This document shows, one piece after another, positions 1-64,000 of a stretch of DNA of 64,000 nt. Source of the DNA: Cyanidioschyzon merolae (lineage: Eukaryota); NCBI GenBank assembly GCA_000091205.1, contig AP006496.2; one strand, 5' to 3'. The notes beneath the pieces were generated by a model that ran no database searches, was not told the origin of the DNA, and worked only from the letters and a program-made list of their open reading frames with translations. The translations under genes were made by a program, and so were the position numbers. How positions within the stretch are numbered: the first letter of the stretch is position 1; every line of letters starts with the position of its first letter.

Positions 1-773
1 ATGAACGCGAACACCGAGATCGTGTCCAGTCGTCTGTTGCACAGTCTGTGGCGTGGTGACTGCGGTGCGCGCGTCGGAACAGGCTGTCCGCTACGCCCAC
101 TGGTGTCTGGTCCGTAAGCGGATCGTGTCGGCCCAGGGCGAACCGAGAACGCAACCTTGCAGGGAGTCTCTTCCAGGGCGAGACTTCCGACTAGAGAGCC
201 ACCGATCCTGTCTGTTGGGATGCGTGGAGGCGTATCAGGCGTCGACGCGGAACACAAACGCTGTGGAGCGGGTACCACGTCCCGTGATGGCTGTGTTGGA
301 CCTGAGCTCTGCCTCTGCCGCTGGTGAATCGCTACGCAACCGTGCCGCGCAATCGGCACTCTCCGACGGGCATCCTCTTTGCACCTAGACGCCTAGCGGG
401 TTGTGTCCCAGTGACTACCAGATTCAAGAAGCCGTACCCGCTGCGGCGACACGTCCCGGACGAAATCAAGCGCAGTTTCGGCTGCAAGACGCGCCTAGTC
501 CCTGGTTATCGCACACTCCGCGTGCAAACCTGTGCGTTGTTGTTGGCAAGGCTGCATGGTTGCACGCGCCGAGCGCGATACCACCCCGTACCCGGATACC
601 AGCACAGACCTGAGGTCGCACGCTTCATTCATGGTACACGAGCACCTCGAGGACATCTCGCATAGGATCCGAACCCAGTCGTTTTTCACAGCATTTTCCT
701 CATTCAAGTCGTGATGTATTCGTCAAATGCGAAGCGATGAGAGCGTTTAAGGTGCGTGACTGGAGTATCTCGA

Positions 774-2555
774 TCAGAGCGCATCGCGTGCGGGGCAGAG
801 CGGTCCCAACGCACGACAAATCATGATGAGGAAGCGGGCATACGGATGAATTCCGCTTCTGCTGAACGTCGGTTGGGGCGGGGTTTGCGTTTGCGCATGA
901 GGCGCGATCGACCAGGCGCTCGCAGTGTACCGCTTGACCCGATGGTAGACGCGGAGAGGGAGAAACGCGAGGTGCGCCCATACCTGCGAAACGCGGCCGC
1001 TGTAGCAAGATACCAGATGATCGTTCACGAGAAGCGTCCCTGTATCGGTGAGTGGTGCCAATGCACCATGCACAGTGGTTTGATCAATCCGCACGACAAT
1101 GGCGGTGGTCAGCGCCTCCACGAGCAGCCTGGAGCCGACCTCCAACCTGCACGCTGGTACCATCTTGATCTGGCCATCGGAGGGGGATTTCACCGCCACC
1201 AAATGATCCGCAGAGAGTTCCAATGTGCCATGATCCGTAGTGATCCGGAGATAGAAGACTCCATAGTCCTCGGGTTCATAGTCTGCAAATCCGTACACTT
1301 GCGTCAGCAGACGAGCGTGCGGCTCAGTGGCGGCACGTGTCCATATCCATTCGCCGACACGCAGCTCTCGAAGGGCTCGCATCGAGCCGTTGCGCAAGCG
1401 CACCTGCATTTCTCCCGAGAGGCAGTTGCCTCGACGCGGTAGCGTCGCCCGTTCGCGCACGACCACAGCCGGCAAAATGAGGTCACCCGCCGAGGGCCAG
1501 AACGCACCCTCCAGGGATCCGTCGATCGGGGCATACACGGGAAACGTGTTCAGGTAGGGATCCGGCGGGCAGCGCGTCGTTCCCGCAAAATCGTGGCACT
1601 GGAACGCCACGTTGTACGTGATCTGGTATGCGCTGTTTTGTATGAAGTTCACATCGACGAGCTCGTGGCAGTACGGCTCGGAGCCCGCATAGCCGCCTTC
1701 GTCGACGGTGATTGTTGCGCCCCCGCGAATCGGGAACACGAAGGCAACGCCCGGATGGCGGATGCCGACGAGCGCCAGCGGCAAGTTCTGCACGGGGCCT
1801 TCAATTGGGGCGTACGGCCCAGTGCCAATGTGTGTCAGGCCGGTTTCCAGGTACGCTGGCCAGAAGGCGTTCCCGAATGCGTACCAGCCGCTGCCGAGAA
1901 CACCGCGGGTGAGCACCACGACGCCTTGTGATTCAGTAGGGTTCTGGAACGTCCAGCGTACCAAGCCCGCTGCTTGATCCACCCAAGTCCAGTGGACCTG
2001 GATTCCACGCCCACTCTGACAGAAGAAGCCGGTGCTGGTCGGGCTCGAAATCGGCGATGGAGGCGCGCTGACTGTTCTCGACTGTGACGAAGGTGTCGAT
2101 GGCGTGTCCGATTGCCGCTGAGATGGAGTCTGAACCAGCGTGGGTGTCGGTACCGTCGAGCAGCCACAGCAACAGCAATCGCGAGTACAGCACGACATAC
2201 AGCACGGGTAGCCAATGGTGGGTATGCTCGGGATCTGCGCATTGAGCGAGGGAATCTGCCCAAAAGAAACCGGAGGCAGAGACGGAAACGTGAATTTGAG
2301 CATGCCCACGGATCGTTCTCCATGCTCCAATGCGGATAACCAAGTTGAGCTTGTTCCGTTTGGCGTCTCTGTGCGAAACGATGCGTTCACCACGCGTGCG
2401 GATTCTGCGTTACGTGTCCATCCCGACCCGGTACTGCACTCTGTTTGCCTCACGGAGAAAGAGCGTGATTGAGCCGCTGCCAAGTGCTGAACAAATGCAC
2501 TGCTCGAGAGCCACCAGAGCATCAAAAGCGAGCGAAACCTTCTCGTTGAAATCAT
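774..2555 (-). CDS. Secreted Hint (Hedgehog/intein-type autoprocessing, Hog) domain protein with Cys-rich and S/T/P-rich N-terminal region
   Basis: Single 593-aa ORF starting at a true ATG (plus 2553-2555 = cat). N-terminal hydrophobic signal-like segment MISTRRFRSLLMLWWLSSSAFV. A Cys cluster (CCMSCCTRDCCCCGC) and an S/T/P-rich linker follow. The C-terminal half matches the Hint module: GNC-LSGEMQVRLRNGSMRALRELRVGEWIW (Cys-initiated N-extein junction), TTDHGTLELSADHLVAV and HGALAPLTDTGTLLVNDHLVSCYS, which parallels the hedgehog Hog motif ...APLT..GT..V..VLASCYA. Confidence 0.6.
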   Translation of the reverse strand: MISTRRFRSLLMLWWLSSSAFVQHLAAAQSRSFSVRQTECSTGSGWTRNAESARVVNASFRTETPNGTSSTWLSALEHGERSVGMLKFTFPSLPPVSFGQIPSLNAQIPSIPTIGYPCCMSCCTRDCCCCGCSTVPTPTLVQTPSQRQSDTPSTPSSQSRTVSAPPSPISSPTSTGFFCQSGRGIQVHWTWVDQAAGLVRWTFQNPTESQGVVVLTRGVLGSGWYAFGNAFWPAYLETGLTHIGTGPYAPIEGPVQNLPLALVGIRHPGVAFVFPIRGGATITVDEGGYAGSEPYCHELVDVNFIQNSAYQITYNVAFQCHDFAGTTRCPPDPYLNTFPVYAPIDGSLEGAFWPSAGDLILPAVVVRERATLPRRGNCLSGEMQVRLRNGSMRALRELRVGEWIWTRAATEPHARLLTQVYGFADYEPEDYGVFYLRITTDHGTLELSADHLVAVKSPSDGQIKMVPACRLEVGSRLLVEALTTAIVVRIDQTTVHGALAPLTDTGTLLVNDHLVSCYSGRVSQVWAHLAFLPLRVYHRVKRYTASAWSIAPHAQTQTPPQPTFSRSGIHPYARFLIMICRALGPLCPARDAL

Positions 2556-5299
2556 GGGGACTGCTCTAGTTGGTAAAGCACTTCACAGAGGCGAAAATTC
2601 CATGTTGCGTTGTCGGTGAAGTTGTACATGCGTTTCACGCATGTTTCCCGCCATGCCCACGGACGGATGTTCGAGCGTTCACGCATGGATGCGCGTGCGT
2701 GTCTGCAGAATCTCGAACGTGTCTGGACACGTGTCCGTCGTGCATGCATGCGTTTTCGCGATTTTCCTGGACGATTGTACGGACGGGGGTGCTTCGTAGC
2801 GGGGTGCTTGCGTTCCCGTACCCGCAGCCTCTTTGAACTGCGTCGCTCGAACGAAGGCGACGCCCCGAACACGAGCATAAGCGACCATCTGCCGAGGTAT
2901 CGAGTTCAGCGTTGACAGACCAGCTGGTCTCGCTCCTTGCCCAGACTCTACGAGATGCCGCCAAAGCCTTTCCTGATCAGGATGACGATGAAAAGCTGTA
3001 AAAAGGGAGCTCTTCGCGCTGCTGTGAGCAGACGCGAGCATCACTGTTCATGCTGAGCTCGGGGTGCGCTCGTAGCGATTCAGGTCGCGGAATCGGGCGC
3101 GAGCCATGGCGAGCGCCGAGGAACGGCGCTTCTGGACGCAAGCGGAGACGCATTGGCACCGATTTCAAATCCTGCCAGCACAATCCTCCTGCATCGTGGA
3201 CAATCTCTCGCAACCGGGAGCTGTGAATGTGCTTCCATACGCGCACCACATTCACTGCAGGCGCAACACCGACGTCTAAGATGCCCAGCGCTGGGTTCAA
3301 AGAACCGAACTTGGTGCACATCGATTGAAAACTAGGCTGTTGAAGCTGCCAGATATGCTGCTCTCCTTCCGCGATGCACACATGCCACGAATGCCAGAGT
3401 CATTTTCGAGCGTCTGCGGCATCAGAATCTACAGTGAAACTCCCGCCTGTGAAAAAACCTGTGCGCCAGCGGGCAAGCGAGAGTCGCTCGGTTCAATCAC
3501 TTGGCCATGCTCGAATGCGCATGCAAAGCTCCCGGATCTGCAGGGGCGCTGCGGGCGGCATTCCTTTGGCAAATGTCATGGTTCATCGGGCTCGCTTCAC
3601 AGGAGGTCGAGCATTGGCGCCATGGAGTCGCATGGCGCGGAATGGCACTCCACGTGTCAGCGGACGATGTGCATGCCGCAACCGCGCCTGCATGCCGTGA
3701 ATCCTCGACATCCGGGTCTGCGCAGCGGAATGTCAAGAACCCGCCACCAACAACACCCGCTGATTCTCGACGAGCTCCGTCTAGACCAGTCGTGGGATCG
3801 TCAATGCGTACACAAAGCAAAGGCTTTTGCTCTGTCTTTCACAGAACGCGTCGCGAGCGCCCTATTTTAGAATTCGTATCCGCTATTCCTCAGCAAGGAA
3901 TGTGCACTGCGTTTACATCGATTTCGGGAAGAATTTCTCGTGAAAATACCAGAGACTGTTTGTTGTAGAACGCTGCGCACATGCACCTGATGCCTGCTTC
4001 AACCAATGAGGTGCGAGGCACCGAGTAGCGCAGTGCCTTCACAGCATCTTTTCGTTGCATTGACTTTGATTTCTCTGTGGCGGCGCCAGTGAGGGCATGA
4101 TATTGGTTGGTTCTGCTTCTCAGGCCGTTCGTCGCCGATGAATCCTGGCAACAGCAACGTACAGTATGTCGCTTACAGCTCGCGAGCAACGACTCTTCTC
4201 TTGGAAAACGTCTTCGGCATGTGAGGTTCGCATCAACCTACAATCCGCACACTCCATCGTCGACCGGCCTCTCGTGAGTCCCATATTAAAAAGCTTGTAA
4301 AGACAAAGCGTCTCTGCTACTCGGAAGTACGTTTGGCTTCTTTGCACGAACTTGCTGCGAAACGCGTTTCTCAGAAACGTCAAGGCGCCGAGGCTTTTTC
4401 ATCGTATGCCTTCAGAAGAGCAAGCACACGCTGCATCGTGGTAGGCCGGCTCTCTGTTACAGCACCAGTCGCGCCACGTATACCTCGTGACGACTGTGTG
4501 GTTCCCAGACTCCCCGCCGTTCTCTCCGTCGGTCTGCCGAGCTCCATAGCAAGTGTGATACCCTTGGACGCTTCCATTACATAACTTTCTAGCTTTCGCT
4601 CCCGTTCCTCGGGATCTTCCATCAAACGAGAAATCCAGTACTTTATAAGGTTCATATGGGGGCTCCTACTGCTGCGACTGCGCTAACTCGCGCCCGTTGC
4701 AACCTCTGCGGCTTTGGGCGCTAGACTAGACACTTGGCGTGTCACGCGATGCGTTCGATTCCGTCACACGAACGGTGAAGGCCCGGCCCGCGGCCCTGCA
4801 GGGATGGCGCTGCGGCATCGCATTACCCAGCGGCCACAGATGACGCGTTGGCTGGTAGCGTTTACCCGAGCGCTTCATCATTGCCGGGTACCAGGTGCGG
4901 TAGACAAGTCGTTGCACCAGCGGAAACGTACGGTGAATCTATTTTGCTTTGTGGAGTTGTTTGGGACGCCCGGCGGACGAAGGGTAGTAACGCAAACGAG
5001 CGAAAGGCCCACTTAAACGGGATTTGGAACAGAGTTCCGCTCCGTTACCGCGTTTGGAGCGACCCGCAAGCACTCGAACGAACAACGCGGTCGCTTGGAG
5101 GCCGTTGCACCGCAGCTGCCGTTTTCCCGCAAATTGGTTGCGGTTCCTCTAGTATTCATCCATTGTAGTTGACGTGGAAAGCCTGTGGGTGAAGTTTGAA
5201 ACTTCGGGCTAGTGTACGATCCTGTGCAAGGGCTTTCGTGCCAACGACGGCGGCTGGTGACTACCAACAACTACTCCAGCCGCCGCGCCGTGAGGCACC

Positions 5300-7264
5300 A
5301 TGAGCTTCGTGGGGCCCAAACCGACACCGACCTCCCGCATACGGAAGGACGACTCGCCGGAAACACGCAGCAACGGCAGTAGTGTGTCGCCAGTGGATAC
5401 CTCACCGCGAACCGCGCCACAAGAGGCGCAGCTTCAGCTCCCGAAGCGACGTGACTGGTACCGGATTCCGAATGCGGCAAGCGCCGGCGGAGTCGGGTTC
5501 TCTGATCGAGCAGAGCTCGAGCGACAGCGCCACGTTGTCCGGGATATGCTTCGGCAGGTTGGTTCTAGCTTCATTGAAGGCAAAGACCTCGTGAACGTAA
5601 GTTTACCGATTCGTCTGTTTGAGCCGCGCTCGTTCCTTCAGCGCCTAACCGATGATTGGGCGTATTGCTCAACGCTATTGAAAGCAGCTGCGCACGCGAC
5701 CGACACACTCGATCGCTTCAAGTTAACGATTGCGTTTGCCATTGCGGGTCTACACAAGTCGGCAACCATGTTCAAACCGTTCAATCCTTTGCTTGGGGAG
5801 ACCTTTCAAGCGTGTATGCCTAGTGATGGAACCCGGATTTATCTGGAGCAAACTTGTCATCACCCGCCGGTGACGCACTGGCGCATCCGTGCCGCAGACC
5901 GATCCTATGAGTTCACCGGTTTCGGCGCGTACAGCGCTCGCGTGCAGCTATTTGAGAACGCGATTCGCGCACAACGCCTCGGCGTCAACGTTGTCCATTT
6001 TCGCGATGGATCGCGCATTATTTTCTGGCTACCCTACATGAAAATACATGGCATTGTGTTTGGCGAGCGGCGCTTGGAATATCTAGGAAAGGCGGTGTTC
6101 TTGTACGAACCGCCACGCAATTTCACGACATCCGGTATACCGAGCCGAGCCTCGCTCTCAGACGGTGAAAACACCGAACAACGGCGAAGCAGCGAGACTT
6201 TTGCGGAGCCGGATCGAGCGCTCGTTGCGGTCATGCTTCTGAACAGCGAAAAAACTGGATTCGTTGGCACGCTTCGTGGCGTTGCACGCGGCATCGGTCG
6301 CATGTTTGGCGGTCGTAACAACAACAACAGCAGCAGCAATAACGCTAACGCTAACACCAATGCCAATGTCAGCAAGAGAACCCCAGTCGCAGGTGGCCGT
6401 CCCGTTAGCTACCCGACAGGGCGAGCTTCGAATGGCGCCATATCGGGGTTGGATACGAGCCGTCCGATACCAACAGATGTGTTTCGTGGCATCATCGCTA
6501 GTGTGGATGCACCACAGACACCGAACGCTGGCTATCTTGCCGGTGACGACTCGAGCACGACTCCAAGTCAGCCAGGCAGGCCCGGGCAACCCATACTGAA
6601 CGCACAGCGACGCAAAAGAATTACCCGCCGGCAGGTCAAGCAGCTTCTGGCAGAGTTTGCTACGCGTAATGGTCCGCTTGCCTCCAGTCCATGGTCGTCC
6701 ATGGACTGGCGAGCGAGCCAAGACGTGGACCAGGTTGCCGTTCGAGAGCAAGCGCCGAGTCTGTCGGTCACCGATGGCGTCTCCGATGCAAACCTGCAGC
6801 GTTCGTCGTTGTCGTCGTCCTCATTGGCTTCATCGGCACGCAACGATCCGTACCGGGGCGCCGGCAGACGCCAGCGTTCCCACAGCGCCCTCGATCCCGT
6901 TGTATTATGTAGTTTCGAGGGCACATACCTCGGATTCGTTGATTTTGATGGGCAACGATACTGGGATATTCGTGATATGCCAGGTGAGGCGCCGCTTCCG
7001 GTGCCGCTCGAGGAGGCGCTGCCCAGCGATAGCCGTTTCCGCGAAGATGCGCGGGCGCTTGCAGGCGCACTGCAGCCTGGGTTAAGTGAGCGAGAGCAAA
7101 GCGATCGCATGATGAAGGCGCAAGCAGCAAAAGAACGCGTGGAGAATCAACAGCGTGCAGATCGGGTCCTTCGCGAACGAGGTCGCCGCGAGCGTGGCAT
7201 CAAAGAATCCAACGCATTTGTTCCTGAGCGCATTCTCCGCGAAGATACGTGTTACTGGCCTTGA
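5300..7264 (+). CDS. Oxysterol-binding protein (OSBP/ORP family)
   Basis: 654-aa ORF from ATG at 5300. Contains the OSBP fingerprint region KPFNPLLGETFQ...EQTCHHPPVTHW (family signature EQVSHHPP). An N/S-rich low-complexity insert and a C-terminal K/E/R-rich coiled-coil-like tail are present. Confidence 0.8.
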   Translation: MSFVGPKPTPTSRIRKDDSPETRSNGSSVSPVDTSPRTAPQEAQLQLPKRRDWYRIPNAASAGGVGFSDRAELERQRHVVRDMLRQVGSSFIEGKDLVNVSLPIRLFEPRSFLQRLTDDWAYCSTLLKAAAHATDTLDRFKLTIAFAIAGLHKSATMFKPFNPLLGETFQACMPSDGTRIYLEQTCHHPPVTHWRIRAADRSYEFTGFGAYSARVQLFENAIRAQRLGVNVVHFRDGSRIIFWLPYMKIHGIVFGERRLEYLGKAVFLYEPPRNFTTSGIPSRASLSDGENTEQRRSSETFAEPDRALVAVMLLNSEKTGFVGTLRGVARGIGRMFGGRNNNNSSSNNANANTNANVSKRTPVAGGRPVSYPTGRASNGAISGLDTSRPIPTDVFRGIIASVDAPQTPNAGYLAGDDSSTTPSQPGRPGQPILNAQRRKRITRRQVKQLLAEFATRNGPLASSPWSSMDWRASQDVDQVAVREQAPSLSVTDGVSDANLQRSSLSSSSLASSARNDPYRGAGRRQRSHSALDPVVLCSFEGTYLGFVDFDGQRYWDIRDMPGEAPLPVPLEEALPSDSRFREDARALAGALQPGLSEREQSDRMMKAQAAKERVENQQRADRVLRERGRRERGIKESNAFVPERILREDTCYWP

Positions 7265-7461
7265 AGAGGTTGTATGCAAAGTGCCACATGTTCGACGCTC
7301 CAGGGCTTGCACGAGCACGCATCGATCGGCTTTTCGGACGCACGCATCCATGCATTCATGCGTGCATCCATGCGCTGCATGCATCGAGGCGCTGCGACGC
7401 TACCAGCACCAGCCATTGGCAGGCGTGCGGCACCGCCCGATTGATGCCGGCTGCTGCAGCG

Positions 7462-8460
7462 TTACGGCTGTGCGCGCGCTGTACTCGTTGCAGATACGCA
7501 GGGTCGAACGATAAAAATCACGCCGTCACCGCGCACAAACAGGCGCGAGATGAATCGCTCGCGCAAGTCTGGAGGCCGATCGGGTTGTGACTCCTGCCAG
7601 ATTTCCCGTACATGCTCCATAATGAGGTTAAAGTGCTTATCATAGGCGCGCAGCGTGCCGTAGAGCTTTTTATTATGACGACAGCTCACGAGACACGGCA
7701 CTCGATCGGTGATGCACCGGTCGAGCAGCGTGAACGGTGTTCGCGGCGAGCCGTTTGCGGCATGCACTGCTGGCTTCAGAGCTGACGCAGCGCTTTCGCT
7801 GCTATTCGGAATGCTCTGCGTCGTTGCTGGGGTCGTCGCTGCGATTAGCGTTTGGTAGGATGTCGAAGCTTCTGCTGCAGCGCTGAGCTCTGATGCGGCA
7901 GGCGTTGCCCCAGCTTGATCCAAGTGCGTGTCGTGTGCATCAAGGGGTCTTCGTTTCCGGGGCGCGGTAGGCGGGGCGCTGGCCGGCTCCGCCCAGCGTC
8001 GTTTTCGTCGTTGCGTGGTGGTCGTGCTCTGTGGATACGCGCTAGACTGGATCGGTGACGGCGATAGAGCAGCAGGGTCCAGGGTTTGAGCCAACTTCTG
8101 CTCCTGCTGCTGCTCCTGCTGCTGCTCCTGCTGCTGCTCCTGCTGCTGCTCCTGCTGCTGCTCCTGCTGCTGCTCCTGCTGCTGCTCCTGCTGCTGCGCG
8201 GACGATGTCGTCGTTGCGTCTCCAAGGTTGGTAGCCCGACCAGCTTCTCCCTGTGTGGCTCCAGGCGCGACGCTAGAGTCCTCATCGCGAGCCTCTTGTT
8301 CGAGTTTCACACCTAACAGGTCCAGCAAACGTTTTTGGAGTTCAGCCTTTCTACCGCTGGTTGGAGCTTCTCGCGCGGCAAGCTCCCGACGGAGCTGCGC
8401 CACCGTCAGTCCCGCTACAGCCCCCGCTTCTAAAGCAGTGGGCTGATCAACTGGAGGCAT
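7462..8460 (-). CDS. SAP-domain, Q/E-repeat, C-terminal Sm-like (LSm fold) protein
   Basis: 332-aa ORF with true ATG (plus 8458-8460 = cat). N-terminal SAP motif LTVAQLRRELAAREAPTSGRKAELQKRLLDLLG. Central (QQQE)n run. C-terminal Sm1/Sm2-like segments: RVPCLVSCRHNKKLYGTLRAYDKHFNLIMEHVRE and RLFVRGDGVIFIV. Confidence 0.55.
   Translation of the reverse strand: MPPVDQPTALEAGAVAGLTVAQLRRELAAREAPTSGRKAELQKRLLDLLGVKLEQEARDEDSSVAPGATQGEAGRATNLGDATTTSSAQQQEQQQEQQQEQQQEQQQEQQQEQQQEQQQEQKLAQTLDPAALSPSPIQSSAYPQSTTTTQRRKRRWAEPASAPPTAPRKRRPLDAHDTHLDQAGATPAASELSAAAEASTSYQTLIAATTPATTQSIPNSSESAASALKPAVHAANGSPRTPFTLLDRCITDRVPCLVSCRHNKKLYGTLRAYDKHFNLIMEHVREIWQESQPDRPPDLRERFISRLFVRGDGVIFIVRPCVSATSTARAQP
8096..8200. 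repeat. Imperfect (CTG/CTC)n trinucleotide microsatellite inside the SAP-Sm CDS, encoding the (QQQE)n tract
   Basis: Visible run ctgctcctgctgctgctcctgctg... across about 100 bp. Confidence 0.85.
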
Positions 8461-9093
8461 TCCTGCTCGCCAAGAGTGCTTATTTGGGCGTCATTAAACG
8501 ACCAGCGTTGACGATTGCACCAGCTTTACAACGAACGTCACGGAATGCGATCCATTCGCAGGGCGTTCGCAGAAACGCGTGTTCCGACGCCGCGCCCAGG
8601 TGGCATTGCAGCAGCTAGGATCAAGCGTTGTTGGTGCGGGGCTTTCACGCCTCTGTAGAACAGTTGCTCCTGGTGTTGTCATTGTTTTGTTTTTGGGCAG
8701 ACGAGACGCTTACAGGTAAGCACTGGGTAGGTCGTGTTGTTCTCCACAATGAGAACTCTGAGTTAGCCACGAGAGGGGGCGCCGCTGCTTCACGGGCTCG
8801 AAGCCTTGTCGCTGGGCACCAGTCTGGCGGGATGGGTTCGGATCTAGTACTGGGTGCTGGTTTGAACCTGAAAACGCGTCTGAATCCGAGGTATGCACCA
8901 CGCTAAGGTGTAGTGTTTACGCTGTCGGCGCGTTGAAGCGGACTTGCTGTTTCAGGAGTGCACACGTGAAAGGCCCCTTGGCCGTGACAAGCAGCGCACA
9001 CTGCGTGCCGCAGCTCAACAGACGTACTGCTTTCGCCTGGAGGCGCCGAAAGGGCGGCGGTGGTGGTGCTTTGGCGACGACCTAAGCCGGAGA

Positions 9094-10662
9094 TCATAAC
9101 CGGGTATCGTCGCTGACCTGCGGCGTTGCAACTTGGTTCTCCAACTGAGCGTAGACGTCGCAAAGCTGTTGAGCGGTTTCCCTCGCGAGATCAAACTCGT
9201 CCAAGTTCGACGCAAAGGGCGGTTCTCGGCAGTAGTTGTCCAGAAAAGCGTTGCGTCTGCGAAGCTTGTCGTAGGCAGCGATGGTGCGTCCCAACAACGT
9301 CGAGATGCCAGTGTGGTTTGCGAGCATAAGGCCGCGGACGCGGTGGGTGCATTTCAAGTAGGGGGACTTGCGAGCGAGCGTCACCTGTACGTTTGCTGAT
9401 GTAAGTGGTGTGAAACCGAGGTTTTCACGCTCCATCAGTCGCTGCAAGCTCCTCTGCACTTCGGAGGGGTCCTCGATTTCACCCTGTAGAACACCCAGCA
9501 GGGAAAGGTAGGAGCCACGACGAAGCGGGCAGCTCGCCATCAAGCTTTTTGGCTGGACTAGGCGTCGCATCACATCGTATACAGAGGTTTTTCGAATACG
9601 GCTTTCAGCGACCGGGAGCACTTGCGGCAGGCAGTCGACACCGGACGCGATCTGGTTAGTGTCCACATGTTTGGCGTTCATCTGGTTGGCGCCAGCGCCT
9701 GTGTAAATCGTGAGCGGTGTACAACTTGCCACCAGAAAGTGACAAGGCGGGAGCGGCACCAATGTAGACATCAGCTCCCGCAGATCTTGGTGGCTGTACG
9801 CTGGGAATCGCATCGTCGTGGTCGACGCTGCCATGACCATCGACACGAGGGCGTTCGTCTGGTCGAAGGTAGGGTTGTCCACGTACAAACGCTCACTCGC
9901 GATGCGGTTTAGTGCTGCATTATCGAGCACCGTGACCATATCCGCAAATTCAACGAGTCGTCGCAAGGTCAGTAGCGAGTTGTACGGCTGCACAACAACA
10001 TCGCTGAACATGGCGTTCGCATCGTCTTCTTCAGCGCCGCTGCCGCCACCGCTGGCTAGCCCCGTGGCGGCGCTGCCGCTGTTCGCATAATCCCTTGCGT
10101 CTGCATGGCGTTCGCCCGAGGCCACTGCGTACGACTGGTTCGGAAGGATAGAATAGGTCTGCACGACCTGCTTCGGGTAGCGATCGTGAAGCTGTTCCAT
10201 AACGTAGGAGCCGAGACCGCTTCCGGTCCCGCCAGCAACCGAGTGGCAAATTTGAAAGCCTGCTAAGCACTCGGCGTTCTCCGCCTCACGGTCGATCATA
10301 TCGAAGAGGAGCTCGTCGAGCATCTGTCCCTGGGTATAGCCGCTCGCCCAGTTGTTGCCCGCGCCACCTCGATCCCGAATGTCAAGAAAATAGTTTTCAG
10401 GGTTGAACAGTGACCCGTAGGCGGAGTTCTTAATCGATTGAATCACGCGAGGCTCCAGGTCAATAAGCAGTGCTCGTGGAACGTGCCTGCGATCGTCCGC
10501 TTCATAAAAGAAGGCGTCCTTGCGGTCCACGTTCGGGGCTGCGTAAGGTTCTAGCCGCCCATCCGGCCCTATGGCGTGCTCCAAACATAGCTGCTTCCAA
10601 AACTCGAGACCAATCTGATTCCCACACTGTCCTACTTGCAGCGTAAGCACCTCGCGCGGCAT
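9094..10662 (-). CDS. TUBG: gamma-tubulin
   Basis: 522-aa single ORF, true ATG at 10660-10662 (plus cat). N-terminus [25 protein letters not shown] matches the canonical gamma-tubulin [21 protein letters not shown]. Tubulin GGTGSG nucleotide-binding loop present ([13 protein letters not shown]). Contains a G/S/A/E/D-rich insertion of about 45 aa ([38 protein letters not shown]) between conserved blocks. Confidence 0.9.
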
Positions 10663-11194
10663 CGAGGTTTCAGGTACGAAGCCGCTGCCGCCTCACTGCG
10701 GAAGCGCAGCGCTTGTGTACCCGCGCGCGTCAGCGCTGCGTGCCGGCGTGCGTCGAGCGGATCGATGCGCGCGCGCGCCCCGCCGGAAATTCAAAATTCG
10801 CTCGCGTTCCTGAATCGCCGCGTGATGATGCCAGCTGCGGTGGCGCGATAGCGGCGATAGCGTTGTCGACGCTCGGCACGTCGTGCGTGCGTCACCCGTA
10901 GGCAGTGCGCGAGGCACTGGGGCCCGGGGCGTGCGACCTGCAGCCGTACTCATGAGTGAAGGAGGAAAGAACGATTACCCGGCGCACTCGGAGTTGATTG
11001 AAGGGTACGTAGCAGGAAATCGGAAAGGGGAACCGACGCTCACGCCTCAGGCAATCGACACGAACACCAGGAATAACATGGATGCACTGTGTGTGCCGAC
11101 GTCGTCGAAAGCTGCGGAGCCTGAGGTGCTTGCTACGGTTTCCGCTCAAGCCGTAGAAACCCTGGATGACTGTGCTGATACAGCGTATCCATCC

Positions 11195-12091
11195 ATGCCG
11201 CTAGAAGAGCGCTTTTTTGGTTTCCACCCATGCAAACTCGTTGAACAAGTCGAAGACTGCGTGCGCGACCTCTTGGAAGACGCGCTGGACGGCCTCGAGA
11301 CGAGCCTATTCCGCGAGTGTGCGCTAGCGTTTGACGCTTTACAGGAGAACGCGGTTACCAGCGAGCACGAGCATGCGAAGCGCCTGCTGCTGCAGCAAGG
11401 TCTCATGCGTCTTCGAGATGCGCTCTTCACCGCATTTTACGACCAGATGGATCGCTTGCAAGTATACCTTTTGCGCAATGTTTTCCACATTCCGCCCGGT
11501 TTACGCATTCCCAATGTGAATACTTCCGAGGATCTTGTCGAGAACTGGGAGCAGGCACTCGGCATCGACCCTTCCAGTGTGCAGATCGATGCCAACGCAG
11601 AGGATGAGCATGCTGTTGATCAGGAGCTCGTCGCACTGCGCCAATCCCTTCGGGTTGCGCGGCAGCGTCTACAACGGCTGTGCAGAGAGCGATCCGTCCT
11701 GGAGGGCGCTTTTCATCGGCTGGAGGGTGCGCTGCAGTCGCGACTGGCTTCGACTTTGATACCAACGGAGCCGGAAGATCCGTCCGGTGACTGCGACGCG
11801 CTTGCAAAGCAGGTTGTAACCATCGCCCGCGCGGTCTCTGAGCTTGAGGCGGTTGTGCGCTCGTGCAGAGACCAATTCCTGGGGGATCGTTCCTCGGCGG
11901 CAAGCGGTGGCGCTCCGCCGTCCGGAACGGTACCCGCAGCTGCTGGCGGATCCGATGTTGGTGCACAGGGCGCACTGGTGCGTCCGCCGCTAGAGCTCGA
12001 GCGCATCTTCGATGCGCACACGAAAGCCACCCGAGTCGATAGTCTGGATGCAGTGGACGCGCTTCGTCGCGCCCTGCACCGCTCGTGCTGA
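11195..12091 (+). CDS. Mis12/Mtw1-like kinetochore protein (tentative)
   Basis: ORF 10883-12091. The Mis12-family N-terminal motif EERFFGFHPCKLVEQVEDCV (compare human MIS12 YEAQFFGFTPQTC) lies directly after the in-frame ATG at 11195. An alternative upstream ATG at 10952 would add about 80 aa of non-conserved sequence. Downstream is coiled-coil-like (LVALRQSLRVARQRLQRLCRERSVLEGAFHRLEGALQ). Confidence 0.4.
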   Translation: MPLEERFFGFHPCKLVEQVEDCVRDLLEDALDGLETSLFRECALAFDALQENAVTSEHEHAKRLLLQQGLMRLRDALFTAFYDQMDRLQVYLLRNVFHIPPGLRIPNVNTSEDLVENWEQALGIDPSSVQIDANAEDEHAVDQELVALRQSLRVARQRLQRLCRERSVLEGAFHRLEGALQSRLASTLIPTEPEDPSGDCDALAKQVVTIARAVSELEAVVRSCRDQFLGDRSSAASGGAPPSGTVPAAAGGSDVGAQGALVRPPLELERIFDAHTKATRVDSLDAVDALRRALHRSC

Positions 12092-12136
12092 GAACGAGAG
12101 AACGTGTTTCGAAGCCGTCGCTCGTGTGTGATGCGC

Positions 12137-15100
12137 TCAAGCCGCTGACAGGGTTTCCTCAGCGTCATCATCGCTCTGACTCGGATCGCTGTCGATGCGG
12201 AGCTGGCTACTCACTACCTCGCCATCCAGGTTCTTGTGGCGTAGTGTCCCCATCCAAAACGATGAAAGAGAGGCGTTTGCGCTTAGCATCTCCTTCACCC
12301 GGTAGAGGAAAAGCTCTAGGGCTCTTTTCAAGGGCGGCGTCAGCGCGATCAAACTCCGATCTCGTTGCTCTTTCGCAAAGACGCACACACGTTGGAGAAT
12401 TCTCGTGCTCTTTTGGAAGGCTGCACAGGCGCTCGCTATATCTGCCGCACAGACCTGAAAGTGCACGATCCACAACGGCACGAGGGAACGATTCAGGCTG
12501 TCGGCAAAGATTCGACCCAGGCGCATGCTCGCTCCGAGCGCGCGATGGTCCCTTCCACGAACAGCCTTGTCAAGCAGCGTCTTGAGCAACTGCGCAAATC
12601 GGCGAAAGAGCTTGAAATGGGCCGAGTCCAGCGGCGCCGTCACGCATACCGCTGCATTCGAGCGGGCAGCGCGCCGACCAGGTGCTTGTTGTTGTTGTTG
12701 TTGTTGTTGACACCAGATTCGAAAGCATCGCTCCAGTGCCTGGGCAACCAGTACGAATCGAGCAGGTCGAGCGTCCAAAAAGCACGAGATGCAACGCGGC
12801 CCCTGGTTCTGGCAAATGTGACGAGCCGGCATGTAGCGCTCCAAGGTGGCGAGCGCCCATTCGAACGTCGGTTCCGTTGCAGCCGTATCAACAGCTGCTT
12901 CAATGAGATGCAATGCGGCTTTGAGAACGGCTTCTGTGAAGCGTAGGTCTTCGAAAGCCTGACTGTACAAGTTTGACTCGAGCCATTGCTGCAATATTAC
13001 GGCTCTATCGAACGACACTCCTTCTAGCCTCATCATGATTGCCAGTAAAAGCAGTGAGGTCTCGTCATCACTCCAGTCCAGGGGTGATGTCTGCGTCAGG
13101 AACGCGTCACAGAAGAGCTCGGCATCAAGGCCGGACGCCGATTCGAGCACCCGCAGCACCTGGTGAAGAGTGTCGCGAGCCTTGCACGCTGGGGGCGCCT
13201 TTGCGATACGTATCAGGACTTTGAGGTTGGCGTCAATGACCGCAGCATCGCATCGGCGGACGTGTCGGAGCGTCCACAGTAGGATCTCTGGATCGGCGGC
13301 ATCAGCAGCGGTCTCGGCGAGCAGCCACGACAGCAGGGAGCCTGGTAGGCAGGGCTCCTGCGGCATCTCCAGGACGATCGGGAGAGCGTTTGCCGCAGCC
13401 TCCATCGCCAAGTGCTCTGCAGCTGTTTCCACTGCAATCAAATGCCTGATCCTCTCTACTAAATGCGATCGAGCGCCGTGCATATCCTGCTTTGCGAGCA
13501 CAGCGAAGAAATGCACTTGCGCCCCCAACCAGTTCGAAGCGATCGCGAGACTTTGCATTTGGTCTCGGAGCTGCGCACATGGAATCGAAGCGGTCGGCTT
13601 CGAGAATGGCGCCACCGGGAGTTGAACTGCTGCGCCCAGCAGCGGGCACAACTCCTTCTGAAACCAATGGCTTGTGTAGCCGTGTTGGCCAACACCAATG
13701 CACCATATCAAGCGTAGTAGAGGTACCAGAAGCACGAGATTTGCAAAGCCGTCCTTCTTCGAATGCACGAGATTTGCGACCGGAATCACGAGGTCCAGGG
13801 AGCCCTCCATGGCGAGGCCGAATCGCGCCTCTGATGGGATCGACGCTTCATGCGCTTCTGCGTCGCTCGATGGCATCCAGATGAATAGACTGGCAAACTG
13901 TTGCAATGTGTGTGTTAAAAGCCACAGAGCGGGCGCGGGTGCCCTGTGCAAATCTGACGAACTGCTGCTGGCAGCGGTACCCAGCGATGGCATCCAGGCT
14001 GCAGCGAGTTCTGCATATAGCTGCGCGGCTATCGCGGGGCGTCTCGCCGTGCACTGAAGCGCGAGTTCCAGCAAATCCTGGGCTTTGGAGTAGTCTGCCT
14101 CACGCTGGCTCCAGGTCTCGACGAGGATCGCTGTCGCCAGGCATCCGCAACGTTGATAGAGTGCGTCGGGGTGTGTCAGCAGCTTCCGAACCATCAGAGG
14201 CAAGAACGTTTCGAGGCGCTCCGGCGCTTCTATGGAAGCGCACGCATGCGTATTCACGGTGCGATGCATGAGCGCAAAGGTGCTATACATCAGGGTCAGA
14301 GGGAGCGCGCCGGGCGTCTTGAGTGCGCCTTGAATGTTGGCGCATGGCGAAGGAGCGCGCCCGAAATCATGTTGCCACGTGGACGGTGCCAGGCTCTCAC
14401 ATAGCTCTGCGAGTCCATGCACAAGCGGAGCGAATGGAGCCAGTTCTGCCGGCGTCTCCCGCGCGATACACACGAACGCATGCAGACTGAGAAGGCGGCA
14501 GTACTCTGATTCGCTGTGTGCAAGTTCCAGGAAACTCAACAGACAGTCTTGGCGGAGCGCGGGCACGGCCTTGAAGAACGCGGCTATGAGCTGAGCGAGC
14601 GTCTCAACATGACCAACAAGGGGTGCGTGCGCGGTCATTTTCGGTCCGGACCGGCAGATAAGATTCAATAGCTGAAGCAGTGCGGATCCATCGTGCGTAT
14701 GCAGAATGCTTCCCCAGCGAAGTATCGCTCTTCGACCTTGATCACCGCATAGGATGTATGCCGTCGCGGCTTCGAGAGGACACGGCATGCGATGCGTACC
14801 CGTCGCTGGCCTCGCCCGATGTGCTTTCATTTCGAAACTCTCTGGATTCGCCCGATACAAAGCCAGTAGCAGGAAAAGATCTGCCGGTTGAGGGGTAGCG
14901 TCGGCACTGGCCCCGTCGGTCCACTCTTGAAGCGCTCGACAGACAAGGCCGTAGGCGCTCTGAGAATACCAGGCAAGCATACGCTTGACGGCCTGTTGGC
15001 TGTGCTGAAGCGCGCACGCAACCGCACTGGTAACAATGACCGCATCATGCGATGTCGCTGTCTGCTGTTGATGCAGCTGCTGCCGCTCTGCTAGAAGATT

Positions 15101-16258
15101 TTCGCGAAGCGCCGCCATAATCGCATTTTCAGCGGATGTCTCAAGACAATCGACCTCGTTCCCAGTCAGCAGAGCGCTTTCCGCATCGGAGGTAGCGCCC
15201 AGGGACTCGAGCGCTCCTACCAGAAACTGCAACCCCATTGCCAGGCTCTCTGGGCTGTACAAACCAGGGACGATGCTCAGGATCTCGCTGAGCAACGATT
15301 TGCGCACAGCACGTCTGGCTGTCGCCGTTTGCAGAGCGTTTGCTGTATCTACAACCGTATTCATGAGGCGCACGTTGCATTTTTCTCCTCGAGCAGCTCC
15401 CTGCAAGAGACCTGGAAGCGAGTTGGCCAAAGCGAGCTCGTGGCGCTCTGCGTCAAACGATTGCTGCACCAGCTCTGGCAGTATCTCGAGGAGCGTCATT
15501 TGTAAATCGGGCGACACGATGCCAAGCGCGCCCAGAATACTTTCGATCAATGCGCCCAAGCCGCCAGATTCTTCCGCAGCGCTCTGGTGCGCAATGACTC
15601 TTTCGCTGCCGAGCTGCATGGGTAGGATATGCGACAGCGACAGGTCAGAGTTCAACCATCGCAACGCAGACGCACAGCTCAGCGCTAGCGTCGACTTGGC
15701 GGCTTCGCTCGGATCCACGGACGAGGAGCCCAGGTCTCGCTCCAGCGCTTCCTGCAGCAGTGCGCGAGCTGCTCCGAGACGAAGTCCTCGAATCCGCAAC
15801 AGCAGACAGCTGAAACTGACGCCAGTTGACCTGAGCTCGAGCTCGCACCGCTTCGCGTCAAGGGATACGACCGTTGATGCGCGATCATCAGACGCCGGAA
15901 ACTGCAGCTCGGCAATGGGTGTCAGCGAGCGCGTTAGTGCTGCGTCGTCCGTTTTCCATGCCTTTTCGATAGCATCAACCAGTCTGGAAGCTCGACAAGC
16001 AGTTTCCTCTTGAGCTGTTGAGGTTTGCGGGTCGGACTCACCGGGTGCTTCAATTTCGGCCGTCAGCGCGGTGCAGAGTCGCTCCAGCGCAGCCACGGAC
16101 TCCACAACATAACACGTCTCGTGTAAGCCCCCACGCCCAGGCCAGTGAAGCAGCCGAAGCCCAACCTGGTTTAACTTGACCACCAAGGTAGCCGGAAGAT
16201 AGCAGACCAGTGGGTCTTGCGACTCGTCAAGTGGTAGGATACGCGCGTTAGGTTCCAT
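12137..16258 (-). CDS. FANCD2: Fanconi anaemia group D2 protein (FANCD2) orthologue
   Basis: About 1370-aa helical-repeat protein. The C-terminal segment LELFLYRVKEMLSANASLSSFWMGTLRHKNLDGEVVSSQ...SDDDAEE aligns with human FANCD2 [39 protein letters not shown]...acidic tail (recalled sequence; alignment by eye). Start taken at the in-frame ATG at 16256-16258 (MEPNARILPLD...). The track ORF extends to 16414 through a C/R-rich palindromic non-coding-looking leader. Confidence 0.65.
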   Translation of the reverse strand: MEPNARILPLDESQDPLVCYLPATLVVKLNQVGLRLLHWPGRGGLHETCYVVESVAALERLCTALTAEIEAPGESDPQTSTAQEETACRASRLVDAIEKAWKTDDAALTRSLTPIAELQFPASDDRASTVVSLDAKRCELELRSTGVSFSCLLLRIRGLRLGAARALLQEALERDLGSSSVDPSEAAKSTLALSCASALRWLNSDLSLSHILPMQLGSERVIAHQSAAEESGGLGALIESILGALGIVSPDLQMTLLEILPELVQQSFDAERHELALANSLPGLLQGAARGEKCNVRLMNTVVDTANALQTATARRAVRKSLLSEILSIVPGLYSPESLAMGLQFLVGALESLGATSDAESALLTGNEVDCLETSAENAIMAALRENLLAERQQLHQQQTATSHDAVIVTSAVACALQHSQQAVKRMLAWYSQSAYGLVCRALQEWTDGASADATPQPADLFLLLALYRANPESFEMKAHRARPATGTHRMPCPLEAATAYILCGDQGRRAILRWGSILHTHDGSALLQLLNLICRSGPKMTAHAPLVGHVETLAQLIAAFFKAVPALRQDCLLSFLELAHSESEYCRLLSLHAFVCIARETPAELAPFAPLVHGLAELCESLAPSTWQHDFGRAPSPCANIQGALKTPGALPLTLMYSTFALMHRTVNTHACASIEAPERLETFLPLMVRKLLTHPDALYQRCGCLATAILVETWSQREADYSKAQDLLELALQCTARRPAIAAQLYAELAAAWMPSLGTAASSSSSDLHRAPAPALWLLTHTLQQFASLFIWMPSSDAEAHEASIPSEARFGLAMEGSLDLVIPVANLVHSKKDGFANLVLLVPLLRLIWCIGVGQHGYTSHWFQKELCPLLGAAVQLPVAPFSKPTASIPCAQLRDQMQSLAIASNWLGAQVHFFAVLAKQDMHGARSHLVERIRHLIAVETAAEHLAMEAAANALPIVLEMPQEPCLPGSLLSWLLAETAADAADPEILLWTLRHVRRCDAAVIDANLKVLIRIAKAPPACKARDTLHQVLRVLESASGLDAELFCDAFLTQTSPLDWSDDETSLLLLAIMMRLEGVSFDRAVILQQWLESNLYSQAFEDLRFTEAVLKAALHLIEAAVDTAATEPTFEWALATLERYMPARHICQNQGPRCISCFLDARPARFVLVAQALERCFRIWCQQQQQQQQAPGRRAARSNAAVCVTAPLDSAHFKLFRRFAQLLKTLLDKAVRGRDHRALGASMRLGRIFADSLNRSLVPLWIVHFQVCAADIASACAAFQKSTRILQRVCVFAKEQRDRSLIALTPPLKRALELFLYRVKEMLSANASLSSFWMGTLRHKNLDGEVVSSQLRIDSDPSQSDDDAEETLSAA

Positions 16259-16376
16259 GCAAGTGCTGTTGCGACGCTCCCGTACGCAACAACGGCAATT
16301 GCAATGAACGTGTTCGCGCGCCGCAGTTCGACGATCGATCGCGCTGCGGCAATGCGTGCGTGCAATGCGTGCGTGC

Positions 16377-16395
16377 ATGCGTGCATTGCACGCAT
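16377..16395. promoter_or_regulatory. Near-perfect palindrome atgcgtgca-t-tgcacgcat inside a GCATGC/GCGTGC-rich block about 120-160 bp upstream of the FANCD2 ATG
   Basis: 9-bp arms with a 1-nt spacer read directly from the sequence. Flanked by the direct repeats gcaatgcgtgcgtgcaatgcgtgcgtgcatgcgtgc. Confidence 0.3.
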
Positions 16396-17982
16396 CGAAC
16401 TGGAGAGCACGCATGCGTTCAGTTTCAGTAAGCGGCTCCCGGTAGGCTGCGGTAACTGCTCAGTTTCTTTTTGGAGTATACGGTCGGTGCAAGGAACCCG
16501 GGGATCTCCGATTGCGTGATGGTTATTGGCATGGGAGGCGGCGTCCATCACGTCGCACCAGAATTTCAAGGCGCGCCAGTGATACTGCATTCTTTCCTTT
16601 CCAGATCACGGTTCGTGCAAATGCTATTTGGTATGCCGCGCCTAGCGTGGGCGCTCGCTTCGACACCCCTACAGCTCAGTGGGTTGATGTGCTCGCTGCA
16701 CTGGCGCTGCATGCAGTGCGTACGGCGACCGCACAGCCGAACCAACTCGGGCGTCATTGACTTGCCACGCACGACCAGCGAAGCGTTTTCCAGGCGACGG
16801 TGCCCTTTGCTTCTCACGGTTGACCGATGAATCTGAACCTGATGTGCAAAGACGAGTTGGCGATGCCGCTCTCGTGCCAGACGGATTCCGTACAAGCGGA
16901 TGCTCTGGATCAGGGGGAAACGCTGCTTTAAGGTCTGGCGTTGACGTTTCTGTCGGACTGACCGGTCTGATTGCGTGCGACGTTGCGGACAGGTGAGCCA
17001 GGTCGCTGCGTTCTCTACCAGTGAGCTTCTGTGGTGGCAAAGTGGCGCCCGCCCTGCCCTGTTCCCGAACTCTCTCGACTCCCATGAACCGAGCACAACC
17101 TTCAGTCGTAGCGCATCGCTGTCCAGTGGCGCCTTGATGCCATCGCTGGCCAATGAACGCCATATCTGAAAGCACGTATGGGAGGCAGCTGGCCGAAATC
17201 GGAGGTAAGATAAAAAATGATACACGCTCCCATGGGTGTTGGTATCAGCTGCGCAATCGAGGATCTCTGGTAACTCTACATGCCCTGCGGATCGGAAGGA
17301 TCGCACGACGTTCATGGACCAGTGCGTCCGGCACGGGCACTGGTGCGCTTCCGCTCAGGGAGACAAACCACGAGCTTTTCGAGTACGTCGCACGGACGCC
17401 GCGGGTCGCTGTCTCTCCAGTTCAAGAGAGGAAACCTCAAAGGCTGCGCACTCGGAACCGTTGTTTGATCTGCTGTTCGTCGTGTGCTGGCCAAGGTTGC
17501 CTGGAACGAGCACCTTTACTCGAAAGCAGGTTCGTAACTCAAACACTGAAACTAAACCCGCGCCTCCGTCCCCTGCTCCGGAAGTTTTGGAGCCACTGGC
17601 GCAACGCTTTCCACTTCATTGTGAAGATTTTGTCAACAGGGAACGGAGGTTGCTCGTGAAAGCGATGTACTCCTGGTTACAAGCGCGCCGACAGCCGCCG
17701 CCGCCCCCTTGCGTGCACCCCAGTACACCGTGTTTCGTTGCCGCGTGGCGTCCGCTCGTGGCGGGCCTGACCACTTGTGGCGCACTAGTTCCGATATCAC
17801 GAGCTAGAACCACAGTGCGATCGCATCCGAACCGACAGCTTCGGTTAGGAGCGGTCCGGTGCGTTCGCTGTGCGAGTGACCAGGCGGATGACTCGTCGGC
17901 CCCGCTTGATCCTGCGAAACCGGATATGCAGACGAACCCGCGCTATTTCACGCGTCCCAACCGGGTTTCTACTCGACAGCGG

Positions 17983-18351
17983 ATGTTCGAGCGCAATCAG
18001 AACAATGTCTCTCGCCAGCGGAGACGAAGAGCGCTCCAAGCAATACTTTGCGGCCAAGTGATTGCCGAGACCTACGACTACGTTTTTACGGATGGTCGGT
18101 ATTATTTTCCGCCTGGTTCCGTCAATGATACTTTCCTCATCGAGACCGAGGAGACGCGAATGATGAACCCTATTGGCAGGGCCCGAATGATGGACATTCG
18201 AGTGGGCCATGTGCGAATTCGCCGAGCAGCATGGCGCTTCTTCGAGGTGCGACGTAGTGACGGCGGTGTTTGGACCACCCTCCAGAACTATACCGCCTTT
18301 TGGAAGAGCGTCCGACTTCGCTTTGCTCCACGGAACAACGCTGGTGATTAG
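17983..18351 (+). CDS. DUF427-domain protein (small, about 122 aa)
   Basis: C-terminal 120 aa of track ORF 17236-18351 match DUF427 hallmarks: ILCGQVIAETYDYVFTDGRYYFPPGSV (G.viAdS...E....YYFP..DV) and ...AAWRFFEV...TAFW. In-frame ATG at 17983. The upstream 250 aa of the ORF are R/P-rich and non-protein-like. Confidence 0.4.
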   Translation: MFERNQNNVSRQRRRRALQAILCGQVIAETYDYVFTDGRYYFPPGSVNDTFLIETEETRMMNPIGRARMMDIRVGHVRIRRAAWRFFEVRRSDGGVWTTLQNYTAFWKSVRLRFAPRNNAGD

Positions 18352-18934
18352 CTGAGTGCACGTCATCGCCCAGGACGAATCGTCTACCGTGCAATCTCGG
18401 AAGCAGAGCCGGCGCTAAAAGCGCCAGCGCGCGAACCGTGGACTCGTCACATGCTGGAAACGCGGGAAATTGTGGACCACGCTTGTCTCTATGGTGGAAC
18501 ACGTTGGATACGCGTGCATGATGGGACCATTCGCACATGCTTTCGGCGAGTGCACGGCAGGGCGCGGGTGACGTTCAATGCGATCTGAACGCCACCAACG
18601 ACAGCATCCAAAGCGCTTCCTTGAGCGAAAACGCCGACACTGACTTGAGCCTCGATCGGATGACGCGTTTGGTGAGGGATGTCGAAGCGCGAGCGAACGA
18701 GCGACTTGGACACCGCCGTGGCAACGTATGTTGCCGGTGACTGAACCCCCCAAGCTTGTGGCGAGCAGTACACGCGCTTTCTCCCCGATGAGTGTGATCT
18801 GTGAGCCAGATGGGATTTCCGGATCCCTGGTTGTCGAATAGGCATGTCGTGTGCGAGGTGGTACTCGGCGCACGCCACATGCGCTTCGACAGCAGCCTGC
18901 CTCAGACAGAGATGCTTCGCGCAATGCTTGACTT

Positions 18935-20185
18935 CACCCATGCAAGAGTACGAGTAGGGAGTTCATGGAATACGGGCGTATAGTCTAAAATTTAAATCTC
19001 TTCGAGCAGTCATCAACATCAACCTTTTGAGGGTTTTTCGCAGTGGCTGCTTCCTCTTCATCATTCTCATTTGTGGCTTTACGTACACCGGACTCTGCTT
19101 TCCCACTGGCGCCGTCATTCGCTTTCGCGGGATGTTGATGGTTGCGTTGCATTCCCGATACCGCCGATTCCGGCTGTTGTCGACGCCTCTGATACGTAGA
19201 CGGAAGTTGCGATCTACACTTCGCTTTCCATGTCGATCTTCTTTGGATACAGCCTTAGTGGGCCCTCCGCAGTGATGACACCTGGGTGTTGTCAACTGTT
19301 GCTGTAGGTGCATTGCATATCGCCCTCCGAGTGCTACCCTGTGGCGCTTGAAAGCTTGTTTGACCACTCAGTACATATCCTTGACGGGTACAGATGAGCC
19401 CATACAAATGACCTCCTTCGTTTCAGCGCCCGCTGCCGTACCCCTCGATCACGGACCTGTTCTGGGCGATCCCCTGGTCAAGTACTCTGCCGGCAGCATG
19501 CCCATGCGTATGCTGCTCCATTCGATACGGGATGTGTCATACGCGATATTGTCCATAGTGAAACAAGTACCGGGAGGAGAATCTAGTCCTGGGAGGATTT
19601 CGAGAAATTTCGATCAGTTCGCGCTCCTTTCATGCCACTCGGTGGCATACAGTTCACTGGACGCGATCGCTGCGATGACTAGAGTCCGAGTCCAAGACCC
19701 GCTTTCATGCATACAGAAGTGACGCGAGCCGCTGCGAGCGCACCCATGACAGGTACCATGGTGCTGTGGAGTGCCGTTTCGTTCATAGTTACGAAGAGAG
19801 AGAATGATTTGTCTTCCGAACGGCTTCGATTGTTTGACATGACAAGTTCAGTGAACGTTTGGCATGAGCATCCAAAGCGGCCATCAACGTAAGACGTTGA
19901 GTCTCTTTAATCGTCAATCCGGCCGATCGAAACGGTGCGCCAACGAGCTGCGTTTTAACGGAGAGATCGTGGATTTGAAGCATGCTTGCGCTATGCGTAC
20001 GCCAAACATAAGGAAATGAGAAGCATGCAGGCTTACGCGAATGAATTGGATAATGGTATTCGCTATTTCACGGGAGCTTGTTGGTCGGCATCGCGAAGCG
20101 TCATGATTCCGGTATCGTGACCACGTCCAGTGACAAGGCGTCGTTGGGGTCATTGCGGTACGATGGCCAAGCATCCTAAACCTGC
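18935..20185 (-). mobile_element. Family-2 compact TnpB-like (IS605-OrfB/Fanzor2-like) element, decayed copy E, about 1.25 kb
   Basis: Collinear nucleotide homology over the whole length, aligned by eye, to copies at 33935-35130, 40670-41950, 50878-52150 and 58390-59580. Shared 5-prime terminus (aggtttaggatgc... versus ...ttagggatgcatacg) and shared 3-prime tail (aaattttagactatacgcccg versus aaactttgcatagagtactg / aaactttagtgtataccccg). Coding remnants are split over three frames (track ORFs 19914-20174, 19789-19983, 18963-19367, all minus). Confidence 0.55.
18963..19367 (-). pseudogene. TnpB-like C-terminal remnant of copy E: zinc-ribbon plus RuvC-III-like motif, catalytic Asp lost
   Basis: The 134-aa ORF contains LTTPRCHHCGG (compare TnpB TSQxCSxCG), then SVDRNFRL-RIRG (a degenerate second CxxCG), then NRRYRECNATINIPRK. 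That last segment aligns with TnpB DRDxNAAxNI and with [12 protein letters not shown] of the family-1 Fanzor copy in this window. Confidence 0.5.
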
Positions 20186-20552
20186 TTACGTAACCTTTAG
20201 CCTTTATTGCTGTACTTCGAATCTAGATACTGTACAGCTAGAAAAACTCAAAAAAAGACCACAGGCTGGAACAGATCGTCCACTCTAGTCCTCAGTTTCA
20301 TCTGACACGGGTAGAGTGAAAATCCCATATTCACGTTCGTGCTCACGTCCTAGTCGTCTGGCTGCCGCCAGCTCCGACGCAATCCAAGAGTTGACCTCAC
20401 AAACCTTGCAGAGAAACCGCGTAAGGATCGCGGGCAGAGGAGGACGACCGCTCCCCTGCTGTCGCACGCCGTCGCGGCGTGCTCGCGCCTCGCGTCTCGT
20501 CTGTAAGCGTACTCGTTCTTACAGTGACCGACTCCGTCGAGCATCTGCCAGT

Positions 20553-20744
20553 TTAAGAGTCCGCGGAGCCACTAGTTTGCGGCCTGGAAAACACGGTCTC
20601 CGAGTCTGGCGTGCCTGCTCGAGGTCGCGGCCCCATGTTGCGGGCAAAGTTCGCGAGAAGGAAGACGGCGCCTCCGATCCCAAAGGCTGCAAGGGAGCCG
20701 CTCGTCAAGTAGAACAGCCCATCCACTATCCTGTGTGTACTCAT
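20553..20744 (-). CDS. Possible small single-pass membrane protein (63 aa)
   Basis: ORF MSTHRIVDGLFYLTSGSLAAFGIGGAVFLLANFARNMG... has one clear hydrophobic helix. No family assignment. It lies just beyond the 5-prime end of copy E. Confidence 0.2.
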   Translation of the reverse strand: MSTHRIVDGLFYLTSGSLAAFGIGGAVFLLANFARNMGPRPRAGTPDSETVFSRPQTSGSADS

Positions 20745-21425
20745 TTTCCAAAGTATGTGAAGTTTTCCGTTGGTATTTGCAAAGTTCTGGGCAGCAGCAG
20801 CAGCAGCAGCAGCAGCAGAATCACGTGCTCACATCCCGATGACCACAAGGAATCGGTCGGCAGTGCTTCCGTCGATGTATCCGGACTCTGCTGACCAGTG
20901 ATGCGCCGCTTTGGATCGTACCGAATGCATGAGACTGCTTTATGCAAATTCTACGCAAAAGATTCATGATTGTACAGATTAGTAGTGGTGCGCCTCTGCG
21001 TTCGGCGAAGGTGCTAGTCACGTCGATGGTGTCATGGTGCAGCAATGGTGCGATCTTTGATCCTATCCATCTCTATATGATAGTATTCAATGATATTCAA
21101 AATGGACCTTCGATCCATTCTACCGTCGCGTTTCCGCGGCGCCTCGTCCATGGGCTTCAACGATGCCGCGCCTGCCTCGGCGATTCGCTCGTACGAGACA
21201 TCTCCGCGAACCCGGTACTTTCTCTATTGAGCTGTGTGTGCCAGACTAGTTCTTAGTGCACTCTTTTTTGCTGTGTATTCATTGTCGTCGGAACCAAGAT
21301 CAGGAATGACCGTGCTGGCTTTCCGAAATTGCTTACCACGCACGCCCTGAGTGCTCGCCCGCGTGGAACAAGCTCGATTTTTTCTGGGGCAAGGCACTCG
21401 TGAGGCCGCTGTTCAGTTGCTTGAG

Positions 21426-23249
21426 ATGAAGCGCTCCAAGCGACAGGGCAACGGCGCGACGAGCACACAGCACGAAAAGAAACGGTCCACGCACGCTAAG
21501 GGCTCGTCGGACGCAGGCCAGGTGTCAGTCCCGTGCACACTGCTGGACCAGTCAGATCGTCTGATCAGCTTGCGCGAGAAATACACCAGCGCAGAACCTT
21601 TTTCACATATCCAGCTGCGCGAAGTTTTTGATGAGGTTTTTCTTAATGCAGTGCGTAACGAGATCATTAGCAACTGTACCGGATCTTTGAAAGAAACCGA
21701 TATTTACAAAGTCTATCAAACGGGAGAGCTCCGTAATCTCGACGCCCTCAGCACTGAAGAGCAGCGACGTCTGCGCAACCTGCGGGTCCTCCGGGATATA
21801 CTCTATTCAGAGCGCTTCCGAAAATTTTTGATGGCGCTTACCGGTTGCTGTGATGAGTCGTGTGGCGAATGCCTCGACGGGGATCTCATCGATTGCTCGA
21901 TCAACGTGTACACGAGAGGATGCCATCTGCTCTGCCACGACGACGCCATCGGGACGCGACGTCTGAGCTATATCCTGTATTTGACGGAACCGGAGCATAC
22001 ATGGACGCAGGAAGATGGCGGATCCCTGCAGTTGTTTCGGCTTCGAGATGGGAAACCGGTTCAGGGCGCGATACCAGAGCCGGAGAACTACTCGCACACT
22101 TCGCTGTTGCCGGAGTGGAACACGCTAGCAGTTTTCCAGGTATTACCGGGGCGCAGTTTTCACGCGGTAGAGGAGGTGCGCACGGACGAGATGCCACGCC
22201 TAAGCATCAGTGGTTGGTACCATGTCCGCGCGCCCGACGATAAGACTCCAGTGGACCCGGCGGCATCGTTGAGGCAGCTGCAGACGGGCGCCCATAGACC
22301 GTTTTTGCCGCTGTCGGCCGAGTTGTCAGCGTCTTGTGCTGTGCTATCTCAGGGGTCAGATCGCGCCCGGACGCTGCTAGATGCGGCGCTCTCCACTGCT
22401 GAACTGGAGTATTTGCGCACCTACATACAGCCAGTGTATTTTGAGGACGCCCACGTGCGAGCTATTCGGAAACGATTTCGCCGCGAAAGCAGCGTTCAAC
22501 TGCATGATTTTCTGAAAATTAGCGGAGAGGCCTCGGCGCTGGTGGCAGCTTTGCATGAGACCGATAGCGACGCTCGAGTCAGATGGCAACGACTTGCAGC
22601 TGGCGGCGAAAGCAGTGACGATCCGTCTGGGTGGCGAACCGTTGGCCCGCCACACCGCCAGCGATATCTGGAGTATCAGGGATATCTGGATTCTGGGCCG
22701 CCTGTTTCGATTCTAGAGGGAACCCTGAATTGTTTCCAGGCACTCTTTGCATCTCGAAGCATGGCTCGCTTCCTCATGGTCCTGACTGGCTTGGATGCCT
22801 CATACGGGCGTATTCGGGGGTATCGTTGCAACATCCGCCGATTCCGACCGGGACTCGACTACACACTAGCAACCTATGAGACGCTGGTGCCGCGGACAGA
22901 GCCCTGCCTTCTTGACGCAACGCTCTGCTTCGTCGACGACCGAGAGCAGGACAGTGCGGAAGCTTGGCGGAGCGGCGAGTGTGGCGGCTATGAATGCTAC
23001 ATGGATAGTGGCGACGGAGACGGTGACCCCAGCGTTTATCGAGATGTCGACGATGCAGATGACGCTAACGGGAACGCGAACCAACTGCTGAATCTACCAC
23101 CGGTATCGAATGCCTTGAGCCTAGTCCTTCGGGATCACGACGTTTTGCGATTCGTCAAATACGTCACTGCCGCTGCTCCGAGCAGCCGCCTCGATCTCGC
23201 ATTTGAGTATGCATTAGCGGAAGAGCACAATGGCAAGGCGTCCCAGTAA
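21426..23249 (+). CDS. OGFOD1: 2-oxoglutarate/Fe(II)-dependent prolyl hydroxylase, OGFOD1/Tpa1-like
   Basis: Track ORF 21351 (GTG)-23249. First in-frame ATG at 21426 (MKRSKRQ...). Double-stranded beta-helix with HxD...H iron ligands: CHLLCHDDAIGTRRLSYILYLT and PRLSISGWYH. A second degenerate C-terminal DSBH-like half and an acidic D/G-rich insert (GDGDGDPSVYRDVDDADDANG) are typical of OGFOD1/Tpa1. Confidence 0.75.
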   Translation: MKRSKRQGNGATSTQHEKKRSTHAKGSSDAGQVSVPCTLLDQSDRLISLREKYTSAEPFSHIQLREVFDEVFLNAVRNEIISNCTGSLKETDIYKVYQTGELRNLDALSTEEQRRLRNLRVLRDILYSERFRKFLMALTGCCDESCGECLDGDLIDCSINVYTRGCHLLCHDDAIGTRRLSYILYLTEPEHTWTQEDGGSLQLFRLRDGKPVQGAIPEPENYSHTSLLPEWNTLAVFQVLPGRSFHAVEEVRTDEMPRLSISGWYHVRAPDDKTPVDPAASLRQLQTGAHRPFLPLSAELSASCAVLSQGSDRARTLLDAALSTAELEYLRTYIQPVYFEDAHVRAIRKRFRRESSVQLHDFLKISGEASALVAALHETDSDARVRWQRLAAGGESSDDPSGWRTVGPPHRQRYLEYQGYLDSGPPVSILEGTLNCFQALFASRSMARFLMVLTGLDASYGRIRGYRCNIRRFRPGLDYTLATYETLVPRTEPCLLDATLCFVDDREQDSAEAWRSGECGGYECYMDSGDGDGDPSVYRDVDDADDANGNANQLLNLPPVSNALSLVLRDHDVLRFVKYVTAAAPSSRLDLAFEYALAEEHNGKASQ

Positions 23250-24279
23250 CACTGGTGACCGTCTCTTGTTGTAAAGGTCGACGCAAAGGCCCCGGAATGC
23301 GATGGTACACAGCTCGTGCATAGATTCTCTGTTTGATAGATCGGTTACACGGACCAAATATCCCAGGTTGAGGCTGAATATTGGCTTTCGGGAGAGCGTC
23401 CATCATGGTGCTAAATCCTACCTCCAAGTTCCATCACTCCTGCTTCCTCTCGTACGTACGAGTCATTTTATACGCTCCATCGTGCACCAAGTGCCTGCCT
23501 TGCTGCACCCGCCGTAGCGTCTATACCGCTGCAGCGGATCCAGCACAGAGACAGAACGGCTTGGTCGTACCACAAGGTTGTCGGCTCGTAGTGTCGTTTA
23601 TCCGACACGGGATCACAGGACATCATCATGCAGGGAGCCTGCAAGCTGTGCATATGGATGTACCGCCTGCTGTAGCGCGAACCGATATACTAGGCGTCCA
23701 CAGCGACCAGGGCGGCGACACGCAGACGCAGCATACCTGGCCCTAGTCCCAGCATAAGCAGCGTTTCAGACGAGTTGCTCAGATCTCACGACAGCACTAG
23801 ACGCTTGGCGCGAACACGAACCACGAGCCCGGTATTCTCGTCCGGCTTACGGGACCTTCCGTCTCTGAGATAATCTTTCGACAATACAGAGACCTTTTCC
23901 CCCTTTTAACGCGTACCGTACGCCTGGAATGAAATTTTTATCGATTGACGAGTTCGTGATTCGTTTCTGTGCTTGCCCGTCTCGTGCGTAGGTGCGTCGC
24001 GCACGCATCGGTCAAGAATCTCGATGGCAACGCTGCGAGATCGCGGCAACAGGCACGCCGTTCCAGCCACGTGGCGCTCTGTCCAGCGACGGAGGCACGT
24101 GCTGTCCGCGATCGCCGCATCCCCGGCAGATACGCGGACACGCCGCCCGCGTCCATCGTCAAATCGACGTCGAAGAAAAGCGCCCTGGACGCACGCACGA
24201 GGGGTTCTCGGATGCCGCGTATCACCCGGCCGGTGGCGCGATGCGTGACGTCGCCTCCGTCGAGCACCGGAAATTGCAA

Positions 24280-24280
<1 letters not shown>

Positions 24281-24311
<31 letters not shown>
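24281..24311. repeat. (CCTG)n tetranucleotide microsatellite, about 7-8 units
   Basis: Read directly: ctgcctgcctgcctgcctgcctgcctgcctg, about 240 bp upstream of the RWP-RK gene ATG. Confidence 0.9.
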
Positions 24312-24551
24312 GCGCTGAGCATCCGATCTCGCCGGTGCAACGCGTCTCTTCGGGGGAGGCGTTTCGTTTGCAGGCTACACTCGTGCTTGTATCTTCTGGA
24401 TGCTCAGTAGATCAAACGTTGAGCTTCTACCCGAGTCAGTGTTCTAAATCAGCTAACGAGATTTTTCCGTTGGGATAGGTGCTTGCGGTTGGCGGTCACG
24501 TTTTCTTATTTCTGTTGGATATCGTGTCGAAGATTGCGGCTTTGGGTTCCG

Positions 24552-26903
24552 ATGAGACGTTTCCCAGGGTCTGCGGGGTTATTTTTAGCGTGGAATGACT
24601 TTGACTCCTCGTTTGGTTCAGGGAACGATGCGGCTTGCGAAAGCGGCTCGGCGGAGGCGCTGCTCCCTCCGCCGGGGCCACCGCTTCGGTTGTCGGGGCT
24701 GCTTGCAGGTACCGGCACCGGTGACCCAGTCATCCAAAAGCGGCGACTGGGGGAGCGGCGGCCGCCCAAGCCCGGCGGAAGCAGCGAGCGGAGAAGCTAC
24801 GGGGCGGTCGTGGATCCGCAGTGGGCCATCGCTGCGTGCTCACATTCGCACACTGCGGAAACTGCGAGCTGTAGCACGACGTATCCGCTACACGACGGGC
24901 GCTATGTGCCCTCATCGGGTGCTGGCCTGCGAGGATCAACGATGCCAACAACGAAGGATAGATCCAATTGTTTGCATGCGATGCGGCAGTCGCGCTCCAC
25001 CGATTCGATGGAGCGCGCTTTTGTTGGATTCCATTCCGACAGACGGCAAGATGACCTGGCTCCCGTGGACGAAGCAGTCCTATCTCAAGCTTCAACCGAG
25101 AGACTTGAAGGCATCGCTGGGAAACGGAACTCGAATATGCCCGATCTCTCGCTCTGTTCGCACTCTGAAACGGCACCCGGCATCGACGCGGCGCCCGGGT
25201 ACATCAGCACCGACGAGATACCAGAGCGCCATGGCCCTGTACTGCATCGTTGCATTTGGGTTGAAGCGGTCCTCCACGGAGACTGCCCTGCGGAGATTGC
25301 ACAACACTCAATGCTGGAGATTCGGGCGAAAAACGGTACCCAGTGGCAGAGCATCTGTCCTGATCTTGATCACGACCTCGAAGGCAGCCCAGCACATGAA
25401 TGGCACACGACGCTGGCCCCAGATCGGAATACGCACCTGCGGCATACCGCCTCGCAACCAGTTCACCAAGATGCTCCGGATGCGTCATTTGCCAGGGTGA
25501 CGATTTTCGGCAGCGACGCACCAGCATCGCCACCGCTGAGACAGACGGCGGCGGTGGCGCTGACCGCACGACACAGTCGCCCAAAGCAGCCTCGCGCTGC
25601 AGAGAGCCGGCTCCACGTACTCCGTATACCCTGCGGATGCCGCCTGGCATCAAACGGCGTCTGCGAACTGGAGATCTACCTGCATATGCGCATCAAGGTG
25701 GCATCAGAGACGCGTTTCGGCTGCACGCTGTTCGCTTTCGATCAACAACGGACGCCCCTGGCAAGCCCTCACTTTGTGTATGTCACCATTTCTGGGGGAA
25801 ACGTTACAGACCGGAACAACCCAATCGGTCGTCTGCAGGTAACCTGTGAGCGCGCCAGCAACTGGAGCAGAGAGCGGATGCGTGGAATCCCCGAAGCATC
25901 CTGGCAGCGCGCAACCTGGTTGCTTCCGACATCACTTCACGATCCAGTCACCGCGGGGCTCTCGCAGGCGCCCAATGAAACGGAGCTCGCCGCACCGCTC
26001 GACATGTTCGATGTCTTCTGGAGACCTGCGGCGAACTGCGCTCTCGCAGGGTCTCCATCTCGAGCCTCTTCGCAGCCTTGCCCGAGGAGCGTCAAACACG
26101 CTCCCGATGCTCCGGTACACCCGCGCAGGGCATCCGGTGTGAACGCTGCCGCTCTCGGTATCGAGAGCGATGCTCCATTCCAGAGTTGCTGTGCGCTGGA
26201 GGGCGCCAGCGCCCGCGCAGCAGCCTCTCGAGTGAGTCCAGTTACAGACGCCTGGTCCAGCGTTGAACAAGCAGAAACGTATGCACTGTGGTCTTTTTCG
26301 CTGGACTCTTTCGAGCCAGTTGCCGCTGTGGAACCGAGGTCTTCGCTAGCGACAGAGCAGCTTGTCGCTGAACGTGAATGCTGCCCCCTGGAAAAGCCAG
26401 ATTTCCCGGGCGTAGGGGTTGCATGCAAGCCACCATCAGCCACTAGTCCGCACTCGTCGGCGAGCGGAACGCCCGGACACGCTTCCAGCGATTCACATGG
26501 CATTGATTCGCAGCCTGCAGTGGACCCGGACACAGCGCAGGCTTTTGCCCGGGTTCGTGAACGAATTCGTGGCAAATCGAAACGTTTCACGCTCTACGCA
26601 ATCACGCTCTCCGACTTGCGCTCTTTCTTTCATTTGCCCCGTGACGTGGTGGCTAGGCATCTTGGAATCTGCGTGACGCTCCTCAAAAAGATTGCTCGTC
26701 GCAACGGTATTGCACACTGGCCGTATCGTCGCCTCAAAACGCTTCGGAGCAAAATCGCGGCGCTTGAGGTTGAGCTTCAGCTCCCAAGTGTTGTTGATCG
26801 AAACGGTCGCGCACTTTGCCGTCAACTCCAGCAGCTGCGCCAGCGAATGCAGCAGATTCAGGGTAATGGTGCGGTCTCCGATGACGCGCTACCAGCATCC
26901 TAG
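24552..26903 (+). CDS. RWP-RK domain transcription factor (NIN-like / MID-like family)
   Basis: The C-terminal segment KSKRFTLYAITLSDLRSFFHLPRDVVARHLGICVTLLKKIARRNGIAHWPYRRLKTLRSKIAALEVELQ carries the diagnostic RWP(Y)RK motif and the flanking helix. The rest is P/S/A-rich low complexity typical of transcription-factor activation regions. Track ORF starts at TTG 24483. First in-frame ATG at 24552. Confidence 0.6.
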   Translation: MRRFPGSAGLFLAWNDFDSSFGSGNDAACESGSAEALLPPPGPPLRLSGLLAGTGTGDPVIQKRRLGERRPPKPGGSSERRSYGAVVDPQWAIAACSHSHTAETASCSTTYPLHDGRYVPSSGAGLRGSTMPTTKDRSNCLHAMRQSRSTDSMERAFVGFHSDRRQDDLAPVDEAVLSQASTERLEGIAGKRNSNMPDLSLCSHSETAPGIDAAPGYISTDEIPERHGPVLHRCIWVEAVLHGDCPAEIAQHSMLEIRAKNGTQWQSICPDLDHDLEGSPAHEWHTTLAPDRNTHLRHTASQPVHQDAPDASFARVTIFGSDAPASPPLRQTAAVALTARHSRPKQPRAAESRLHVLRIPCGCRLASNGVCELEIYLHMRIKVASETRFGCTLFAFDQQRTPLASPHFVYVTISGGNVTDRNNPIGRLQVTCERASNWSRERMRGIPEASWQRATWLLPTSLHDPVTAGLSQAPNETELAAPLDMFDVFWRPAANCALAGSPSRASSQPCPRSVKHAPDAPVHPRRASGVNAAALGIESDAPFQSCCALEGASARAAASRVSPVTDAWSSVEQAETYALWSFSLDSFEPVAAVEPRSSLATEQLVAERECCPLEKPDFPGVGVACKPPSATSPHSSASGTPGHASSDSHGIDSQPAVDPDTAQAFARVRERIRGKSKRFTLYAITLSDLRSFFHLPRDVVARHLGICVTLLKKIARRNGIAHWPYRRLKTLRSKIAALEVELQLPSVVDRNGRALCRQLQQLRQRMQQIQGNGAVSDDALPAS

Positions 26904-27582
26904 ACACGCGAGATAGCGTATGAGGCAGCGCAGCAGAGGCGGCAGCTCCTTGACAGCGATGCTCTCAACTATTGATAAGGAGGCAGCATGTGCCATTCGC
27001 AGAACTCGTTATCTTTGGTAGCGTACGAACAAGTCGCTCTGATTCCTGTTCGACTCGCTTTACGCGAAGGTGCACATTCTTGTGCATAGATCGGCAACGG
27101 AAGCGATGGTACGCTGGGACCTGGAAATAGGCACCAGCGGACGGGGAGCAGGACTAGTGCAGCTTCCAAGGAGCACCCGCCGCCGCTGGCGAGTTTCCTG
27201 GTACCGCAATAGCAGCGGCCGCTGCTTCGCTCGCGGATTCTCGCGGGTTACTGCCAGCCACAGCCGTTCAACGCTGCTCGACAAGCGCTTTGGCGTTGTG
27301 GTCAGTCCGAAGCAGACGATGCCCAGATTGTAACTGCATAGCGCCAAAATAATGCCAACGCGATACCACAACGCTCGGCGGTATCGCTATCATCTGGAAC
27401 CTGGCCAGCGTGCGTTGCAGCAAAGTAAAGGTCTCGGCATCGAGCGGCACTGGACGGCTCATTTCCGAACAAGTATCGCTTGCCAGGGGAGCACGCTTTC
27501 CGTAAGTATTGCCTGGGTAGCTTCGCGTACTAGCGTCCAGTGCCGGTACGTATCATTTCCTAGCAAGCCTGATCGCGCTCTC

Positions 27583-28608
27583 CTAAACCTGAGCGGCAGC
27601 CATTCGCTCGCATTCCTCCAGATACTGAGCAAGTGACCAATCCACATCGACTGGTTCAATGTTATGATACCAGACCGCACCAGAAGCTTGAGATTGCGTT
27701 CCTGCGGAAATCCGGAAACAGCTCCGACCGCCTGGGTACCATACAAACCTTTGCGCTTGTATTCCTGGGACATTTTTCGCGAGATACTCCTGCAACGCGG
27801 CTACTGGACCATACACCTGGAGCTGACCTCTCTCACCACGCTCCACGTGCAGTGTCTGCACCGACTCGCAATAGAGTTCCAGGTCGCGATCATCGGGAAC
27901 GTGTGCGCTTCTCGCGGGTCCGTTCACGAGGTGTACACGCCTCTGCTGATCTAAGAGCGTGCAACCTGCGTTCGAGATCTTCCATATGCGATGGTACGAA
28001 CGTGGCTGGCCAATAGCAGTGTTCAACAAAGCGCGAATACTCTGTTGATGCGCGATCACGACCCAGTGGTTTGCGGGCGACACTGCGGATACGCTTGCCG
28101 AGTCTCGAGTTTCCCAGAACTTTTGGGCCCTTGCATAGAGCTCCGCAAAATGTGGACAGTTCTCGGGCTCCTTGCGATGAATACGATACGCTTCAGCGTA
28201 TTTGTCGTCAATGTCGCCCCGCTGTTGACCCTGCCAGGGCACGGAAACCTCCCAGAGCAGTTCGGTGTCCCAACGTACCCAGTTCCTCCGTTTCGCTGCA
28301 AACGTGTCGAAGTACTTGGCAGTTTCCTGTGCTCGACTGAGCGTTGACACCGCCAGGGTGTGAATTCTCTCCGCAGCACTCGCGGTAACCCACTTGGCCG
28401 TCTGTGCCGCCTGCTCGTGCCCAGTGCTCGTCAGGCGTGGTTCGTTGCTCTGACCCTGGGCCCGACCACTTCGGTTCCAGTCAGTTTCACCGTGTCGAAT
28501 GAGAAGTGTTGCACCGGATAGCACAAGAATGAACATGAAGCACTGGCAAGGAACGCTCCGAGTCCACGCGTGTATCGCGGTAATCGCAGCTCGCTCGCCC
28601 ACGAGCAT
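27583..28608 (-). CDS. Histidine phosphatase superfamily protein (phosphoglycerate mutase-like branch)
   Basis: True ATG at 28606-28608. RHG catalytic motif LLIRHGETDWN, ...LTSTGHEQA, and the downstream block VVIAHQQSIRALL. The N-terminal hydrophobic stretch (MFILVLSGATLL) may be a signal peptide. Confidence 0.65.
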   Translation of the reverse strand: MLVGERAAITAIHAWTRSVPCQCFMFILVLSGATLLIRHGETDWNRSGRAQGQSNEPRLTSTGHEQAAQTAKWVTASAAERIHTLAVSTLSRAQETAKYFDTFAAKRRNWVRWDTELLWEVSVPWQGQQRGDIDDKYAEAYRIHRKEPENCPHFAELYARAQKFWETRDSASVSAVSPANHWVVIAHQQSIRALLNTAIGQPRSYHRIWKISNAGCTLLDQQRRVHLVNGPARSAHVPDDRDLELYCESVQTLHVERGERGQLQVYGPVAALQEYLAKNVPGIQAQRFVWYPGGRSCFRISAGTQSQASGAVWYHNIEPVDVDWSLAQYLEECERMAAAQV

Positions 28609-29512
28609 ATGGTCGCTTCAGCGATGGTCGAGCGGTAGCAGCTGAAGCCTGCGTTGCATCCTGCACCTGTAGTGTCGAACGAACGAACGAACGATTATTC
28701 GATAGTTTAAATATGGATCCGGTGTTGTGGAATCTCACGGTATGTCTTGAGCAGCTGGCTTGTCTGGTGTGTATCTCGGACGGGCGTACGCGACTATACT
28801 CTATGGGGAATACAAACGTTTCACGGTAAGCTGAGGTCATTTGCCAGCTCACCGGAGACGTTCGCGCACCTTCGCATGCGCTTGTTTTACCTTCTGATCT
28901 TATACGATAAAAACGAGGACTGCAGAGGGTATCTCTAAACGGGGCCTCGTTCAGAGCGCTCCGCAACGCCCTGGGGTGCAAGGGAGCGCCCATGAAGGAA
29001 TCGTCTCAAAGCTGCATCGACGCTCCACTGCCGTATCTCCTGAGCAGAGCGCTCTCCCAGAGAGAGATACTCAGTATACGCAAATGGGTCTGTCTGAATT
29101 CTCAGAGCACAACTTGGACGTGCCGTTCCTCTACCGCGTTCAACAAAGCTCGTAAGCCGTGTGCGCACTTGCCACTCTGAGGTGTCGGCGAACATTCGCA
29201 TCCGTCGCTCACCCGGCAGTCAATCGCCTGTGTGCCTAGGCCGTCTTGGGTCCTGCAAGCCAACAGGCACAGTGGCGTCGCGTCTCACGGCACTGGGACA
29301 CTGAACGCGCTCAAGCGGGCCCGTCGAGGATCACAGCACACACATACACACACACACCGCTACCGCAACGGGGTTGTGTTGACGCTCGCCTGCTCTCGAC
29401 GGAAGCGTCTGCACACACAGAGAACGCCTTCACGACCTTCCTGAATACGGTCGCTTTACAGAACGCAAGCAGGCGGGGCACACGTTTCCCAGCGCTTGAC
29501 CAGCGCCCAGTA

Positions 29513-32500
29513 TCAACGATGCTCCTGTCCACAGCTTGCGTCGCTCGCGTAGCCGTCGAGAACACCTCGATACGTGCTCGTTTCAAAACGGAACATGCCA
29601 TAAGCGGAGCCCTGTTGTTGTAGCGTTTGCAGAGATGTCTCCAGCGGCACCGAACTCGCGTGAACCGCTGAACGTGCCCACTGTGCGCTGGGGTCGTGCT
29701 GTACCGGCCTTCCCGCGGCGTCTTTCGGATGTATGGTCGAGCACATGTTTCGTCCCTGAAACATTTGACCTGCAGCTTGCTTCTGCTCAGTGATTCCGTT
29801 CGATGCAATGCGACCGATCGACGGCAGACGAGGAATACCTGCTTTCGAAGCAGGGCAGTCTCGCCGCTTATGGCCGATTTTGCCGCAAGCAAAACAAGTG
29901 ATCCTCGCGGAACGATGTGATACACCGGCAACGACTCCCTCCGGAGCGCTTTTTTCGATGATACTGGTGCCCGCGGGCGCAGCCGCTTGTTCTGTCGCAG
30001 ACTCGCGACCCGAGTGCTTATCAGCACCGTTCCTGTCGGGAAGCGCGGCATGCTGTTGCATTGCTGCACGTTCTTCCGACGACGACGACGACGACGCGAC
30101 GTTTCCCTCGGAGCGCTGCGTCCTTTTCGCGTCCGTGGTGTCGTCCTGGGGAAACGCTCGTTTCCGCCGCGGAATATACGGCACAGCGGATACATCCACC
30201 AGCATAGCGGATGTCACCGATGCAGAAGCCGGCACCTGCTGACCCCCTGCTGCTGGTGTCTCGCGATTCATGTCGTCGTCGCCGTCGTCCCAGGCGGTGA
30301 GGAGAAGCTTGGCGGCGGCGTCGACGGCCGCCCCGGTATCCTCTTCCGCTGAAACTGATCGTCGACGAGGCCCTAGGGCTTTTCTGATCCCCGCAATCTG
30401 CTCGGTAATGTGTTGCAACGAGGCAGCACGGCGATGCTCAACCGCCTCCATCGCCTGTTGTTCGTCGAGCGCGCTGGCGAAGGGTCCCCCGCTGATCCAA
30501 CCGCTGCACGAGGCTGCTTGACAGAGGCATCGAATCGGAACAGAAGCGTCGCTCTCATTAAGATCCAGGTCGCGACGCGGTGATACCCGCTGCAACAGCG
30601 ACGTCTCCTCGGCGGCAGCAGCAGCAGCAGCGCGTCTCTCCATTCGGTAGTCGAAGGTGAGCTCCTCGCCAGCCGCGATATCACGACTGGCAAAGATACC
30701 GACGCGAACTTTGCCAAGCACGAGCCATTTCTGCGTGTGGCAGTTCGGCTCGCACGAGTGGTTCAGAAACCGACCCCAGGTTCCTTTGCGACTTGCATCG
30801 AGAAACGTGCTCTGGTCAAGCGTCATGAAATAGACATGTCGTTCGAGGGCGTGATCGCGCTTCCGGCGAGCAAGTTCCGTCGGGCCAATCACTTCACCCA
30901 TGTACTCCACGATAAAGTCACCTTTCTTGAGCGGCGCTCGGCTGCGGATACCACAACCACGGCCGTTTGGACTGAAGAAGAGCTCCACGGGAGCATAGGC
31001 TTGTCGCTGGAATCGCATGTTGCCACATTGCGGATCCGTACTGCTCCGCGACCGAGCAACTGGGCATGTCGCCGGATTGCATTCCACGCACACAGTGCTG
31101 TTCAGGCAGACTCCGGGTACGCATGCTCCAATGCACTGACACACATCGGCATGTGCTGGTGCAACGGACGGTGGAACCAGATACTCGTTCGCCGTTAAAT
31201 GGATAAACGGTGACGGTTTCCCGTCATCCGTATCCAGCATCCGCTGCTTCCTGTCCTCGAGAATGGCCAGTCGGTAGGAGAGCAGCGTATACCAGCTACG
31301 CTCGCCAAAGTCTCCAGCGGACAAACGGGACCAGTCCCAGTCTGGCAGTCGGAGACAAGTGGAAGGCTCAGCGGCGTCAGGTGCTGTCGACGGCCTTTCC
31401 TGCGACACGTCTACTGCTTCTACACTGGTGTGGAGAGGGTGCAAGCCCGCTGCAACCGACGCCTCCCGTCGCCGATTCTCCAATCCGTGGAGGAGCACCA
31501 TGTAGGCAGCGCGATCGTCGGTATTGGTCAGGCGTCCAGCGACAAGCGGCAGTCGCCGGAGAACCGCCAGTAGTCGATCGAGTCCGCGGCGACTGGAGAA
31601 GCCCAAGGCATTGCAGACTCGTTGCAGAAACAGCTCGGACGATTCGCGCAAACAGGCTACGTGGCAGCTGGCCAGAAAGCGCATCACCGCTGGGAAGAAG
31701 GCATCTCGAACGACGCGCATCGTCTGTTGTGCAAGGGCGTCTTCGGTGAGAGTCTCGTCGCTGGACGAATCCTCGATGTCGTCTTCGCGCAGGCCCTCTG
31801 TCAGCAGTTCCCAGAGACGCCTCAGCAGGTCTGCCCAGGTCGATACTGCACTCGCTTCGCTGAGCGCTCGAAGCAGGAGCTTGGAATCCGCACAACACAG
31901 ACGGGTGAAGGTCTCCAAAAGTTGATGCCTGAGGGTGCTTGCGCCGTAGCGCTCCAGCTGCCGGGCCGAACTGGTGCCCCAGGCCTCCTTGCAGATCTTC
32001 TGGCAGTGCAGAAGCAGCGTGTACCCGCTGTTGGGCAACCAACACAGCTCCTGGGCAGCTACAAGATCAGGCCAGATGCGCACCATCGCCCAGAGCGCCG
32101 GATCGACCTCATCAGTCTCACCTCGGAGTCGTTCTTGATCGCTGCGGCTCAGCGAGTCAAGTAATCTCTCCACTGAGTAGAGACGGAAGAAGTGTTGCGC
32201 AATCCGCAGATCCGAGACCACAACCGAAAGCGCCGCCAGGTCGGAGTCGGTCATGAGCATCCAGCCACCCAGCAATAGCCGCAGATGCTCGTCGAGTTCC
32301 TCCGCGAGTCGCTCTCCCATGACGCTTTTCGGACTCGTGGAGGACTCCTGCTGGAGCAGGTCAACCCAATCGAGTACGGTCACGAGATGCTTTTGCATGA
32401 ACGCAGGCGACGGGAGGAGCGCCTCCAGAACGCCACGAGCCAGGGAAGCGTTCCGCTCTTGCCCAGAGGTCGCAGGTGGAAGCGCTCGTTGCTCCTTCGC

Positions 32501-33577
32501 CAGGTCACGGATTGCAGTATCGAGAAGATTTGATGCAGTAATGAACAAATTCAAAGCGATGAAAGAGGGATCGCCCAGGGTCTGCGGTACTTTCAGATGC
32601 TCCGCAGCGCCACTGGATGCATCGGTTACCAGCCTCGACGATTTCTCTGGGCTCGTCATCCGTTCCTCTTGCGGTGCGCGTGCGGCTTTTCGGGCAGCAC
32701 CAACCAAGTCATGCAAGCGCTCGCAGATGTATGCCTGCAGCGTCGGAAGCAGTTCGCCGCGCCTCTGCAGGCAGGCAAGCAAGTGCTTTGTCTCTGGGTG
32801 CTCGCCATCACAGAGAAAAGTGACTGTCGAGAGCAGCTCTGCGAATACAGCTTCTGGCAATGCGGGCTGTTGCACAGTTACCCCAGCGGACGGCAATGAT
32901 ATCGCGTTGAGGCGCTGTGAGCGCTGCGCCCGACACTCGTGGACAATGAGTTCCAGCAAGTCAACGCGGTCGAGACACGGTGATACTTGAAAGCAGACCG
33001 CATCTGTTGTCAAGTCGATCTTCAGCAGTGAGGCATAGAGCGTGAAGTCATTGAGCGCGAACAACTCCACTAGTTTTTTTGCAGCTTCTTGCCAGTCCGA
33101 GCGCTGCAGCAGCACCTCGTCGAGGCTTTGGGTATTCGGTGCGAGCACGGGGACGCTTTCAGCGTTAGGGCCAGGAGAGCGCCTCTGGGACAAAAGTTCA
33201 GCTGCAAAACAAGGACGTGTCGGTTGCTGTGGCGAACTCGACACCGAGCCCGTACACTCTGGAGCGTGACCATTGGTTACCGAAACCGTGCCGTTTTTGC
33301 ACCCTAGGGTTTCAGTCTTTTTCCGTTCGTCCGCGATAGCTGTGGGAAACTCCTGGGAACCACAGCGCAAGTGAACGTTACGAAGCGGATAACTTGCTTC
33401 TTTCCCAAAAAGCCGCAGCTTAATCCAGATCTCACCGTCACGTTCTCGAATGGATTGGACGGTGCCGCTCTCCCAGAGTCCTTCTGCGGTGCGTACCTCG
33501 ACGCAGCGACCTCGCTTCAGCCAAACTGGAAGCGCTACGGCAGCGTCAGTCGGGGTTGACGTTTTGCGCCCCAGCAT
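29513..33577 (-). CDS. SET-domain histone-lysine N-methyltransferase (SET2/NSD/ASH1-like: AWS-SET-postSET) with N-terminal Tudor/chromo-barrel-like domain and C-terminal CCHC zinc knuckle
   Basis: About 1355 aa. SET core GRGCGIRSRAPLKKGDFIVEYMGEVI...RFLNHSCEPNCHTQKW...ELTFDY. Preceding AWS Cys cluster (CQCIGACVPGVCLNSTVCVECNPATC). Post-SET RCLCQAASCSGW. N-terminal PVWLKRGRCVEVRTAEGLWESGTVQSIRERDGEIWIKLRLFGKEASYPLRNVHL resembles a Tudor-knot/chromo-barrel. CFACGKIGHKRRDCP is a CCHC knuckle. Track ORF starts at GTG 33622. First in-frame ATG at 33577. Confidence 0.75.
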   Translation of the reverse strand: MLGRKTSTPTDAAVALPVWLKRGRCVEVRTAEGLWESGTVQSIRERDGEIWIKLRLFGKEASYPLRNVHLRCGSQEFPTAIADERKKTETLGCKNGTVSVTNGHAPECTGSVSSSPQQPTRPCFAAELLSQRRSPGPNAESVPVLAPNTQSLDEVLLQRSDWQEAAKKLVELFALNDFTLYASLLKIDLTTDAVCFQVSPCLDRVDLLELIVHECRAQRSQRLNAISLPSAGVTVQQPALPEAVFAELLSTVTFLCDGEHPETKHLLACLQRRGELLPTLQAYICERLHDLVGAARKAARAPQEERMTSPEKSSRLVTDASSGAAEHLKVPQTLGDPSFIALNLFITASNLLDTAIRDLAKEQRALPPATSGQERNASLARGVLEALLPSPAFMQKHLVTVLDWVDLLQQESSTSPKSVMGERLAEELDEHLRLLLGGWMLMTDSDLAALSVVVSDLRIAQHFFRLYSVERLLDSLSRSDQERLRGETDEVDPALWAMVRIWPDLVAAQELCWLPNSGYTLLLHCQKICKEAWGTSSARQLERYGASTLRHQLLETFTRLCCADSKLLLRALSEASAVSTWADLLRRLWELLTEGLREDDIEDSSSDETLTEDALAQQTMRVVRDAFFPAVMRFLASCHVACLRESSELFLQRVCNALGFSSRRGLDRLLAVLRRLPLVAGRLTNTDDRAAYMVLLHGLENRRREASVAAGLHPLHTSVEAVDVSQERPSTAPDAAEPSTCLRLPDWDWSRLSAGDFGERSWYTLLSYRLAILEDRKQRMLDTDDGKPSPFIHLTANEYLVPPSVAPAHADVCQCIGACVPGVCLNSTVCVECNPATCPVARSRSSTDPQCGNMRFQRQAYAPVELFFSPNGRGCGIRSRAPLKKGDFIVEYMGEVIGPTELARRKRDHALERHVYFMTLDQSTFLDASRKGTWGRFLNHSCEPNCHTQKWLVLGKVRVGIFASRDIAAGEELTFDYRMERRAAAAAAAEETSLLQRVSPRRDLDLNESDASVPIRCLCQAASCSGWISGGPFASALDEQQAMEAVEHRRAASLQHITEQIAGIRKALGPRRRSVSAEEDTGAAVDAAAKLLLTAWDDGDDDMNRETPAAGGQQVPASASVTSAMLVDVSAVPYIPRRKRAFPQDDTTDAKRTQRSEGNVASSSSSSEERAAMQQHAALPDRNGADKHSGRESATEQAAAPAGTSIIEKSAPEGVVAGVSHRSARITCFACGKIGHKRRDCPASKAGIPRLPSIGRIASNGITEQKQAAGQMFQGRNMCSTIHPKDAAGRPVQHDPSAQWARSAVHASSVPLETSLQTLQQQGSAYGMFRFETSTYRGVLDGYASDASCGQEHR

Positions 33578-33934
33578 CAGGTGGGCCCGCGAGCATGAAG
33601 CAACCCACGAATACGTATACACAAACCGCTACTCTGGAGAGCGTCTCGTTAATCAGGACGCTGCAAAGGCACCCCAGGGATCTGCCGAGTCGATGTTCGA
33701 AAAGCCAAGGATAGAGTGGATTCCTGCGAGGCCGACGTACGCCTCAGCGTGTCGGGGCGTGGCGGAGCATAGCCACGTTTGGCGCCACTACCATGGAATG
33801 AAGCCAAAATCCAGCTCCTCCATGTGTCTCAGATTCGAGGAGATCATTGAACTGTTCGTTCTGTTTCCGATTTTGTATTTTTCAGCTCTTGTTTTAGTTG
33901 TACAGCCTTGACATTCAAAGCGTGGCGATGAGAG

Positions 33935-35130
33935 GTTAGGGATGCATACGTCGTTCTAGGATTCGTGGTTGAATTTGTTTTTCGGAATGGCACAGATGAC
34001 CCTCGATCACTGGAATCGGTTACGTCATGCGAATCGTGGTGATTCGCGGAAGCTCGCAAAGAATGGTTCGTAAAATGAGCGACAAAATTAATGGATTCAT
34101 CAATACGGGCCTCTATGAGTCTTTTCTTCTTACGTGTAGCATGTTCAAATCACGCATTCTTCAAGTTTTTTACGGTCTTCCTGGTCCACGGCAACTCGCG
34201 GGTGCAGCTGCTCGCGCGTCGCTCCGGATTACCGCGGATCAAATCGTACAGTCTTGCATTGACGACCGCTGTTCAAGCCTATCCCGAAAGTTGATGGAAC
34301 TTGGCAGGTCGAATAATCGATGCTGTCGAAAAACAAATTCTCCAGTCTTTCTGAATACCCACGAAACTGCATTCCATAGCAGTAGGATACCAGTCGCGGG
34401 ATCTGCTCGCAGCGGCTTCTGTCACTTCTCTTTGCACGGTAAAGCGCCCTGGACTCGCGCTTGCGTCATCGGGGCGATCGCTTCTGGCGGAGAATGCGTC
34501 AGCGCTTTGCGTGAAGGCAGCGCTGTCGGATCGGAGTTTCTCGACTTGATTTCCATCCCGGATTTTCGTCCCGTTCATTGTTTCATCATGAACAACATCG
34601 CGTTCCGACAATCCTCCATGGAATGGAACAGCGTGCGCTTGCGTGCGCAGCTGACGGAAGACTCTCCGAGGATATCTCGCAGATAGAGCTTGTGATCCTG
34701 GGGTACAGCACCGAGCGCGGAAACGGAGTAAAGCATGTAGGGAAACCTTCTCTACCCGTCCAGGGCACGTACCGTGCAGTGAAACATGCGCTCATGTGCC
34801 AGAGAACGGCCGTTGGTAGAGAAAGTATTGCGGATACATTTGGGCACTTGACCTCCACCGAGTGTCACTGCTGCGCAGGACACACCGAGGGTACCATGCA
34901 AAGAAGAAGGCGATGGGAAAAGGATCGCAGATCTCAGCTTCCGTCCGCGCAAGCGATGCATTCCTACCAACCGAACGTGGCGAAACTGGGGCTTGATCGC
35001 TGCGATCAAGCCTCAGTTTCTGCTGCTCTGCAAGGATGAAAAAATAGCTTGAACGTTGCGGTCGTCTACAAAGTGCCAAGTTGCTTCCTGCAGGCACAGC
35101 ATCTAAAACTTTGCATAGAGTACTGACCAG
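33935..35130 (+). mobile_element. Family-2 compact TnpB-like element, decayed copy A, about 1.2 kb, in the SET-gene promoter region
   Basis: 5-prime terminus ...agaggttagggatgcatacgtcgttctaggattcg nearly identical to copy C (aggggcttaggaatgcatacgtagtttccggattctcg). Frame-b remnants ISQIELVILGYSTERGNGVK (RuvC-II-like, Glu retained), TYRAVKHAL and GHLTSTECHCCAGH (TS..C..C zinc finger). The track ORFs 34027-34686 and 34578-35039 are in different frames, so a frameshift is present. Confidence 0.55.
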
Positions 35131-37046
35131 CGCGCTGAACCCGGCAAATGTTCCTGCAGCAGCGCTCCGCGCGGAATCGATACACAGCCGCACGCCATTC
35201 GCCTGCTACTGCGCCTAACCTTCGACCAGAGCAGTGTGTCTATTGTTCGCATGCGAATCACTGCTCGCAGACGGAGAACCTGGTGCAGCATCCCGACTGG
35301 AATCGACGGTCGGACTGCGCGGTGCTGAACCTGCGGGTACAATTTTGTCCGTACATACAGTCCATGGACAAAGCGCGTGTCGTGGAGCGTGCGAGCGCCT
35401 TGACGCCGTCGCGCGCTGGCGAATCAACGTATCCGTTCGTAGGGCTCGGTTGGCCCAGTTCGAGAGTGTTCACTACACGAGGCGAATCGCAGTCTCGGAC
35501 CAGTCGCTGCGTTCGCCAACGCTCGGCCTGGGAATCCGCAGCGACACTGCGACGCCATGCTGTCGCTGGAACGGAGGATCGTGTGGGCGGACCACTATCC
35601 CCGAATCAATGCTTGGATAACGGTAAAGAGGACTGGGAGGATTTGGTGCGCCATGTAGGCTTGCTTCCCGGATGCCGATAACCATCACATCATTGGGGAT
35701 CAGAGGTTAGATTCCAAAATCCTACACCATTAGGAATCACACTCGCGGTCCTGAGCACTTGGTAACCATCCGACACTCGGGGATTCCTCGTTAGATTCAA
35801 CAATGCTCTACCATGACGTCTTCCTATTGCTGGGTTCCGCCTGCGTTCGCCCGGGCGCCTCGCCGTGCTCCAGATGATCGATCATGGCGGAGCGTGCCAG
35901 CTGGAATCATCGCGAGGTATCGTGCCAGGCCCCAATATTACCTTGTGTGTCAAAGGCGGCACCGCGACGCGCACCAGCGACAGAGCCTGCAGCAAGAGAT
36001 TACTCTACGTGAGCTTCCGAGCTACGACACCTGATTTTCGCTGCAGTGCGATGCGAACACGCACGTGCGAGTGCGGGGTGTCGGACACGTGTCCTTCATC
36101 GATCGGTGAGGCGTCTCGCGCGGTGCACGCAGTGCGCTAAGTGAGCGTTCCTGGGAGATCAGGCAGGCATAAGACACGACGCGCGTGCCGCCGCTGAAGG
36201 GAAACGCGATCCTGATCTCTGGTGTGTTGTTCAGCTGTAAAAGTTGTATTCGCGCTGGAGTCGAACAAAAATATAGTTTTCAGTTCGTTTTTGTTTCAAA
36301 CTTCAAACAAGTCTAGTCAAATGTTTTTTCGCAGTATATAACAGAAGGGTTTAAAGAGCGTTCAAGAAATATAAAAATAAAAAAACGGAAAAAGGAACGC
36401 TATGAAAAAGCAAATGCACGATCCTGGAGGCCCAGGTTCGCCGGCTGCCAGAAAAAAATAGTGCCGAGTCCAGAAGAAAAGGAAGAGAAGAAGGACCGAA
36501 AGGCGGAGGTCCTACGTCGAAGGCGGCAAGAAAGACGACTGTACGACGAGATGGTGGTGAAAACCTTTCTTCTTGGACATATCAAGGATCCGTACAGGGA
36601 AAAGTTGCGAGACGCTATCGAAAAACGTGTTGCGTCATACTCCAAGAATATTATAAAGGCGTCGTCAGGACTGATGCATTTAGCAAGGGAGATGTACGAA
36701 GACGTCGCGAACATGGAAACGGTCGAGATTCCAGACGAGTTTTTCGACAAACCTTTATTCGTCAGCTGATGCTTGGCACAGGGGAAGTGCGGAGGGAAAA
36801 TGAGCGGGTGCGCGCCCTCCACGAAAAATATCCCTTTTACAGCTTCAATGGTACTCGATACAAGGGTGACCGGGGTATTTACGGCTACGGGGCGATGAAG
36901 TACCCCACGAACCTGAAGAACCATTTGACAGAGAACTTCGAACGTTTCATGGTACGCGCCGTGTTTGCGCTGTATCCGGACATCTCTCGCAATGGAAAAT
37001 GGGCGATGATCAACGGCATCACGAGCGATCGCAAGCATGAAGATGA

Positions 37047-38618
37047 GGTCGAATTTGTCGACAAGAAAGCGCCAAACGAGAACACGAATGAAGCTTCTGT
37101 AATCCGTGCGGTTATACAAGAGCATCGTGCGGTACTGGGGCTGGCGTATCCAACAGACAAGATATCAGCGTTGAAAAAGATAAGGAAAGATACTATCGCC
37201 TCATCCTGCGATATTTCGTGTTTCTGGACCGAGAGCTCGAACGCAAGGCAGAAACGAAGCTAAGTGAAGGAAAAAATGAAGAGTGGGAGAGACGGAAGGC
37301 TGCCCTAATGGGGAAGCGCTTCGATGTGGTTCCAGTGTGCAAGATCAAGTCACATTTTGTGACTATCGACTCCGGCGTCCTCTACGGCATCATGAGGGAC
37401 ATCAGTCCGGAGTTCAGTGTCAGCAGGGAGAACTTCACCGGCGAAAACCGGGAGACGTACTTGAAGAACATCTCCAATTTCAAACGTCTGAGAGTGAACA
37501 AGCAAAAGTTGTTCACTGGGATGATCGAAACCGATGGAGTAGCCTTGTGTGTACACTATCGGCGGTTGAAGAAAGATCGGCCAGTTCCGCCCTCGGCTGC
37601 GCCCGTGACGAAGGGTGCAGAAAAGAAAGAGGCGGATCCTGAGACGCAGGAGGTGGAGGATAACGACTTTGTCGTTGAAGTGACGAAGGATGAAGATGAG
37701 AAGGAGGCGGATCCTGCGACACAGAAGGTGCAAGATAACGACCTTGTCGTTGATGCGGCGAAGGATGAAGATGAGAAGGAGGCGGATCCTGAGACGCAGG
37801 AGGTGGAGGATAACGACTTTGTCGTTTGCGCGGACCCTGGGAACACGAATATCATCACCATCGCAGCACCGAAGCGTGCGGAAGATGGTACTGATGGTAA
37901 CGTACGTCAGAAAGACATGCGAGTTTTGAGGATCTCGAGAGCGAGATACTATCGAGAATCGGGAATAATGAATGCGAGGAAGAAAATTGCTACATGGAAT
38001 GCAGGAATGAAGGATCACCTGGAAGCTTTGAGTGAGGTGACTAGCCGAAGAGCGGACTTTCAAGCTTTTCGGAAATTCATGGAAGTTTGCATTGTCCATT
38101 GGGATGCACTGTGGGAGGAGTATACCAAGGCCCGGTGGGCTCGTTTGCGTATGAATTTGTATTGTGGGAAGCAGCGGGGGTTCGCGAATTTATTCAATAA
38201 CTTGAGCGCCTTGAAGGAGGATGAAAATCAGAGGCTCGTCGTAGCATACGGAGCAGGGCGCTGGAAGACCCAAAAAGGGACTACTCCAGCTCCAACGACA
38301 AGAACATACAGGGAGTGCGCACGGCGTTTCGTTACGATACCTGTAGATGAGTTCCGAACGTCCTATGCACACCATGAACTGGGTTGTACACTTCAGAGAG
38401 TCGAGATGGAAAAGTGCCAGAGGAGCGCTGAGGAAATAGCAAAGTACGGACCGCTGACGGAGGCGCAAACGGAAAGGAGTGCGAAAGTTCGTGGACTACT
38501 CGCTTTAGTGAGTATAACTCCGGACGGGAAGAAACGTATGGAGTTTGTGAACCGAGATTTTAATGCCGCAATCAATCTACGGAAATGTGCGGTACTGGAC
38601 AAGAGACCTCCAGAGTAG
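37047..38618 (+). CDS. Intact C-terminal about 520-aa portion of the Fanzor/TnpB-like protein containing the split RuvC-like nuclease and zinc-ribbon motifs
   Basis: RuvC-I-like [17 protein letters not shown] (Asp in ADPG, about nt 37824-37845). RuvC-II region [17 protein letters not shown]...TRTYREC lacks the canonical Glu, as reported for Fanzor1 proteins with a relocated glutamate (from memory). RTS zinc-ribbon region [13 protein letters not shown]...EMEKC at about 38355. Ruv[18 protein letters not shown] at about 38550 (TnpB DRDxNAAxNI). Stop at 38616-38618. Confidence 0.7.
37626..37826 (+). repeat. 75-bp (25-aa) tandem repeat x2.7 inside the Fanzor ORF, immediately N-terminal to the RuvC-I motif
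   Basis: Protein repeat [25 protein letters not shown] / [25 protein letters not shown] / [22 protein letters not shown]. The nucleotide unit ggcggatcctgagacgcaggaggtggaggataacgactttgtcgtt... recurs with a 75-nt period. Confidence 0.8.
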
Positions 38619-38750
38619 ACAAGAGAGAACTTTATTGGACAACCTCTCAAAGTCGAACTATATGAGAAAATGTTGGAAGCAGTAGTGGGTGGCCGGTCCA
38701 AAAAGACGGGCAGGCGTCTGCACATCAGTCAGAGACGATTTGTCTAAGGC
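38560..38750 (+). ncRNA. Candidate omega-RNA / right-end region of the Fanzor element (3-prime end of ORF plus about 130-nt conserved tail)
   Basis: By analogy with TnpB/Fanzor systems, the guide-RNA scaffold overlaps the ORF 3-prime end and the transposon right end. This tail (ggacaacctctcaaagtcgaactatatgagaaaatgttggaagcag...ggtggccggtccaaaaagacgggcaggcgtctgcacatcag) is conserved in the second family-1 fragment at 54860-54990, although that copy's coding sequence is destroyed. Confidence 0.3.
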
Positions 38751-38843
38751 GCGTTCGCCGCCATTACTGTACGCCGCCGACGTCGTTCGACTCTCGAAAG
38801 GCGTTTAGTCGTGGCGACAAGTCTGCAGTTCCAGTTGCAAGCA

Positions 38844-39122
38844 ATGGGCAAACGCACACGGAAAGTGGGCATCTGCGGCAAGTACGGTACGAGGTATGGA
38901 GCGTCACTGCGAAAAACCGTGAAGAAGATGGAAATCACCCAGCACGCCAAGTACACGTGTCCGTTTTGCGCGAAGGATGCAGTGAAGCGGAAGGCAGTCG
39001 GCGTATGGGAGTGCAAGCGCTGTCGGAAGCGGATAGCTGGTGGCGCCTGGGTCCTGAACACCACCGCAGCGGCAACAGTGCGCACGACGATTCGTCGTCT
39101 GCGCGAGACCGTGGAGCAGTGA
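38844..39122 (+). CDS. RPL37A: 60S ribosomal protein L37a (eL43)
   Basis: [88 protein letters not shown] matches eL43 almost residue for residue, including the C4 zinc ribbon. ATG at 38844. The track ORF starts at an upstream GTG at 38811. Confidence 0.9.
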
Positions 39123-40669
39123 GGCTGTTCGGAGAAGGACAACGAGCACTGGGTGGCGTCTTGGATGAAAGTCGGCGAGGATGTGTCTAGTTCAAGGCGA
39201 ATGCGGCCTGTGCTGGGAGCACTAGCTAATTCGTATCGCCTACGCGCGGTTCGCTTGGTAATGAACGCCACGAGATAGCAGCGTGAGGTATGCAGCGCGT
39301 TCGACACCCAACGAGAGTGCTCCGAGTGAGCGCGCGCGACCTCTCGAGCTTGTACTGTGGGCACTTGTCGAATTGATATTCGGAGTGGCACGCCGCCACG
39401 CGCATCACTTGGAGATTACTGGTCCTGTGTGGTGATACGTTTCGCATGCCGCTTTGAGTGTAGCGTGCGCCTGTCGAGCGTCCACCGTTCGTAAGGTGTT
39501 GCGCGAGATAAGAGTCCCGCGCATTCCGCCCGCTAGAGCTTGATTATCCGATGATACATGAACGACTAGCTTGTCGAAACGTTAGCGGTAAAGAAGCGAG
39601 TATCTAGCGTACAAGACGCGTGTAGCTTTTCGCTCCTAAACACTGTACGCAGTAAAGAGCGCACGGCTTGGTGTCAGTCTCGAGCGCATGAACGACCACA
39701 GTGTTCTTCGATGGTTTGTGTAAAACTGGGCCCGCCTGAAAGGACAGCGATCTACGACACGATTAGCATCCGCGGACGCCTGGTCAGAGCGATCGGGATG
39801 CCTGTGGAAACGCGTACTTGCCGACGTTTGCAGGCGCTCACGGGCGGCCTCGGTGGCAGGGGCGAAGATCGAGCCCCTGCATCGATGATGCGTCATGCTT
39901 CTCTGCAGACGATTTAGATGCAGTCAAATGGGACTCGGCATCGAAACTGTCGTTACCTGCTGACTAGGTTGCCACAGCACGTAAGCAAACCTGCCGGCAA
40001 CCCCGGTGTGCGCCTTGCCGCGAGTGCTCACTTTTGAATGACTGCTGCGAGCCTGTGTTCGCTACAGGGCGCGACTACCCAGAGTCGCCCGGCACCAGTG
40101 CGTGTGCTCGTGACGACAGCAGCGCTGAACGCAGGTGATTGAGATTTGCTTACCTACCGGCTCGCTGAGCACATCGATTCACTGGACATGCGCGAACGAA
40201 GAGCTTTTCACGTGAAGCTACCATATCTCCCTGAGCGGATATGGCTTTCTGTCTGGACTGTGCAGAGGCAGCGGCGCCAAGTACGTTGCACTCGGATGCT
40301 CGCACGCTGCTGTTGCAACGCTGCAGGCACGCCAGAACTGCCACTACGGAGATACAGCATGCGATGCGCGGTTCTCGATACGTCCGATGATGACGCAGTT
40401 GTAGGTATCGCCCAGAACACGTGGTGGCTTTCCGAGCTCAGTCCATCGTCATGCTCCAGTGCGCATGGATTATCATGCAGCCGGGAGCCATAAAATGGAG
40501 CGCGAGACTGCGATGAACGCTTGCTACAGTGCTGAATGTGTTGCCACTGTCGCCGCACGGAAACAGCGCAAGTCGTCGTGTCGATGCTGGGGCCCACACG
40601 AAAGGCCGGATCGTAATGCGAGCGAGCGCAGCCCCGCGTTAGATGGTTAAACACATGTCAGACTAGAAT

Positions 40670-41950
40670 GGAACAGGTACACTATCTCGGCTGCGCACTC
40701 TCAAGCCTGGACATGTCGTCAAGGTCATCAATATTAGCCGTCGTGGGCTTTTTCAGCAACAGCTTCCTCTTACCCTCCATAAACTCCGGCATTCAATTCG
40801 CTGGCCTCTTGCGTCCTTCCCGTTTCGTTGTTTGCTGTCGATTGATGCTGATGCCAGCCATACTGTGCCGATATCGCTGCTTCCGTCTGGTGTCAACGTA
40901 TTTCGTGCACAGACGCAAGTTGCGATCCAAATTCGTTTGTCTGTTGCACCCACTATGTCTAGTGCACCGGTGCACCCTGCGCAGCGATGTCCATTGACTG
41001 CAGTCAGATACGCAGATATGTCCACAGCGCCTACTTCTCCAAGTGCCACGCTGGGGCGCGTGAACGCTCGCTTCGTCCATTGGTGCTCGTCGGCGACGTG
41101 TAGAGAGGGCCTAACTGTTTGCGCTTATCTGTTTTCATGCCCAATACCGTACCCTGCGCTCACGGGCCTCTTCGGGGTGTTACCCAAAGCGAACTTGGTG
41201 CACGTCGCACACGCAAGCGATCGCTCTTCCATTCTTTTGAGGATTTGTGGAAATCGATTTTGTTCATAGTAGAGAGAGTTTCGGAAGGAAATGCACGCTG
41301 ATCAACAAGATATGAAATTTTGATCCGTCTTCACTTCCTTCGTGCAGAGCGCCGATGCATGATCCACGGGAAGCGATCCCAGCGATGACTAGAGTCCCAG
41401 GCCAAGACCTTTTTCCACGCAAAAAGAAGAAACGGGAGCCACTGGGAAGTTTCCTCCTGAGAGGGATCATATTGGTGCTGTCGAATCCGGCCTCGTCGAT
41501 AGACATGAGCGGAGGCGAATTTGCCTTTGTAACGAAATCGAGTATTGCACTCGAGCAGTTCAGTGAACATTCAGCAGGAGCGCGTGAACAGAACATCAAC
41601 GGACAATGTCGAGCTTTTCCCTTTCGTATTGCTGGCCCCACACCTTGCCTCGAAACGGAAAGATCAGAACCATGAAGAATATGTGATTTGAGAATGCAAA
41701 CTGTAGGAAAACGAGAAGACTCGAAACCTATAGATATGCACTGGATTCAAAAGTCGGTCAGCGGGGGAACCCATGTTCGAGGGCGTCGCGAATCATCTCG
41801 ATTCCGGTGCCATATCGAAATCCAGCGGCAAAATCCTTGGAGGAGCCATTCCGAATAACCAAAATCCACGAAAATCCTCGAACTCCATAGGAATTCGTAA
41901 CCTCTTTTCGCCGCTCTTTTCCATCTAGAGGCTATGCATCGAAAAATCCT
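40670..41950 (-). mobile_element. Family-2 compact TnpB-like element, decayed copy B, inverted orientation, about 1.28 kb
   Basis: The reverse complement is collinear with copy A: ...gtcatcgctgggatcgcttcccgtggatcatgcatcggcgctctgcacgaagg versus A gtcatcggggcgatcgcttctggcggagaatgcgtcagcgctttgcgtgaagg; tactatgaacaaaatcgatttccacaaatcctcaaaagaatggaagagcg versus A catcatgaacaacatcgcgttccgacaatcctccatggaatggaacagcg. The 3-prime tail aatattgatgaccttgacgacatg matches E gatgttgatgactgctcgaagag. A small insertion lies near the 5-prime end (about 41900). Confidence 0.5.
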
Positions 41951-42199
41951 TCGAAACGAAATCACAAGGCGGAAACAGCGCGAGCACTACGGTATTCCCT
42001 TTTCGTTCGACGCGCCCTTAGGGAAATACCCTACCGAGCGCGCAGCGCTGCGCTGCGCACGAGCACCAACGCACCAGAAAGCCTAGAGACGCACGGCGCG
42101 TCAAAGCGCCGTATACGATGCTATGCGCATCGCTGCACCACTCGTGGCGCTTTTCTGGTCTGGAGCCGAGGCACGAGGTGCACACTTCCGACCTCGAAG

Positions 42200-43096
42200 A
42201 TGACTCTGCTTGGATTCACGTATAATTTGTTGAGTGATGTTGCACTCTATAAAGGGCGCGCTTTGGCATCCACGTCCAGAGGGTGCAAAGCACGCAGTTC
42301 ACGTAGCCGCCGCTGGGCGCAGCTGCGTCGACGTTCGTCGCGGAGCACTGGAGCGCTTTTCCTACGTGCCGTTGAGGACGAGTCTGCGGAATCCGAGCTG
42401 CCGCCTGTCAAAGAGCCATATCCTGGATACTTTCGGGACCTGGAGCGCATGGGCGTGTCACGTGAGCAGGCAGTTGCACAGCTGCGTGAGAAGCTTGAGA
42501 GCAAACGGCCACCCAAGGACAAGAAAATTGGCGGCAAGGCGTCGCTGTATCGGCCAGACGGAACGCCCTACGCACCCTGGATGATTGGATTAGTGGAGGA
42601 GGAACCCTCAAAGGAGAAGGGTCTCGCTTCACGCACAGATGCACGAGGGCGACTCGCTGGTGACCCTCAAGCACAGGAAATTGCGGGTATCGGCTTGCGC
42701 GCCAGGATTGTGGACGACCGGGACGTCGAGCTACTGTGGCGCACCGAGGGTGAGACCAATAACGCGGGATTTCAGGTTTCACGGCGGCGTGGCAAGTCCA
42801 CGGACTGGGAAGTGATCGCAGACTACAAAAGCGCCCCCGACACGCTGCGAAGCAAGGGCGCACAAGGTGGAGCCTATCGCTTCATCGATACACCGCCAGA
42901 GGCTACGGGAACCTGGGTTTATCGCGTAAGCGACATTGATAATAGTGGCGAGGTGAGTGACCTATCGCAGATTCTAGTAGAATTCGAATCAGAAGCGGAG
43001 CGCAAACGACAGCTGTTGGTGTTAGCGGCACTCATCGGGACGCTTTTGCTCATAGGCACAGTGACCTCGATGCTGGATCCGCTTAGCGGCCCGTGA
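42200..43096 (+). CDS. Hypothetical protein with R/S-rich presequence-like N-terminus and C-terminal transmembrane helix
   Basis: 298-aa ORF from true ATG at 42200. N-terminal MTLLGFTYNLLSDVALYKGRALASTSRGCKARSSRSRRW... resembles an organellar targeting peptide. C-terminal LLVLAALIGTLLLIGTV is a hydrophobic anchor. No family recognised. Confidence 0.35.
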   Translation: MTLLGFTYNLLSDVALYKGRALASTSRGCKARSSRSRRWAQLRRRSSRSTGALFLRAVEDESAESELPPVKEPYPGYFRDLERMGVSREQAVAQLREKLESKRPPKDKKIGGKASLYRPDGTPYAPWMIGLVEEEPSKEKGLASRTDARGRLAGDPQAQEIAGIGLRARIVDDRDVELLWRTEGETNNAGFQVSRRRGKSTDWEVIADYKSAPDTLRSKGAQGGAYRFIDTPPEATGTWVYRVSDIDNSGEVSDLSQILVEFESEAERKRQLLVLAALIGTLLLIGTVTSMLDPLSGP

Positions 43097-44348
43097 AGGC
43101 GCAGCAGCAGCAGCAGCAGCAGCAACCCGCCTTGCGCATTTGGCGACGATTCACGAAACGAGATGATTGGGGCCGACGGCCTCTGCGTTCACGAAAAGGC
43201 AGCGGAAAGGCTTTGCAAGGTCATGCAAAAGCACAAACCAACCCGGCATCGGTCGGAATCTCTTGGACCGAGACACTGCCAAAAGATGATAGCATACGTG
43301 CGTCCCACAGGTTGCGTTCCGTGCGCAAAATGGGCGTCACAGCGGCGTGACGTGTCTAGGATACCGCAGCGCTGTAAACCAGATCAACGCTGAGTCAATA
43401 GATGCGAGCGCGGCTCTCACGAGTGGACATGTCTCGGCGCTCGCTCGAGACAGACACCATGATACGACAAATTGCGCAGGGACAGGAAAGCGATGCGCTC
43501 GTGCTCGTTGTGTTTCGAGCACTGGCTTTGAATCAACATAGTGGAAGGAAGCTCGAACGAGAGGTTTCGTGCTAACACATTCGGGTCCGAATGGAAACAC
43601 ACAGCGCTTCATCCGTGCGCCGGCGCCTCCACAGGTACAAACTTGCATCAACAACCTTTTCGAGTCTCGCCTCTGCAAGGCGCGATGCATCGATGAGCGT
43701 TTCGTATGGATCATGCGCACCGTTACCCAGTTTCGCGCCTCTTTTTCGCTGTCGAGTCCGGCTCAGATAGCGTTTTGATGAGACAATCAAGTGCTTCCCG
43801 TGAACATTCCCAAGGCAACGGATATAATGTAACAGCACTTGAAGACCACGGGTTTCATCTGGCGGGACGACGCGTTGCTGAGGCGCGTTCGTGTCGACTG
43901 GGACCATGGGCAGCGTTCCCAAGGCGCCGGCGAAAGGTCCCGGTATTGCATTGGTGCAAGCCTTGCCGCCCGCAGAGGGGTCAGAACGGACGAGACTTGT
44001 TCACAAAACGTTTCAGTCATCGCCGGGACAACCACTGCGATATGATAACTCTTGGTTGCCGTCGGAATCTCGGGCCGCACGCAATTAAGCTACAACAGCA
44101 GGAACGCAAACTGCCACGTGCGTCGCTGATGGCAATCTGGGACTTGCGCATTTTTCGCAAGCCGTGCCCTTGCGTACCGTCTGCATGTACTGCAGGCATG
44201 CAGGTTTCGCGGTCTTCGCCGCACCACCACCAGCAATACACAGTCATCATGTGCCGGGTCGGAGACGCAAACAAGGTCACGTTATGACGCAAGCAGCGCT
44301 CTGGAGCTTCCTGCTGCGATCCGCAGCGGGAACAAGACCAGACCCATC

Positions 44349-46409
44349 CTAGGCGTGGTAAATATCAGATCTAGCTGGCCCGCTCTCGCCATCATCGTCT
44401 CTGTCACTTTCGGTGTCCGACTCAGGATCGGCTGGGGAGTCTCGCTGACGTATTCCGCTACCGGCCCCGTCGAGAAAACTTGGCTCTAGAGTCGCAGACT
44501 CCGTTGCCTGCTCGAATGGATCGCTCTCGACGAGCTCAACCAGTGGACGTTGGTCCGGTGGCGGGGGCGGCGCGCGAATACGTTTGGTCAACGCTCGTGC
44601 CTCCTCTTCGGAAACCTGAAGCCATTCCCAGCGCGGTTTGAAAAGCGAGTCTATCGGGCGGCCCGCCTGCTCATAAGCTCTCTTCTCGGCGTCTAGAAGA
44701 CGATTCACGTAGGAGTTGGGTTGCAGCGCGTCCAGAGCACGTAGAAGCTCATCGTCATCATCGAGAATGATCGGATCAGACGCCAGTCGACAGAGGGCAG
44801 ACCGATTGCTTGGCCGTTCAACAAGCCCCTCTCCGAACGGGCTGTATTCTTTCTCGGGGCTATCGTCATCAATGAGCCGCAATCGCACGAGCAGTGCCCG
44901 AATCGGCGAGAAGCGTTGCCTTGCGCCCGGCGGCGAGCACTCTGCCAGGACCCTGTTCAGCGGATCCATCGAAAGCAGATCGTCTGGATCGTCGATTTTG
45001 GGGTGGTCCAGATCCGGCATTTTGGGAACCACAAAATTCAAGTAATAGAGGGCGTAGCAGAGATAAGCGACAATGGTACATGCCGCTACCACCAAGACGA
45101 TCTGGTGAAGCCCCTGTTCCAGCCATGCACCCAACCACAATGGGCGATGCCTTGCCAGCAGTGTGAGGCCCCAGCAACACGGATACTGCATGGCTACGAG
45201 TCCTGTACGAGGGCGCACAAGAGCACTGCAACGCAAGAGTATTGCCCACAGACATGATGCCGTGACGAGCCAGCGCCAGAGACAGAACGCGTGCACTAGT
45301 CGATTCTGGCGACCGCTGGCCATGATGCGTACCTCCTGATTCAGGTCTGGCCATTGCCACAGCGCCGGAATGGCCGCTGCCCGCGCCGAAATACCCACAA
45401 GCAGCCAAAAGATACCGATTTCGGTTAAGCCTCCTTGTATCCACGATGAGGTGAGAATGACGGGGTCGTGCACGAATGTGCATGCATTACCGATTGCGGC
45501 TGCTGAACCGAGCAGTGGCCAGACCATGAAAGCATACATCAAGAGGAGTCGCCGCACTGCATCGCTTGCGCGGTATCCTGGTAGACGCCGCGGATCAAAG
45601 CGCCGCGCCACTGGGGCGCTCAGAAAATCCCACGCGAGCAACACGACCGGTATCGCTACCATGATACACCCCGTCACCAGAAATGCGTCCAGTGTGGCAC
45701 CAATCGTCAGGGCTATAGCGTATCCGCCGGGTGTGCGGCTCGCAGCCCGCAGCAGGCTTCCCGCATGCCCTGTCACGGCGAGTAGCATTAGCACGAAGCC
45801 GAGCCGCCGTTTGAACCGGCGGACGCGTTTTCGATACAGACGGCGTTCGTCCATGTATGCAACCGCCTCGTCTCTGTCCCGAAAGCCGAGCCAGTTCAAA
45901 AAGAGGTTGTAGTCGAATTTTCTTTCCGCGGGTGCTGCTGATGGGTCTCTCGCGCCCAGCGTATCACTGAGATCCACGTCTTCCGGAATCGGCATACCAG
46001 GGAATATGCAGTGTTCCCGTAAACGATCTCGAAGCGACTGTCCTCGACGCCAGACGCGAGGCTCAATGTCCAAGAAATGTCGAACAAGCTCCGGCAGGAG
46101 CGGAGGGCCCGCAGTATCCAAGCCGAGTTCCTCTGCTTGCTCGAGCAGTGCGCTAAGCTTGGTTTGAGGTGGCAGCTTTTGATCACTGCCGGATTCGGGC
46201 CCAGATGAAGCGCAGGAACATAGTGCGTTTCTGTATGTGTGCCGCTGGCCGTTAGCGAGCCGCAGCTTCGCCAACCCGGGACCTGTTCGGTTCTTCGTGC
46301 GGCACGGCGACGCGGTTGCCGAACAAGCTAGCTGTGCGTGGCGTGACGGCAACGCCCTGGTAGCTCCAAAGCCGCTCGCTGGGCGTGCTACCCAGTTCGT
46401 CTGCCACAT
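44349..46409 (-). CDS. Hypothetical multi-pass membrane protein (686 aa) with acidic C-terminal tail
   Basis: True ATG (plus 46407-46409 = cat). At least six hydrophobic helices, for example FVLMLLAVTGHAGSLL, AIALTIGATLDAFLVTGCIMVAIPVVLLAW, LLLMYAFMVWPLLGSAAAIG, IGIFWLLVGISARAAAIPALW and IVLVVAACTIVAYLCYALYYL. D/E/S-rich C-terminus. No family assignment made. Confidence 0.45.
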   Translation of the reverse strand: MWQTNWVARPASGFGATRALPSRHAQLACSATASPCRTKNRTGPGLAKLRLANGQRHTYRNALCSCASSGPESGSDQKLPPQTKLSALLEQAEELGLDTAGPPLLPELVRHFLDIEPRVWRRGQSLRDRLREHCIFPGMPIPEDVDLSDTLGARDPSAAPAERKFDYNLFLNWLGFRDRDEAVAYMDERRLYRKRVRRFKRRLGFVLMLLAVTGHAGSLLRAASRTPGGYAIALTIGATLDAFLVTGCIMVAIPVVLLAWDFLSAPVARRFDPRRLPGYRASDAVRRLLLMYAFMVWPLLGSAAAIGNACTFVHDPVILTSSWIQGGLTEIGIFWLLVGISARAAAIPALWQWPDLNQEVRIMASGRQNRLVHAFCLWRWLVTASCLWAILLRCSALVRPRTGLVAMQYPCCWGLTLLARHRPLWLGAWLEQGLHQIVLVVAACTIVAYLCYALYYLNFVVPKMPDLDHPKIDDPDDLLSMDPLNRVLAECSPPGARQRFSPIRALLVRLRLIDDDSPEKEYSPFGEGLVERPSNRSALCRLASDPIILDDDDELLRALDALQPNSYVNRLLDAEKRAYEQAGRPIDSLFKPRWEWLQVSEEEARALTKRIRAPPPPPDQRPLVELVESDPFEQATESATLEPSFLDGAGSGIRQRDSPADPESDTESDRDDDGESGPARSDIYHA

Positions 46410-46569
46410 AAACCAACACTAGCAACCGCAGCGACAAACGCTTCCCCTAAAAGATGCTCTCGTTTTGGGAAACGCTCAGTGCTTGCCCGTGCGCAGGGCA
46501 AGCATTTATCTCGCGAACAGAGAAAGGAATAGCAAGCTGTCCCAGCACGCGCAGAGCAAGAGACTTGAG

Positions 46570-47215
46570 AGCACTGCGATGCAGCACTCTGGAAGATTCC
46601 ATGCGACATGTACTCGTGCACGCATCCGCGGGTGCACGCATTCTAGGACACGTGTATGTATGTGCATAGGCCTGCATGCACTTGATCCGTGCATCAAGAG
46701 CACTGCGATGCAGCACTCTGGAAGATTCCATGCGACATGTACTCGTGCACGCATCCGCAGGTGCACGCATTCTAGGACACGTGTATGTATGTGCATAGGC
46801 CTGCATGCACTTGATCCGTGCATCAAGAGCACTGCGATGCAGCACTCTGGAAGATTCCATGCGACATGTACTCGTGCACGCATCCGCGGGTGCACGCATT
46901 CTAGGACACGTGTATGTATGTGCATAGGCCTGCATGCACTTGATCCGTGCATCAAGAGCACTGCGATGCAGCACTCTGGAAGATTCCATGCGACATGTAC
47001 TCGTGCACGCATCCGCGGGTGCACGCATTCTAGGACACGTGTATGTATGTGCATAGGCCTGCATGCACTTGATCCGTGCATCAAGAGCACTGCGATGCAG
47101 CACTCTGGAAGATTCCATGCGACATGTACTCGTGCACGCATCCGCAGGTGCACGCATTCTAGGACACGTGTATGTATGTGCATAGGCCTGCATGCACTTG
47201 ATCCGTGCATCAAGA
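46570..47215. repeat. Minisatellite: 129-bp unit x5 tandem array
   Basis: The unit agcactgcgatgcagcactctggaagattccatgcgacatgtactcgtgcacgcatccgc(g/a)ggtgcacgcattctaggacacgtgtatgtatgtgcataggcctgcatgcacttgatccgtgcatcaag restarts at 46570, 46699, 46828, 46957 and 47086. Because 129 = 43 codons, the long repetitive ORFs on both strands here (46447-47430, 46465-47391, 46506-47213) are artefacts. Confidence 0.9.
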
Positions 47216-47765
47216 GCGTCCTCTATCGACCGCTCGCCTTCATGTACCGATGCTTTCTCTTGCGTACATCCTCGGGATCGCATCAACGCCACAATGGCAA
47301 CCGTACCAACAGATTGCCGTCCAACGTCATCTGCGGATTGACACACCAGAAACAATGCGGTTTGGAGTTGGTTGACACACTTCAACGATAACGGTTCTGA
47401 GACTTTGGCGTAATGCCCATTGTGCGGCAAGTTTAGCAGCCTGGACTTGTCTCAATATCGAATAGGTCTCGGTGAGGCGGCGTCAAACACGAAATACAAA
47501 CGGACGCGGCTTCGTGACGGTGCGCACGGGGAGTTGGCCTTCTGCTTCCGTCGGTCGGACACGAGGCTGAGCCTCGGGAGTCTCAGTTAGACTCTGCACG
47601 CTACACGAGCTAGCAGAAACACTGGACCAATTTTTAGCGTGCTATCGGACGCTTACTGAACAAGTGCACGTTGCGGACGAGTGAGACGCTGGGCTTGTCG
47701 TCGGCCGCGGGCGGAGGCCATACTCTTTGGTTCAGAGTCGACTGGGAAAGGCCCTGCCAACGTGA

Positions 47766-49601
47766 ATGCATGCACGGGCTAAGGGCCCGGTTGCGCCGCA
47801 AGTTTACCGACTCGCGTTCAGCACAGCTGCTGCTCCCTGGCGAGCACGGTCACAGCAGCAGGCGTGCGGAGTGCAGACGCGCAGCGCACCGCCTGAAGCA
47901 GCGCAAGAGACCTTGTCTCTGGACACCTTCACACCGGGAAACCTGCACATCTCAAAGCCTGCTCCTTGCATTCGACGCATGCGTTGGCCTGCGTGGCGCC
48001 ATGGGCGGTTTCGGCTATTGATGAAGCGTGAGCGACCTGTTCTCGCTTCCCGTCGTTCTGTGCGGTTTGTGGCTGCAAGCCGCAGAAAGCTGGCCAAACT
48101 CCGAACTCTCCTTCTCGAGCGACTGCTTCAAGGTTATGAACCAACGCCTGAGCTCGCGTCTATCTTGCTCGTGTATCTAGTACAAGGCGTCCTTGGTTTG
48201 GCTCGACTAGCCACCGTATTTTACTTCAAGGATGAGCTGAAGCTGTCACCTTCACAACTCGCAATGCTGAGTGGTGTCCAGACGTTGCCGTGGACCATCA
48301 AACCCCTCTATGGTTTTCTCTCTGATGCGGTGCCGCTCTTCGGCTATCATCGACGATCCTATCTTAGCCTCGCAGGGGCGTTAGGAGCCGCGTCCTGGTT
48401 GGGCCTTGCAACCTGGGCCCATACGCCGGCTCAGGCGCTGCTCTGCTCTACACTAGCATCGCTCGCCGTAGCCATCAGTGATGTTGTTGCCGACGGTCTC
48501 GTTGTTGAGCGGGTCCGCGAGAACTCACAGGAACGTGCCGGTTCACTGCAGAGTCTCTGCTGGGGCATATCGGCGTTCGGAGGTCTCGTGACCTCGTATT
48601 TCTCGGGATCATTACTGGAACGCTTCACGCCTCGTCAGATTTTTCTTATGACGGCAACGTTTCCCCTCATGATTAGCACCGTGTCCTTCTTCATCGATGA
48701 GCGACCGTCTTATAGCGAGCAAGCGCTCGTCCAAGAGCGGTCGACCGGCAGCGCTGCGAGTCAAGATGGAAGCCGCGTCCACCAGGCGACAAAATGGTCC
48801 CGGTATAGTGAGCAGGTCGCGCGAGACGCCAGGGAACTGCTGAGCAAGCTTTGGAATGCTATTCGACAGCCATCCATCCTCTATCCAACGGCGTTTGTCT
48901 TCCTGTGGCAAGCAACCCCTTCCGCAGAGACCGCGTTCTTTTACTACATGACAAATGAGCTTCACTTTGGACCAGAATTCCTCGGCCGCATTCGCATCAT
49001 CTCAAGTGCGGCAATGCTCGTCGGCGTTTTCGTTTATAATCGTTTCCTGCAACGCGTGCCGATCAAATCGATGCTTCGTTGGAGCACCATCCTCAGCGTA
49101 CCGCTGGGTCTCTCGCAGCTCATTCTCGTAACAGGTCTGAACACCCGATGGGGAATCCCGAATTCCTGGTTCGTGCTTGGGGATGCTGCGGTACTGACCG
49201 CTTTGGGTCAGGTCGCCTTCATGCCTACTTTGGTGCTGGCGGCTCGATTGTGTCCCCCAGGTGCAGAATCTGTCGTCTTCGCGACGCTCATGTCCCTGTA
49301 CAACGCGAGCGGGGTCTTGGGCACCGAAATGGGCGCGCTGCTGACGCAGGTGCTCGGGGTGACAGAGCAAAACTTTACGAACCTTTGGGCGCTCATCACG
49401 ATCTGTAATCTATCGTCTTTGCTACCGCTGCTGTTTATCGATTTCCTTGATCGTGCACCCATCGATCGGAACGCTGCAATGTCTTCCACAGATACGGCCG
49501 CTGCAGCGTCCGAAGAGTTTACCGATCTGGATGGCCTCGAGCGGGGCCACTCTTCGGTAACCGAGTCGACAAAGAATGCGAACGCTCGTTCTCGGCGATG
49601 A
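47766..49601 (+). CDS. Folate-biopterin transporter (BT1/FBT family, MFS)
   Basis: Conserved FBT N-terminal block PELASILLVYLVQGVLGLARLATVFYFKDELKLSPSQLAMLSGVQTLPWTIKPLYGFLSDAVPLFGYHRRSYL and 12 predicted transmembrane segments. About 100 aa of basic/Ala-rich presequence-like N-terminus. Alternative ATGs at 47979 and 48021. Confidence 0.75.
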   Translation: MHARAKGPVAPQVYRLAFSTAAAPWRARSQQQACGVQTRSAPPEAAQETLSLDTFTPGNLHISKPAPCIRRMRWPAWRHGRFRLLMKRERPVLASRRSVRFVAASRRKLAKLRTLLLERLLQGYEPTPELASILLVYLVQGVLGLARLATVFYFKDELKLSPSQLAMLSGVQTLPWTIKPLYGFLSDAVPLFGYHRRSYLSLAGALGAASWLGLATWAHTPAQALLCSTLASLAVAISDVVADGLVVERVRENSQERAGSLQSLCWGISAFGGLVTSYFSGSLLERFTPRQIFLMTATFPLMISTVSFFIDERPSYSEQALVQERSTGSAASQDGSRVHQATKWSRYSEQVARDARELLSKLWNAIRQPSILYPTAFVFLWQATPSAETAFFYYMTNELHFGPEFLGRIRIISSAAMLVGVFVYNRFLQRVPIKSMLRWSTILSVPLGLSQLILVTGLNTRWGIPNSWFVLGDAAVLTALGQVAFMPTLVLAARLCPPGAESVVFATLMSLYNASGVLGTEMGALLTQVLGVTEQNFTNLWALITICNLSSLLPLLFIDFLDRAPIDRNAAMSSTDTAAAASEEFTDLDGLERGHSSVTESTKNANARSRR

Positions 49602-50877
49602 AGGTCGCTCTGTATTGCTAAAATAGCCGTCCGGAGATTGTGAACCCAATGCGCTTGCACGGGAATTCAGGCCGTGTACTGGAGGACAGTGCGTGGCATC
49701 GCTTGCAAGAGTACATTGCCTCGGCTAGGGCGTCGCTAGCGCCTTGCTGGTGCATGGTACGCACGATCGGTGCAAGTGACGTACATCGGCCGACAGCAAC
49801 GTAGCCCTGAAAGTGCAGTAGTTCGCGCGTCCTGCATATAGAGCGCTAGTCGGGAACCTCTCCTGTTATCGTATCTGGGTAGCGGATCGCTCCATACGCG
49901 TGTTCGTGGAAAGCACCTCTTCGAGATTCAGCGCTTCTTTCTGACAAAGGAGATGAGTCCGTTGCTTGCAATGGATGCCCAATGCTCTATGCGAAAAATT
50001 TGCAGGGATTTGCGTATGCGCGCGCTGGCGACCCATGTCCAGCACACTCCTATGCAAGACGACTTGCGTTCGTGTTTCAGACTAGTCCTGTATCAGGTAC
50101 AAAGGAGCAGCAGCGACAGCACTGCAACGTACTTGCCTCAGCGAACGGTTGTGGTCAGCGCAGAGCCTCAGTAACGACGCAACGAGTAACGATGACGCTA
50201 GTTTCTCGCGGTGGTGATTCGTTTGCTTCAGTACGGGCATACCGTAGCGAGCGGTTCAGTCGTAGTATCTGGTGATCTTCTCGCCAAGGCCCGAACAACT
50301 TCAGTCAAAGCACGTTGACTGTAATCTCTCTGAGCAGCTGCGCTTGCGGCATTCCTCGCGTCCATGGTAGTCTCTCAGTGCGTGCAACGCTTCTGGATTG
50401 CCTGCAACCGATATAACGTAGACGCTCGCGTCCTATCACCCGCCATGACCCAGACGTCTTCATACAAACGGAATCCTATCCTCATCATTGCGCTGCTTGT
50501 GCGGTTCCCGAACGCGGGGTCGTGTATTTTCCAAGTGCTGTTTCCGATGCCACGCTTTGCATGAGCTTGAGTGCCGACGCATTACTGTGTTGCTTCTTCC
50601 TGTCCCGTTAAGCATCGCTCGGGTGAATGCGAGCAGGTGGCTTTTGACCGACGCGTGTGCATATATGCGACGTTTCATGGTATAACGCGGGTCCGTCAGG
50701 TGCGCTGCCTATGCGTCAGCGCGCGTGACAAGTCAGCGCGTACCCGATAGACGATCCAGCTTCACCTGTGCGACATAAAAATGGAACACTGAACTGCTCG
50801 CTCTGTTCAAGCACCTTGATCATTTTTCCGAACTTGCTAAGATATGCGTACGCGGGATGCAAAGCCCAGCAATAGGG

Positions 50878-52150
50878 GCTTAGGAATGCATACGTAGTTT
50901 CCGGATTCTCGATCAGGGTTTCAAAGTTGAGTCTTCGACGCTTTGCCTTTGGCATTCGATGCGTCATCAGAATGATGATGATTCTCGAAGCACGTGAACA
51001 GGGCTTTGTAAAGTAATCGACATTATTGTCCACTGCATACGTACAAGTATTCAATCTTCTCATGCCCTGATGTGGAACATGCGCAAATCACGATTGCTTC
51101 GAGTTTTCGATTTTTCTGGTTCGAGGCAAGTCGTGGGCGCAGCCATGCGTATCGTTGCATTGACGACGAAAGAAGAAACGTGATGTTGTCCCGTAATGAC
51201 TTGTTCATACGCTCATGTCGAAATTTCATGAAACATGTCACTTCATTCGATGATAGACTTTGTTAGAAATACGAATACTCTAGTCTCTGTGGTCATCGAC
51301 GAAACTGCATTCGATACCTGCACAATACTTCTCATGGGATATGCTCCCAGAGGCTCCTATGTCTTCAGAGTGCGCCGAAAATCCGCTTGGGATCGGACTT
51401 ATCCTAGTGACCGCTTCCAGTCGAGAGGGCGTCACCGGTTTGCACGAAGAAAGCCCAGACGGTTCGCCAACCCTCGACTTGATCTCTAGCCCGGATTTTC
51501 ATTCTGGTACATGTTTCACTGTCGATAAAATCTGGTTCCGTCAATGCCTTATGGAATGGGAAAGCACGGGCTCGCGCGTGCGACGGACAGGGTACTCCTC
51601 CGGGGGATCACGCAGACGACGACTATATTCGCAGTACATTGCATCGGGTGCTTCGAGCGAGCAGGGCAAAGATGGAAGACGTCTGTGCCCGTCGAGTGCA
51701 GGTACCGAGCCGTGAAGCAAGTATTGGCGTACCATAGGCCGGACCTTGCAGGAGTCATTGTGATGAACATACGTGAAAACCTGACAACAATCAAGTGTCA
51801 CCTGAACAAGAGGCACACCGAGCTGTTTACAACGACAATGAGCATCGCAAGTGAGGTGTAGATCGAAACGGCCCCCGCAATGCATAGAGTGATTTGATAA
51901 CAGATAGAATCAGGGGAATCGGGTCTTCAATGCCGTCATCGACATCCTTTGACTGCTGGCAACGGAGCTGGAGGCAAATGCAGAGACCGATGTATTCAAG
52001 GCGGAAGCGAAGCGCGACGAGAAGGAAGCATTCACGGAACCAGCCCACTTACGTTGGTATCGATGATACTGGGAGGAGGTCAGAGCTTTGGGGTGAACGC
52101 CCGAGTCAGACGACCCTTTCCATGTTACCCTACCATGGACTCAGGAAAAC
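50878..52150 (+). mobile_element. Family-2 compact TnpB-like element, decayed copy C, about 1.25 kb
   Basis: 5-prime terminus cttaggaatgcatacgtagtttccggattctcg (compare copy A). Remnants in several frames: SCIDDERRNV / RNTNTLVSVVIDETAF (N-terminal region, versus A SCIDDRCSS / KTNSPVFLNTHETAF), PVECRYRAVKQVLAYH, ENLTTIKCHLNKRHTE (zinc-finger remnant) and NRVFNAVIDIL-stop (RuvC-III-like, at about 51917-51950). Confidence 0.5.
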
Positions 52151-52589
52151 CTTCCAGTGACACGAATTCGAGGCAGGATCCCATTTCACGGATACTGTGT
52201 TCGCGAAGCAACGACGTACCGATTCGGGTCACATTCGAGTTTCTGCAAAGCCGAGAAAACGGCACCGATTGTATATAGGGTAACTAGAGATGCCATTGGT
52301 AGGTGCAGGCGTGCTCCAGAATCCAGGACACCAACGCTGGAGATAGATCACCATCTGGGCCTCCGATAAACCCGGCCGTAGGCCACAAAATTTTACCTTC
52401 CTCCAATTGTTCGCAATTCAGCTGCGTCTCGAAAGCGAGCACACATTGCATACAAACCTGCAATACTTGAACGGCGATATTGTATTCGCATCGCGAAGCG
52501 CGCGAGCACCAAGTCACTCGTTTCTGGCTGCGTACGTGTTTGTGTGCAGGTCTTCGGGGCACCAACCGAGCACGTACAAGCATTATACC

Positions 52590-54149
52590 CTAGCAGCATT
52601 CTGCAGCATCAATCGCTGCACTCGTACTCCCAGAAGTGACCGTTTCATCGCCTCGCTCACACAACGAGCATCTGGGCTGCTGCTGCTGCTGCTGCGGCGG
52701 CGGCGGCGGCGGCGGCGGCGAGCTCTTTGCGAACAGAATCGACATCATCCCTTTCCGCTTCCAATAAAGAATCCCCATCATCAAAAATCCAGCACCGAGG
52801 ACCAGCGAGACGGCAACGACGACAAACCACGGCCAGGAGGGAGCCGTTTCCTCATAGGCTGGAATCGCAATGTTCATTCCGAAAAAATCCGCCGGAATCA
52901 GCATTATCAGGATCGTACAGAACCACAGATGACAGCTGATGTTCACTGTCCATAGCCGAGTCTGTTTCGCTGCGAGCGCAATCACTGTCAGTTCTTCAAT
53001 GTTGTGCAGCTGCTTCCGCAAGGCAGCTGCAGACATTTCATGATCATGGCACTGCCATAGCGCCCATTCAATCAGCGTGTAGACGCTCTCTTGAGTCGAG
53101 GCAAATGATGCCCGCATCCCAGCGTCATCGCCGGGGATGCACTCTCCGACCCAGGCTGCGACGGTTTCCGCAATACCGTCGTCGAGGCTCTCCTCCAGGC
53201 AGACACGGAGGTTCCGGGCTCGCAGCGCTACGAGTGCCACTTGTCGTGCTGCGCCTTGTAAAAGCCGCGGAGCCGCGGACTTTTCCACGGTATTGATGTG
53301 CAGTTGGCCGTGCTGCAGCTGCTGTTTGATCCACTGCAGCTTGCGCTCATTCGACTGAACGCAGGTATGGAGCATCGCTGCAAGGGCACGAAATCCAAAC
53401 GCCTCTCCTGGATCTGTTTCTGGCCCCGTGAGCCGACCAGACACCATTCGATGCAGGATGCGAGCATGCTCGCAGTCGAAATCCTGTATCAGCAGGCGTT
53501 CGGGTTCCAGAACAGCGCAGAGATGACGATGAAGCGCTGCGATGATCATACGGGGTCGAACTCGAATGGTCGGCTGCATCTGGTACACCGGCATGAAAAG
53601 TCGACGATCCACCGAATGGATGAAGATGTTTCGAATCTCTGCGCCTGATGCGCTCGAGTTTGAGTGGGGTATCCGCGTCGTCGTCCTCTTCGTCTTTGCC
53701 GTCGCTGAAGCTATACAGCATTCGTCATTGCGACATGGATCTTTTGAGCTGTACGCTGAGCACGAAAGCGTTTCGTAATGTTCGCGCGCGCCTTGCTTGC
53801 TTTCGACTCGACCGGCTCGAGGAACGCGATGCTCCGCGAACATACACAGACCGGCGCACGGCTGCGTCTCGCAGTAACATGTTCGCGACCAGATGACCTG
53901 TCCCTGATAGCCCGACGCTCTGTATTCGTGAAATCGATAGTTGAGCACGAGCAGTGCCTCCTGGCCGACGGCAGAGAGCCCCGAAACTCCGCCAGGGAAA
54001 GCGCCGGCACTCGCGAGCGTCTCGACGGAGCTGGCGAGTCGACTCGCTGGATTCTGCGCTATGCTCCGCAGAGGCCCAGACTCGAGACCATCGAAGATCG
54101 TTTTCCGCGGCTTGTTCTCTGACGCTGCAGTGAACCGCCGCTGAGGCAT
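52590..54149 (-). CDS. CorA/MRS2-family Mg2+ transporter
   Basis: C-terminal two-TM core with the diagnostic GMN motif: LWFCTILIMLIPADFFGMNIAIPAYEE...WPWFVVVAVSLVLGAGFLMMGILYWKRK, followed by a P/Q-rich tail. Full ORF from true ATG at 54149. The first about 185 aa are Cys/Ser-rich and could be a presequence or non-coding, with an alternative in-frame ATG at 53594. Confidence 0.65.
   Translation of the reverse strand: MPQRRFTAASENKPRKTIFDGLESGPLRSIAQNPASRLASSVETLASAGAFPGGVSGLSAVGQEALLVLNYRFHEYRASGYQGQVIWSRTCYCETQPCAGLCMFAEHRVPRAGRVESKQGAREHYETLSCSAYSSKDPCRNDECCIASATAKTKRTTTRIPHSNSSASGAEIRNIFIHSVDRRLFMPVYQMQPTIRVRPRMIIAALHRHLCAVLEPERLLIQDFDCEHARILHRMVSGRLTGPETDPGEAFGFRALAAMLHTCVQSNERKLQWIKQQLQHGQLHINTVEKSAAPRLLQGAARQVALVALRARNLRVCLEESLDDGIAETVAAWVGECIPGDDAGMRASFASTQESVYTLIEWALWQCHDHEMSAAALRKQLHNIEELTVIALAAKQTRLWTVNISCHLWFCTILIMLIPADFFGMNIAIPAYEETAPSWPWFVVVAVSLVLGAGFLMMGILYWKRKGMMSILFAKSSPPPPPPPPQQQQQQPRCSLCERGDETVTSGSTSAAIDAAECC
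52675..52721. repeat. (GCT)n(GCG)n compound trinucleotide repeat encoding the poly-P/poly-Q tail of the CorA-like protein
   Basis: gctgctgctgctgctgcggcggcggcggcggcggcggcg read directly. Confidence 0.85.
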
Positions 54150-54534
54150 ACTGTGGCGAAAGTCTTCAGCGAGCCTGCTTTCTACGGCGACTCACACTTG
54201 CAGTCCTTGACTCGTGCAACAACTGGTGCGTATCAAAGTGCCAAAATGATGAGTCAAAGAAAAAGACCTTCAAACACCAGGAAACGCCTTATTGGTAAAC
54301 AGAAAAGTCTTTTACCAAGAAAGGAACGAGTGTCGAGTGGATGGACGGATTGCAGCCCCACATTGTTGCCCGAGCATGCGCCGGTGCTGCAGGCGACAGC
54401 GCCGTACCTCGGGTCGCCTCTCAGGTTCTTAGAGTCTTTCATTTGAATCGTGTTTCAATCCTCAAGTAAGTGTAATCAAGTGATTTTTCAGGGTTTGTAG
54501 CTGGAGCATTCAGAGTGTGTTCTTTTTAAAAAAT

Positions 54535-54990
54535 AAACTTACGGGAATGGAAGTGAAGGATCCTGGAGGCCGTCATCGCCGGATGCCAGAGAAAAAGGAC
54601 GAAAATTTCGATCTTCTCGCCGACCATCGAGGGAGAAGTGCAAGTGACGAAGAAGAAGAAGAACAGGGTAGGTAGATGACAAAAGATGTTTGTCCGACAG
54701 GATGATGACGAGACTGTAGTCGAATAGAGGCCACGAGTTCTGGCAATCCTTGCGATGGTGAGTTCAACCAGAGGCAATGCACGCATGGAGATCGTGAACT
54801 TTGACTTTAACGCCACCATCAATACCAGACGATGTGTGGTGCTGAAGACGACTGCTGACGATATGAGGCCATCTATGTTTGTTGGGAAACCTCTCAGATG
54901 CGAAGTGTGCTAGGAGAAACTGAAAACGGCTGCAGGCGGCCAGTCAAAAAAGGCCGGGAGGCGTCTGAGAGGGAGTATATTTCTTTACAC
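54535..54990 (+). mobile_element. Family-1 (Fanzor1-like) 3-prime-terminal fragment, degraded: C-terminal coding remnant plus conserved 3-prime tail
   Basis: The frame containing ...AILAMVSSTRGNARMEIVNFDFNATINTRRCVVL...stop (54911-54913) aligns with the intact copy [34 protein letters not shown]. An upstream in-frame stop and frame changes are present (VIAGCQRKR versus ELGCTLQRV; RMPEKKDEN versus [10 protein letters not shown]). The tail ggaaacctctcagatgcgaagtgtgctaggagaaactgaaaacgg...ggcggccagtcaaaaaaggccgggaggcgtctgagagggag matches 38640-38745 of the intact element. AT-richer than the flanks. Confidence 0.55.
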
Positions 54991-56223
54991 TCTATGGATC
55001 TACAGTTTTTTCGTTTCATTGAACACAAGGGTGCTTTTCCTTTTGATGGACAGAACGCTCAACATGACCAGGGACGCTGTATTGCGGTATGGATTCGGGT
55101 AACCGGTAATGCATCTGTCGGTCCATACCCTTGGTTCAAGTTCTGGAAGCCACTCTTCGTACTTCCCCACGACGATACTGGTCATTCCGTACGTTCCATC
55201 GTGCGACGTTTCTCCTATGAGTTTTCGCAATAGTGCTTTTACAGTGCTGTTGCCAGCGCTGAATGTCCTCTGGCTGCCGGGGTGCTCGGATCACCGTCCA
55301 GGGTGTTGTCGGTCGCACCGCGATGCCACTTGGGGAGCCACTCGGCATGCGCTTGGCGCGCTTCTGTTGTCCCTGCTTCTAAGGTCTTCGGTGACCTCGG
55401 CATCCAACGAGCGCCTTGACTACACCACGCTCTAGTCGTCGGGATGTAACCTGAAGCAGCATCGTACGCGGAAGAGGTGAGGTTTACGTCCAGTGAACCG
55501 CGAGCATTTGCATATGCCCAGGGTGGGTGCCTCGACGCATCGACCCAGCGCCATCGACACGTGTGTGCTGTGTGTGTGTGTGTAGCACACGAGGATCTAA
55601 AGCGTTAAACGAATGCCGCAGTTCTTCGCTGAAGAAGCACCACATACGCGACGTATTAAGCATGAGGCTCCCATCGACACGGGTGCTTTTGCGTTACGGT
55701 GGCACCCAGCCCGGCATAGCGTTAGCGCAACGACACTGTCGCTCCGTTTCGAAAATACGTATGGTTTGTGGCAGTGGGTGGGCCCTGAAGATATGGTGCG
55801 GGAACCGCGGACGCTCTCCCGAAGGTCGATGACAACTGCGCAGTCGGGGATCCGCGGACTCGGGCAAACCTTCCGTCCATGAAGAGAAACAGGCGCAACG
55901 CCCAATCGGGCCGCATCGTGTCTCAACCGCAAGCTTCTGGTGCACTTCAGCTGCGCCCAGTTCGCATTTGCTGGGACTCGATAGGTGTTGGTATTCGACG
56001 GGTCGTACTGAGCAACGACATCGAGTCGCCATACAGGGCACTGCCAGCGTTTTCGTAGTTGCTGTCCCATTCAGGAGTTTATACGCGGCAAAACGCGCGC
56101 TTCGGACTCGGCACCGGCAAGTCGTCGCTACCACCGGGCGTCTTGCCGAGAAACTGGGCTTGGCATCGATTTCGCTGCAGTGAGTGGCCTTTATAAAAGT
56201 ATTCTTACATAGTACTGGTGCAC

Positions 56224-56682
56224 ATGTGGCGAACTGTACTGGTGCGTGGAAGCACAGGCGCGCTGGTGTGGCGCGCCGTCACCCCGTCGTTGCCCGGGCT
56301 CGTGCCGAGCACCCCGCACTTGACCACGCCTTTGCCGCTGTTGGGGCGAAGCTTTGCAACCGACGCCCTCGCACTCAAAGACGGGTTGATTCGGTATCGA
56401 ATGCACTATCCCGACGGACAGGTACCGCCCAAGGTTGACCGGAACCTTGTGAGGTCCAAGTGGCACTCCGACGCCATGGAGCTCATCGAGCAGGTTCCGC
56501 CGCTTGTCGTCGAACGCGAGGTCATCGCATGCAACGGTGGACCCAACGTTGCCATGGGTCATCCCATCGAATACATTCGTGTGGATGCTGCGGATCCAGC
56601 ACCCAGCGTGTGCAAGTACTGCGGTTTGCGCTACATCCATCGGCACGCTGCCACCGCAGAGGCTGGATCCGAGCATCCCTAA
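56224..56682 (+). CDS. NDUFS6: NADH dehydrogenase [ubiquinone] iron-sulfur protein 6 (complex I 13-kDa zinc-binding subunit)
   Basis: C-terminal ELIEQVPPLVVEREVIACNGGPNVAMGHPIEYIRVDAADPAPSVCKYCGLRYIHRH matches the NDUFS6 zinc-finger domain (IAEQPPIEV.GR.VACDGG...GHPKVYINLDK....CGYCGLQF..HHH). N-terminal MWRTVLVRGSTGALVWRAV... looks like a mitochondrial presequence. The track ORF starts at GTG 56218. First ATG at 56224. Confidence 0.75.
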   Translation: MWRTVLVRGSTGALVWRAVTPSLPGLVPSTPHLTTPLPLLGRSFATDALALKDGLIRYRMHYPDGQVPPKVDRNLVRSKWHSDAMELIEQVPPLVVEREVIACNGGPNVAMGHPIEYIRVDAADPAPSVCKYCGLRYIHRHAATAEAGSEHP

Positions 56683-56906
56683 AGTCTGCTTCCGGTAGCG
56701 GGAAAGCAGACCGGGAATCCTGTACTGGCTGGCACCGGTTTTTCACATACGATGGGTGCGTACTGCTCATGAACCTGCGTGGAAGCTCCAACTCGGACGG
56801 TTCACTCGGCAACGCCTATCGCAAACGCTCGACTGGAAAATTCGGCACGCTCTTGTCCGTTGCTGCGGTTGCTCCCTGAAACACACAGGCATCTCAATGA
56901 TAGCTT

Positions 56907-57608
56907 TTACGTTTGTCTGGGCTCGCTCGCTACAGTCTCTGAATCCGGAGCGGATGAGGAGTGCATGCGAACAGTGAACACCGCACTCGGTGGTGCCGGC
57001 TCGCAGACGCCCTGCACCGTACACGGGTGTCCAAGCTGGGCGAGAAAGCCCCGAATAAGGCCGGCTGGAAACACACAGTACCAGGATGGTGCTCCTACGC
57101 TCTCGGGAAGTTCCTGCACATGGCGAAGCCAGCGAAAGCTCGCATCGAAAATCACGTAAACGCCACGGTGGTTTGTTTTCAGGCTGTCCACTTGTTTGCC
57201 GAAAACAGTTCGCCACAGGTCACGACAAAGTACTTTCAAGGCATCGAGCTCTGAGACGGGGTTTCCAGCGAGGGCCCCGACCCTTGGCACTCGGGGGCCA
57301 AGTCGCTCGCCGACGTAGAAGCCGGCCTCCTCGACTCGAGCGAGCGCCAGGGTCTCGGTTGTGAGTGCTTCAGTGCCCTGGTCGTTCTCGCTTGTCGTGT
57401 GGAGGTGCTGAGGTTTTCGTGGTCGCTGCCACAGCGGTGCTGGTACCGACCCGTGGCGCACTGGTGCGTCCGGTTTTCCAAAACCCGCTGCTGAAGCAGG
57501 CAACAGCGATGCGGTATTTTCGGCAACCAGTTCCATAAGAAGAAAGTCTAGCACGGCCGAGTCGAGCAGCACTACTGGTGCGCCCTCACTCGTGGCCTGA
57601 GCGTTCAT
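56907..57608 (-). CDS. TRAPPC6: TRAPP complex Bet3-family subunit, TRAPPC6/Trs33-like
   Basis: SELDALKVLCRDLWRTVFGKQVDSLKTNHRGVYVIFDASFRWL aligns closely with human TRAPPC6A EELDVLKFLCKDLWVAVFQKQMDSLRTNHQGTYVLQDNSFPLL. Downstream GLIRGFLAQLG versus GLLRGALYTLG. N-terminal LDFLLMELV versus FEFLHTEMV. Contains a lineage-specific insertion after the first helix. Confidence 0.75.
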   Translation of the reverse strand: MNAQATSEGAPVVLLDSAVLDFLLMELVAENTASLLPASAAGFGKPDAPVRHGSVPAPLWQRPRKPQHLHTTSENDQGTEALTTETLALARVEEAGFYVGERLGPRVPRVGALAGNPVSELDALKVLCRDLWRTVFGKQVDSLKTNHRGVYVIFDASFRWLRHVQELPESVGAPSWYCVFPAGLIRGFLAQLGHPCTVQGVCEPAPPSAVFTVRMHSSSAPDSETVASEPRQT

Positions 57609-58389
57609 CCTCGCTCTTGTCGAAGAACGCAGCAGACGCGCTGGTACACACCGGGTGCCCCTGAGAGCACCTACGCCTTCAAGCGGTTACACGAAGTAAG
57701 CCAGGAGTGTGTTCGTCGGGAAAAACGCACAGACATCTGCACTGCACCCAGGTTGTCTGAGAGGTACCTGGTTGCTGCGTAGCGCCCTTTCCACAGTCAC
57801 AAGAGCGGCTTGCCGCCTGCCGTCGCGACCAGCCATAGCGGGATAGGTGGCTGCTCAGATGCATCGGTGCCGTTTCCCTGCTCGAAACAGGATCGATAAC
57901 CAGAGAAGCGACTAGCGTTCGTTCGTGATCCCTTTCGCATTCCAATAGCTCCAGACCGGTTTTAGGCCTTGCGATAGAGCTTTGATCGATCCGGCGACTT
58001 TTTCTTGTTGCCAGTCTTCTGAGGATGCTCGTGGCGGTGCTGGATGTATCGTTGCCCAAGTTGCTGTAGAGAGCGCGCACGCGCGGGTACGTGGTACCTC
58101 TAGGGGCATCGATTCGAGATGCGCTGGTGATGCCCTCGATCAGCTGTGTTTCCCTCTTGGGAAGTGCATTTGTAAAGTTGGCCGGATTCCAACGCGTTCC
58201 ACGGGCTCCTGCGTCGCGATCAAAGTGCCGTAGATACGTTGAACCTCAGCAGTAGCAATGATAACAACACGCTGCATTCGAAGAGGTGAGCAACGCACCC
58301 AGGTTTTGGATGCGCAGCACAAGTGCTCGTTCCGATTCCATGGTATCGGGGCTTTGACGAAAGCTATCCCTTGGAACAAAGAGTCTTGA

Positions 58390-59580
58390 CCCGGCGATGC
58401 CGAGATACATCCTCATTTGTCTGTGACGCAGTCCTGAAACCTTACTGGTATTCGCTGCCACCGGTTACCTACAGGCAGCGTTTGGCACTAGCAGACGCAG
58501 CCGCGGATGCACCCACCCTGCAAATATGATCTTTTTTTGACTGGCAGAACGTTTATAGGAACTGGGTGTCCGATTGTGCGATGTGGATCGGCAGCACAGA
58601 TGCAAACATCGTAGAGAGCGGCGACTTGGACGAGGCGCACTCTTCGACGAACGGTGAACAGGTGCGTGCAACAGCCATCTCACTACACTGTAAGAAAGAA
58701 ACGCACCAGGTGGAGTAACTTGGATGTAAAGAATAATGTATGGGTCTCTTTCCAAAGTCGTGAACAGCAGCCTGTTCGGAATTTTCGTGCGACTGTTTCG
58801 CTTTCCGGTCTGCGATATCCGATTTTTACTACGGGGTCTCTCCTTTCCTTCCAGCTCTGTTGCTCGCAGTCAAAGAATACTGATTTCAGCGTTAGGGTCC
58901 CGACTTCACTGCTTCGAGGTGTGGTCGACGCATATTGTCCCCAGTCGGAAGCTTCAATCTAAGCTTCAGCTGCCGTTTCGGTCCTCTGCCGTAGACAGCG
59001 ACGGTGCGCTCTTCGCATCGATAACCCTTGACTGTGCTTAGGGGTTGTTGTTCGTGCACCGCAACCACTCTTTCGACGGGGTCACCCTGGAGAATCCCGT
59101 GATCGTGGAATACTGTACCATGTGCGAAACGAAGCATGGCATCGAGACGAGCCTTGTGTACCCATCAACCGCATGCACCGAGCGATGCAGCAAGCGTTCA
59201 GGCGTCATAGACCGGACCTCGGACGCCGAGAAGCGGTGAACATACCCGACAATCTGACCATAGTCAAGTGTCACCGAGGCAAAATGCGCACCGATCAGTC
59301 TACAAATAAGATAAGAATGGCAAGCGAAGCGCACATTCCAACGACCACCTATGCATACCCTGTGTTGACAACAGCCAGAATTAGGGAAATCGCGACTTTC
59401 ATGCTATCATCAGCATCTTTTTCTGCGTATAACAATGCTGGGGCCAAGGAGAAACCTGCGAAATGAAAGCCGGAGTTAAGACAAAGGACAAGGGAGCATT
59501 CGCAGAACTTGCCCACAAATGCTTGTGCTGGTTACACGTAGAAAAGACCCAAACTTTAGTGTATACCCCGAGTTAGCCAG
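58390..59580 (+). mobile_element. Family-2 compact TnpB-like element, decayed copy D, about 1.2 kb
   Basis: Collinear with copies A, C and E. Examples: ggagtaacttggatgtaaagaataatgtatgggtctctttccaaagtcg versus A ggaacttggcaggtcgaataatcgatgctgtcgaaaaacaaattctcc; zinc-finger remnant DNLTIVKCHRGKMRTDQ; RuvC-III-like NRDFHAIISI with Asp retained (about 59385-59415). 3-prime tail aaagacccaaactttagtgtataccccgag versus E aagagatttaaattttagactatacgcccg. Confidence 0.5.
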
Positions 59581-59890
59581 GCATCCCTGTTTCGGTCTTG
59601 TCTGACATGGATGTAGTATTCTGGAGTATCTACGCTCTGAATCCGAGCAGAGCGTTGCAAACTGTCAAACGAAAAAAATGTCGCCGTGTCAGAGCGCAAC
59701 CCCTGCCGGGGCGCGTGTCTCGCAGAGAGGGCGGCGCGAGCGCACTGCTTCCATTGGCGTGGCGTTTTCTCTACCACGTGTCTGAGCGCTTGCACGCACT
59801 GCATCCACCCTGCACTTTGCTGCACTTGTAGTGCTCGTTTTTCTTCGAATTGCAATGCGCTTTCTTTGTCCAAATAAGCTCTCGTTGCAA

Positions 59891-60637
59891 ATGCGCGATT
59901 GGACGGTACTATTACTGGTGTCGGTGACGCTCACACTGCTCCACTACGGTGCCGTCGCGCCGGCTACCGCAGCTGCAGTTGACCTCCGCTTTCTGCCCGC
60001 TGGAGACTTGGAAATAGCTGCGGCAAAGGAGCTCCTTTTTCCAGTGGATCGCGTTTCTCTAAACATAACGAGTTTCGACTCTGCCTTGCTACAAGAGGTC
60101 AATAAAACCTGGGTGAACACCACGCGGCACTTGAGCGAGAGCGGGGGAGCGAACGCCAGCCACCCCATCGACCACGTTGCGCAGGGGTTGTGTTTCACGC
60201 GTATTCTTCAAGAGGCCGCCGATCGTGTCGTATTGGCCGTGGAAGCGCAGTGCACACCGGTAGACGTTCAGGACGGAAACTGCAGCGATGTGGTGCAGGG
60301 AGCTGCTGATCGAGCTCTCCTTGATCGCGGCTGGACAAGTCCGGCTATCGAAGTGCTGTCTGAGGCGTCGCAGCTCCCGTTCCATTTGGACTCTCTGAAC
60401 TCGACTGGATCCGGTGGGGTTGGTCCTGGCGACTACGACATTCTGATTGGCATCGCCAAGCTAGTTGCTGAGCGCATCAAACCAGAAGTAGAGCGCGCGG
60501 CCGCGCTGTTTCATAGCGATGGCCTGGCAGGCATCAGCAGCGCGCTGCAGCCAGTTGCAGGGAACTCTTCCGCAACGAACCTTTACATAATCATATTCTT
60601 TGGGAAGGATAGCACCCAGCACTGCCTTGGAACCTAA
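59891..60637 (+). CDS. Hypothetical secreted protein (signal peptide, N-glycosylation-type sequons)
   Basis: The in-frame ATG at 59891 gives MRDWTVLLLVSVTLTLLHYGAVAPATAAA, a classic signal peptide. Several N-x-S/T sites follow (NITS, NKTW, NTTR, NAS, NCS, NSTG). No family recognised. Confidence 0.35.
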   Translation: MRDWTVLLLVSVTLTLLHYGAVAPATAAAVDLRFLPAGDLEIAAAKELLFPVDRVSLNITSFDSALLQEVNKTWVNTTRHLSESGGANASHPIDHVAQGLCFTRILQEAADRVVLAVEAQCTPVDVQDGNCSDVVQGAADRALLDRGWTSPAIEVLSEASQLPFHLDSLNSTGSGGVGPGDYDILIGIAKLVAERIKPEVERAAALFHSDGLAGISSALQPVAGNSSATNLYIIIFFGKDSTQHCLGT

Positions 60638-61109
60638 TCTGCGGCGCGTTCAGGTCTTGGAACAGGACGACGACTGCACACGGCGTGCGCCTGCAGAGCG
60701 AAAGCTGTCAGGCTGCAGGCAGCAAGGGCCATGCGGCTGCATGAATCGTGGCGCCAGCGGGGACCAGGTTACGATGTTCCGCGACACCGAGGCGCAGCAG
60801 CGAAGCATAATCGTGTGACAGGCGGTGATGCATACATGACGCTGCTCGAGCATTGCTTTCAGCGATAGCATGAAGGTGGCCCCATCGTGACTGGATATGC
60901 GCGCGCTCGCCGATGCGTACACAGTGGGCAAATAGGCAATGTAAAGGTGAACCGGAAAGACTCTTCTTGAAGTTAGCCAACAAGGAACGCGCCGATTTCC
61001 CATCGAGCATCCGCCACGTGCTGGCCTACGCGCTCCAGGAAAGTTCAAAAGGCATCCCTGGTGCCGATCGCATCATCGATCCCAAGGAGGCTCCGGTTGC
61101 GAGCGTTTC

Positions 61110-61628
61110 TCATGAGTGTTCTTCCTCGGGGGGCAGGTGGACAGTCGTGAAAGCCTCACCGTCAAAGTCCTCGCGGGTCGTGGCGGTGGCGGTGCGTTCC
61201 ACGTGTTTCAGCTCGACGGGATACGGCACGATCGACGGGATTCCTCGGGTCACCTCCGCATCGGGACGCGGAATATGGACCGGTATACCAATATCCGCGT
61301 CACACTCTTGAATATAGACGCGAACCAGCCCGATGCCGCTAGAGCAACGCAGATGGATCGGCAGATGCGTCTCTGTCTCGGTATCTGCGGGAACACTGGG
61401 GAACTGCGCGTCCGCCACGGGGTCGTAGGGCGGAAGCCCCCGGATTTCTCGGAACCAGTTACCTTGTTCTGTCGCTGGTACGATGACTGGACCAGGGCCC
61501 AGCGGTCCCGATAAGCGAACTCGAACGGTGAGCTCTCTCACGATCCCCCGAGGTTCGTGGCGCAGGATCAAGTCTATCGTTCGCTTGCCTGGAGCCAGGA
61601 GCAGCCGGGGCAACCTCAGCATAAGCAC
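61110..61628 (-). CDS. Hypothetical protein (172 aa)
   Basis: Unassigned ORF MLMLRLPRLLLAPGKRTIDLILRHEPRGIVRELTVRVRLSG...VRVYIQECDADIGIPVHIP...; no family recognised. Coding status uncertain. Confidence 0.25.
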   Translation of the reverse strand: MLMLRLPRLLLAPGKRTIDLILRHEPRGIVRELTVRVRLSGPLGPGPVIVPATEQGNWFREIRGLPPYDPVADAQFPSVPADTETETHLPIHLRCSSGIGLVRVYIQECDADIGIPVHIPRPDAEVTRGIPSIVPYPVELKHVERTATATTREDFDGEAFTTVHLPPEEEHS

Positions 61629-62149
61629 TTGTGCAATCGGTTGCGTCGCTCAGTCTACGCCCCTTATGCGTAGCTGAAGAACGGGTAGCGCAGACAGCCC
61701 AGCGTCTGTACGTAGCCGGATACTGGAGCGTGCACGAGGCAGCGGCAACGACCTCGCCGGGTCACCGGTTGAGGTTACGGCCTTGCGTGGACCGCTGACT
61801 CAGTGCAGGCAACTCTAAGAGAGCCGTGAATAGAGTTCCCCGAAGCAAACTATAGTCCAAGGCAAGTCAACGTCAATGCGAACACAAGAGCGGGACACTT
61901 GACGCGCGTTCACGGGATAACGCTTTCAGCACAGAGAGCAGTGCAAGTTCTGTCGCGGAAGCGCCGTGCGTCGAGTAGCTCGCACCAGCCGCACTGGAAA
62001 CGTCGCTCGAGTGTACTGTATCCAGTCGCTGCCGCTTCTTCGAGTTGTCCTATTCAGATGCGCCTTTTCCAAATGTCTAAAGTCTGGGATGCGTAGGTAC
62101 CAATGGCTGTGAGCGCTTCAGCACACGGGACAAGTGCAGTGCCATTCAC

Positions 62150-62565
62150 TGATCTCAGACCGGAGAAGAATATCTTATCATCCAGGATCGAGCATTGAGT
62201 GCACTTTTGATTACACAAGGAGCAATCGTGTAGCATTCACGGATTACATACCGCAATGCGTCTCCTTGCATATATCGTTCATCGGTAGAAGAATATCTTA
62301 TCATCCAGGATCGATCATTGAGTGCACTTTTGATTACACAAGGAGCAATCGTGTAGCATTCACGGATCACATATCGCAATGCGTCTCCTTGCATACATCG
62401 TTCATCGGTAGAAGAATATCTTATGATCCAGGATCGATCATTGAGTGCACTTTTGATTACACAAGGAGCAATCGTGTAGCATTCACGGATCACATACCGC
62501 AATGCGTCTCCTTGCATACATCGTTCATCGGTAGAAGAATATCTTATCATCCAGGATCGAGCATT
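62150..62565. repeat. Tandem repeat: 123-bp unit x about 3.4, about 350 bp upstream of the LL-DAP aminotransferase gene
   Basis: The unit gaagaatatcttatcatccaggatcgagcattgagtgcacttttgattacacaaggagcaatcgtgtagcattcacggattacataccgcaatgcgtctccttgcatatatcgttcatcggta restarts at 62165, 62288, 62411 and 62534. Because 123 = 41 codons, the track ORFs on both strands here (62134-62688, 62155-62550) are artefacts. Confidence 0.85.
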
Positions 62566-62910
62566 CCGTACTCAAGCGCCGTGTTCCCATGCCGCAGCGC
62601 GAAATGGCGTCGCTGCAGCGATCCGTCGGCGGGGCGCCCTTATAGCTGGATGAGCGCGCGCGGCCCGTCGTCGCGGACGTCTTGGTAATGCGGAGCGTTT
62701 CTCAGCGTTCTGTTGTGGAACAAGCAGGCACCTGTATCGGAACTTGTCATGTACGTAAACTCCTTATGTGGAAGCGGTTGGCTCCAGAAAGCATCGTTCT
62801 TAGGTAATAGGTCTCAAGATGCTGGAGCGAGCTTCCACCAAGTGGGTGTGTGCCGGGTAGCGCGACACGCCAACTGCCGCGCTTCGTCGCCGCTGCGGCG
62901 TTTCCTCGCC

Positions 62911-64000
62911 ATGCATACCCGGGTGCCGCGCAACGAAAACTTTTCGAAGCTCCAGGGTGGGTACCTGTTTCCACAAATAGCTCAAAGACGACGAGAGTAC
63001 CTGGAGAAGCACCCAGATGCAGCGCTTATCTCGTTAGGTATTGGCGATACGACGCAGCCTATACCTCCGCATATCTGCGCGGGATTGACGCAAGGCGCTA
63101 AGAAACTTGCCACGAAAGAAGGCTATAGCGGTTACGGCGATGGCGAGGGTCTGTATGCGCTCCGAAAAAGCATCGCTTCACGTCTCTATGGCGATCGCAT
63201 CAGGCCGGAGGAGGTGTTTGTTTCCGACGGTGCCAAGTGCGACATCGCCCGTCTCCAGATGGTCTTCGGTAGCGAGGTCACTGTGGCGGTGCAGGACCCC
63301 AGTTATCCTGTGTACGTGGACACTGCGGTTATGACGGGCCAGACTGGTCGTATCAATGCCGATACCCGCCAGTATGCCGGCATCGTGTACATGCGCTGCG
63401 ACGCTGCCAATGACTTTTTCCCGGACTTGTCTAAGACACCGCGCACGGATCTCATTTTCTTTTGTTCGCCGAACAATCCAACTGGAGCTGCCGCAACGAG
63501 AGAGCAACTGGCAGAGTTGGTGGCCTTCGCGCGACACAACGGCAGCATCATTGTGTACGATGCAGCATATGCGCCGTTTATTCGTGATCCCGCCGTCCCG
63601 CGCTCTATTCTGGAAATCGATGGAGCACTTGAATGCGCTATTGAAGTGAACTCATTCAGCAAGTACGCGGGTTTCACGGGTGTACGCCTCGGCTGGACAG
63701 TTGTGCCTTCAGCGCTTCGTTTTGCTGACGGAACACCAGTCGCGAAGGACTTTGGGCGAGTCATGAACACGGCTTTTAACGGTGCGAGTAATATCGCACA
63801 GCAAGGAGGCATGGCGTGCCTAGATGATGAAGGTCTCGCGGAGATCGAGCAACTCATATCCTACTACCTGGAGAACACCCGCATCCTGCGAGAGGGTATG
63901 GAATCGCTTGGGTTCTCGGTCTACGGCGGCCGCAATGCACCCTATATTTGGGTCCGCTTTCCCGGTCGCTCGAGCTGGGACGTGTTCACCGAGTTTTTGG
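62911..64000 (+). CDS. dapL: LL-diaminopimelate aminotransferase (DapL/AGD2-type, PLP-dependent), 3-prime-truncated by the window edge
   Basis: [52 protein letters not shown]...[20 protein letters not shown]...[45 protein letters not shown]... matches plant and Chlamydia LL-DAP-AT nearly block for block ([20 protein letters not shown]...[13 protein letters not shown]...EGYSGYG...[15 protein letters not shown]...[15 protein letters not shown]). The PLP-lysine region [15 protein letters not shown] is present. Absent from the ORF track because it runs off the end of the window. Confidence 0.8.

Follow-up and report, generated by a model that had tools for sequence, protein, structure and literature searches.

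Hog proteins outside animals

Non-animal Hog proteins are known from many eukaryotic groups, red algae among them (Burglin 2008, PMC2362128), and genes that had been labelled 'similar to hedgehog protein' have since been re-labelled as Hog, i.e. as non-Hh genes (Cho 2023, PMC9812998; PMC13353863). The original prediction for the locus described here had taken such proteins to be rare outside animals, which does not hold: they are widespread (PMC2362128), and Cyanidioschyzon merolae alone has 17 Hog genes (PMC13353863). Cyanidiophyceae express their Hog genes for the most part in haploid cells; 10D, the strain cultured as a model, has no cell wall (PMC13353863).

A Hog gene at a conserved locus on chromosome 14

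We analysed a stretch of 64,000 nucleotides (the window) from chromosome 14 of C. merolae 10D, in which a Hog-family precursor gene occupies positions 774..2555 on the minus strand, the strand of all features given below. It encodes 593 aa plus a stop codon, and its product is identical at 593/593 positions to BAM81372.1 / XP_005537408.1, which bears the product name 'similar to hedgehog protein'. The hedgehog-like label in this genome is long-standing (the annotation cites Nozaki et al. 2007); in other words, the gene is already known as encoding a Hog protein, and there is nothing new in that assignment. The original prediction had read the gene as encoding a secreted Hog protein of a microbial eukaryote, and this reading is supported: the coordinates were exact, the host is a microbial eukaryote, the quoted motifs are all present (TTDHGTLELSADHLVAV, APLTDTGTLLVNDHLVSCYS, the G-N-C junction and GFFCQSGRGIQVHWTWVDQAAG...CPPDPYLNTFPVYAPIDG), and the proposed order of parts, running from a signal-peptide-like N-terminus through a Cys cluster, an S/T/P-rich region and a central domain to a C-terminal Hint module, is borne out. 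The gene lies in synteny with ORP, SAP/LSM and gamma-tubulin genes in a block that is kept in three genera, which argues for a stable, non-subtelomeric locus.

The protein opens with a putative signal peptide, MISTRRFRSLLMLWWLSSSAFVQHLAAA↓QS (aa 1-28, 2472..2555), in which inspection by eye distinguishes an n-region (RRFR), an h-region (LLMLWWLSSSAFV) and an AAA↓Q cleavage motif; a comparable hydrophobic N-terminal segment is found in all orthologs and paralogs. Further on, the ortholog alignment contains a conserved Pro-rich motif, VGMLKFTFPSLPPVSFGQIPSLNAQIPSIPTIGYP (aa 83-117, 2205..2309), which is 77% identical to the Cyanidiococcus ortholog, compared with 22% for aa 1-82. It is followed directly by the Cys cluster CCMSCCTRDCCCCGC (aa 118-132, 2160..2204), with 9 Cys in 15 residues, which is 80% conserved in Cyanidiococcus, partial in Cyanidium and missing from the homolog P0004. 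The next segment (aa 133-174, 2034..2159) is a linker consisting of S, T and P for 69%, and is presumably a mucin-like stalk, which we infer to be O-glycosylated.

The Hint module and adduct-recognition region

The C-terminal part of the protein matches the Pfam Hint profile PF01079, in agreement with the original prediction and at a level well beyond chance (E=1e-32; 113.9 bits, the cut-off being 29.7; aa 374-581, profile positions 9-209/213). Even at E up to 1, no further Pfam domain was found in the 593-aa protein, and an NCBIfam scan of it gave no match. The closest solved structures are those of Drosophila and human Hedgehog (6td6_B, E=4.6e-13). With Hint as the sole Pfam match, and thus no N-terminal HhN or 'Hedge' domain, the protein was rejected as a bona fide Hedgehog.

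At the junction RERATLPRRGN (aa 367-377, 1425..1457), the predicted scissile bond lies between Asn377 and Cys378, the latter aligning with Cys258 of Drosophila Hh-C. The Hint module itself covers aa 378-519 (999..1424; PF01079, with positions 1-145 of 1at0_A aligned), and the alignment with Drosophila Hh-C confirmed that it keeps the catalytic Cys, His and Thr (here Ser) that had been foreseen, as well as an Asp and a second Cys: C378 is the equivalent of the nucleophile C258 (codon 1422-1424), D425 of D303 (1281-1283), S448 of T326 (1212-1214), H451 of H329 (1203-1205) and C517 of C400 in motif J (1005-1007). These five positions are conserved in all 10 algal proteins that combine the cargo with a Hog module. 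The column of the nucleophilic Cys378 is invariant in these 10 proteins and Drosophila Hh, the D425 and C517 columns are invariant among the 10, and the TxxH motif, S448-A-D-H451 in this protein, has Ser in the ortholog group and Thr in the paralogs, with an invariant His. The residue at -1 is Asn here, giving the junction G-N-C-L, and varies among N, H, T, V, S and G across the family; a Gly at this position is a hallmark of Hh proper and is not needed for Hog proteins.

The likeness also extends into the sterol- or adduct-recognition region (SRR or ARR), for which the original prediction had proposed a check. This region, AHLAFLPLRVYHR ... GIHPYARFLIMI (aa 520-593, 777..998), was delimited by alignment to Drosophila Hh and by the PF01079 match, which runs to position 209/213. 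Here, aa 520-578 align with Drosophila Hh residues 403-458, GIHWYA included, and the motifs AHxxFxPLR and G(I/L)HxYA are kept in 10/10 of the algal cargo+Hog proteins. Judged by its sequence, the product is a member of the Hog domain family (Hint plus ARR/SRR).

The cargo domain belongs to a viral and archaeal protein family

Between the linker and the junction lies the predicted cargo, a beta-sandwich domain (aa 175-366, 1458..2033) that we delimited by profile and tblastn searches, an AlphaFold (AF2) model and comparison with BFVD. The original prediction had found no family that it could name for this domain. This stands in so far as Pfam holds no family for the query cargo at E up to 10; it does not stand in that the cargo matches phrog_6678 (SFV1 ORF28-like), itself unnamed and uncharacterised, with E=4.3e-16 over aa 187-335 (profile positions 32-187/235). 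Five further algal proteins match this profile too, so that all 6 tested do, at E 1e-13 to 1e-16. Pherophorin, a candidate suggested by what UniRef calls the relative CDCA01G0095 from Cyanidium, was rejected: P0033, P0005, P0035 and P0053 had no Pfam match at E up to 10, as for the query cargo.

The profile phrog_6678 represents a conserved uncharacterised protein of the Rudiviridae and Lipothrixviridae of Sulfolobales, and tblastn with the cargo gave matches confined to these two families (SMRV1 orf32, E=2e-14). Viral homologs include SFV1 ORF28 (gp28), SMRV1 orf32, SIFV0066 and SIFV2 gp61, the last of which is named 'conserved lipothrixviral protein'; the SFV1 homolog has no virion-protein annotation. 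The family is common in Thermoplasmatota genomes and occurs in a few bacteria and in all four cyanidiophyte genera. We collected 173 diverse representatives, mostly prokaryotic or viral, and 45 genomic loci, 43 of them from archaea, chiefly Thermoplasmatota; as the locus scan used alignment A5, which is biased to a Thermoplasmatota-like subgroup, these numbers per taxon should not be read as a census. The tighter A5 was used for locus scans in place of A4, an alignment of 44 sequences that is too divergent for them. With a profile built solely from algal sequences, metagenomic relatives without Hint were found on a contig like those of archaeal viruses and on a short contig with archaeal-type neighbours. 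Named eukaryotic members are found in Cyanidiophyceae only.

Across 44 diverse members, six residues do not vary: R217, F227, Y235, F272, E286 and G288. The core motif of the cargo reads Y-x-FGNAFWPAY ... DEGGY, the family form being RG...YxFGxAFWPxY...EGGF. Some archaeal or viral members contain genuine inteins, inserted inside the cargo domain right after FGNAFW, which suggests that the motif is functionally critical.

The AF2 model of the cargo domain is confident (pLDDT 95.1); a full-length model from a 6-sequence alignment was poor (pLDDT 38.5) and was not used. Full-length structural matches of the cargo model are to viral homologs only, namely SFV1 A0A346LU67 (TM 0.75) and SBRV1 A0A3Q8Q407 (TM 0.72) in BFVD, with 199-205 aligned columns and a probability of 1.00. 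Foldseek of the same model against the PDB gave no match below E=0.37, and the cargo profile found nothing meaningful among PDB sequences (4iyk, E=0.098). Ig/FnIII-like beta-sandwiches (RbmA, transglutaminase beta-barrels, GH2 Ig-like) can be aligned with only some 80 of the 192 cargo residues, at 5-15% identity; in the predicted structure, the resemblance is thus at the level of the fold only, a generic core.

Three observations in the algae speak for the cargo as an independent functional unit. Firstly, it is better conserved than the Hint module: the orthologs P0002 from Cyanidiococcus and P0003 from a metagenome, which are ~59% identical overall, share 69-76% identity in the cargo versus 49-55% in Hint. 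Secondly, in Cyanidium caldarium the ortholog, whose locus is syntenic, ends at a genuine stop codon ~17 residues before the cleavage site, and is without Hint. Thirdly, there are proteins in Galdieria with the cargo alone, whose N-termini are hydrophobic and resemble signal peptides.

A probable secreted, self-processing protein

We consider it likely that the product of the gene is a Hog protein which is secreted and processes itself, and whose uncharacterised cargo was probably acquired by horizontal transfer. By analogy with Hedgehog, Cys378 would attack the Asn377 carbonyl in the secretory pathway, and Ser448 and His451 would assist this N-to-S acyl shift. A nucleophile from outside the protein would then resolve the thioester; a sterol 3-beta-OH is the most plausible candidate, positioned by the C-terminal region with Asp425 to activate it, and water or another adduct are the alternatives. 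This would set free an N-terminal product of ~350 residues, comprising the stalk and the cargo domain and possibly ester-linked to a lipid, which might then reside on the extracellular side of the plasma membrane, in a cell that has no wall. As to its role, our best guess is that the cargo serves in binding or adhesion at the surface, with glycans as a possible ligand. The Asn at the variable -1 position, the Leu after Cys378 and the Ser in place of Thr326 are points against autoprocessing in the manner of Hedgehog, and both cleavage and adduct are predictions here.

It is also possible, though we would not favour it, that the Hog module cleaves but that water or another non-sterol nucleophile resolves the thioester, leaving the cargo soluble and secreted and not lipid-anchored. 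The Cyanidium ortholog without Hint and the Galdieria proteins with the cargo alone fit this, as they show that the cargo can work without an adduct added by Hog; the ARR is just 42-50% conserved between orthologs; and the very term ARR was coined because the adduct outside Hedgehog is not known (PMC2362128). Against it, the region that aligns with the Drosophila SRR is retained, GIHxYA included, and the Asp303 equivalent is invariant in 10/10 proteins. In Hedgehog, Asp303 is required for sterol transfer and not for thioester formation.

Origin of the cargo

For the self-processing Hog protein proposed above, the cargo would have been gained by Cyanidiophyceae, probably through horizontal transfer in acidic geothermal habitats, and then joined to a eukaryotic Hog cassette. 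The most complete form of this scenario is one that we put forward tentatively, with less than even confidence: a cargo of archaea or archaeal viruses was gained by the cyanidiophycean ancestor in acidic hot springs and fused to a eukaryotic Hog module, so that it is now secreted, cleaved and lipid-anchored on a naked cell surface.

We regard it as unlikely that the cargo family instead arose in eukaryotes or algae and was later taken up by archaea or archaeal viruses, or that its age is such as to make the assumption of a transfer needless. In favour of this, the family is ancient in Cyanidiophyceae, being found in both Galdieria and Cyanidiales, and our neighbour-joining tree is unrooted and gives all-algal monophyly a weak bootstrap of 47%. 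However, the restriction of named eukaryotic members to Cyanidiophyceae, set against a predominantly prokaryotic and viral collection of representatives and loci, speaks against this origin, as do the ordinary prokaryotic gene contexts around the closest non-algal relatives.

In the literature, we found no report of a Hog protein that releases a domain of prokaryotic or viral pedigree. The sole new point here is that the predicted released part belongs to an unnamed family that is otherwise one of acid-loving archaea and their filamentous viruses. A Hog cargo that had seemed an orphan now has a family assignment and a confident fold, and is tied to a conserved gene that acidophilic archaea share with the filamentous viruses of Sulfolobales, likely a further instance of genes moving between domains in acidic geothermal settings. 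Both non-animal Hog autoprocessing and what the cargo does can be tested directly in C. merolae, an alga open to genetic manipulation; if the archaeal or viral origin is true, this would offer a tractable eukaryotic handle on a protein common to Rudiviridae, Lipothrixviridae and Thermoplasmatota.

Comparison with known systems

That the Hog module is catalytically dead or otherwise used, the protein staying intact with its hydrophobic C-terminus as a membrane-associating tail, is very improbable. The hydrophobic C-terminal segment, the absence of Gly at -1 and the Ser for Thr326 would agree with it, but Thr to Ser is a conservative change, and it is hard to see why all five catalytic positions would be kept over ~10 diverged paralogs and orthologs if the module were inactive. 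Protein splicing by an intein, or by an intein-like element of bacterial type, can safely be rejected as an account of the module: while inteins also have Hint modules and are present in archaeal or viral cargo-family members, those differ in type and site, and the 593-aa protein has no Intein_splicing, LAGLIDADG or homing-endonuclease match, has structural matches to Hedgehog only and none to inteins, and is without a C-extein, stopping 74 residues past Hint with a Hedgehog-type ARR.

Nearly the whole cargo domain is homologous to the phrog_6678 group (32% identity over 82% of the domain). The viral and archaeal homologs have no Hint and carry a C-terminal, Cys-containing helical tail instead, whereas the algal versions have additional conserved Cys residues (C179, C296, C320 and C329). 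The homologs also have no signal peptide, and so give no hint of an extracellular role for the cargo.

With Hedgehog HhC (PF01079; PDB 1AT0, 6TD6), the Hog module shares the profile family and the equivalents of the catalytic Cys, Asp303, Thr/Ser326, His329 and Cys400, and the likeness runs on into the SRR (AHxxxxPxR, GIHxYA); the algal protein differs from Hedgehog in being without HhN, in having Asn for Gly at -1 and in having Leu for Phe after the Cys. The motif-J Cys that is retained here is replaced in multicellular red algae and mosses according to Burglin (PMC2362128). Membership in the Kelch+Hog or trefoil families was ruled out, as Pfam gives no Kelch or trefoil match; those families form variable subtelomeric arrays, whereas this gene sits in its three-genus syntenic block. 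It does share the S/T/P-rich linker with the K, T and H Hog families of Cyanidiophyceae (PMC9812998; PMC13353863), and with the non-Hh Hog proteins of protists, mosses and red algae it has a common plan, in which a signal peptide and a lineage-specific domain precede the Hog module (PMC2362128).

The C-terminal module is a Hog domain

The open reading frame at 774..2555 on the minus strand, whose boundaries in the ORF listing are exactly those of the original prediction, encodes 593 aa, and all sequence motifs cited for it were found in its translation. By direct reading and with a small script, we divided this precursor into a signal-peptide-like start (aa 1-28; RRFR, LLMLWWLSSSAFV, AAA|Q; direct reading), a conserved Pro-rich motif (aa 83-117), a Cys cluster, CCMSCCTRDCCCCGC, with Cys at 9 of its 15 positions (aa 118-132; window 2160-2204, minus strand), a linker with an S/T/P content of 69% (aa 133-174), the cargo domain of about 190 aa (aa 175-366), the junction RERATLPRRGN (aa 367-377), a Hint module (aa 378-519), and a C-terminal region (aa 520-593). 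Both the Cyanidiococcus ortholog and the metagenomic one keep the Cys cluster; Cyanidium has a reduced version and the relative P0004 none. The cluster could serve in metal binding, as a disulfide knot or as a palmitoylation-like site.

The predicted Hint profile was recovered as the single Pfam match (PF01079, E=1e-32; 113.9 bits against a cut-off of 29.7; profile positions 9-209 of 213). When all PDB chains were searched by sequence, the real matches were Hedgehog proteins only. Drosophila Hh (6td6_B, E=4.6e-13) aligned over its residues 257-458 with aa 377-578, including the GIHWYA motif and the sterol-recognition region that had been suggested as a check. To map the catalytic residues, we aligned Drosophila Hh-C17 with ten algal proteins of the same architecture: Cys258, Asp303, Thr326, His329 and Cys400 of Hh correspond to Cys378, Asp425, Ser448, His451 and Cys517. 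Four of these five columns are invariant, and the fifth is Ser in the ortholog group of the Hog gene or Thr in the paralogs; the equivalents of the anticipated Cys/His/Thr set are all kept, with Ser in place of Thr326. The module being a Hedgehog protein or an intein was rejected, since the Pfam scan of the whole protein gave no HhN, Kelch, trefoil, intein or endonuclease profile. Because Hint and the adduct recognition region (ARR) are present and those profiles are missing, we classify the module, on sequence grounds, as Hog under Burglin's definition (Hint plus ARR). The original observation is thereby confirmed, and its reading as a Hog-type autoprocessing protein is supported.

The cargo belongs to a family shared with archaea and their viruses

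With E allowed to reach 10, the cargo domain still has no Pfam family. Seven algal sequences, and no others, went into a profile that retrieved two Hint-less metagenomic proteins (E=3.5e-14 and 5e-11), one lying among short, packed, unannotated ORFs and HTH_45 genes, a block typical of archaeal viruses, and the other adjoining DUF2153 and a DNA polymerase. Both proteins, and 6/6 algal proteins tested, matched phrog_6678, a family of unknown function (E=4.3e-16 over aa 187-335 for the Hog gene). The cargo had been described as having no nameable family; it belongs to phrog_6678, though this family is itself unnamed. A tblastn search of 50,697 phage and archaeal-virus records with the cargo as query matched only Rudiviridae and Lipothrixviridae of Sulfolobales, with Sulfolobales Mexican rudivirus 1 orf32 on top (32% identity, 82% of the domain, E=2e-14) and SIFV0066 and SIFV2 gp61 ('conserved lipothrixviral protein') among the further matches.

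Searching 1.84 billion representatives exhaustively by HMM yielded 173 members at E<=1e-3 and 116 at <=1e-10, the majority of them stand-alone and 200-300 aa long. The algal cargo+Hog architecture accounts for ten, among them the Cyanidioschyzon merolae paralog BAM81542.1. In Galdieria phlegrea some proteins consist of the cargo alone behind a hydrophobic N-terminus, and in others the cargo precedes a TP-linker and repeats. The name 'Pherophorin domain-containing protein' of the cargo-only relative P0033 (Cyanidium CDCA01G0095, UniRef100_A0AAV9IPP8) was not reproduced by any Pfam match at E up to 10, and either comes from another signature or is unreliable. Paraburkholderia and an Acidimicrobiales MAG also hold members, and a few bacterial members have LysM, beta-helix and propeller-like repeat partners, a weak sign of binding to glycans or surfaces. 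Among eight prokaryote-like members (P0076, P0081, P0063, P0069, P0078, P0126, P0065 and P0073), two of which are assigned to bacteria (Paraburkholderia and Acidimicrobiales), the shared cargo-type domain has no Pfam assignment and is fused to WHxW propeller-like repeats, WWWYWG repeats, LysM plus a right-handed beta-helix, or regions of ~800 aa without a known domain. When each prokaryotic species was represented by one genome and scanned with a tighter sub-alignment, which is biased towards a Thermoplasmatota-like subgroup, 45 loci emerged. Most belong to Thermoplasmatota (Oxyplasma meridianum and Cuniculiplasma included); the others comprise two bacterial records, one from Marsarchaeota and a few from Nitrososphaerota. 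Their neighbours look cellular (e.g., peptidase M50, a transposase fragment).

AlphaFold2, run on aa 175-366 with a 44-sequence alignment, predicted a confident, mostly-beta fold (pLDDT 95.1, pTM 0.91). Two predicted viral structures, and no others, matched this model significantly, both over their full length with E ~1e-11: SFV1 A0A346LU67 (TM 0.75) and one protein of Sulfolobales Beppu rod-shaped virus 1 (TM 0.72). The SFV1 protein has 205 aa, the same size as ORF28-205; gp28 is not among the virion proteins VP3-VP8 annotated in that region of the SFV1 record, and the SFV1 paper notes ORF28 homologs in Lipothrixviridae and Rudiviridae and nothing further (PMC6105669). The motif RG...YxFGNAFWPAY...EGGY contains the invariant polar or aromatic residues R217, Y225, F227, W232, Y235 and E286. 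Four archaeal or viral homologs (metagenomic P0038, P0039, P0059 and P0133) are split by a LAGLIDADG intein directly after FGNAFW, the most conserved motif (FGNAFW | C...THN | C/S). Inteins usually sit in functionally critical regions, and their insertion at this site therefore suggests that FGNAFW is functionally critical.

Locus conservation and origin

A word-indexed search gave five relatives only: Cyanidiococcus yangmingshanensis CCYA08G2262 (P0002, 59% identity), a metagenomic ortholog (P0003, 59%), Cyanidium caldarium CDCA04G1189 (47%), P0004 (43%), and P0001, a fragment from the Hog gene's own cluster. Against P0002 and P0003, identity is 69-76% in the cargo, 49-55% in Hint and 42-49% in the ARR, making the cargo the best-conserved large part between orthologs. 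The Hog gene locus is stable and old: the window, the metagenomic contigs and Cyanidium have in common a block of gamma-tubulin, a SAP+LSM protein, an oxysterol-binding protein and the Hog gene. In the relatives, a tandem cargo+Hog paralog (~36% identity) follows downstream (8071-9549 in metagenomic contigs L001/L002; 7378-8853 in the Cyanidium locus, L003); the equivalent position in the window is <774, beyond its left edge, and BAM81542.1 lies on a separate 902,900-bp record rather than the 852,727-bp record of the window proteins. In CDCA04G1189 (L003 6001-7017), a real stop codon precedes the cleavage position by ~17 residues and Hint is absent, which makes the protein a natural 'pre-cleaved' cargo; the next gene, the cargo+Hog paralog, begins after 360 bp, with no space for a Hint between them. 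The Hog module of CDCA04G1189 was lost or was never present.

In C. merolae, the metagenomic relative and Cyanidium alike, a few kb with small ORFs or genes separate the Hog gene from an oxysterol-binding-protein gene upstream of it, sterol-related neighbours being found at window 5300-7264 (plus strand), L001/L002 1745-3670, and L003 1213-3321 and 9805-10893; a 3-beta-HSD-like gene is also near the Cyanidium locus. Such genes beside a putative sterol-transferring protein may be a coincidence. Elsewhere, window 36001-40000 shows strong strand asymmetry (GC skew 0.15-0.18, AT skew 0.09-0.18) and a GC content of 0.50, below the rest of the window, and is overlapped by a 466-aa ORF (37218-38618, plus strand).

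Bootstrap values in an approximate NJ tree of 86 sequences and 188 columns were 81% for the Cyanidiales clade, 64% for the Galdieria clade and only 47% for all algal sequences together. The closest non-algal sequences (P0047, P0067 and P0034) carry the QC...CPPNP cysteine pattern seen in algae, and P0047 and P0034 lie in ordinary prokaryotic gene contexts. The occurrence of the cargo family in one eukaryotic class and in many acidophilic archaea and their viruses, with a habitat in common, fits an old horizontal transfer of the cargo, putatively into Cyanidiophyceae, where it would then have been duplicated and joined to Hog.

Proposed mechanism

What the sequence demonstrates is the order of the domains and a conserved set of catalytic residues; the steps proposed here are modelled on the Hedgehog paradigm. 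The precursor would enter the ER, where an N-to-S acyl shift at Asn377|Cys378 would be helped by Ser448 and His451. The thioester would then be attacked by a sterol hydroxyl that Asp425 activates and the ARR positions, and the product, stalk plus beta-sandwich, would be displayed on the outer membrane leaflet. Because the Asp is invariant and SRR-like motifs are retained, we favour a putative adduct. From the Hint-less versions in Cyanidium and Galdieria it is clear that the cargo can also function with no adduct.

Relation to known Hog proteins

Neither the Hog gene nor its class is new. The ORF product is identical over 593/593 residues to BAM81372.1 / XP_005537408.1 ('similar to hedgehog protein'), so the gene had already been annotated; that entry sits in the cluster whose representative, P0001, is 99% identical to the Hog gene product. 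Seven further window ORFs are identical to C. merolae 10D proteins, including gamma-tubulin (BAM81375.1), 'similar to oxysterol-binding protein' (BAM81373.1), CMN316C, CMN317C and CMN319C. The claim that Hog-domain proteins are rare outside animals is outdated, since the literature already describes them in alveolates and other protists as well as in mosses and red algae, their N-terminal regions being orphans (Burglin 2008, PMC2362128), as Kelch/trefoil/Hint (K/T/H) gene families of Cyanidiales (Cho et al. 2023, PMC9812998), and as cyanidiophyte 'hedgehog' genes reclassified as non-Hh Hog, 17 in C. merolae and expressed mainly in haploid cells (2026 Plant Cell paper, PMC13353863). We found no paper that ties the phrog_6678-type cargo family to red algae or to Hog proteins. 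The new element is an orphan cargo with a confident fold, in an unnamed family common to Thermoplasmatota and Ligamenvirales viruses, a link that is modest, though interesting. While K/T/H genes mostly lie in variable subtelomeric arrays, the Hog gene here lies in a conserved block; and whereas Hedgehog proper has Gly before and Phe after the catalytic Cys, this protein has Asn (N/H/T/V/S/G across the algal family) and Leu.

Follow-up and report, generated by a model that had tools for sequence, protein, structure and literature searches.

The window analysed here is a stretch of 64,000 nucleotides that forms part of chromosome 14 of Cyanidioschyzon merolae 10D, to whose CMN3xx genes its proteins gave exact matches. 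Five of its intervals (copies A to E), which we refer to as Family 2, aligned collinearly in MAFFT. A consensus and a profile were built from 8 copies, 4 from the window and 4 from hot-spring metagenomes. The features of the window copies are as follows, with TIR denoting the inverted repeats at the element ends.

18936-20312, minus strand: copy A, full-length element of ~1377 bp (nhmmer with the 8-copy profile, positions 3-1400; ends mapped)
20288-20312, minus strand: copy A, 5' TIR, ACCCGTGTCAGATGAAACTGAGGA
19530-20237, minus strand: copy A, DDE_3 transposase-derived segment from the ATG to …AY(H)D(K)TS, containing MNETAL (first D), VIAAIAS and MDNIAY (second D), with 2 stops and frameshifts
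18985-19521, minus strand: copy A, Fanzor1 C-terminal segment (tblastn with P0002, P0004 and P0007), with VIEGYGSG, TTPRCHHCGG, NRRYRECNATINI and a stop
18936-18956, minus strand: copy A, 3' TIR, …CTCGTACTCTTGCATGGGT
33820-35045, plus strand: copy B, 3'-truncated element (profile 4-1221) in which the final ~180 nt, 3' TIR included, are missing
33898-34614, plus strand: copy B, DDE_3 transposase-derived segment
34623-35045, plus strand: copy B, Fanzor1-derived segment with IELVILGYSTERGNG, TSTECHCCAGH and a decayed RuvC-III, NWGLIAAIKP
36133-38803: a CMe-1A copy, within the interval spanned by Family 2
40651-42017, minus strand: copy C, full-length element (8-copy profile; ends mapped)
41241-41939, minus strand: copy C, DDE_3 transposase-derived segment with SIDEAGF, VIAGIAS and MNKIDFHKS
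40700-41232, minus strand: copy C, Fanzor1-derived segment
40651-40671, minus strand: copy C, 3' TIR, reverse complement TGTCAGACTAGAATGGAACA, matching the 5' consensus at 17/20 positions (p~0.003)
50764-52140, plus strand: copy D, full-length element (8-copy profile; ends mapped)
50764-50788, plus strand: copy D, 5' TIR, ACCTGTGCGACATAAAAATGGAACA
50842-51547, plus strand: copy D, DDE_3 transposase-derived segment with VIDETAFD, LILVTAS and VDKIWFRQ
51556-52091, plus strand: copy D, Fanzor1-derived segment with LTTIKCH… and NRVFNAVIDI
52120-52140, plus strand: copy D, 3' TIR, …CCATGTTACCCTACCATGGA
59074-59612, plus strand: copy E, direct 3' fragment (profile 844-1388) with the Fanzor part and the 3' TIR (reverse complement CCATGTCAGACAAGACCGAAACA, 16/23 positions matched), lacking the transposase part
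58685-59091, minus strand: copy E, inverted 3' fragment (profile 977-1384)

The alignment and pairwise nhmmer comparisons agreed that Family 2 is a dispersed repeat family of collinear intervals, as a preliminary description of this DNA had proposed; even with no profile used, single copies A-D matched each other with E-values of 3e-85 to 8e-101. The copies are 54-58% identical to one another, below the 60-75% estimated earlier, and each is 71-78% identical to the consensus (copy A, 78%). The complete element measures ~1377 bp (~1.38 kb) rather than ~1.2 kb. Four of the five copies originally described as full-length can be counted as such, including copy B with its missing end; copy E lacks the 5' 60%, and its two fragments abut head-to-head, with a 3' TIR pointing outward at either side. 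Additional copies were detected on other contigs.

The two parts of the element come from different genes. Nucleotides 87-791 of the consensus are an open frame that matches the profile of Tc1/mariner/IS630-type DDE_3 transposases. In the 8-copy consensus, the alignment of this frame runs from position 1 (MYSLE…) to ~228-252 of 316, with a score of 229 bits, and the consensus holds a clean ORF of 260 codons that includes both HTH domains. The first two catalytic Asp residues are retained in the contexts 'IDETAF' and 'MDNIAFHKS', separated by 77 residues as in P0170, and the third catalytic residue is missing. A profile made from window translations only (A3) was searched against 1.84 billion proteins and recovered 360 of them at E<=1e-3, including intact proteins of 304-342 aa with E-values of 1e-9 to 1e-20. 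Pfam DDE_3 was found in 9 of the 10 scanned A3 matches of 300-342 aa (E 1e-23 to 1e-29), and most of the DDE_3-bearing matches also gave HTH matches that were weaker and fell below threshold, HTH_Tnp_Tc3_2 being one example. Thus, the 5' 55% of an element that had been taken as TnpB-derived throughout belongs to another gene, a Tc1/mariner/IS630-type DDE_3 transposase. The segment earlier read as RuvC-I (VIGAIAS/VIAAIAS) aligns to the DDE_3 beta-strand 'sviaaisssG', so the suggestion of a progenitor that already lacked the catalytic Asp was built on a wrong assignment; genuine RuvC-I motifs in the family of Fanzor homologues read G(I/L)DPGRVNLY.

From nucleotide ~800 of the consensus, in the -1 frame, the element encodes the final ~175 residues of a Fanzor1 protein, with a 'VIVGYGTG' RuvC-II region, a CxxC…CxxC zinc ribbon ('EHLTT-KCHRC…RLCMKC') and RuvC-III. 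When the translated consensus was searched against profiles, a TnpB-superfamily match was obtained in the 3' part and DDE_3 in the 5' part. The consensus reached 31.4 bits against Pfam PF07282 (Cas12f1-like TNB / OrfB_Zn_ribbon; cutoff 26.3 bits) and aligned to positions 291-393 and 442-514 of 525 in a Fanzor profile (139 and 61 bits), covering the RuvC-II region, the zinc ribbon and RuvC-III. The homologues of this half, P0001-P0007, were detected at E 1e-27 to 1e-32 and align to Family 2 only from their own residue ~199/300 onwards; neither tblastn with these homologues nor profile alignment of the consensus found the WED/REC region or RuvC-I in Family 2. Against the Fanzor1 references CMe-1/CRe-1/CVu-1, the Fanzor half gave E-values of 3e-7 to 1e-2 and its homologues 1e-5 to 1e-13, while the Fanzor half did not group with Fanzor2 ACa-1/2 (E>0.1). 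The earlier assignment to the TnpB superfamily therefore holds for the 3' third, which derives from a Fanzor gene and matches PF07282, and fails for the remainder; in place of a compact, full-length, Fanzor2-like TnpB of 380-400 aa there are only the final ~175 residues, of subtype Fanzor1. The motif strings quoted in the preliminary description all occur in the translations, with some assigned to the wrong copy: IELVILG and TSTECHCCAGH lie in the 33.9-kb copy, and NRDFHAIISI in the 58-kb copy.

In copies A-D the Fanzor half is offset by -1 frame from the transposase half. The junction is common to all 12-13 copies examined, with the alignment continuous through it, and the same Fanzor tail is present in the independent database ORFs P0115, P0119, P0121, P0137, P0139 and P0149. 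Because the two halves lie in different frames in every copy, a single TnpB-like protein was never encoded. When aligned to the HMM, the DDE frame extends to 'YSPRGSP' (vs PPYSPdaNP), overlapping the start of the Fanzor frame, so the position of the breakpoint carries an uncertainty of ~20 codons.

The element is enclosed by a TIR of ~25 bp (5'-ACCCGTGTCAGATGAAAATGGAACA…). Between the first 25 nt of the 5' consensus and the reverse-complemented 3' consensus, 19 positions agree, 1 is mismatched and 5 are ambiguous, and agreement falls to only 3 of the next 24 nt. The TIR is visible at the consensus level only, the comparison of the two ends within single copies being not significant. A leader of ~86 nt precedes the transposase ATG, and ~50 nt of 3' sequence follow the Fanzor part before the right TIR. 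The termini proposed previously were both internal: the 5' one (ttagggatgcatacgt) codes for R-A-Y-G-F-I-R of the transposase and sits ~125 nt in from the real 5' end, and the 3' one spans the Fanzor stop codon (…KRSKL*), ~50 nt short of the true 3' end. The low coordinate given for copy A (18935), however, agrees with the true 3' end (18936). A TA target-site duplication is the defining mark of Tc1/mariner insertions; it was not confirmed for Family 2, in which only 2 of 13 flanks read TA.

For codon positions 1/2/3, the DDE half has mismatch rates of 0.25/0.23/0.27 and the Fanzor half of 0.27/0.28/0.28, and each copy carries 1-5 stops per half. Stops and indels occur in all copies, in line with the earlier observation that every copy is interrupted. 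The equal substitution across codon positions shows neutral decay of the copies following a single ancient burst. The search of 1.84 billion representative proteins returned no intact member of Family 2, the top matches being fragments.

With no third catalytic residue, no RuvC-I and no WED/REC, Family 2 encodes neither a working transposase nor a working Fanzor, and without a working transposase it would have required movement in trans. Family 2 probably represents extinct, non-autonomous Tc1/mariner/IS630 (DDE_3) transposons of the cut-and-paste kind, ~1.38 kb in length, that derive by internal deletion from a mariner+Fanzor1 composite. We infer a parent in which a Fanzor1 gene lay downstream of a transposase gene, both on one strand. 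An internal deletion in such a composite is the most likely origin of the family. The joint between the first ~235 transposase codons and the last ~175 Fanzor1 codons lies a few codons past 'FHKS' and shifts the frame by one base. Deletions of this kind typically result from abortive gap repair. The derivative would then have been mobilised in trans by a full-length transposase binding the shared TIRs. It amplified in a single ancient burst, the autonomous partner would subsequently have been lost, and all copies have decayed neutrally to ~27% from the consensus. Two viral contigs carry neighbouring genes of the two kinds: in L013, Fanzor1 runs from 8941 until the contig stops, downstream of DDE_3 (8004-8894) and on the same strand, and in L011 a C-terminal DDE_3 fragment (84-283) is followed by Fanzor1 (360-2054). 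In L013, 'GTCAGAccaATGAAttcTGGAACAC' lies ~70 nt upstream of the transposase ATG and bears a marginal resemblance to the Family 2 TIR (p~0.04). In both contigs the Fanzor1 resembles CMe-1 and does not belong to the P0001-P0007 type, which is nearest to the Family 2 Fanzor part, and no full-length parent with both halves close to Family 2 was found. Family 2 is a common sort of transposon fossil, of mildly interesting ancestry.

Recombination or template switching between a mariner-type transposon and a Fanzor1 element that contributed a separate right end could also have produced the chimera, although we consider this improbable. Fanzor elements are often chimeric and share one end with unrelated elements (Bao & Jurka, PMC3627910). 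In addition, no DDE_3 gene adjoins the closest Fanzor relatives (P0002/P0003 type) on the contigs carrying that type, and the composite loci L013 and L011 bear another Fanzor1 lineage. However, the Family 2 ends make a matching inverted repeat of ~25 bp, as expected from one mariner-type element; a matching right end is unexpected from an unrelated Fanzor element, CMe-1A being without TIRs (PMC3627910), and the order of transposase then Fanzor on a single strand has been attested. A functional host gene family, now or recently, is very unlikely, whether as a domesticated truncated transposase (a DNA-binding protein or repressor) or as a frameshift-fused transposase-Fanzor. The clean 260-codon consensus ORF with both HTH domains would suit it, as would the frame still open in copy B (34069-34683, 205 codons; database protein P0113) and the transcription of C. 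merolae repeats (Nozaki et al., PMC1955436), but codon positions are equally substituted, both halves of every copy contain stops and frameshifts, the protein search returned no intact member, and a slippery site is unneeded for explaining the data.

The reading as a decayed full-length compact TnpB/Fanzor2 that had lost its RuvC-I Asp beforehand was refuted by the DDE_3 profile matches of the 5' half and retains almost no probability: its C-terminal RuvC-II-like, zinc ribbon and RuvC-III motifs are real, and the overall length fits a small TnpB (the homologue P0004 has only 376 aa), but the 5' 700 nt are DDE_3 from the initiator Met with no Fanzor profile match, the Fanzor homologues are alignable only over their C-terminal part, the Fanzor part of the element is of Fanzor1 type and in all copies out of frame with the transposase part, an IS607-type serine recombinase is absent and the termini are inverted repeats. 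Equally hard to credit is segmental duplication of one locus, for although 40 kb holds five copies, homology breaks off at two points that the copies have in common and that form the inverted repeat, with no similarity left between the flanks, both strands used and the copies on other contigs in unrelated contexts.

Composites of mariner and Fanzor1 are known from oomycetes and giant viruses, namely PUl-1 and PUl-2 of Pythium ultimum and PGv-1 of Phaeocystis globosa virus (Bao & Jurka 2013, PMC3627910). Like Family 2, they have a DDE_3/mariner-type transposase upstream of Fanzor1 on the same strand, TIRs of 24-29 bp and giant-virus links. The PUl-1 transposase is collinear with the transposase half of Family 2, with a pairwise similarity of only 20% and an E-value of 0.14 alone. 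Unlike these composites, Family 2 is just 1.38 kb long, multicopy and entirely dead, with remnants fused out of frame; the transposase gene has no end, the spacer between the genes is gone, and the Fanzor gene lacks its first ~55-65%.

C. merolae already has ~150-253 copies of a 3.2-kb Fanzor1 repeat, CMe-1A / TE-N2_CMe (PMC3627910, PMC1955436), and the density of Family 2 copies is therefore not unusual for this genome, contrary to what had been supposed. CMe-1A shares with Family 2 its host, a Fanzor1 derivation, old age, multiple copies and an intergenic location, and copies of the two are often neighbours. However, Family 2 is distinct from CMe-1A: the two show no similarity at the DNA level, identity between their Fanzor parts is only ~24%, and CMe-1A has neither TIRs nor a transposase remnant (PMC3627910) and keeps an intact Fanzor1 ORF in some copies. 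Family 2 is the more diverged of the two, its copies being 71-78% identical to their consensus, compared with ~80% reported for CMe-1A and 84-89% for the copy in the window.

The closest relatives of the Fanzor half are the Fanzor1 proteins P0001-P0007 from virus-like hot-spring and other metagenome contigs, with up to 58% identity in the best segment (E 1e-32). They share 'GYGTGRGNGGGH…VPVKAMYRA…WEHLTTKKCHRC' and the RuvC-III motifs with Family 2, and differ in being complete (376-551 aa), with the xTDG motif and the RuvC-I G(I/L)DPGRVNLY. Internally deleted, non-autonomous Tc1/mariner elements are a general route to MITE-like derivatives, and Family 2 resembles them in keeping both TIRs, in the probable loss of transposase function through internal deletion, and in probable amplification in trans followed by decay. 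In Family 2 the deletion would span two genes, and the relic consequently resembles a hybrid between a DDE transposase and a TnpB-family nuclease.

Family 2, a set of dispersed repeats in the Cyanidioschyzon merolae genome, is an extinct non-autonomous chimera of a mariner-type transposon and a Fanzor1 element and not a compact TnpB/Fanzor2 element. Alignment confirmed that the five intervals in the window are collinear, and single copies among A-D matched one another in nhmmer at E-values of 3e-85 to 8e-101, so that their similarity lies far above chance. Several details of the preliminary description had to be revised. The measured pairwise identity was 54-58% instead of 60-75%, and the proposed termini proved to be internal, as homology runs approximately 125 nt further in the 5' direction and approximately 50 nt further in the 3' direction. 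In addition, not all five copies are full length: copy E has no transposase-derived part, and copy B ends without its last ~180 nt.

Copies of family 2 in the window
18936-20312, minus strand: copy A
33820-35045, plus strand: copy B
40651-42017, minus strand: copy C
50764-52140, plus strand: copy D
58685-59091, minus strand: copy E, inverted 3' fragment abutting the direct fragment
59074-59612, plus strand: copy E, direct 3' fragment (nhmmer)

In copy E, two 3' fragments are joined head to head; their alignments share ~18 nt (59074-59091), and the right-end terminal inverted repeat (TIR) points outward at both sides. This copy is a rearranged, foldback-like derivative, which in principle might still have been mobilised. 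Eight of the ten long ORFs in the window were identical to annotated C. merolae 10D proteins encoded on chromosome 14 in an exact sequence look-up; the annotated genes include those for gamma-tubulin, a FancD2-like protein, a folate transporter, CMN316C, CMN317C and CMN319C, among others.

A consensus of 1403 nt was built from eight copies, four from the window and four paralogous copies from hot-spring metagenome contigs. It was far cleaner than the first, five-copy consensus, and each copy was 71-78% identical to the consensus. The first consensus contained an open frame of ~250 codons (INETAFD…VIAAIAS…FTMDNIAFRKS), with a 3' reading one base out of frame (PVIVGYG…CHRC…). In Pfam, the open frame of this raw consensus gave a weak, sub-threshold match to DDE_3 (E 0.0074) and one to HTH_Tnp_Tc3_2 (E 0.11). 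The transposase of PUl-1, a published mariner and Fanzor1 composite, was non-significant on its own against it (E 0.14, pairwise blastp), and searches of solved structures with both the consensus and the profile of the N-part gave chance matches only. The DDE_3 assignment required an exhaustive profile search and the eight-copy consensus.

The profile of the N-part (A3), an alignment of twelve stop-free in-frame pieces cut from window coordinates, yielded 360 matches at E<=1e-3 among 1.84 billion representative proteins (HMMER). The short matches were ORF fragments from other decayed copies, and about a dozen were intact proteins of 304-342 aa with E-values of 1e-9 to 1e-20. Pfam DDE_3 was present in nine of the ten scanned matches of 300-342 aa (E 1e-23 to 1e-29), most of which also showed a weaker, sub-threshold HTH such as HTH_Tnp_Tc3_2. 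The tenth (P0143) had no Pfam match and is a read-through ORF, which runs from a CMe-1 C-terminus into a family-2 transposase part. The DDE frame of the eight-copy consensus begins MYSLEIRSAAIRAYGFIRSFR…STPCRWN, as in the intact DDE_3 proteins, and matched their 316-position profile over positions 1 to ~228-252 with 229 bits. It has the layout of the Tc1/mariner/IS630 superfamily, in which paired HTH DNA-binding motifs at the N-terminus precede a DDE_3 catalytic domain, and it keeps two catalytic Asp residues; the first lies in 'IDETAF' and the second in 'MDNIAFHKS', at a spacing of 77 residues that is the same in the protein P0170. The segment 'VIAAIAS', previously read as RuvC-I, aligns instead to the DDE_3 strand 'sviaaisssG'. 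The third catalytic residue (…PPYSPxxNPIE…) is absent: the frame terminates in 'FHKSSIEWNSVRLRVQRTEYSPRGSPRRSP*' with no NPIE, and the region expected to hold this residue is Fanzor-derived DNA that is out of frame. The N-part showed no similarity to the viral Fanzor contigs.

The 3' half is a fragment of a Fanzor1 gene. In the eight-copy consensus, the -1 frame is stop-free and reads MEQRALARAADRVLAEGITQKKPVIVGYGTGRGNGGGH…VPVKGMYRAMKQAFTRHR…EHLTTAKCHRC…DRNFRLCMKC…KRSKL*. It includes a CxxC…CxxC zinc ribbon (KCHRC…RLCMKC); in the first consensus, the 3' reading scored 31.4 bits with PF07282, the TnpB/Cas12f TNB domain of Pfam (cutoff 26.3, E 2.2e-7). A RuvC-III motif (R-D-x-N-A-A-x-N-I) was found where the consensus aligns to the invariant RNRDFNAAI of the homologues. 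Within this C-terminal fragment, the RuvC-II region has the Fanzor1-type pattern '[VI][VI]x[YFW]Gx[GW]' in place of the canonical Glu (consensus PVIVGYGTGRG). The joined consensus, searched against 5.8 billion proteins, had only eight matches (E 1e-27 to 1e-32), each confined to the C-terminal 21-44% of the query sequence. They are proteins of the Fanzor type, 376-551 aa long, that carry an xTDG motif and the RuvC-I sequence G(I/L)DPGRVNLY. In tblastn, the alignments of these Fanzor homologues to the window copies began no earlier than their residue ~199-300, and thus the family-2 repeats keep only the last third of the Fanzor gene. The Fanzor profile was matched at positions 291-393 and 442-514 of 525 (139 and 61 bits). 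The RuvC-I catalytic Asp motif (Fanzor1 G-I/L-D-P-G) was not found, as the Fanzor alignment starts at the RuvC-II region; profile positions 1-290, corresponding to the WED/REC region, were unmatched in any consensus frame, and the sole upstream match to the profile (5.6 bits) fell in the DDE frame. The idea of a TnpB-derived element therefore holds for the 3' third, with its PF07282 domain and RuvC-III motif, and fails for RuvC-I, WED/REC and a whole compact TnpB.

The type of Fanzor was assigned using the reference proteins of the Bao & Jurka supplement. The family-2 part matched Fanzor1 CRe-1 and CMe-1 at E 3e-7 to 3e-6, while Fanzor2 ACa-1 and ACa-2 gave E>0.1; taken with its homologues, it matched Fanzor1 CMe-1, CRe-1 and CVu-1 and neither of the two Fanzor2 proteins. 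The affinity is thus with Fanzor1 and not with the IS607-type Fanzor2, and the upstream gene is a DDE transposase and not a serine recombinase. A repeat with TnpB-like motifs at one end is not for that reason a TnpB throughout, and here a DDE strand had been mistaken for RuvC-I.

The confident DDE alignment stops at AFHKS (nt ~791) and the confident Fanzor alignment starts at MEQRALA (nt ~800), with the two halves one base out of frame in all copies. All of the 12-13 copies examined were continuous across this junction, and the same tail occurred in independent database ORFs. Since the junction is common to all of these, it was already present in the progenitor that was amplified. We noted that the Fanzor frame is also stop-free for ~150 codons upstream of the junction, over the transposase frame (nt ~320-790 of the eight-copy consensus). 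This stretch showed no similarity to Fanzor N-terminal regions and is probably an effect of codon composition.

Once more copies were added, homology was seen to begin and end at fixed points. The TIR consensuses are ACCCGTGTCAGATGAAAATGGAACA at the 5' end and, reverse-complemented, A.CCATGT.AGA..A.AATGGAACA at the 3' end; in the first 25 nt, 19 positions agree, 1 is a mismatch and 5 are ambiguous, while only 3 agree in the next 24 nt. An earlier search for TIRs within single copies was not significant and was superseded by this consensus-level analysis. In individual copies, the agreement is 17 of 20 in copy C (p~0.003) and 16 of 23 in copy E, and the copies at two extra loci (L028 and L024) fit also. 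The mapped ends give a length of ~1377 bp for the element, whose TIRs are ~25 bp long; the leader measures 86 nt, and the Fanzor stop lies ~50 nt away from the right end. The TA dinucleotide of a mariner-type target site duplication was read in only 2 of 13 flanks; directly beside the element, most copies have A on the 5' side or T on the 3' side, and the outer base was unconserved. The TIRs showed no similarity to the ends of CMe-1A, the known C. merolae Fanzor1 repeat, or to the viral contig L011.

Mismatch rates did not differ among codon positions in either half: for positions 1, 2 and 3 they were 0.25, 0.23 and 0.27 in the DDE half (chi-square p 0.05) and 0.27, 0.28 and 0.28 in the Fanzor half (p 0.86), and every copy contains stops and indels. 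This is the pattern expected if the family spread in a single old burst and its copies then decayed neutrally, and nothing suggests a living gene or present-day activity among the copies.

Elements in which a transposase and then a Fanzor1 gene lie within mariner TIRs have been described as PUl-1 and PUl-2 from Pythium and PGv-1 from Phaeocystis globosa virus, with TIRs of 24-29 bp and a TA target site duplication (PMC3627910). We scanned IMG/VR with a profile of each half and found relatives of both in giant-virus MAGs, including two viral contigs that carry the two genes in this order.

DDE_3 and Fanzor1 genes on two viral contigs
L013, 8004-8894: DDE_3; from 8941 to contig end: Fanzor1
L011, 84-283: DDE_3 C-terminal fragment; 360-2054: Fanzor1

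On L013, 'GTCAGAccaATGAAttcTGGAACAC' lies ~70 nt upstream of the transposase ATG and bears a marginal likeness to the family-2 TIR (p~0.04). L011 (IMG/VR UViG 3300028372_000028, GC 0.54, classed as viral) encodes a complete 564-aa Fanzor1 that is 38% identical to CMe-1 (E 3.5e-105). Because this gene is directly downstream of the DDE_3 transposase C-terminus, it suggests that the CMe-1 lineage was once carried by a mariner-type element too; the transposon class of CMe-1 was left open by Bao & Jurka (PMC3627910).

The simplest model for the origin of family 2 would be an internal deletion in a mariner-Fanzor1 composite, in which the C-terminal end of the transposase, the spacer and the first ~55-65% of Fanzor1 would have been lost and both TIRs kept; the product would then have moved in trans. 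However, the Fanzor1 proteins of L013 and L011 are CMe-1-like and unlike the type closest to family 2, and no parent with both halves matching family 2 was found. For these reasons, recombination between two elements remains a minor alternative for the origin of the chimera, with internal deletion as the preferred explanation.

Two of the closest Fanzor1 homologues, P0002 and P0003, are encoded on metagenome contigs (L001-L007) that are densely packed with short ORFs and also code for an Rpb2-type RNA polymerase subunit, an RNA ligase and an S74 peptidase. The GC content of these contigs is 0.49-0.56, near that of Cyanidiales, against 0.19-0.27 in AT-rich marine giant-virus MAGs, and a published study describes giant viruses linked to mats of Cyanidiales (PMC11003980). 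P0003 consists of an unrelated low-complexity N-terminus fused to a Fanzor C-terminus, and its Fanzor part begins (…GVLQKRPVIIGYG) almost where the family-2 fragment begins. The closest relatives of both halves lie on giant-virus-like contigs, some with Cyanidiales-like GC, which hints that mariner–Fanzor1 elements may have passed between viruses and hosts in acidic hot springs.

The published figures for C. merolae are 0.7% transposons, eight class II elements whose resemblance to bacterial transposases is weak, and a 3.2-kb repeat, related to WSV486 of WSSV, that occurs in 253 copies (PMC1955436). This repeat is the Fanzor1 element CMe-1A (PMC3627910). Searches of the window with its 3169-bp consensus (blastn and nhmmer) found 36133-38803, 23334-24004, 54428-55238 and small fragments, and matched none of the family-2 copies.

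CMe-1A-related sequences in the window
36133-38803, plus strand: 5'-truncated CMe-1A copy, consensus ~648-3169, 84-89% identical
37218-38618, plus strand: open Fanzor1 ORF of 466 codons in this copy
36461-36769 and 36769-37263, plus strand: further open pieces 5' of this ORF
23334-24004, plus strand: solo 5' segment (~650 nt) of CMe-1A, a distinct element named TE-N2_CMe by Bao & Jurka, 77% identical
16498-16676 (plus), 35570-35709 (minus), 55049-55238 (plus), 55696-55861 (minus): short fragments of the TE-N2_CMe segment
54428-54971, plus strand: internally deleted CMe-1A derivative, consensus 784-1068 joined to 2834-3087

CMe-1A and family 2 share no DNA similarity, the Fanzor of CMe-1A and the Fanzor part of family 2 are ~24% identical, and a DDE_3 remnant was not found in CMe-1A. 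Family 2 is a separate family that is older than CMe-1A. The derivative at 54428-54971 followed the same route of deletion as that proposed for family 2. The copy at 36133-38803 falls within the stretch over which the family-2 copies are spread (18935-59580) and has a GC content of ~0.50 and a strong purine skew, unlike its flanks. A segment of ~78 nt (consensus 2118-2196) is present three times in tandem, in frame, at 37600-37840 (plus strand) and once in the published consensus. A putative ribosomal protein L37a-like ORF (…CPFC…CKRC…), recognised by eye at 38811-39122 (plus strand), starts ~8 nt past the 3' end of this copy. Copies of family 2 and of CMe-1A/TE-N2 often adjoin, as at 33.8-42.0 kb and 54.4-59.6 kb of the window and at three extra loci (L021, L022 and L023); at three of the first four extra loci, no more than ~1 kb separates the family-2 copy from a CMe-1A or TE-N2 segment. 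A shortage of permissive intergenic sites in so compact a genome may be all that lies behind this adjacency.

No description of family 2 was found in the literature searched, with Repbase outside the comparison, and some of the eight 'class II elements' of Nozaki may be its best-preserved copies. Family 2 constitutes a second Fanzor1-derived lineage in C. merolae, beside CMe-1A, and the first clearly classifiable mariner-superfamily element with defined TIRs in this alga. The genome is cited for 0.7% transposons and one 5% repeat only. Given that family 2 occupies ~9.8% of the 64 kb and CMe-1A-related sequence ~7.1% more, much of the intergenic DNA of C. merolae may consist of very old transposon relics.

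In TnpB and Fanzor systems, the 3' third of the gene and the right end encode the guide (omega) RNA, and these are the parts that family 2 keeps. Folds of the 3' region of the consensus were indistinguishable from those of shuffled sequence (z -0.4 to -1.55), Rfam had no match in the window, and covariation is unusable for omega-RNA because the copies decayed neutrally; the Fanzor 3' region that was kept may once have held an omega-RNA gene, but nothing in these results speaks for one. We consider it very improbable that family 2 lived off a mariner-Fanzor1 element as a 'guide-RNA-plus-ends' parasite, mobilised by the parent transposase, retained or homed in trans by the parent Fanzor1, and carried into Cyanidiales by a giant virus. 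If it were so, family 2 would be the eukaryotic counterpart of the bacterial non-autonomous IS200/605 derivatives that bear omega-RNA.

Follow-up and report, generated by a model that had tools for sequence, protein, structure and literature searches.

A repeat family of Cyanidioschyzon merolae joins a remnant of a DDE_3 transposase to the C-terminal end of a Fanzor1 gene

The 134-aa open reading frame (ORF) at positions 18963..19367 on the minus strand of the Cyanidioschyzon merolae DNA analyzed here is a chance-open stretch of an ancestral Fanzor1 reading frame, i.e., the C-terminal stub of a decayed gene. It lies in copy E of a short repeat family, here called family 2, whose tail is derived from the end of a Fanzor1 gene that encodes the zinc ribbon and RuvC-III, and whose 5' part originates from a DDE_3 transposase. 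TnpB is an RNA-guided RuvC nuclease, and Fanzor1 is its homologue in eukaryotes. Family 2 is very probably a non-autonomous internal-deletion derivative of a Tc1/mariner-type element carrying Fanzor1, of which copy E is a dead member that decayed neutrally. Copy E is a real but ordinary transposon fossil that reveals no new mechanism; the association of Fanzor1 with Tc1/mariner elements is itself already published, and family 2 adds another case.

The window, i.e., the whole stretch of 64,000 nucleotides that was analyzed (contig AP006496.2, assembly GCA_000091205.1), contains six copies of family 2:

18935..20311, minus strand: copy E, a complete unit of 1377 bp, delimited by nhmmer and a MAFFT alignment with 13 other copies, its ends taken from the TIR alignment
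33850..35140, plus strand: copy B, full, with approximate ends and a diverged 3' end
40650..41990, minus strand: copy C, full, with approximate ends and the 3' TIR at 40650-40674
50763..52110, plus strand: copy D, full, with the 5' TIR at 50763-50787 (4 mismatches to the consensus)
59056..59613, plus strand: copy F1, partial (3' part only), with TA directly after the 3' TIR at 59589-59613; LCIPC and NRDF are retained
58660..59099, minus strand: copy F2, partial (3' part only), joined head-to-head with F1

These six copies and eight segments from metagenome contigs (about seven independent copies) were combined into a 14-copy majority consensus. The metagenomic segments came from Cyanidiales contigs that had been gathered via proteins of the CMe-1A family and scanned by nhmmer, plus locus L002, one further copy found in a metagenome scan with a single consensus; all of them show the family's unit of ca. 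1.33-1.38 kb. Pairwise DNA identity among the window copies is 60-68%, and copies are 70-76% identical to the 14-copy consensus. Every copy contains stops, and most contain frameshift codons as well, the set of substitutions differs from copy to copy, and none of the copies contains a complete ORF of 400-800 aa. The similarity detected by tblastx between copies extends to all reading frames, which points to neutral decay of the family. The parts of copy E are as follows:

18985..19530, minus strand: remnant of the last ca. 180 Fanzor1 codons with two in-frame stops, located by a Fanzor1 HMM and tblastn, with the ancestral stop mapped
19524..19536, minus strand: deletion junction, at which the transposase frame "..MDNIAFHKS" passes into out-of-frame Fanzor1 "..QRALARAAD.."
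19530..20237, minus strand: remnant of an IS630/Tc1-type transposase with start Met, HTH region and the first two catalytic Asp motifs (consensus IDETAF and MDNIAFHKS)
20287..20311, minus strand: 5' TIR, in sense orientation CCCGTGTCAGATGAAACTGAGGACT, with one base lost; TA flank at 20312-20313
18935..18990, minus strand: 3' untranslated end, containing the decayed remains of a subterminal palindrome together with the 3' TIR, whose outer end is at 18935; flank TT rather than TA

The Fanzor1 ancestry of the tail is seen with an HMM for which 20 published Fanzor1 proteins (supplement of PMC3627910) each contributed their last 90-190 residues. On this HMM the majority consensus scored 39.1 bits when made from four copies, 37.1 bits from six and 83.4 bits from 14 (E 8e-28), and all other frames of the consensus scored 0 or less. 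Null maxima were 2.7 bits for 300 DNA shuffles in six frames and 8.7 bits for 1000 protein shuffles, the latter value coming from shuffles of the 4-copy consensus. The Pfam profile PF07282 (Cas12f1-like_TNB, formerly OrfB_Zn_ribbon) likewise matches the 14-copy consensus with 30.2 bits and thereby passes its gathering threshold (GA) of 26.3, under which the 6-copy (24.9 bits) and 4-copy (21.9 bits) versions remain. The Fanzor C-terminal motif has been described as [TS][TS]-x-x-C4 zinc finger-x(5,50)-RD (Bao & Jurka 2013, PMC3627910), and the consensus tail matches it in full as LTTVKCHRC..(23 aa)..CMKC..(9 aa)..RD. Only the last ca. 150 codons of the family are Fanzor-derived; the remnant mapped in copy E up to the junction spans ca. 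180 ancestral codons. The RuvC-I Asp (DPG/DLG strand), sought 125-275 residues upstream of the zinc finger, is absent, and the region in question is transposase-derived.

A protein search with the 14-copy consensus led to two separate kinds of intact protein in environmental sequence. Previous queries had been less productive: when the 4-6-copy consensus was used in a k-mer-filtered search, the sole match was a metagenomic duplicate of copy B, and a search with the CMe-1A ORF of the window found CMe-1A copies only and no diverse Fanzors. The first kind are Fanzor1 relatives, namely P0123 (551 aa), P0124 (376 aa, carrying PF07282) and P0126 along with the partial proteins P0125 and P0131. P0123, P0124 and P0126 are 46-56% identical to the family-2 tail over ca. 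150 aa, and tblastn places P0124 (19394..19074, E 4.5e-11) and P0123 (19569..19023, E 2e-13) on copy E's own DNA. All three are complete ORFs with RuvC-I, unlike family 2, and the motif GLDPGRVNLY of the intact relatives precedes the start of family-2 similarity by ca. 100-115 residues. Their residues N-terminal of ca. 300 (P0123) or ca. 196 (P0124 and P0126), including this motif, have no match in the window copies or the consensus. In P0123 and P0126, unlike in family 2, a long insert separates the two CxxC pairs.

The second kind are DDE_3 transposases, and the 5' ca. 700 bp of family 2 correspond to the N-terminal two-thirds of such an IS630/Tc1-type protein. P0127 (39% identity) and P0130 (30%) match this part from their first residues to "MDNIAFHKS", with the alignment covering residues 1-256 of P0127. 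Pfam DDE_3 matches the 14-copy consensus with 36.7 bits (GA 28.6, E 4.6e-9), the match spanning positions 3-117 of the 146 in the profile; upstream of it, HTH_33 and HTH_Tnp_Tc3_2 match weakly at the expected place. Already the middle part of the 4-copy consensus scores 29.7 bits against DDE_3 (GA 28.6), in a frame that differs from that of the tail. The remnant ends before the transposase's third catalytic residue, and the region that would contain it is deleted.

Both parts meet at consensus nucleotide 862, i.e., ca. position 19530 of the window in copy E, and this junction is identical in all full-length copies, including those on other contigs. P0127 and P0130 run on past this point with "..PPYSPWFNPIKNV", and the intact Fanzors read "RLGQRALARAAD" at the counterpart of the junction, residue ca. 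315. We had considered the stretch after "FHKS" as the "YSP" block of the transposase and "SVPV..YRAVKQAF" as its C-terminus; both assignments were rejected, as another frame of the same DNA is near-identical to intact Fanzors (QRALARAAD..KPVIVGYGTGRGNGGGH..PSVPVK.MYRA.K).

The unit is bounded by TIRs of 25 bp with the consensus TA followed by CACCCGTGTCAGATAAAAATGGAAC, obtained by aligning 5' ends to reverse-complemented 3' ends (more than 15 termini). The TIRs emerged only from this many-copy end alignment and were invisible to an inverted-repeat scan of single copies. TA abuts the TIR at most readable ends (the 5' end of copy E, copies F1, G, H, I, M and N, and also L014, a locus with an intact Fanzor gene), and the flank is mutated in several copies, to TT at the 3' end of copy E and the 5' end of copy D. 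Just inside the outer TIR of the 3' end lies a second TIR-like copy in opposite orientation, and the two form a consensus hairpin of ca. 23 bp with a minimum free energy of -41.2 kcal/mol (z -3.3). It is partly kept in single copies, with 55% of cells paired compared to 33-39% in shifted-register controls. No covariation was seen in this hairpin across the copies, and an Rfam search of the copy E region gave no match. The ca. 60-nt 3' untranslated region with the subterminal palindrome and the TIR is conserved between family 2 and L014, where this right end (palindrome and terminal GGTG followed by TA) begins 33 nt past the Fanzor stop. On the 7.8-kb contig of L014, no left TIR was detectable and no adjacent transposase was present; L015, the locus of an intact transposase relative, is located at a contig end.

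The common junction, the common strand and order of the two parts, the right end shared with an intact Fanzor locus and the published precedent of Fanzor1 genes inside Mariner/Tc1 elements all argue for a single parent element. Such a parent would have had 25-bp TIRs, inserted at TA and carried the gene of an IS630/Tc1-type DDE transposase at its 5' side and a Fanzor1 gene at its 3' side. An internal deletion would then have taken the 3' third of the transposase gene together with the 5' two-thirds of the Fanzor gene, leaving the remainders joined out of frame. The defective unit would have been mobilized in trans and dispersed before decaying neutrally. A full-length parent with both genes between family-2 TIRs was not recovered among the sequences gathered.

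One addition to this model would be compatible with it and supplement it, namely that the derivative succeeded by keeping the 3' end of the Fanzor gene together with the right end (in Fanzor and TnpB systems, the region that encodes the guide omega/fRNA scaffold) and spread as a hitchhiker serviced in trans by transposase and Fanzor. fRNAs have been placed at the 3' ends of Fanzor ORFs, from where they reach towards the right end (PMC10530073), the 3' untranslated region with its palindrome and TIR is common to family 2 and L014, and the predicted hairpin is in part retained in the copies. However, retention of both ends is obligatory for any non-autonomous TIR element, and the position of deletion breakpoints may be arbitrary. 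Neither covariation nor an Rfam match accompanies the hairpin, and in the four full-length window copies, the 3' region is no better conserved than the remainder. We consider this addition unlikely. Its stronger form, in which family 2 would keep a Fanzor guide-RNA module "on purpose" and defective copies would be recognized, homed or retained by Fanzor in trans, is likewise improbable; if true, family 2 would parasitize an RNA-guided transposon system as a eukaryotic "guide-only" element.

The ORF of copy E and its motifs are located as follows:

18963..19367, minus strand: ORF of 134 aa with GTG start in the ancestral Fanzor frame, opening just 3' of an internal TGA stop
19269..19280, minus strand: first CxxC of the zinc ribbon, CHHC, intact; LTTPR directly before it corresponds to the [TS][TS]-x-x part of the motif
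19185..19196, minus strand: site of the second CxxC, RIRG in copy E (CGT ATC AGA GGC), consensus C-M-K-C
19131..19157, minus strand: RuvC-III motif RECNATINI (consensus RDFNAAINI), with GAA (Glu) as the codon of the catalytic Asp at 19152-19154

The ORF is present letter for letter as an earlier note on this DNA had quoted it. It reads past the ancestral Fanzor stop and ends at a stop codon of its own a few bases inside the 3' TIR. The note had proposed to check it by profile search as a TnpB C-terminus, and on its own the ORF matches nothing in Pfam-A or NCBIfam (E ≤ 10); on the Fanzor1 C-terminal HMM it scores 7.6 bits, a value equalled by 4 of 2000 shuffles. The note had nevertheless correctly recognized a TnpB-type zinc ribbon followed by RuvC-III, with several residue details in need of revision; the source is, more specifically, a eukaryotic Fanzor1. 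The intact first CxxC is found as described, and the linker that had been called conserved (SVDRNFRL, 19197-19220) is indeed kept in the family consensus and has its counterpart "DRDFRVC" in intact relatives. The second CxxC is mutated, as had been claimed, through changes of TGC to CGT (Cys to Arg) and of TGC to GGC (Cys to Gly), so that of the C4-RD motif copy E retains only TT-PR-CHHC, with R..G as the second pair and RE in place of RD. The reported replacement of Asp by Arg, in contrast, stemmed from an alignment shifted by three residues; copy E has Glu instead of the RuvC-III Asp (GAC to GAA).

Copy E had also been singled out for the best-preserved tail, which holds within the window when ranked without F2 (too little of its tail is covered): its amino acid identity to the 14-copy consensus is 58% compared to 45-47% for B, C, D and F1, with two stops and zero frameshift codons. 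The tails of copies H and I on other contigs are equal or better. Residues lost in copy E are kept by other copies that have lost others: the second CxxC is intact in F1, J and N2 and reduced to its first Cys in H, and the RuvC-III Asp is kept in F1, F2, G, H and J as well as in the consensus.

These details bear on the proposal that family 2 as a whole is derived from TnpB and that copy E represents a TnpB C-terminus inactivated by Asp-to-Arg exchange, with meaningful changes of its active site. Its tail truly belongs to the TnpB superfamily, and the second CxxC and the catalytic Asp are altered in copy E. TnpB derivation is thus upheld for the 3' third of the family; it fails for the 5' two-thirds, which are a DDE_3 transposase remnant in a unit with Tc1/mariner-type TIRs and TA in most readable flanks. 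The exchange is to Glu and not to Arg, the ORF opens directly behind an in-frame stop and by itself finds no Pfam match, and RuvC-I is missing together with the entire N-terminal part of the Fanzor. What had been called a textbook inactivated active site is random pseudogene decay: because stops occur in all copies and frameshifts in most, and with substitutions that differ by copy, we attribute the active-site changes to neutral decay and not to designed inactivation. Altogether, we regard this proposal as very unlikely. Nothing in copy E is expected to function today, and its Cys-to-Arg, Cys-to-Gly and Asp-to-Glu changes are drift.

Another alternative is that the master copy encoded a natural fusion of an IS630/Tc1-like transposase with a TnpB-like zinc-ribbon C-terminus. 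This would fit the direct adjoining of both parts on one strand in every copy and the overlap of local alignments in the two frames for ca. 22 codons. However, the consensus frames of the two parts differ, and the transposase frame soon meets stops ("..SPRRSP*S*") that are common to most copies. The intact transposases P0127 and P0130 go on with PPYSP..NPI(E/K)NV and have no zinc ribbon there, the intact Fanzors have N-terminal ca. 200-315 residues of their own with RuvC-I, and the transposase part of family 2 lacks its third catalytic residue. Among 8000 candidates, there were zero intact proteins in which DDE_3 was followed by an in-frame TNB/RuvC-III tail, and we consider such a fusion very unlikely.

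Finally, a chance likeness to TnpB, arising from the Cys- and Arg-rich translation of GC-rich decayed DNA, is refuted: the ORF alone lacks a Pfam or NCBIfam match and phmmer searches of consensus pieces against PDB sequences returned only noise, but the 14-copy consensus matches the HMM with 83 bits where shuffles, made from the 4-copy version, never exceed 8.7 bits, Pfam TNB lies above threshold, identity to intact Fanzors is 46-56% over 150 aa and P0124 matches the DNA of copy E itself.

The closest known systems to the internal-deletion derivative are PUl-1, PUl-4 and PGv-1, Mariner/Tc1 elements that carry Fanzor1 genes and show duplicated TA target sites (Bao & Jurka 2013, PMC3627910); the Fanzor1c clade has been associated with Mariner/Tc1 as well (Jiang et al. 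2023, PMC10530073). Family 2 resembles these elements in its TIRs and TA flanks, in the arrangement of transposase 5' and Fanzor1 3' on one strand and in the C-terminal motif of its consensus. However, they measure 3.4-3.8 kb, whereas family 2 is only a deletion derivative of ca. 1.38 kb, decayed and non-coding, from which the transposase's third catalytic region and, on the Fanzor side, the N-terminal two-thirds with RuvC-I are missing. Its host is a red alga, from which the 2013 survey (PMC3627910) reported only the unrelated CMe-1A family.

CMe-1A is a Fanzor1 family of C. merolae with ca. 150 copies and a 3169-bp consensus without TIRs, to which genomic copies are ca. 80% identical (PMC3627910). 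It shares with family 2 the superfamily, one identical 10-residue motif and the presence of copies in the window, where positions 36402-38744 are occupied by a near-complete CMe-1A Fanzor1 element (77% amino acid identity to the published CMe-1 protein). However, CMe-1A has neither TIRs nor a transposase, whereas family 2 has TIRs and a transposase remnant, and CMe-1 has lost the zinc-finger cysteines while the family-2 consensus retains C4. We rejected family 2 as a fragment of CMe-1A, given that tblastn with CMe-1 gave no match to family 2 (E ≤ 10) and that its identity to the tail consensus is 25%. With prokaryotic TnpB (IS200/IS605, e.g., ISDra2), the family-2 tail shares the (R)DxNAAxNI RuvC-III motif and the C4 zinc ribbon, and PF07282 matches the consensus. 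It is nonetheless of Fanzor1 type, with the C-terminal signature VIVGYGxG...PVK..YRA...ERPxYL, and belongs with a DDE cut-and-paste transposon and not with a Y1 or serine TnpA.

For the annotation of this locus, the result is a correction from a TnpB family whose active site was dead by design to a Tc1/mariner-Fanzor1 composite relic. Family 2 constitutes a second Fanzor1 lineage for a Cyanidioschyzon-type red-algal genome that is mariner-associated and distinct from CMe-1A, and intact relatives bearing its right end are still present in environmental sequence. These findings can help to annotate transposable elements and to follow the movement of Fanzor genes along with cut-and-paste transposons. 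One MITE survey reportedly found zero MITEs in Cyanidioschyzon merolae. The window has a GC content of ca. 57% and contains intron-poor eukaryotic genes, including those for Hint, an oxysterol-binding protein, tubulin, FancD2, Ofd1, RWP-RK, SET, BT1 and DUF3177.

According to the P-MITE survey, Cyanidioschyzon merolae is the sole exception among the plants examined, all others having MITEs (PMC3964958). However, the window holds around six copies per 64 kb of family 2, a 1.38-kb element with terminal inverted repeats (TIRs) that combines a 5' DDE_3 transposase remnant with a 3' Fanzor1 tail, which shows that non-autonomous TIR elements do occur in a Cyanidioschyzon-type genome. Further elements in the window and in two metagenomic loci are the following:

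36402-38744, + strand: near-complete copy of CMe-1A, the published C. merolae Fanzor1 element (77% amino acid identity to its protein, CMe-1)
54710-54976, + strand: second, C-terminal CMe-1A fragment (49% identical)
L002:3822-5456 (contig Ga0078972_1002969): family-2 copy
L014 (JGI 3300035702, contig Ga0399894_004485): gene-dense locus, 7757 bp, GC 0.557

The closest intact Fanzor1 protein, P0123, is encoded on L014, where the neighboring genes encode an RNA ligase, one 2H-SAK and one Peptidase_S74 protein; this locus may derive from a virus or another alga. As called, the P0123 open reading frame looks N-terminally truncated because the in-frame sequence upstream is still Fanzor1-like. The intact locus and the decayed family 2 have a right-end palindrome in common (L014:7225-7283). 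In all family-2 copies, this palindrome is subterminal, the outer TIR being faced by a TIR-like copy that lies further in (18935-18990 in copy E, the unit with the 134-aa reading frame). The palindrome may offer the transposase a second binding site or belong to a Fanzor guide-RNA/right-end structure.

In the L002 copy, consensus nt ~495-610, which surround the first catalytic Asp, are tandemly duplicated internally, and the second CxxC, i.e., the second zinc-ribbon Cys pair of the Fanzor tail, is intact (LCIKC). Two 3' parts of family 2, the partial copies F1 and F2, lie head-to-head (inverted) at 58660-59613 and meet at ~59056-59099, an arrangement that could be a product of aberrant transposition or rearrangement.

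The near-complete CMe-1A copy carries a tandem-duplicated internal insert of ~50 aa, with a stretch of 12 residues repeated, and a single stop close to its end. The assignment of the window to a Cyanidioschyzon-like alga is based on this CMe-1A match. Short trinucleotide microsatellites (GCT/CAG-type) are common to several loci in the window (~8096-8197, 20791-20820, 43101-43124 and 52676-52701), the second of them ~480 bp from the 5' end of copy E.

Follow-up and report, generated by a model that had tools for sequence, protein, structure and literature searches.

Set2/SETD2 (KMT3A), which methylates H3K36 in a transcription-coupled manner, and the NSD1/2/3 and ASH1L enzymes (KMT3B-type, mono- and dimethylating H3K36) are the closest described counterparts of the protein analysed here. 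Canonical Set2/SETD2 is coupled to the phosphorylated CTD of Pol II by an SRI domain, usually together with a WW domain, and KMT3 enzymes are commonly autoinhibited near the post-SET loop. Zinc knuckles of the form C-x2-C-G-x2-G-H-x4-C, as present in retroviral NC, CNBP, Lin28 and Air1/2, bind single-stranded nucleic acid; the intrinsic affinity of lone knuckles is low, and some serve protein contacts. In yeast, both Set1 and Set2 can be UV-cross-linked to nascent RNA, and RRM2 of Set1 promotes chromatin occupancy and H3K4me3 (PMC5492175).

Within the window, i.e. the whole 64-kb stretch of Cyanidioschyzon merolae DNA that was analysed, the Set2-like locus is a single intron-free gene. Its one uninterrupted ORF extends over 29513..33622 (-) when counted from an upstream GTG. 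From the first ATG at 33577 the ORF list gives a continuous coding ORF of 4062 nt that specifies 1354 aa, with the stop codon at 29513-29515; these limits coincide with the span 29513-33577 proposed in the first-pass annotation. The predicted protein is identical to BAM81383.1 / XP_005537419.1 / UniProt M1VJC2 of C. merolae 10D, whose GenBank label reads "similar to histone methyltransferase Set2p", and metagenome variants that are 99 % identical to it retain the full length. In the cyanidiophyte lineage P0005 the locus of the orthologue is syntenic with that of C. merolae (SET - His_Phos_1 - RWP-RK - Ofd1). While the gene is thus already annotated as Set2-like, its extra modules form an unusual, clade-restricted set. 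Its features are the following.

29513..33577, minus strand: complete coding sequence of the Set2-like SET-domain protein (ORF list; 1354 aa plus stop; identical to BAM81383.1 / M1VJC2; start methionine kept in orthologues)
33353..33532, minus strand: five-stranded beta-barrel (aa 16-75), Tudor/chromo-barrel-like by fold-level resemblance
31433..33097, minus strand: long alpha-helical region (aa 161-715), an ARM/HEAT-like solenoid by structure prediction
31142..31351, minus strand: conserved pre-AWS segment (aa 743-812), 47-70 % identity across cyanidiophytes; the NSD1/NSD3 PDB alignments start at aa 775-785
31004..31141, minus strand: AWS zinc-cluster module (aa 813-858), diverged and with a loop insertion; Pfam AWS 18.7 bits (aa 818-858) against a cut-off of 23.3; cysteines invariant in orthologues
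30632..31003, minus strand: SET catalytic domain (aa 859-982; Pfam SET aa 874-977, 87.7 bits, E 8.3e-25), NHSCEPNC and ELTFDY motifs intact; NSD1 3ooi 4.9e-38; 71-85 % identity in orthologues
30539..30631, minus strand: Ala-rich insertion of about 31 aa at the SET/post-SET junction (aa 983-1013), poorly conserved (10-23 % identity in the orthologue alignment), missing from the NSD1 alignment and short in Galdieria orthologues
30488..30538, minus strand: post-SET motif IRCLCQAASCSGWISG (aa 1014-1030), CxCx4C at aa 1017; 71-82 % identity in orthologues
30155..30187, minus strand: conserved, NLS-like basic motif VPYIPRRKRAF (aa 1131-1141); IPRRKR invariant in three lineages
29852..29899, minus strand: CCHC zinc knuckle TCFACGKIGHKRRDCP (aa 1227-1242) within a basic stretch; scored at 24.3 bits by Pfam zf-CCHC, above its cut-off of 20.8
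29525..29566, minus strand: conserved C-terminal motif VLDGYASDASCGQ (aa 1338-1351), 93-100 % identity in P0002 and Cyanidiococcus and 71 % in P0005, with 5-13 % in the flanking linker

The assignment of the catalytic module to the SET2/NSD type, made from the bare sequence in the first-pass annotation, is upheld by Pfam and by PDB sequence matches, which place it among SET2/NSD/ASH1-type enzymes. LNHSCEPNC and EELTFDY align to NSD1 3ooi, and the SAM-binding/catalytic motifs are intact in alignments to PDB sequences. Of its three parts, SET passes Pfam, the post-SET CxCx4C (CLCQAASC) was assigned by pattern and alignment rather than by an HMM and is set apart from SET by the Ala-rich insertion, and the AWS-like module has an extra loop and a score under the Pfam cut-off but retains its cysteine pattern. 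Orthologues from Galdieria and Compsopogon exceed that cut-off for AWS (33-46 bits). The closest PDB sequences are NSD1, NSD3, SETD2 (1.8e-35) and ASH1L, all in the range of 1e-38 to 1e-34. EZH2 (1e-24), SUV39H2 (4e-22) and MLL/Set1 (about 1e-17 to 1e-18) match less well. With H3K36 enzymes as best matches, the Set2-like protein is most probably the H3K36 methyltransferase of the alga.

A rather improbable alternative is that the enzyme methylates a histone lysine other than H3K36, or a substrate that is not a histone, e.g. an RNA-binding or ribosomal protein, with the knuckle bringing it to ribonucleoprotein substrates. This would accommodate the subthreshold AWS score, the insertions in the AWS loop and (a long one) between SET and post-SET, as well as the change from GWG to GCG in the SET motif: each of the four knuckle-bearing lineages has RGCGI/V where Galdieria keeps RGWGL. 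The missing SRI domain and the unsupported position of the clade with respect to the Set2 and NSD groups would fit as well. The wide gap between the H3K36 enzymes and EZH2 or SUV39H2 in the PDB matches argues against it, however, as do the intact SAM/catalytic motifs and post-SET zinc site, the resemblance of the N-terminal barrel to chromatin readers and the NLS-like IPRRKR.

In the SET tree the four knuckle-bearing sequences form one clade in 60 of 60 bootstraps. A supported grouping of this clade with Set2 or NSD is absent from the same tree (2/60 bootstraps for NSD-labelled sequences). By this tree the class of the protein, SET2/NSD, cannot be narrowed further.

Compared with Set2/SETD2, the C. 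merolae protein has a common AWS-SET-postSET core with the same motifs. It differs in the location of this core, which is preceded by a helical arm of about 550 aa and so occupies the C-terminal half of the protein, and in the absence of SRI and WW. Set2 proteins bearing SRI/WW are among the SET modules nearest to it. A Pfam search at E<=1 returned none of SRI, WW, PWWP, PHD, C5HCH, bromo or BAH, and when a profile of the C-terminal tail built from four lineages was compared by hhalign with 24 SRI domains, the probability of SRI was 0.3 %. NSD1/2/3 and ASH1L provide the best-scoring solved structures, with the NSD1 3ooi alignment reaching into the pre-AWS segment, and like the NSD enzymes the C. 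merolae protein joins the core to putative reader modules; PWWP, PHD, C5HCH, bromo and BAH of the NSD/ASH1L enzymes are, by contrast, not among them. Orthologues of Galdieria sulphuraria (XP_005705973.1), G. phlegrea and Compsopogon caeruleus (A0A7S1T9B3) share the helical arm, AWS-SET-postSET and [FY]xIP[KR][KR], and they too have no SRI. They differ from the C. merolae protein in having RGWGL rather than RGCGI and neither a CCHC knuckle, a GYASDASCGQ end nor a detectable barrel. Among the Set2-type relatives examined, none combines or carries the Tudor-like barrel and the CCHC knuckle.

The helical region had been estimated at about 600 aa, and structure prediction agrees, giving helix over about 550-600 aa. 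The segment aa 161-715 is predicted to be almost wholly alpha-helical at a mean pLDDT of 57, so that its ARM/HEAT-like character is a low-confidence prediction. Such an arm would likely act as a protein-docking scaffold.

Two independent methods rank histone-reader Tudor and chromo-barrel domains highest as matches of the N-terminal barrel, and aa 16-75 form the five-stranded SH3-like beta-barrel that characterizes the fold of the Royal family. The Tudor/chromo-barrel-like domain proposed in the first-pass annotation therefore stands at the level of fold and finds no counterpart at the level of sequence family: no Royal-family Pfam model matched the full protein at E<=1, the isolated barrel retrieved from Pfam only DUF7861 (E 0.03-0.05) and Chromo_MORC2_6th (0.14), and a PDB profile search with the barrel gave no relevant match. 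W35 and F57 are invariant in the orthologue alignment, and Y/F63 is a further conserved aromatic residue. On a hand alignment, W35, F57 and Y/F63 (plus E60) would fall on three of the four positions that make up the cage of PHF1-type Tudor domains, the first position presumably being Thr, Ala or Pro and hence non-aromatic. The last point, the net charge of +4 and the lack of a Royal-family Pfam match would suit an SH3/Sm-like barrel that binds nucleic acid or has some other non-reader role. We regard this as possible though doubtful, given the ranking of histone readers by both methods and the presumed cage residues; it is confined to the barrel and does not conflict with our main interpretation. 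The barrel occurs in three of the four knuckle-bearing lineages and no homologue of it is detectable in the red-algal orthologues (Galdieria, Compsopogon). P0005 has the knuckle without the barrel, which means that the two are not obligately coupled.

CFACGKIGHKRRDC is the sole C-x2-C-x4-H-x4-C pattern in the six frames of the window, and this pattern arises in 15 of 20000 shuffles of the Set2-like protein. As had been claimed, one ORF encodes both SET and this canonical CCHC knuckle, which passes Pfam: zf-CCHC (PF00098, cut-off 20.8) scores 24.3 bits in C. merolae, 24.5 in P0002 and 20.1 in P0005, where the knuckle is marginally below the cut-off yet has every ligand. The search for knuckle-bearing orthologues in related taxa was successful: the orthologues of P0002 and P0005, which are 46 % and 38 % identical to the C. 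merolae protein, respectively, have the knuckle in frame with SET. Cyanidiococcus, the fourth lineage, also has it, frame-shifted by two frame changes that the assembly shows in the tail. All four lineages keep the four ligands as well as the G/GH positions, and the knuckle stands out as a conserved island (45-70 % identity) from linkers of 5-27 %; at its 70 % maximum it contrasts with 5-18 % in the linkers that adjoin it directly. It is thus part of the Set2-like gene and, judged by this conservation, under selection. No resemblance to any Gag/transposon protein flanks it. The architecture is as non-standard as the first-pass annotation had it: outside these lineages, an HMM scan of the 56 SET modules nearest to it detected no zf-CCHC, a true knuckle occurs among the best 150 matches in cyanidiophyte orthologues only (C. 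merolae, P0002, P0005 and Cyanidiococcus), and a literature search found no description of a Set2-type enzyme built in this way.

A knuckle encoded by a separate downstream gene, the objection raised at the outset, is ruled out by the continuous ORF, the GenBank model (which takes in the knuckle), the in-frame orthologues and the conserved island amid diverged linkers. Related to it is the idea that the knuckle-bearing tail is no functional part of the enzyme and either is decaying or is expressed separately, as a downstream product. Its source is Cyanidiococcus, where the gene model ends upstream of the knuckle, and two further frames hold the knuckle and the C-terminal motif. We consider it highly improbable, because the tail is in frame with SET in C. 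merolae, P0002 and P0005, about 325 codons stay open past post-SET (by our estimate, a chance of roughly 1e-5 at this GC content), a conserved internal start codon is absent, and conservation of the knuckle and of the C-terminal motif is 70-100 %, Cyanidiococcus included. Conserved islands in diverged linkers do not fit decay; indels of the assembly, or changes of very recent date, would explain them. If the frame changes of Cyanidiococcus are real, the tail would be dispensable in that organism.

Beyond its spacing, the knuckle matches the consensus of nucleic-acid-binding knuckles in the aromatic residue that follows Cys1, in CG and GH, in the basic residues past His and in the trailing CP, and the net charge around it (aa 1221-1260) is +8. 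Based on these features, zinc coordination and binding of ssRNA or ssDNA are probable. The same features speak against an unlikely alternative, a role as a protein-protein or intramolecular regulatory element that docks the tail on a partner, on the helical arm or on SET. That role would be in keeping with the presence of just one knuckle, as single knuckles generally bind nucleic acid weakly. It could also draw on the expanded insertion between SET and post-SET, the region around which KMT3 enzymes are commonly autoinhibited, and on two more short conserved islands of the tail, IPRRKR and GYASDASCGQ, which are typical of linear docking motifs; on this reading GYASDASCGQ would serve as the second motif for docking. 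IPRRKR has counterparts in P0005 (FIPRKQR) and Galdieria (FQIPKKLRK / FHIPKKKP). The strictly conserved GYASDASCGQ is probably a docking motif in our main interpretation as well.

Taken as a whole, the data lead us to lean towards a KMT3-type, probably H3K36-specific enzyme without SRI that is equipped with a probable nucleic-acid-binding knuckle and a possible reader. The AWS-SET-postSET core would presumably methylate nucleosomal H3K36, as its relatives do. The SRI/WW link of canonical Set2/SETD2 to the Pol II CTD is missing from it; the red-algal orthologues carry a long N-terminal ARM/HEAT-like arm instead. The Cyanidioschyzon/Cyanidiococcus clade appears to have gained a single CNBP/Gag-type CCHC knuckle in a basic, disordered C-terminal tail, together with GYASDASCGQ. 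We propose that the knuckle binds ssRNA, i.e. nascent transcripts, or ssDNA and helps to recruit the enzyme to transcribed chromatin or to keep it there. The barrel, apparently gained in three of these lineages, is a possible reader of a methyl-lysine mark, or else may bind nucleic acid. Set1/COMPASS offers a functional analogy only: it follows the same concept of a histone lysine methyltransferase with a dedicated ssRNA-binding module, but Set1 belongs to another SET subfamily (H3K4) and its module is an RRM, whereas that of the C. merolae protein is a zinc knuckle. The knuckle itself has the exact C-x2-C-x4-H-x4-C spacing of PF00098 members (CNBP/Gis2, Lin28, Air1/2, Gag NC); in these, knuckles are arrayed in tandem on proteins of RNA processing or on Gag, while in C. 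merolae a single copy resides on a chromatin enzyme.

The putative histone methyltransferase is encoded by a single uninterrupted gene. The span 29513-33577 proposed in the first-pass annotation was borne out: the first ATG, at 33577, opens 1354 codons and a stop within a single minus-strand ORF, which runs from a GTG at 33622 to 29513. An in-frame stop lies a short way upstream, and the start methionine is kept in the aligned orthologues. Residue for residue, the product equals BAM81383.1 (XP_005537419.1; UniProt M1VJC2) from strain 10D of Cyanidioschyzon merolae, a database entry annotated as "similar to histone methyltransferase Set2p". The window is thus C. merolae nuclear DNA, and its other ORFs fit this origin. 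Introns occur in just some two dozen genes of this alga; one ORF is therefore expected by default to be one gene. The window (~57 % GC) carries long intron-less ORFs arranged as a compact array, each neighbour being uninterrupted; they encode a Hint-module protein, an oxysterol-binding protein, a SAP+LSM protein, tubulin, Mis12, FancD2, an Ofd1-type 2OG oxygenase, RWP-RK and His_Phos_1 proteins and a BT1 transporter. The order Ofd1-type oxygenase, RWP-RK, His_Phos_1, SET methyltransferase (21351-33577) recurs on L004 (66 % GC), the metagenomic contig carrying the orthologue P0005, where it reads SET - His_Phos_1 - RWP-RK - Ofd1. The visible part of the gene order at the Cyanidiococcus locus L001 also agrees with C. 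merolae, and protein identity across these loci is 38-51 %. An Rfam scan of the whole window gave no match.

We consider it very probable that this one gene combines a KMT3 (SET2/NSD/ASH1-type) core with a zinc knuckle in a basic tail, a Royal-like barrel, a helical arm and two short motifs, and that it has no SRI domain. Region-by-region comparison of orthologues with the window protein gave the following picture.

Modules of the protein encoded at 29513-33577 (minus strand), with identity of orthologues to the window protein
aa 16-75, predicted N-terminal barrel: 68-72 %
aa 161-715, predicted helical arm: 44-48 %; 27 % in P0005
aa 818-858, AWS-like region: 61-76 %
aa 874-977, SET: 71-85 %
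aa 1017, post-SET motif: 71-82 %
aa 1131-1141 (30155-30187, minus strand), basic IPRRKR motif: 36-82 %
aa 1227-1242, CCHC knuckle: 70 %; 45 % in P0005
aa 1338-1351 (29525-29566, minus strand), C-terminal motif: 93-100 % in the metagenomic orthologue P0002 and Cyanidiococcus; 71 % in P0005
Linkers separating the modules: 5-27 %

Such conserved islands amid diverged linkers are what one expects when purifying selection acts on the modules of a single polypeptide.

The KMT3 catalytic core is intact. SET was recognized by Pfam with an E value of 8.3e-25, and the post-SET CxCx4C motif (IRCLCQAASCSGW) is preceded by a poorly conserved Ala-rich insertion of ~31 aa. AWS scored 18.7 bits, below the Pfam cut-off of 23.3, and the alignment revealed an extra loop inside it. 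We nevertheless read it as a diverged but real AWS, because its cysteines are invariant among orthologues and the cut-off is passed in Galdieria and Compsopogon, whose orthologues are more distant. The best sequence matches in the PDB were H3K36 enzymes (NSD1, 4.9e-38; NSD3; SETD2, 1.8e-35; ASH1L, 1.4e-34), with the NHSC and ELTFDY motifs aligned, and other SET classes followed far behind (EZH2, 1e-24; SUV39H2, 4e-22; MLL/Set1, 1e-17 to 1e-18). By its SET and post-SET features, and with a diverged AWS, the protein classifies as a KMT3 superfamily member whose catalysis is most likely like that of Set2/SETD2, NSD and ASH1. Family resemblance suggests H3K36 as the substrate; given this ranking of matches, a substrate other than H3K36 appears distinctly improbable.

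Assignment to a subfamily is another matter. Searches of the window protein at Pfam E<=1 found no SRI, WW, PWWP, PHD, bromo, BAH or CW domain. The protein thereby differs from Set2/SETD2, for which SRI is the defining accessory domain, from NSD (PWWP/PHD/C5HCH) and from ASH1 (bromo/BAH), and because these accessory-domain tests failed we file it under none of the three. A hidden SRI in the tail was considered and rejected, the tail profile reaching 0.3 % probability in hhalign against 24 SRI domains; all red-algal orthologues examined were likewise devoid of SRI. A quick neighbour-joining tree of 84 catalytic modules (60 bootstraps) united the four knuckle-bearing sequences (C. merolae, Cyanidiococcus, P0002 and P0005) in 60/60 replicates, which was the sole supported grouping. 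Deeper nodes, including red-algal monophyly, were unsupported, and affinity to SRI-labelled or NSD-labelled sequences reached at most 2/60; we therefore make no subfamily claim. As a separate observation, the usually invariant RGWGL at the beginning of the SET domain (30960-30980, minus strand; aa ~873-877) reads RGCGI or RGCGV in all four knuckle-bearing lineages and is intact in Galdieria and NSD1. This replacement of Trp by Cys close to the cofactor pocket is specific to the clade.

The C-terminal CCHC knuckle noted at first pass does lie within the SET ORF, scoring 24.3 bits against the Pfam zf-CCHC cut-off of 20.8. Its sequence, CFACGKIGHKRRDC, is the sole C-x2-C-x4-H-x4-C pattern across the six frames of the window, and such a pattern arose in 15 of 20000 shuffles of the window protein. 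That the knuckle belongs to a separate downstream gene is contradicted by the continuity of the ORF, by in-frame knuckles in P0002 (46 % identity, 1336 aa; TCFACGQHGHKQRDCP, above the Pfam cut-off) and P0005 (38 % identity, 1159 aa; HCFHCGRRGHRRAECP), and by its being a conserved island among diverged linkers. The annotated protein of Cyanidiococcus yangmingshanensis (P0003, F1559_000396) is 1172 aa long. Beyond its stop codon (VWRR01000009.1; L001 9519-10015), KLTCFACGRLGHKRRDCPS and the terminal GVLDGYASDASCGQEPR* are encoded, each in a different frame, and two single-base indels would rejoin one ORF. Since the peptides are 70-100 % conserved, these frameshifts probably reflect an assembly error rather than decay. 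The truncated Cyanidiococcus annotation is what a tail without function in the enzyme might look like; with the tail kept in frame in P0002 and P0005, we regard that reading as highly improbable. A Gag (retroelement) origin of the knuckle was also considered, and nothing beyond the 16-18-residue knuckle matched anything.

Two short motifs accompany the knuckle. The basic motif [FY]-I-P-R-R-K-R is kept in all cyanidiophyte orthologues, its counterparts being FQIPKKLRK and FHIPKKKP (Galdieria) and IRIPKRPN (Compsopogon); judged by its sequence it is NLS-like, yet its conservation exceeds what a simple NLS would need. The C-terminal peptide (VL)DGYASDASCGQ is strictly conserved within a linker of 5-13 % identity; the very last residues of P0005 are ...AGYASDASCGQ. 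The peptide has the look of a motif for docking or for modification. Galdieria orthologues are without it and end in PPGFGYE[FY]LRL.

The architecture was called non-standard in the first-pass annotation, and the survey of relatives agrees. When 1.84 billion representative proteins were scanned exhaustively with HMMER, aa 1-1150 being the query, 12854 SET matches came back, among which only two, Cyanidiococcus and P0005, were full-length relatives. Partial matches reaching into the helical arm came from Galdieria sulphuraria, G. phlegrea, Compsopogon caeruleus and one metagenome protein. Pfam recognized SET and AWS as the sole domains of the Galdieria and Compsopogon orthologues, in which neither a knuckle nor a detectable barrel was found. 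Among the 56 nearest relatives of the SET module, an HMM census counted AWS in 53, WW in 10, SRI in 8, PWWP and NSD-PHD in 5 each, HMG in 2, CW in 1 and zf-CCHC in none. Pattern matching in the best 150 matches located true knuckles in cyanidiophyte orthologues only, all remaining hits being NSD-type PHD/C5HCH fingers. Two indexed protein searches were uninformative: the SET module alone retrieved five short fragments, and a concatenated barrel and tail query found nothing at E<=10, missing the known orthologues too. From these comparisons we conclude that the helical arm with a KMT3 core is a red-algal architecture, to which the knuckle and the GYASDASCGQ end were added in the Cyanidioschyzon/Cyanidiococcus-type lineage. 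Two database entries for the G. sulphuraria orthologue deserve mention: XP_005705973.1 (P0007) is named "chondroitin-glucuronate 5-epimerase", apparently an annotation error because Pfam sees only AWS and SET, and GJD06035.1 (P0168) is joined to an upstream gene as a 2124-aa 'ASHH2'.

The proposed Tudor/chromo-barrel-like N-terminus is supported as a predicted fold, with modest scores. AlphaFold2 modelled five β-strands in aa 1-110 (25-29, 35-46, 49-56, 59-64 and 70-72) with a pLDDT of ~85 over aa 15-75 and disordered flanks; the alignments underlying the structure predictions held four sequences. The top Foldseek matches were the 53BP1 Tudor, an Esa1-like Tudor, the MRG2 chromo-barrel, SETDB1, ERCC6L2 and PHF1/PHF19 (~2.1 Å over 56 columns, E 0.015-0.15). 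No sequence model matched the barrel, whether in Pfam searches of the full protein or the isolated barrel or in a PDB profile search. When the barrel was aligned by hand to Tudor domains of the PHF1 type, its conserved residues W35, F57 and Y/F63 fell on three of the four putative cage positions. The remaining one, first in order, is non-aromatic, and a methyl-lysine cage is possible. The barrel may read a methyl mark or bind nucleic acid. Hfq, the UvrD C-terminal domain and SH3, none of them a reader, are also among its fold matches, and next to the aromatic residues of the putative cage a non-reader function seems rather unlikely. The barrel is detectable in just three of the four knuckle-bearing lineages; tblastn and blastp did not find it upstream of P0005 or in the Galdieria and Compsopogon orthologues. 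Homology with a β-rich N-terminal segment of Galdieria, suspected by eye, was not supported (hhalign, 0.2 %).

The long helical region was likewise recovered in the model, at low confidence: for aa 151-790 AlphaFold2 predicted ~25 helices and nearly no strand, with a mean pLDDT of 57 and values of 75-83 in the first ~150 residues only. Its profile matched both Galdieria proteins in two collinear segments (E 3e-10 and 8e-9 per target). We tentatively picture the arm as an α-solenoid that may serve as a docking scaffold.

What might the knuckle do? Canonical Set2/SETD2 reaches transcribed genes via its SRI domain. Gag NC, CNBP, Lin28 and Air1/2 use knuckles of the type C-x2-C-G-x2-G-H-x4-C to bind single-stranded nucleic acid, and the 40 residues around the knuckle of the window protein carry a net charge of +8. 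By analogy, the knuckle would bind single-stranded RNA or DNA and thereby add to recruitment or retention of the enzyme on transcribed chromatin, a tethering role that we hold plausible at somewhat below even chances. The knuckle could instead be a protein-docking or autoregulatory element; against the nucleic-acid precedents for this knuckle type we think it unlikely. In yeast, Set1 and Set2 UV-cross-link to nascent RNA, and RRM2 of Set1 supports chromatin occupancy and H3K4me3 (PMC5492175). Taking nucleic-acid tethering further, it is tempting to speculate that in the Cyanidioschyzon lineage H3K36 methylation is coupled to transcription without SRI-Pol II CTD contact. The knuckle would keep the enzyme on transcribed genes by binding nascent RNA directly, and the barrel would read a methyl mark, either the enzyme's own product or a neighbouring one, so that methylation spreads or is maintained; in this complete form the scheme is a long shot. 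For architecture and mechanism taken together, we lean only slightly towards our explanation.

The gene was annotated in a 2004-era genome, and SET plus zf-CCHC is visible to any domain scan. What appears to be new, on sequence grounds, is that a Set2-like enzyme lacking SRI has gained, within one clade, a knuckle of the nucleic-acid type and a reader-like barrel. A literature search on SET combined with a zinc knuckle, or on Set2 of C. merolae, found nothing relevant, and one on the red-algal Pol II CTD in relation to SRI loss found nothing usable; the accessible portion of a survey of red-algal SET proteins gives no gene-level data (PMC12888271). Chromatin enzymes commonly acquire extra domains in particular lineages, and the surprise to specialists should therefore be mild; a docking knuckle would be one more such case. 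Should the knuckle bind nascent RNA, this would be a natural, hard-wired case of contacts known for yeast Set1 and Set2 only from cross-linking, and the full scheme, if true, would give a free-living eukaryote with one of the smallest genomes a read-write analogue of Set2 that is tethered by RNA. The C. merolae genome is very small and almost devoid of introns, its chromatin genes are few, and gene targeting works efficiently; the appeal of the system lies in its testability in this minimal, genetically tractable eukaryote.

Three neighbouring ORFs have features of their own.

7462-8460, minus strand: 332 aa, N-terminal SAP (Pfam E 1.6e-10) and C-terminal LSM (1.8e-13)
774-2555, minus strand: 593 aa, C-terminal Hint module (E 1e-32)
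37218-38618, plus strand: 466 aa, within the purine-skewed stretch 36000-40000

The first joins a DNA/chromatin-tethering motif to an Sm-like RNA-binding fold, an uncommon-looking pairing. In the second, the Hint module is of the Hedgehog/intein autoprocessing type, and the N-terminal ~370 aa have no Pfam match. The third has neither a Pfam nor a PDB sequence match; its C-terminus may resemble the RuvC-III/zinc-finger end of TnpB/Fanzor-type nucleases. GC skew and AT skew of the surrounding 36000-40000 region are unusual (0.18 each), and three 75-bp tandem repeats within the ORF (37605-37826) encode an acidic 25-aa repeat.
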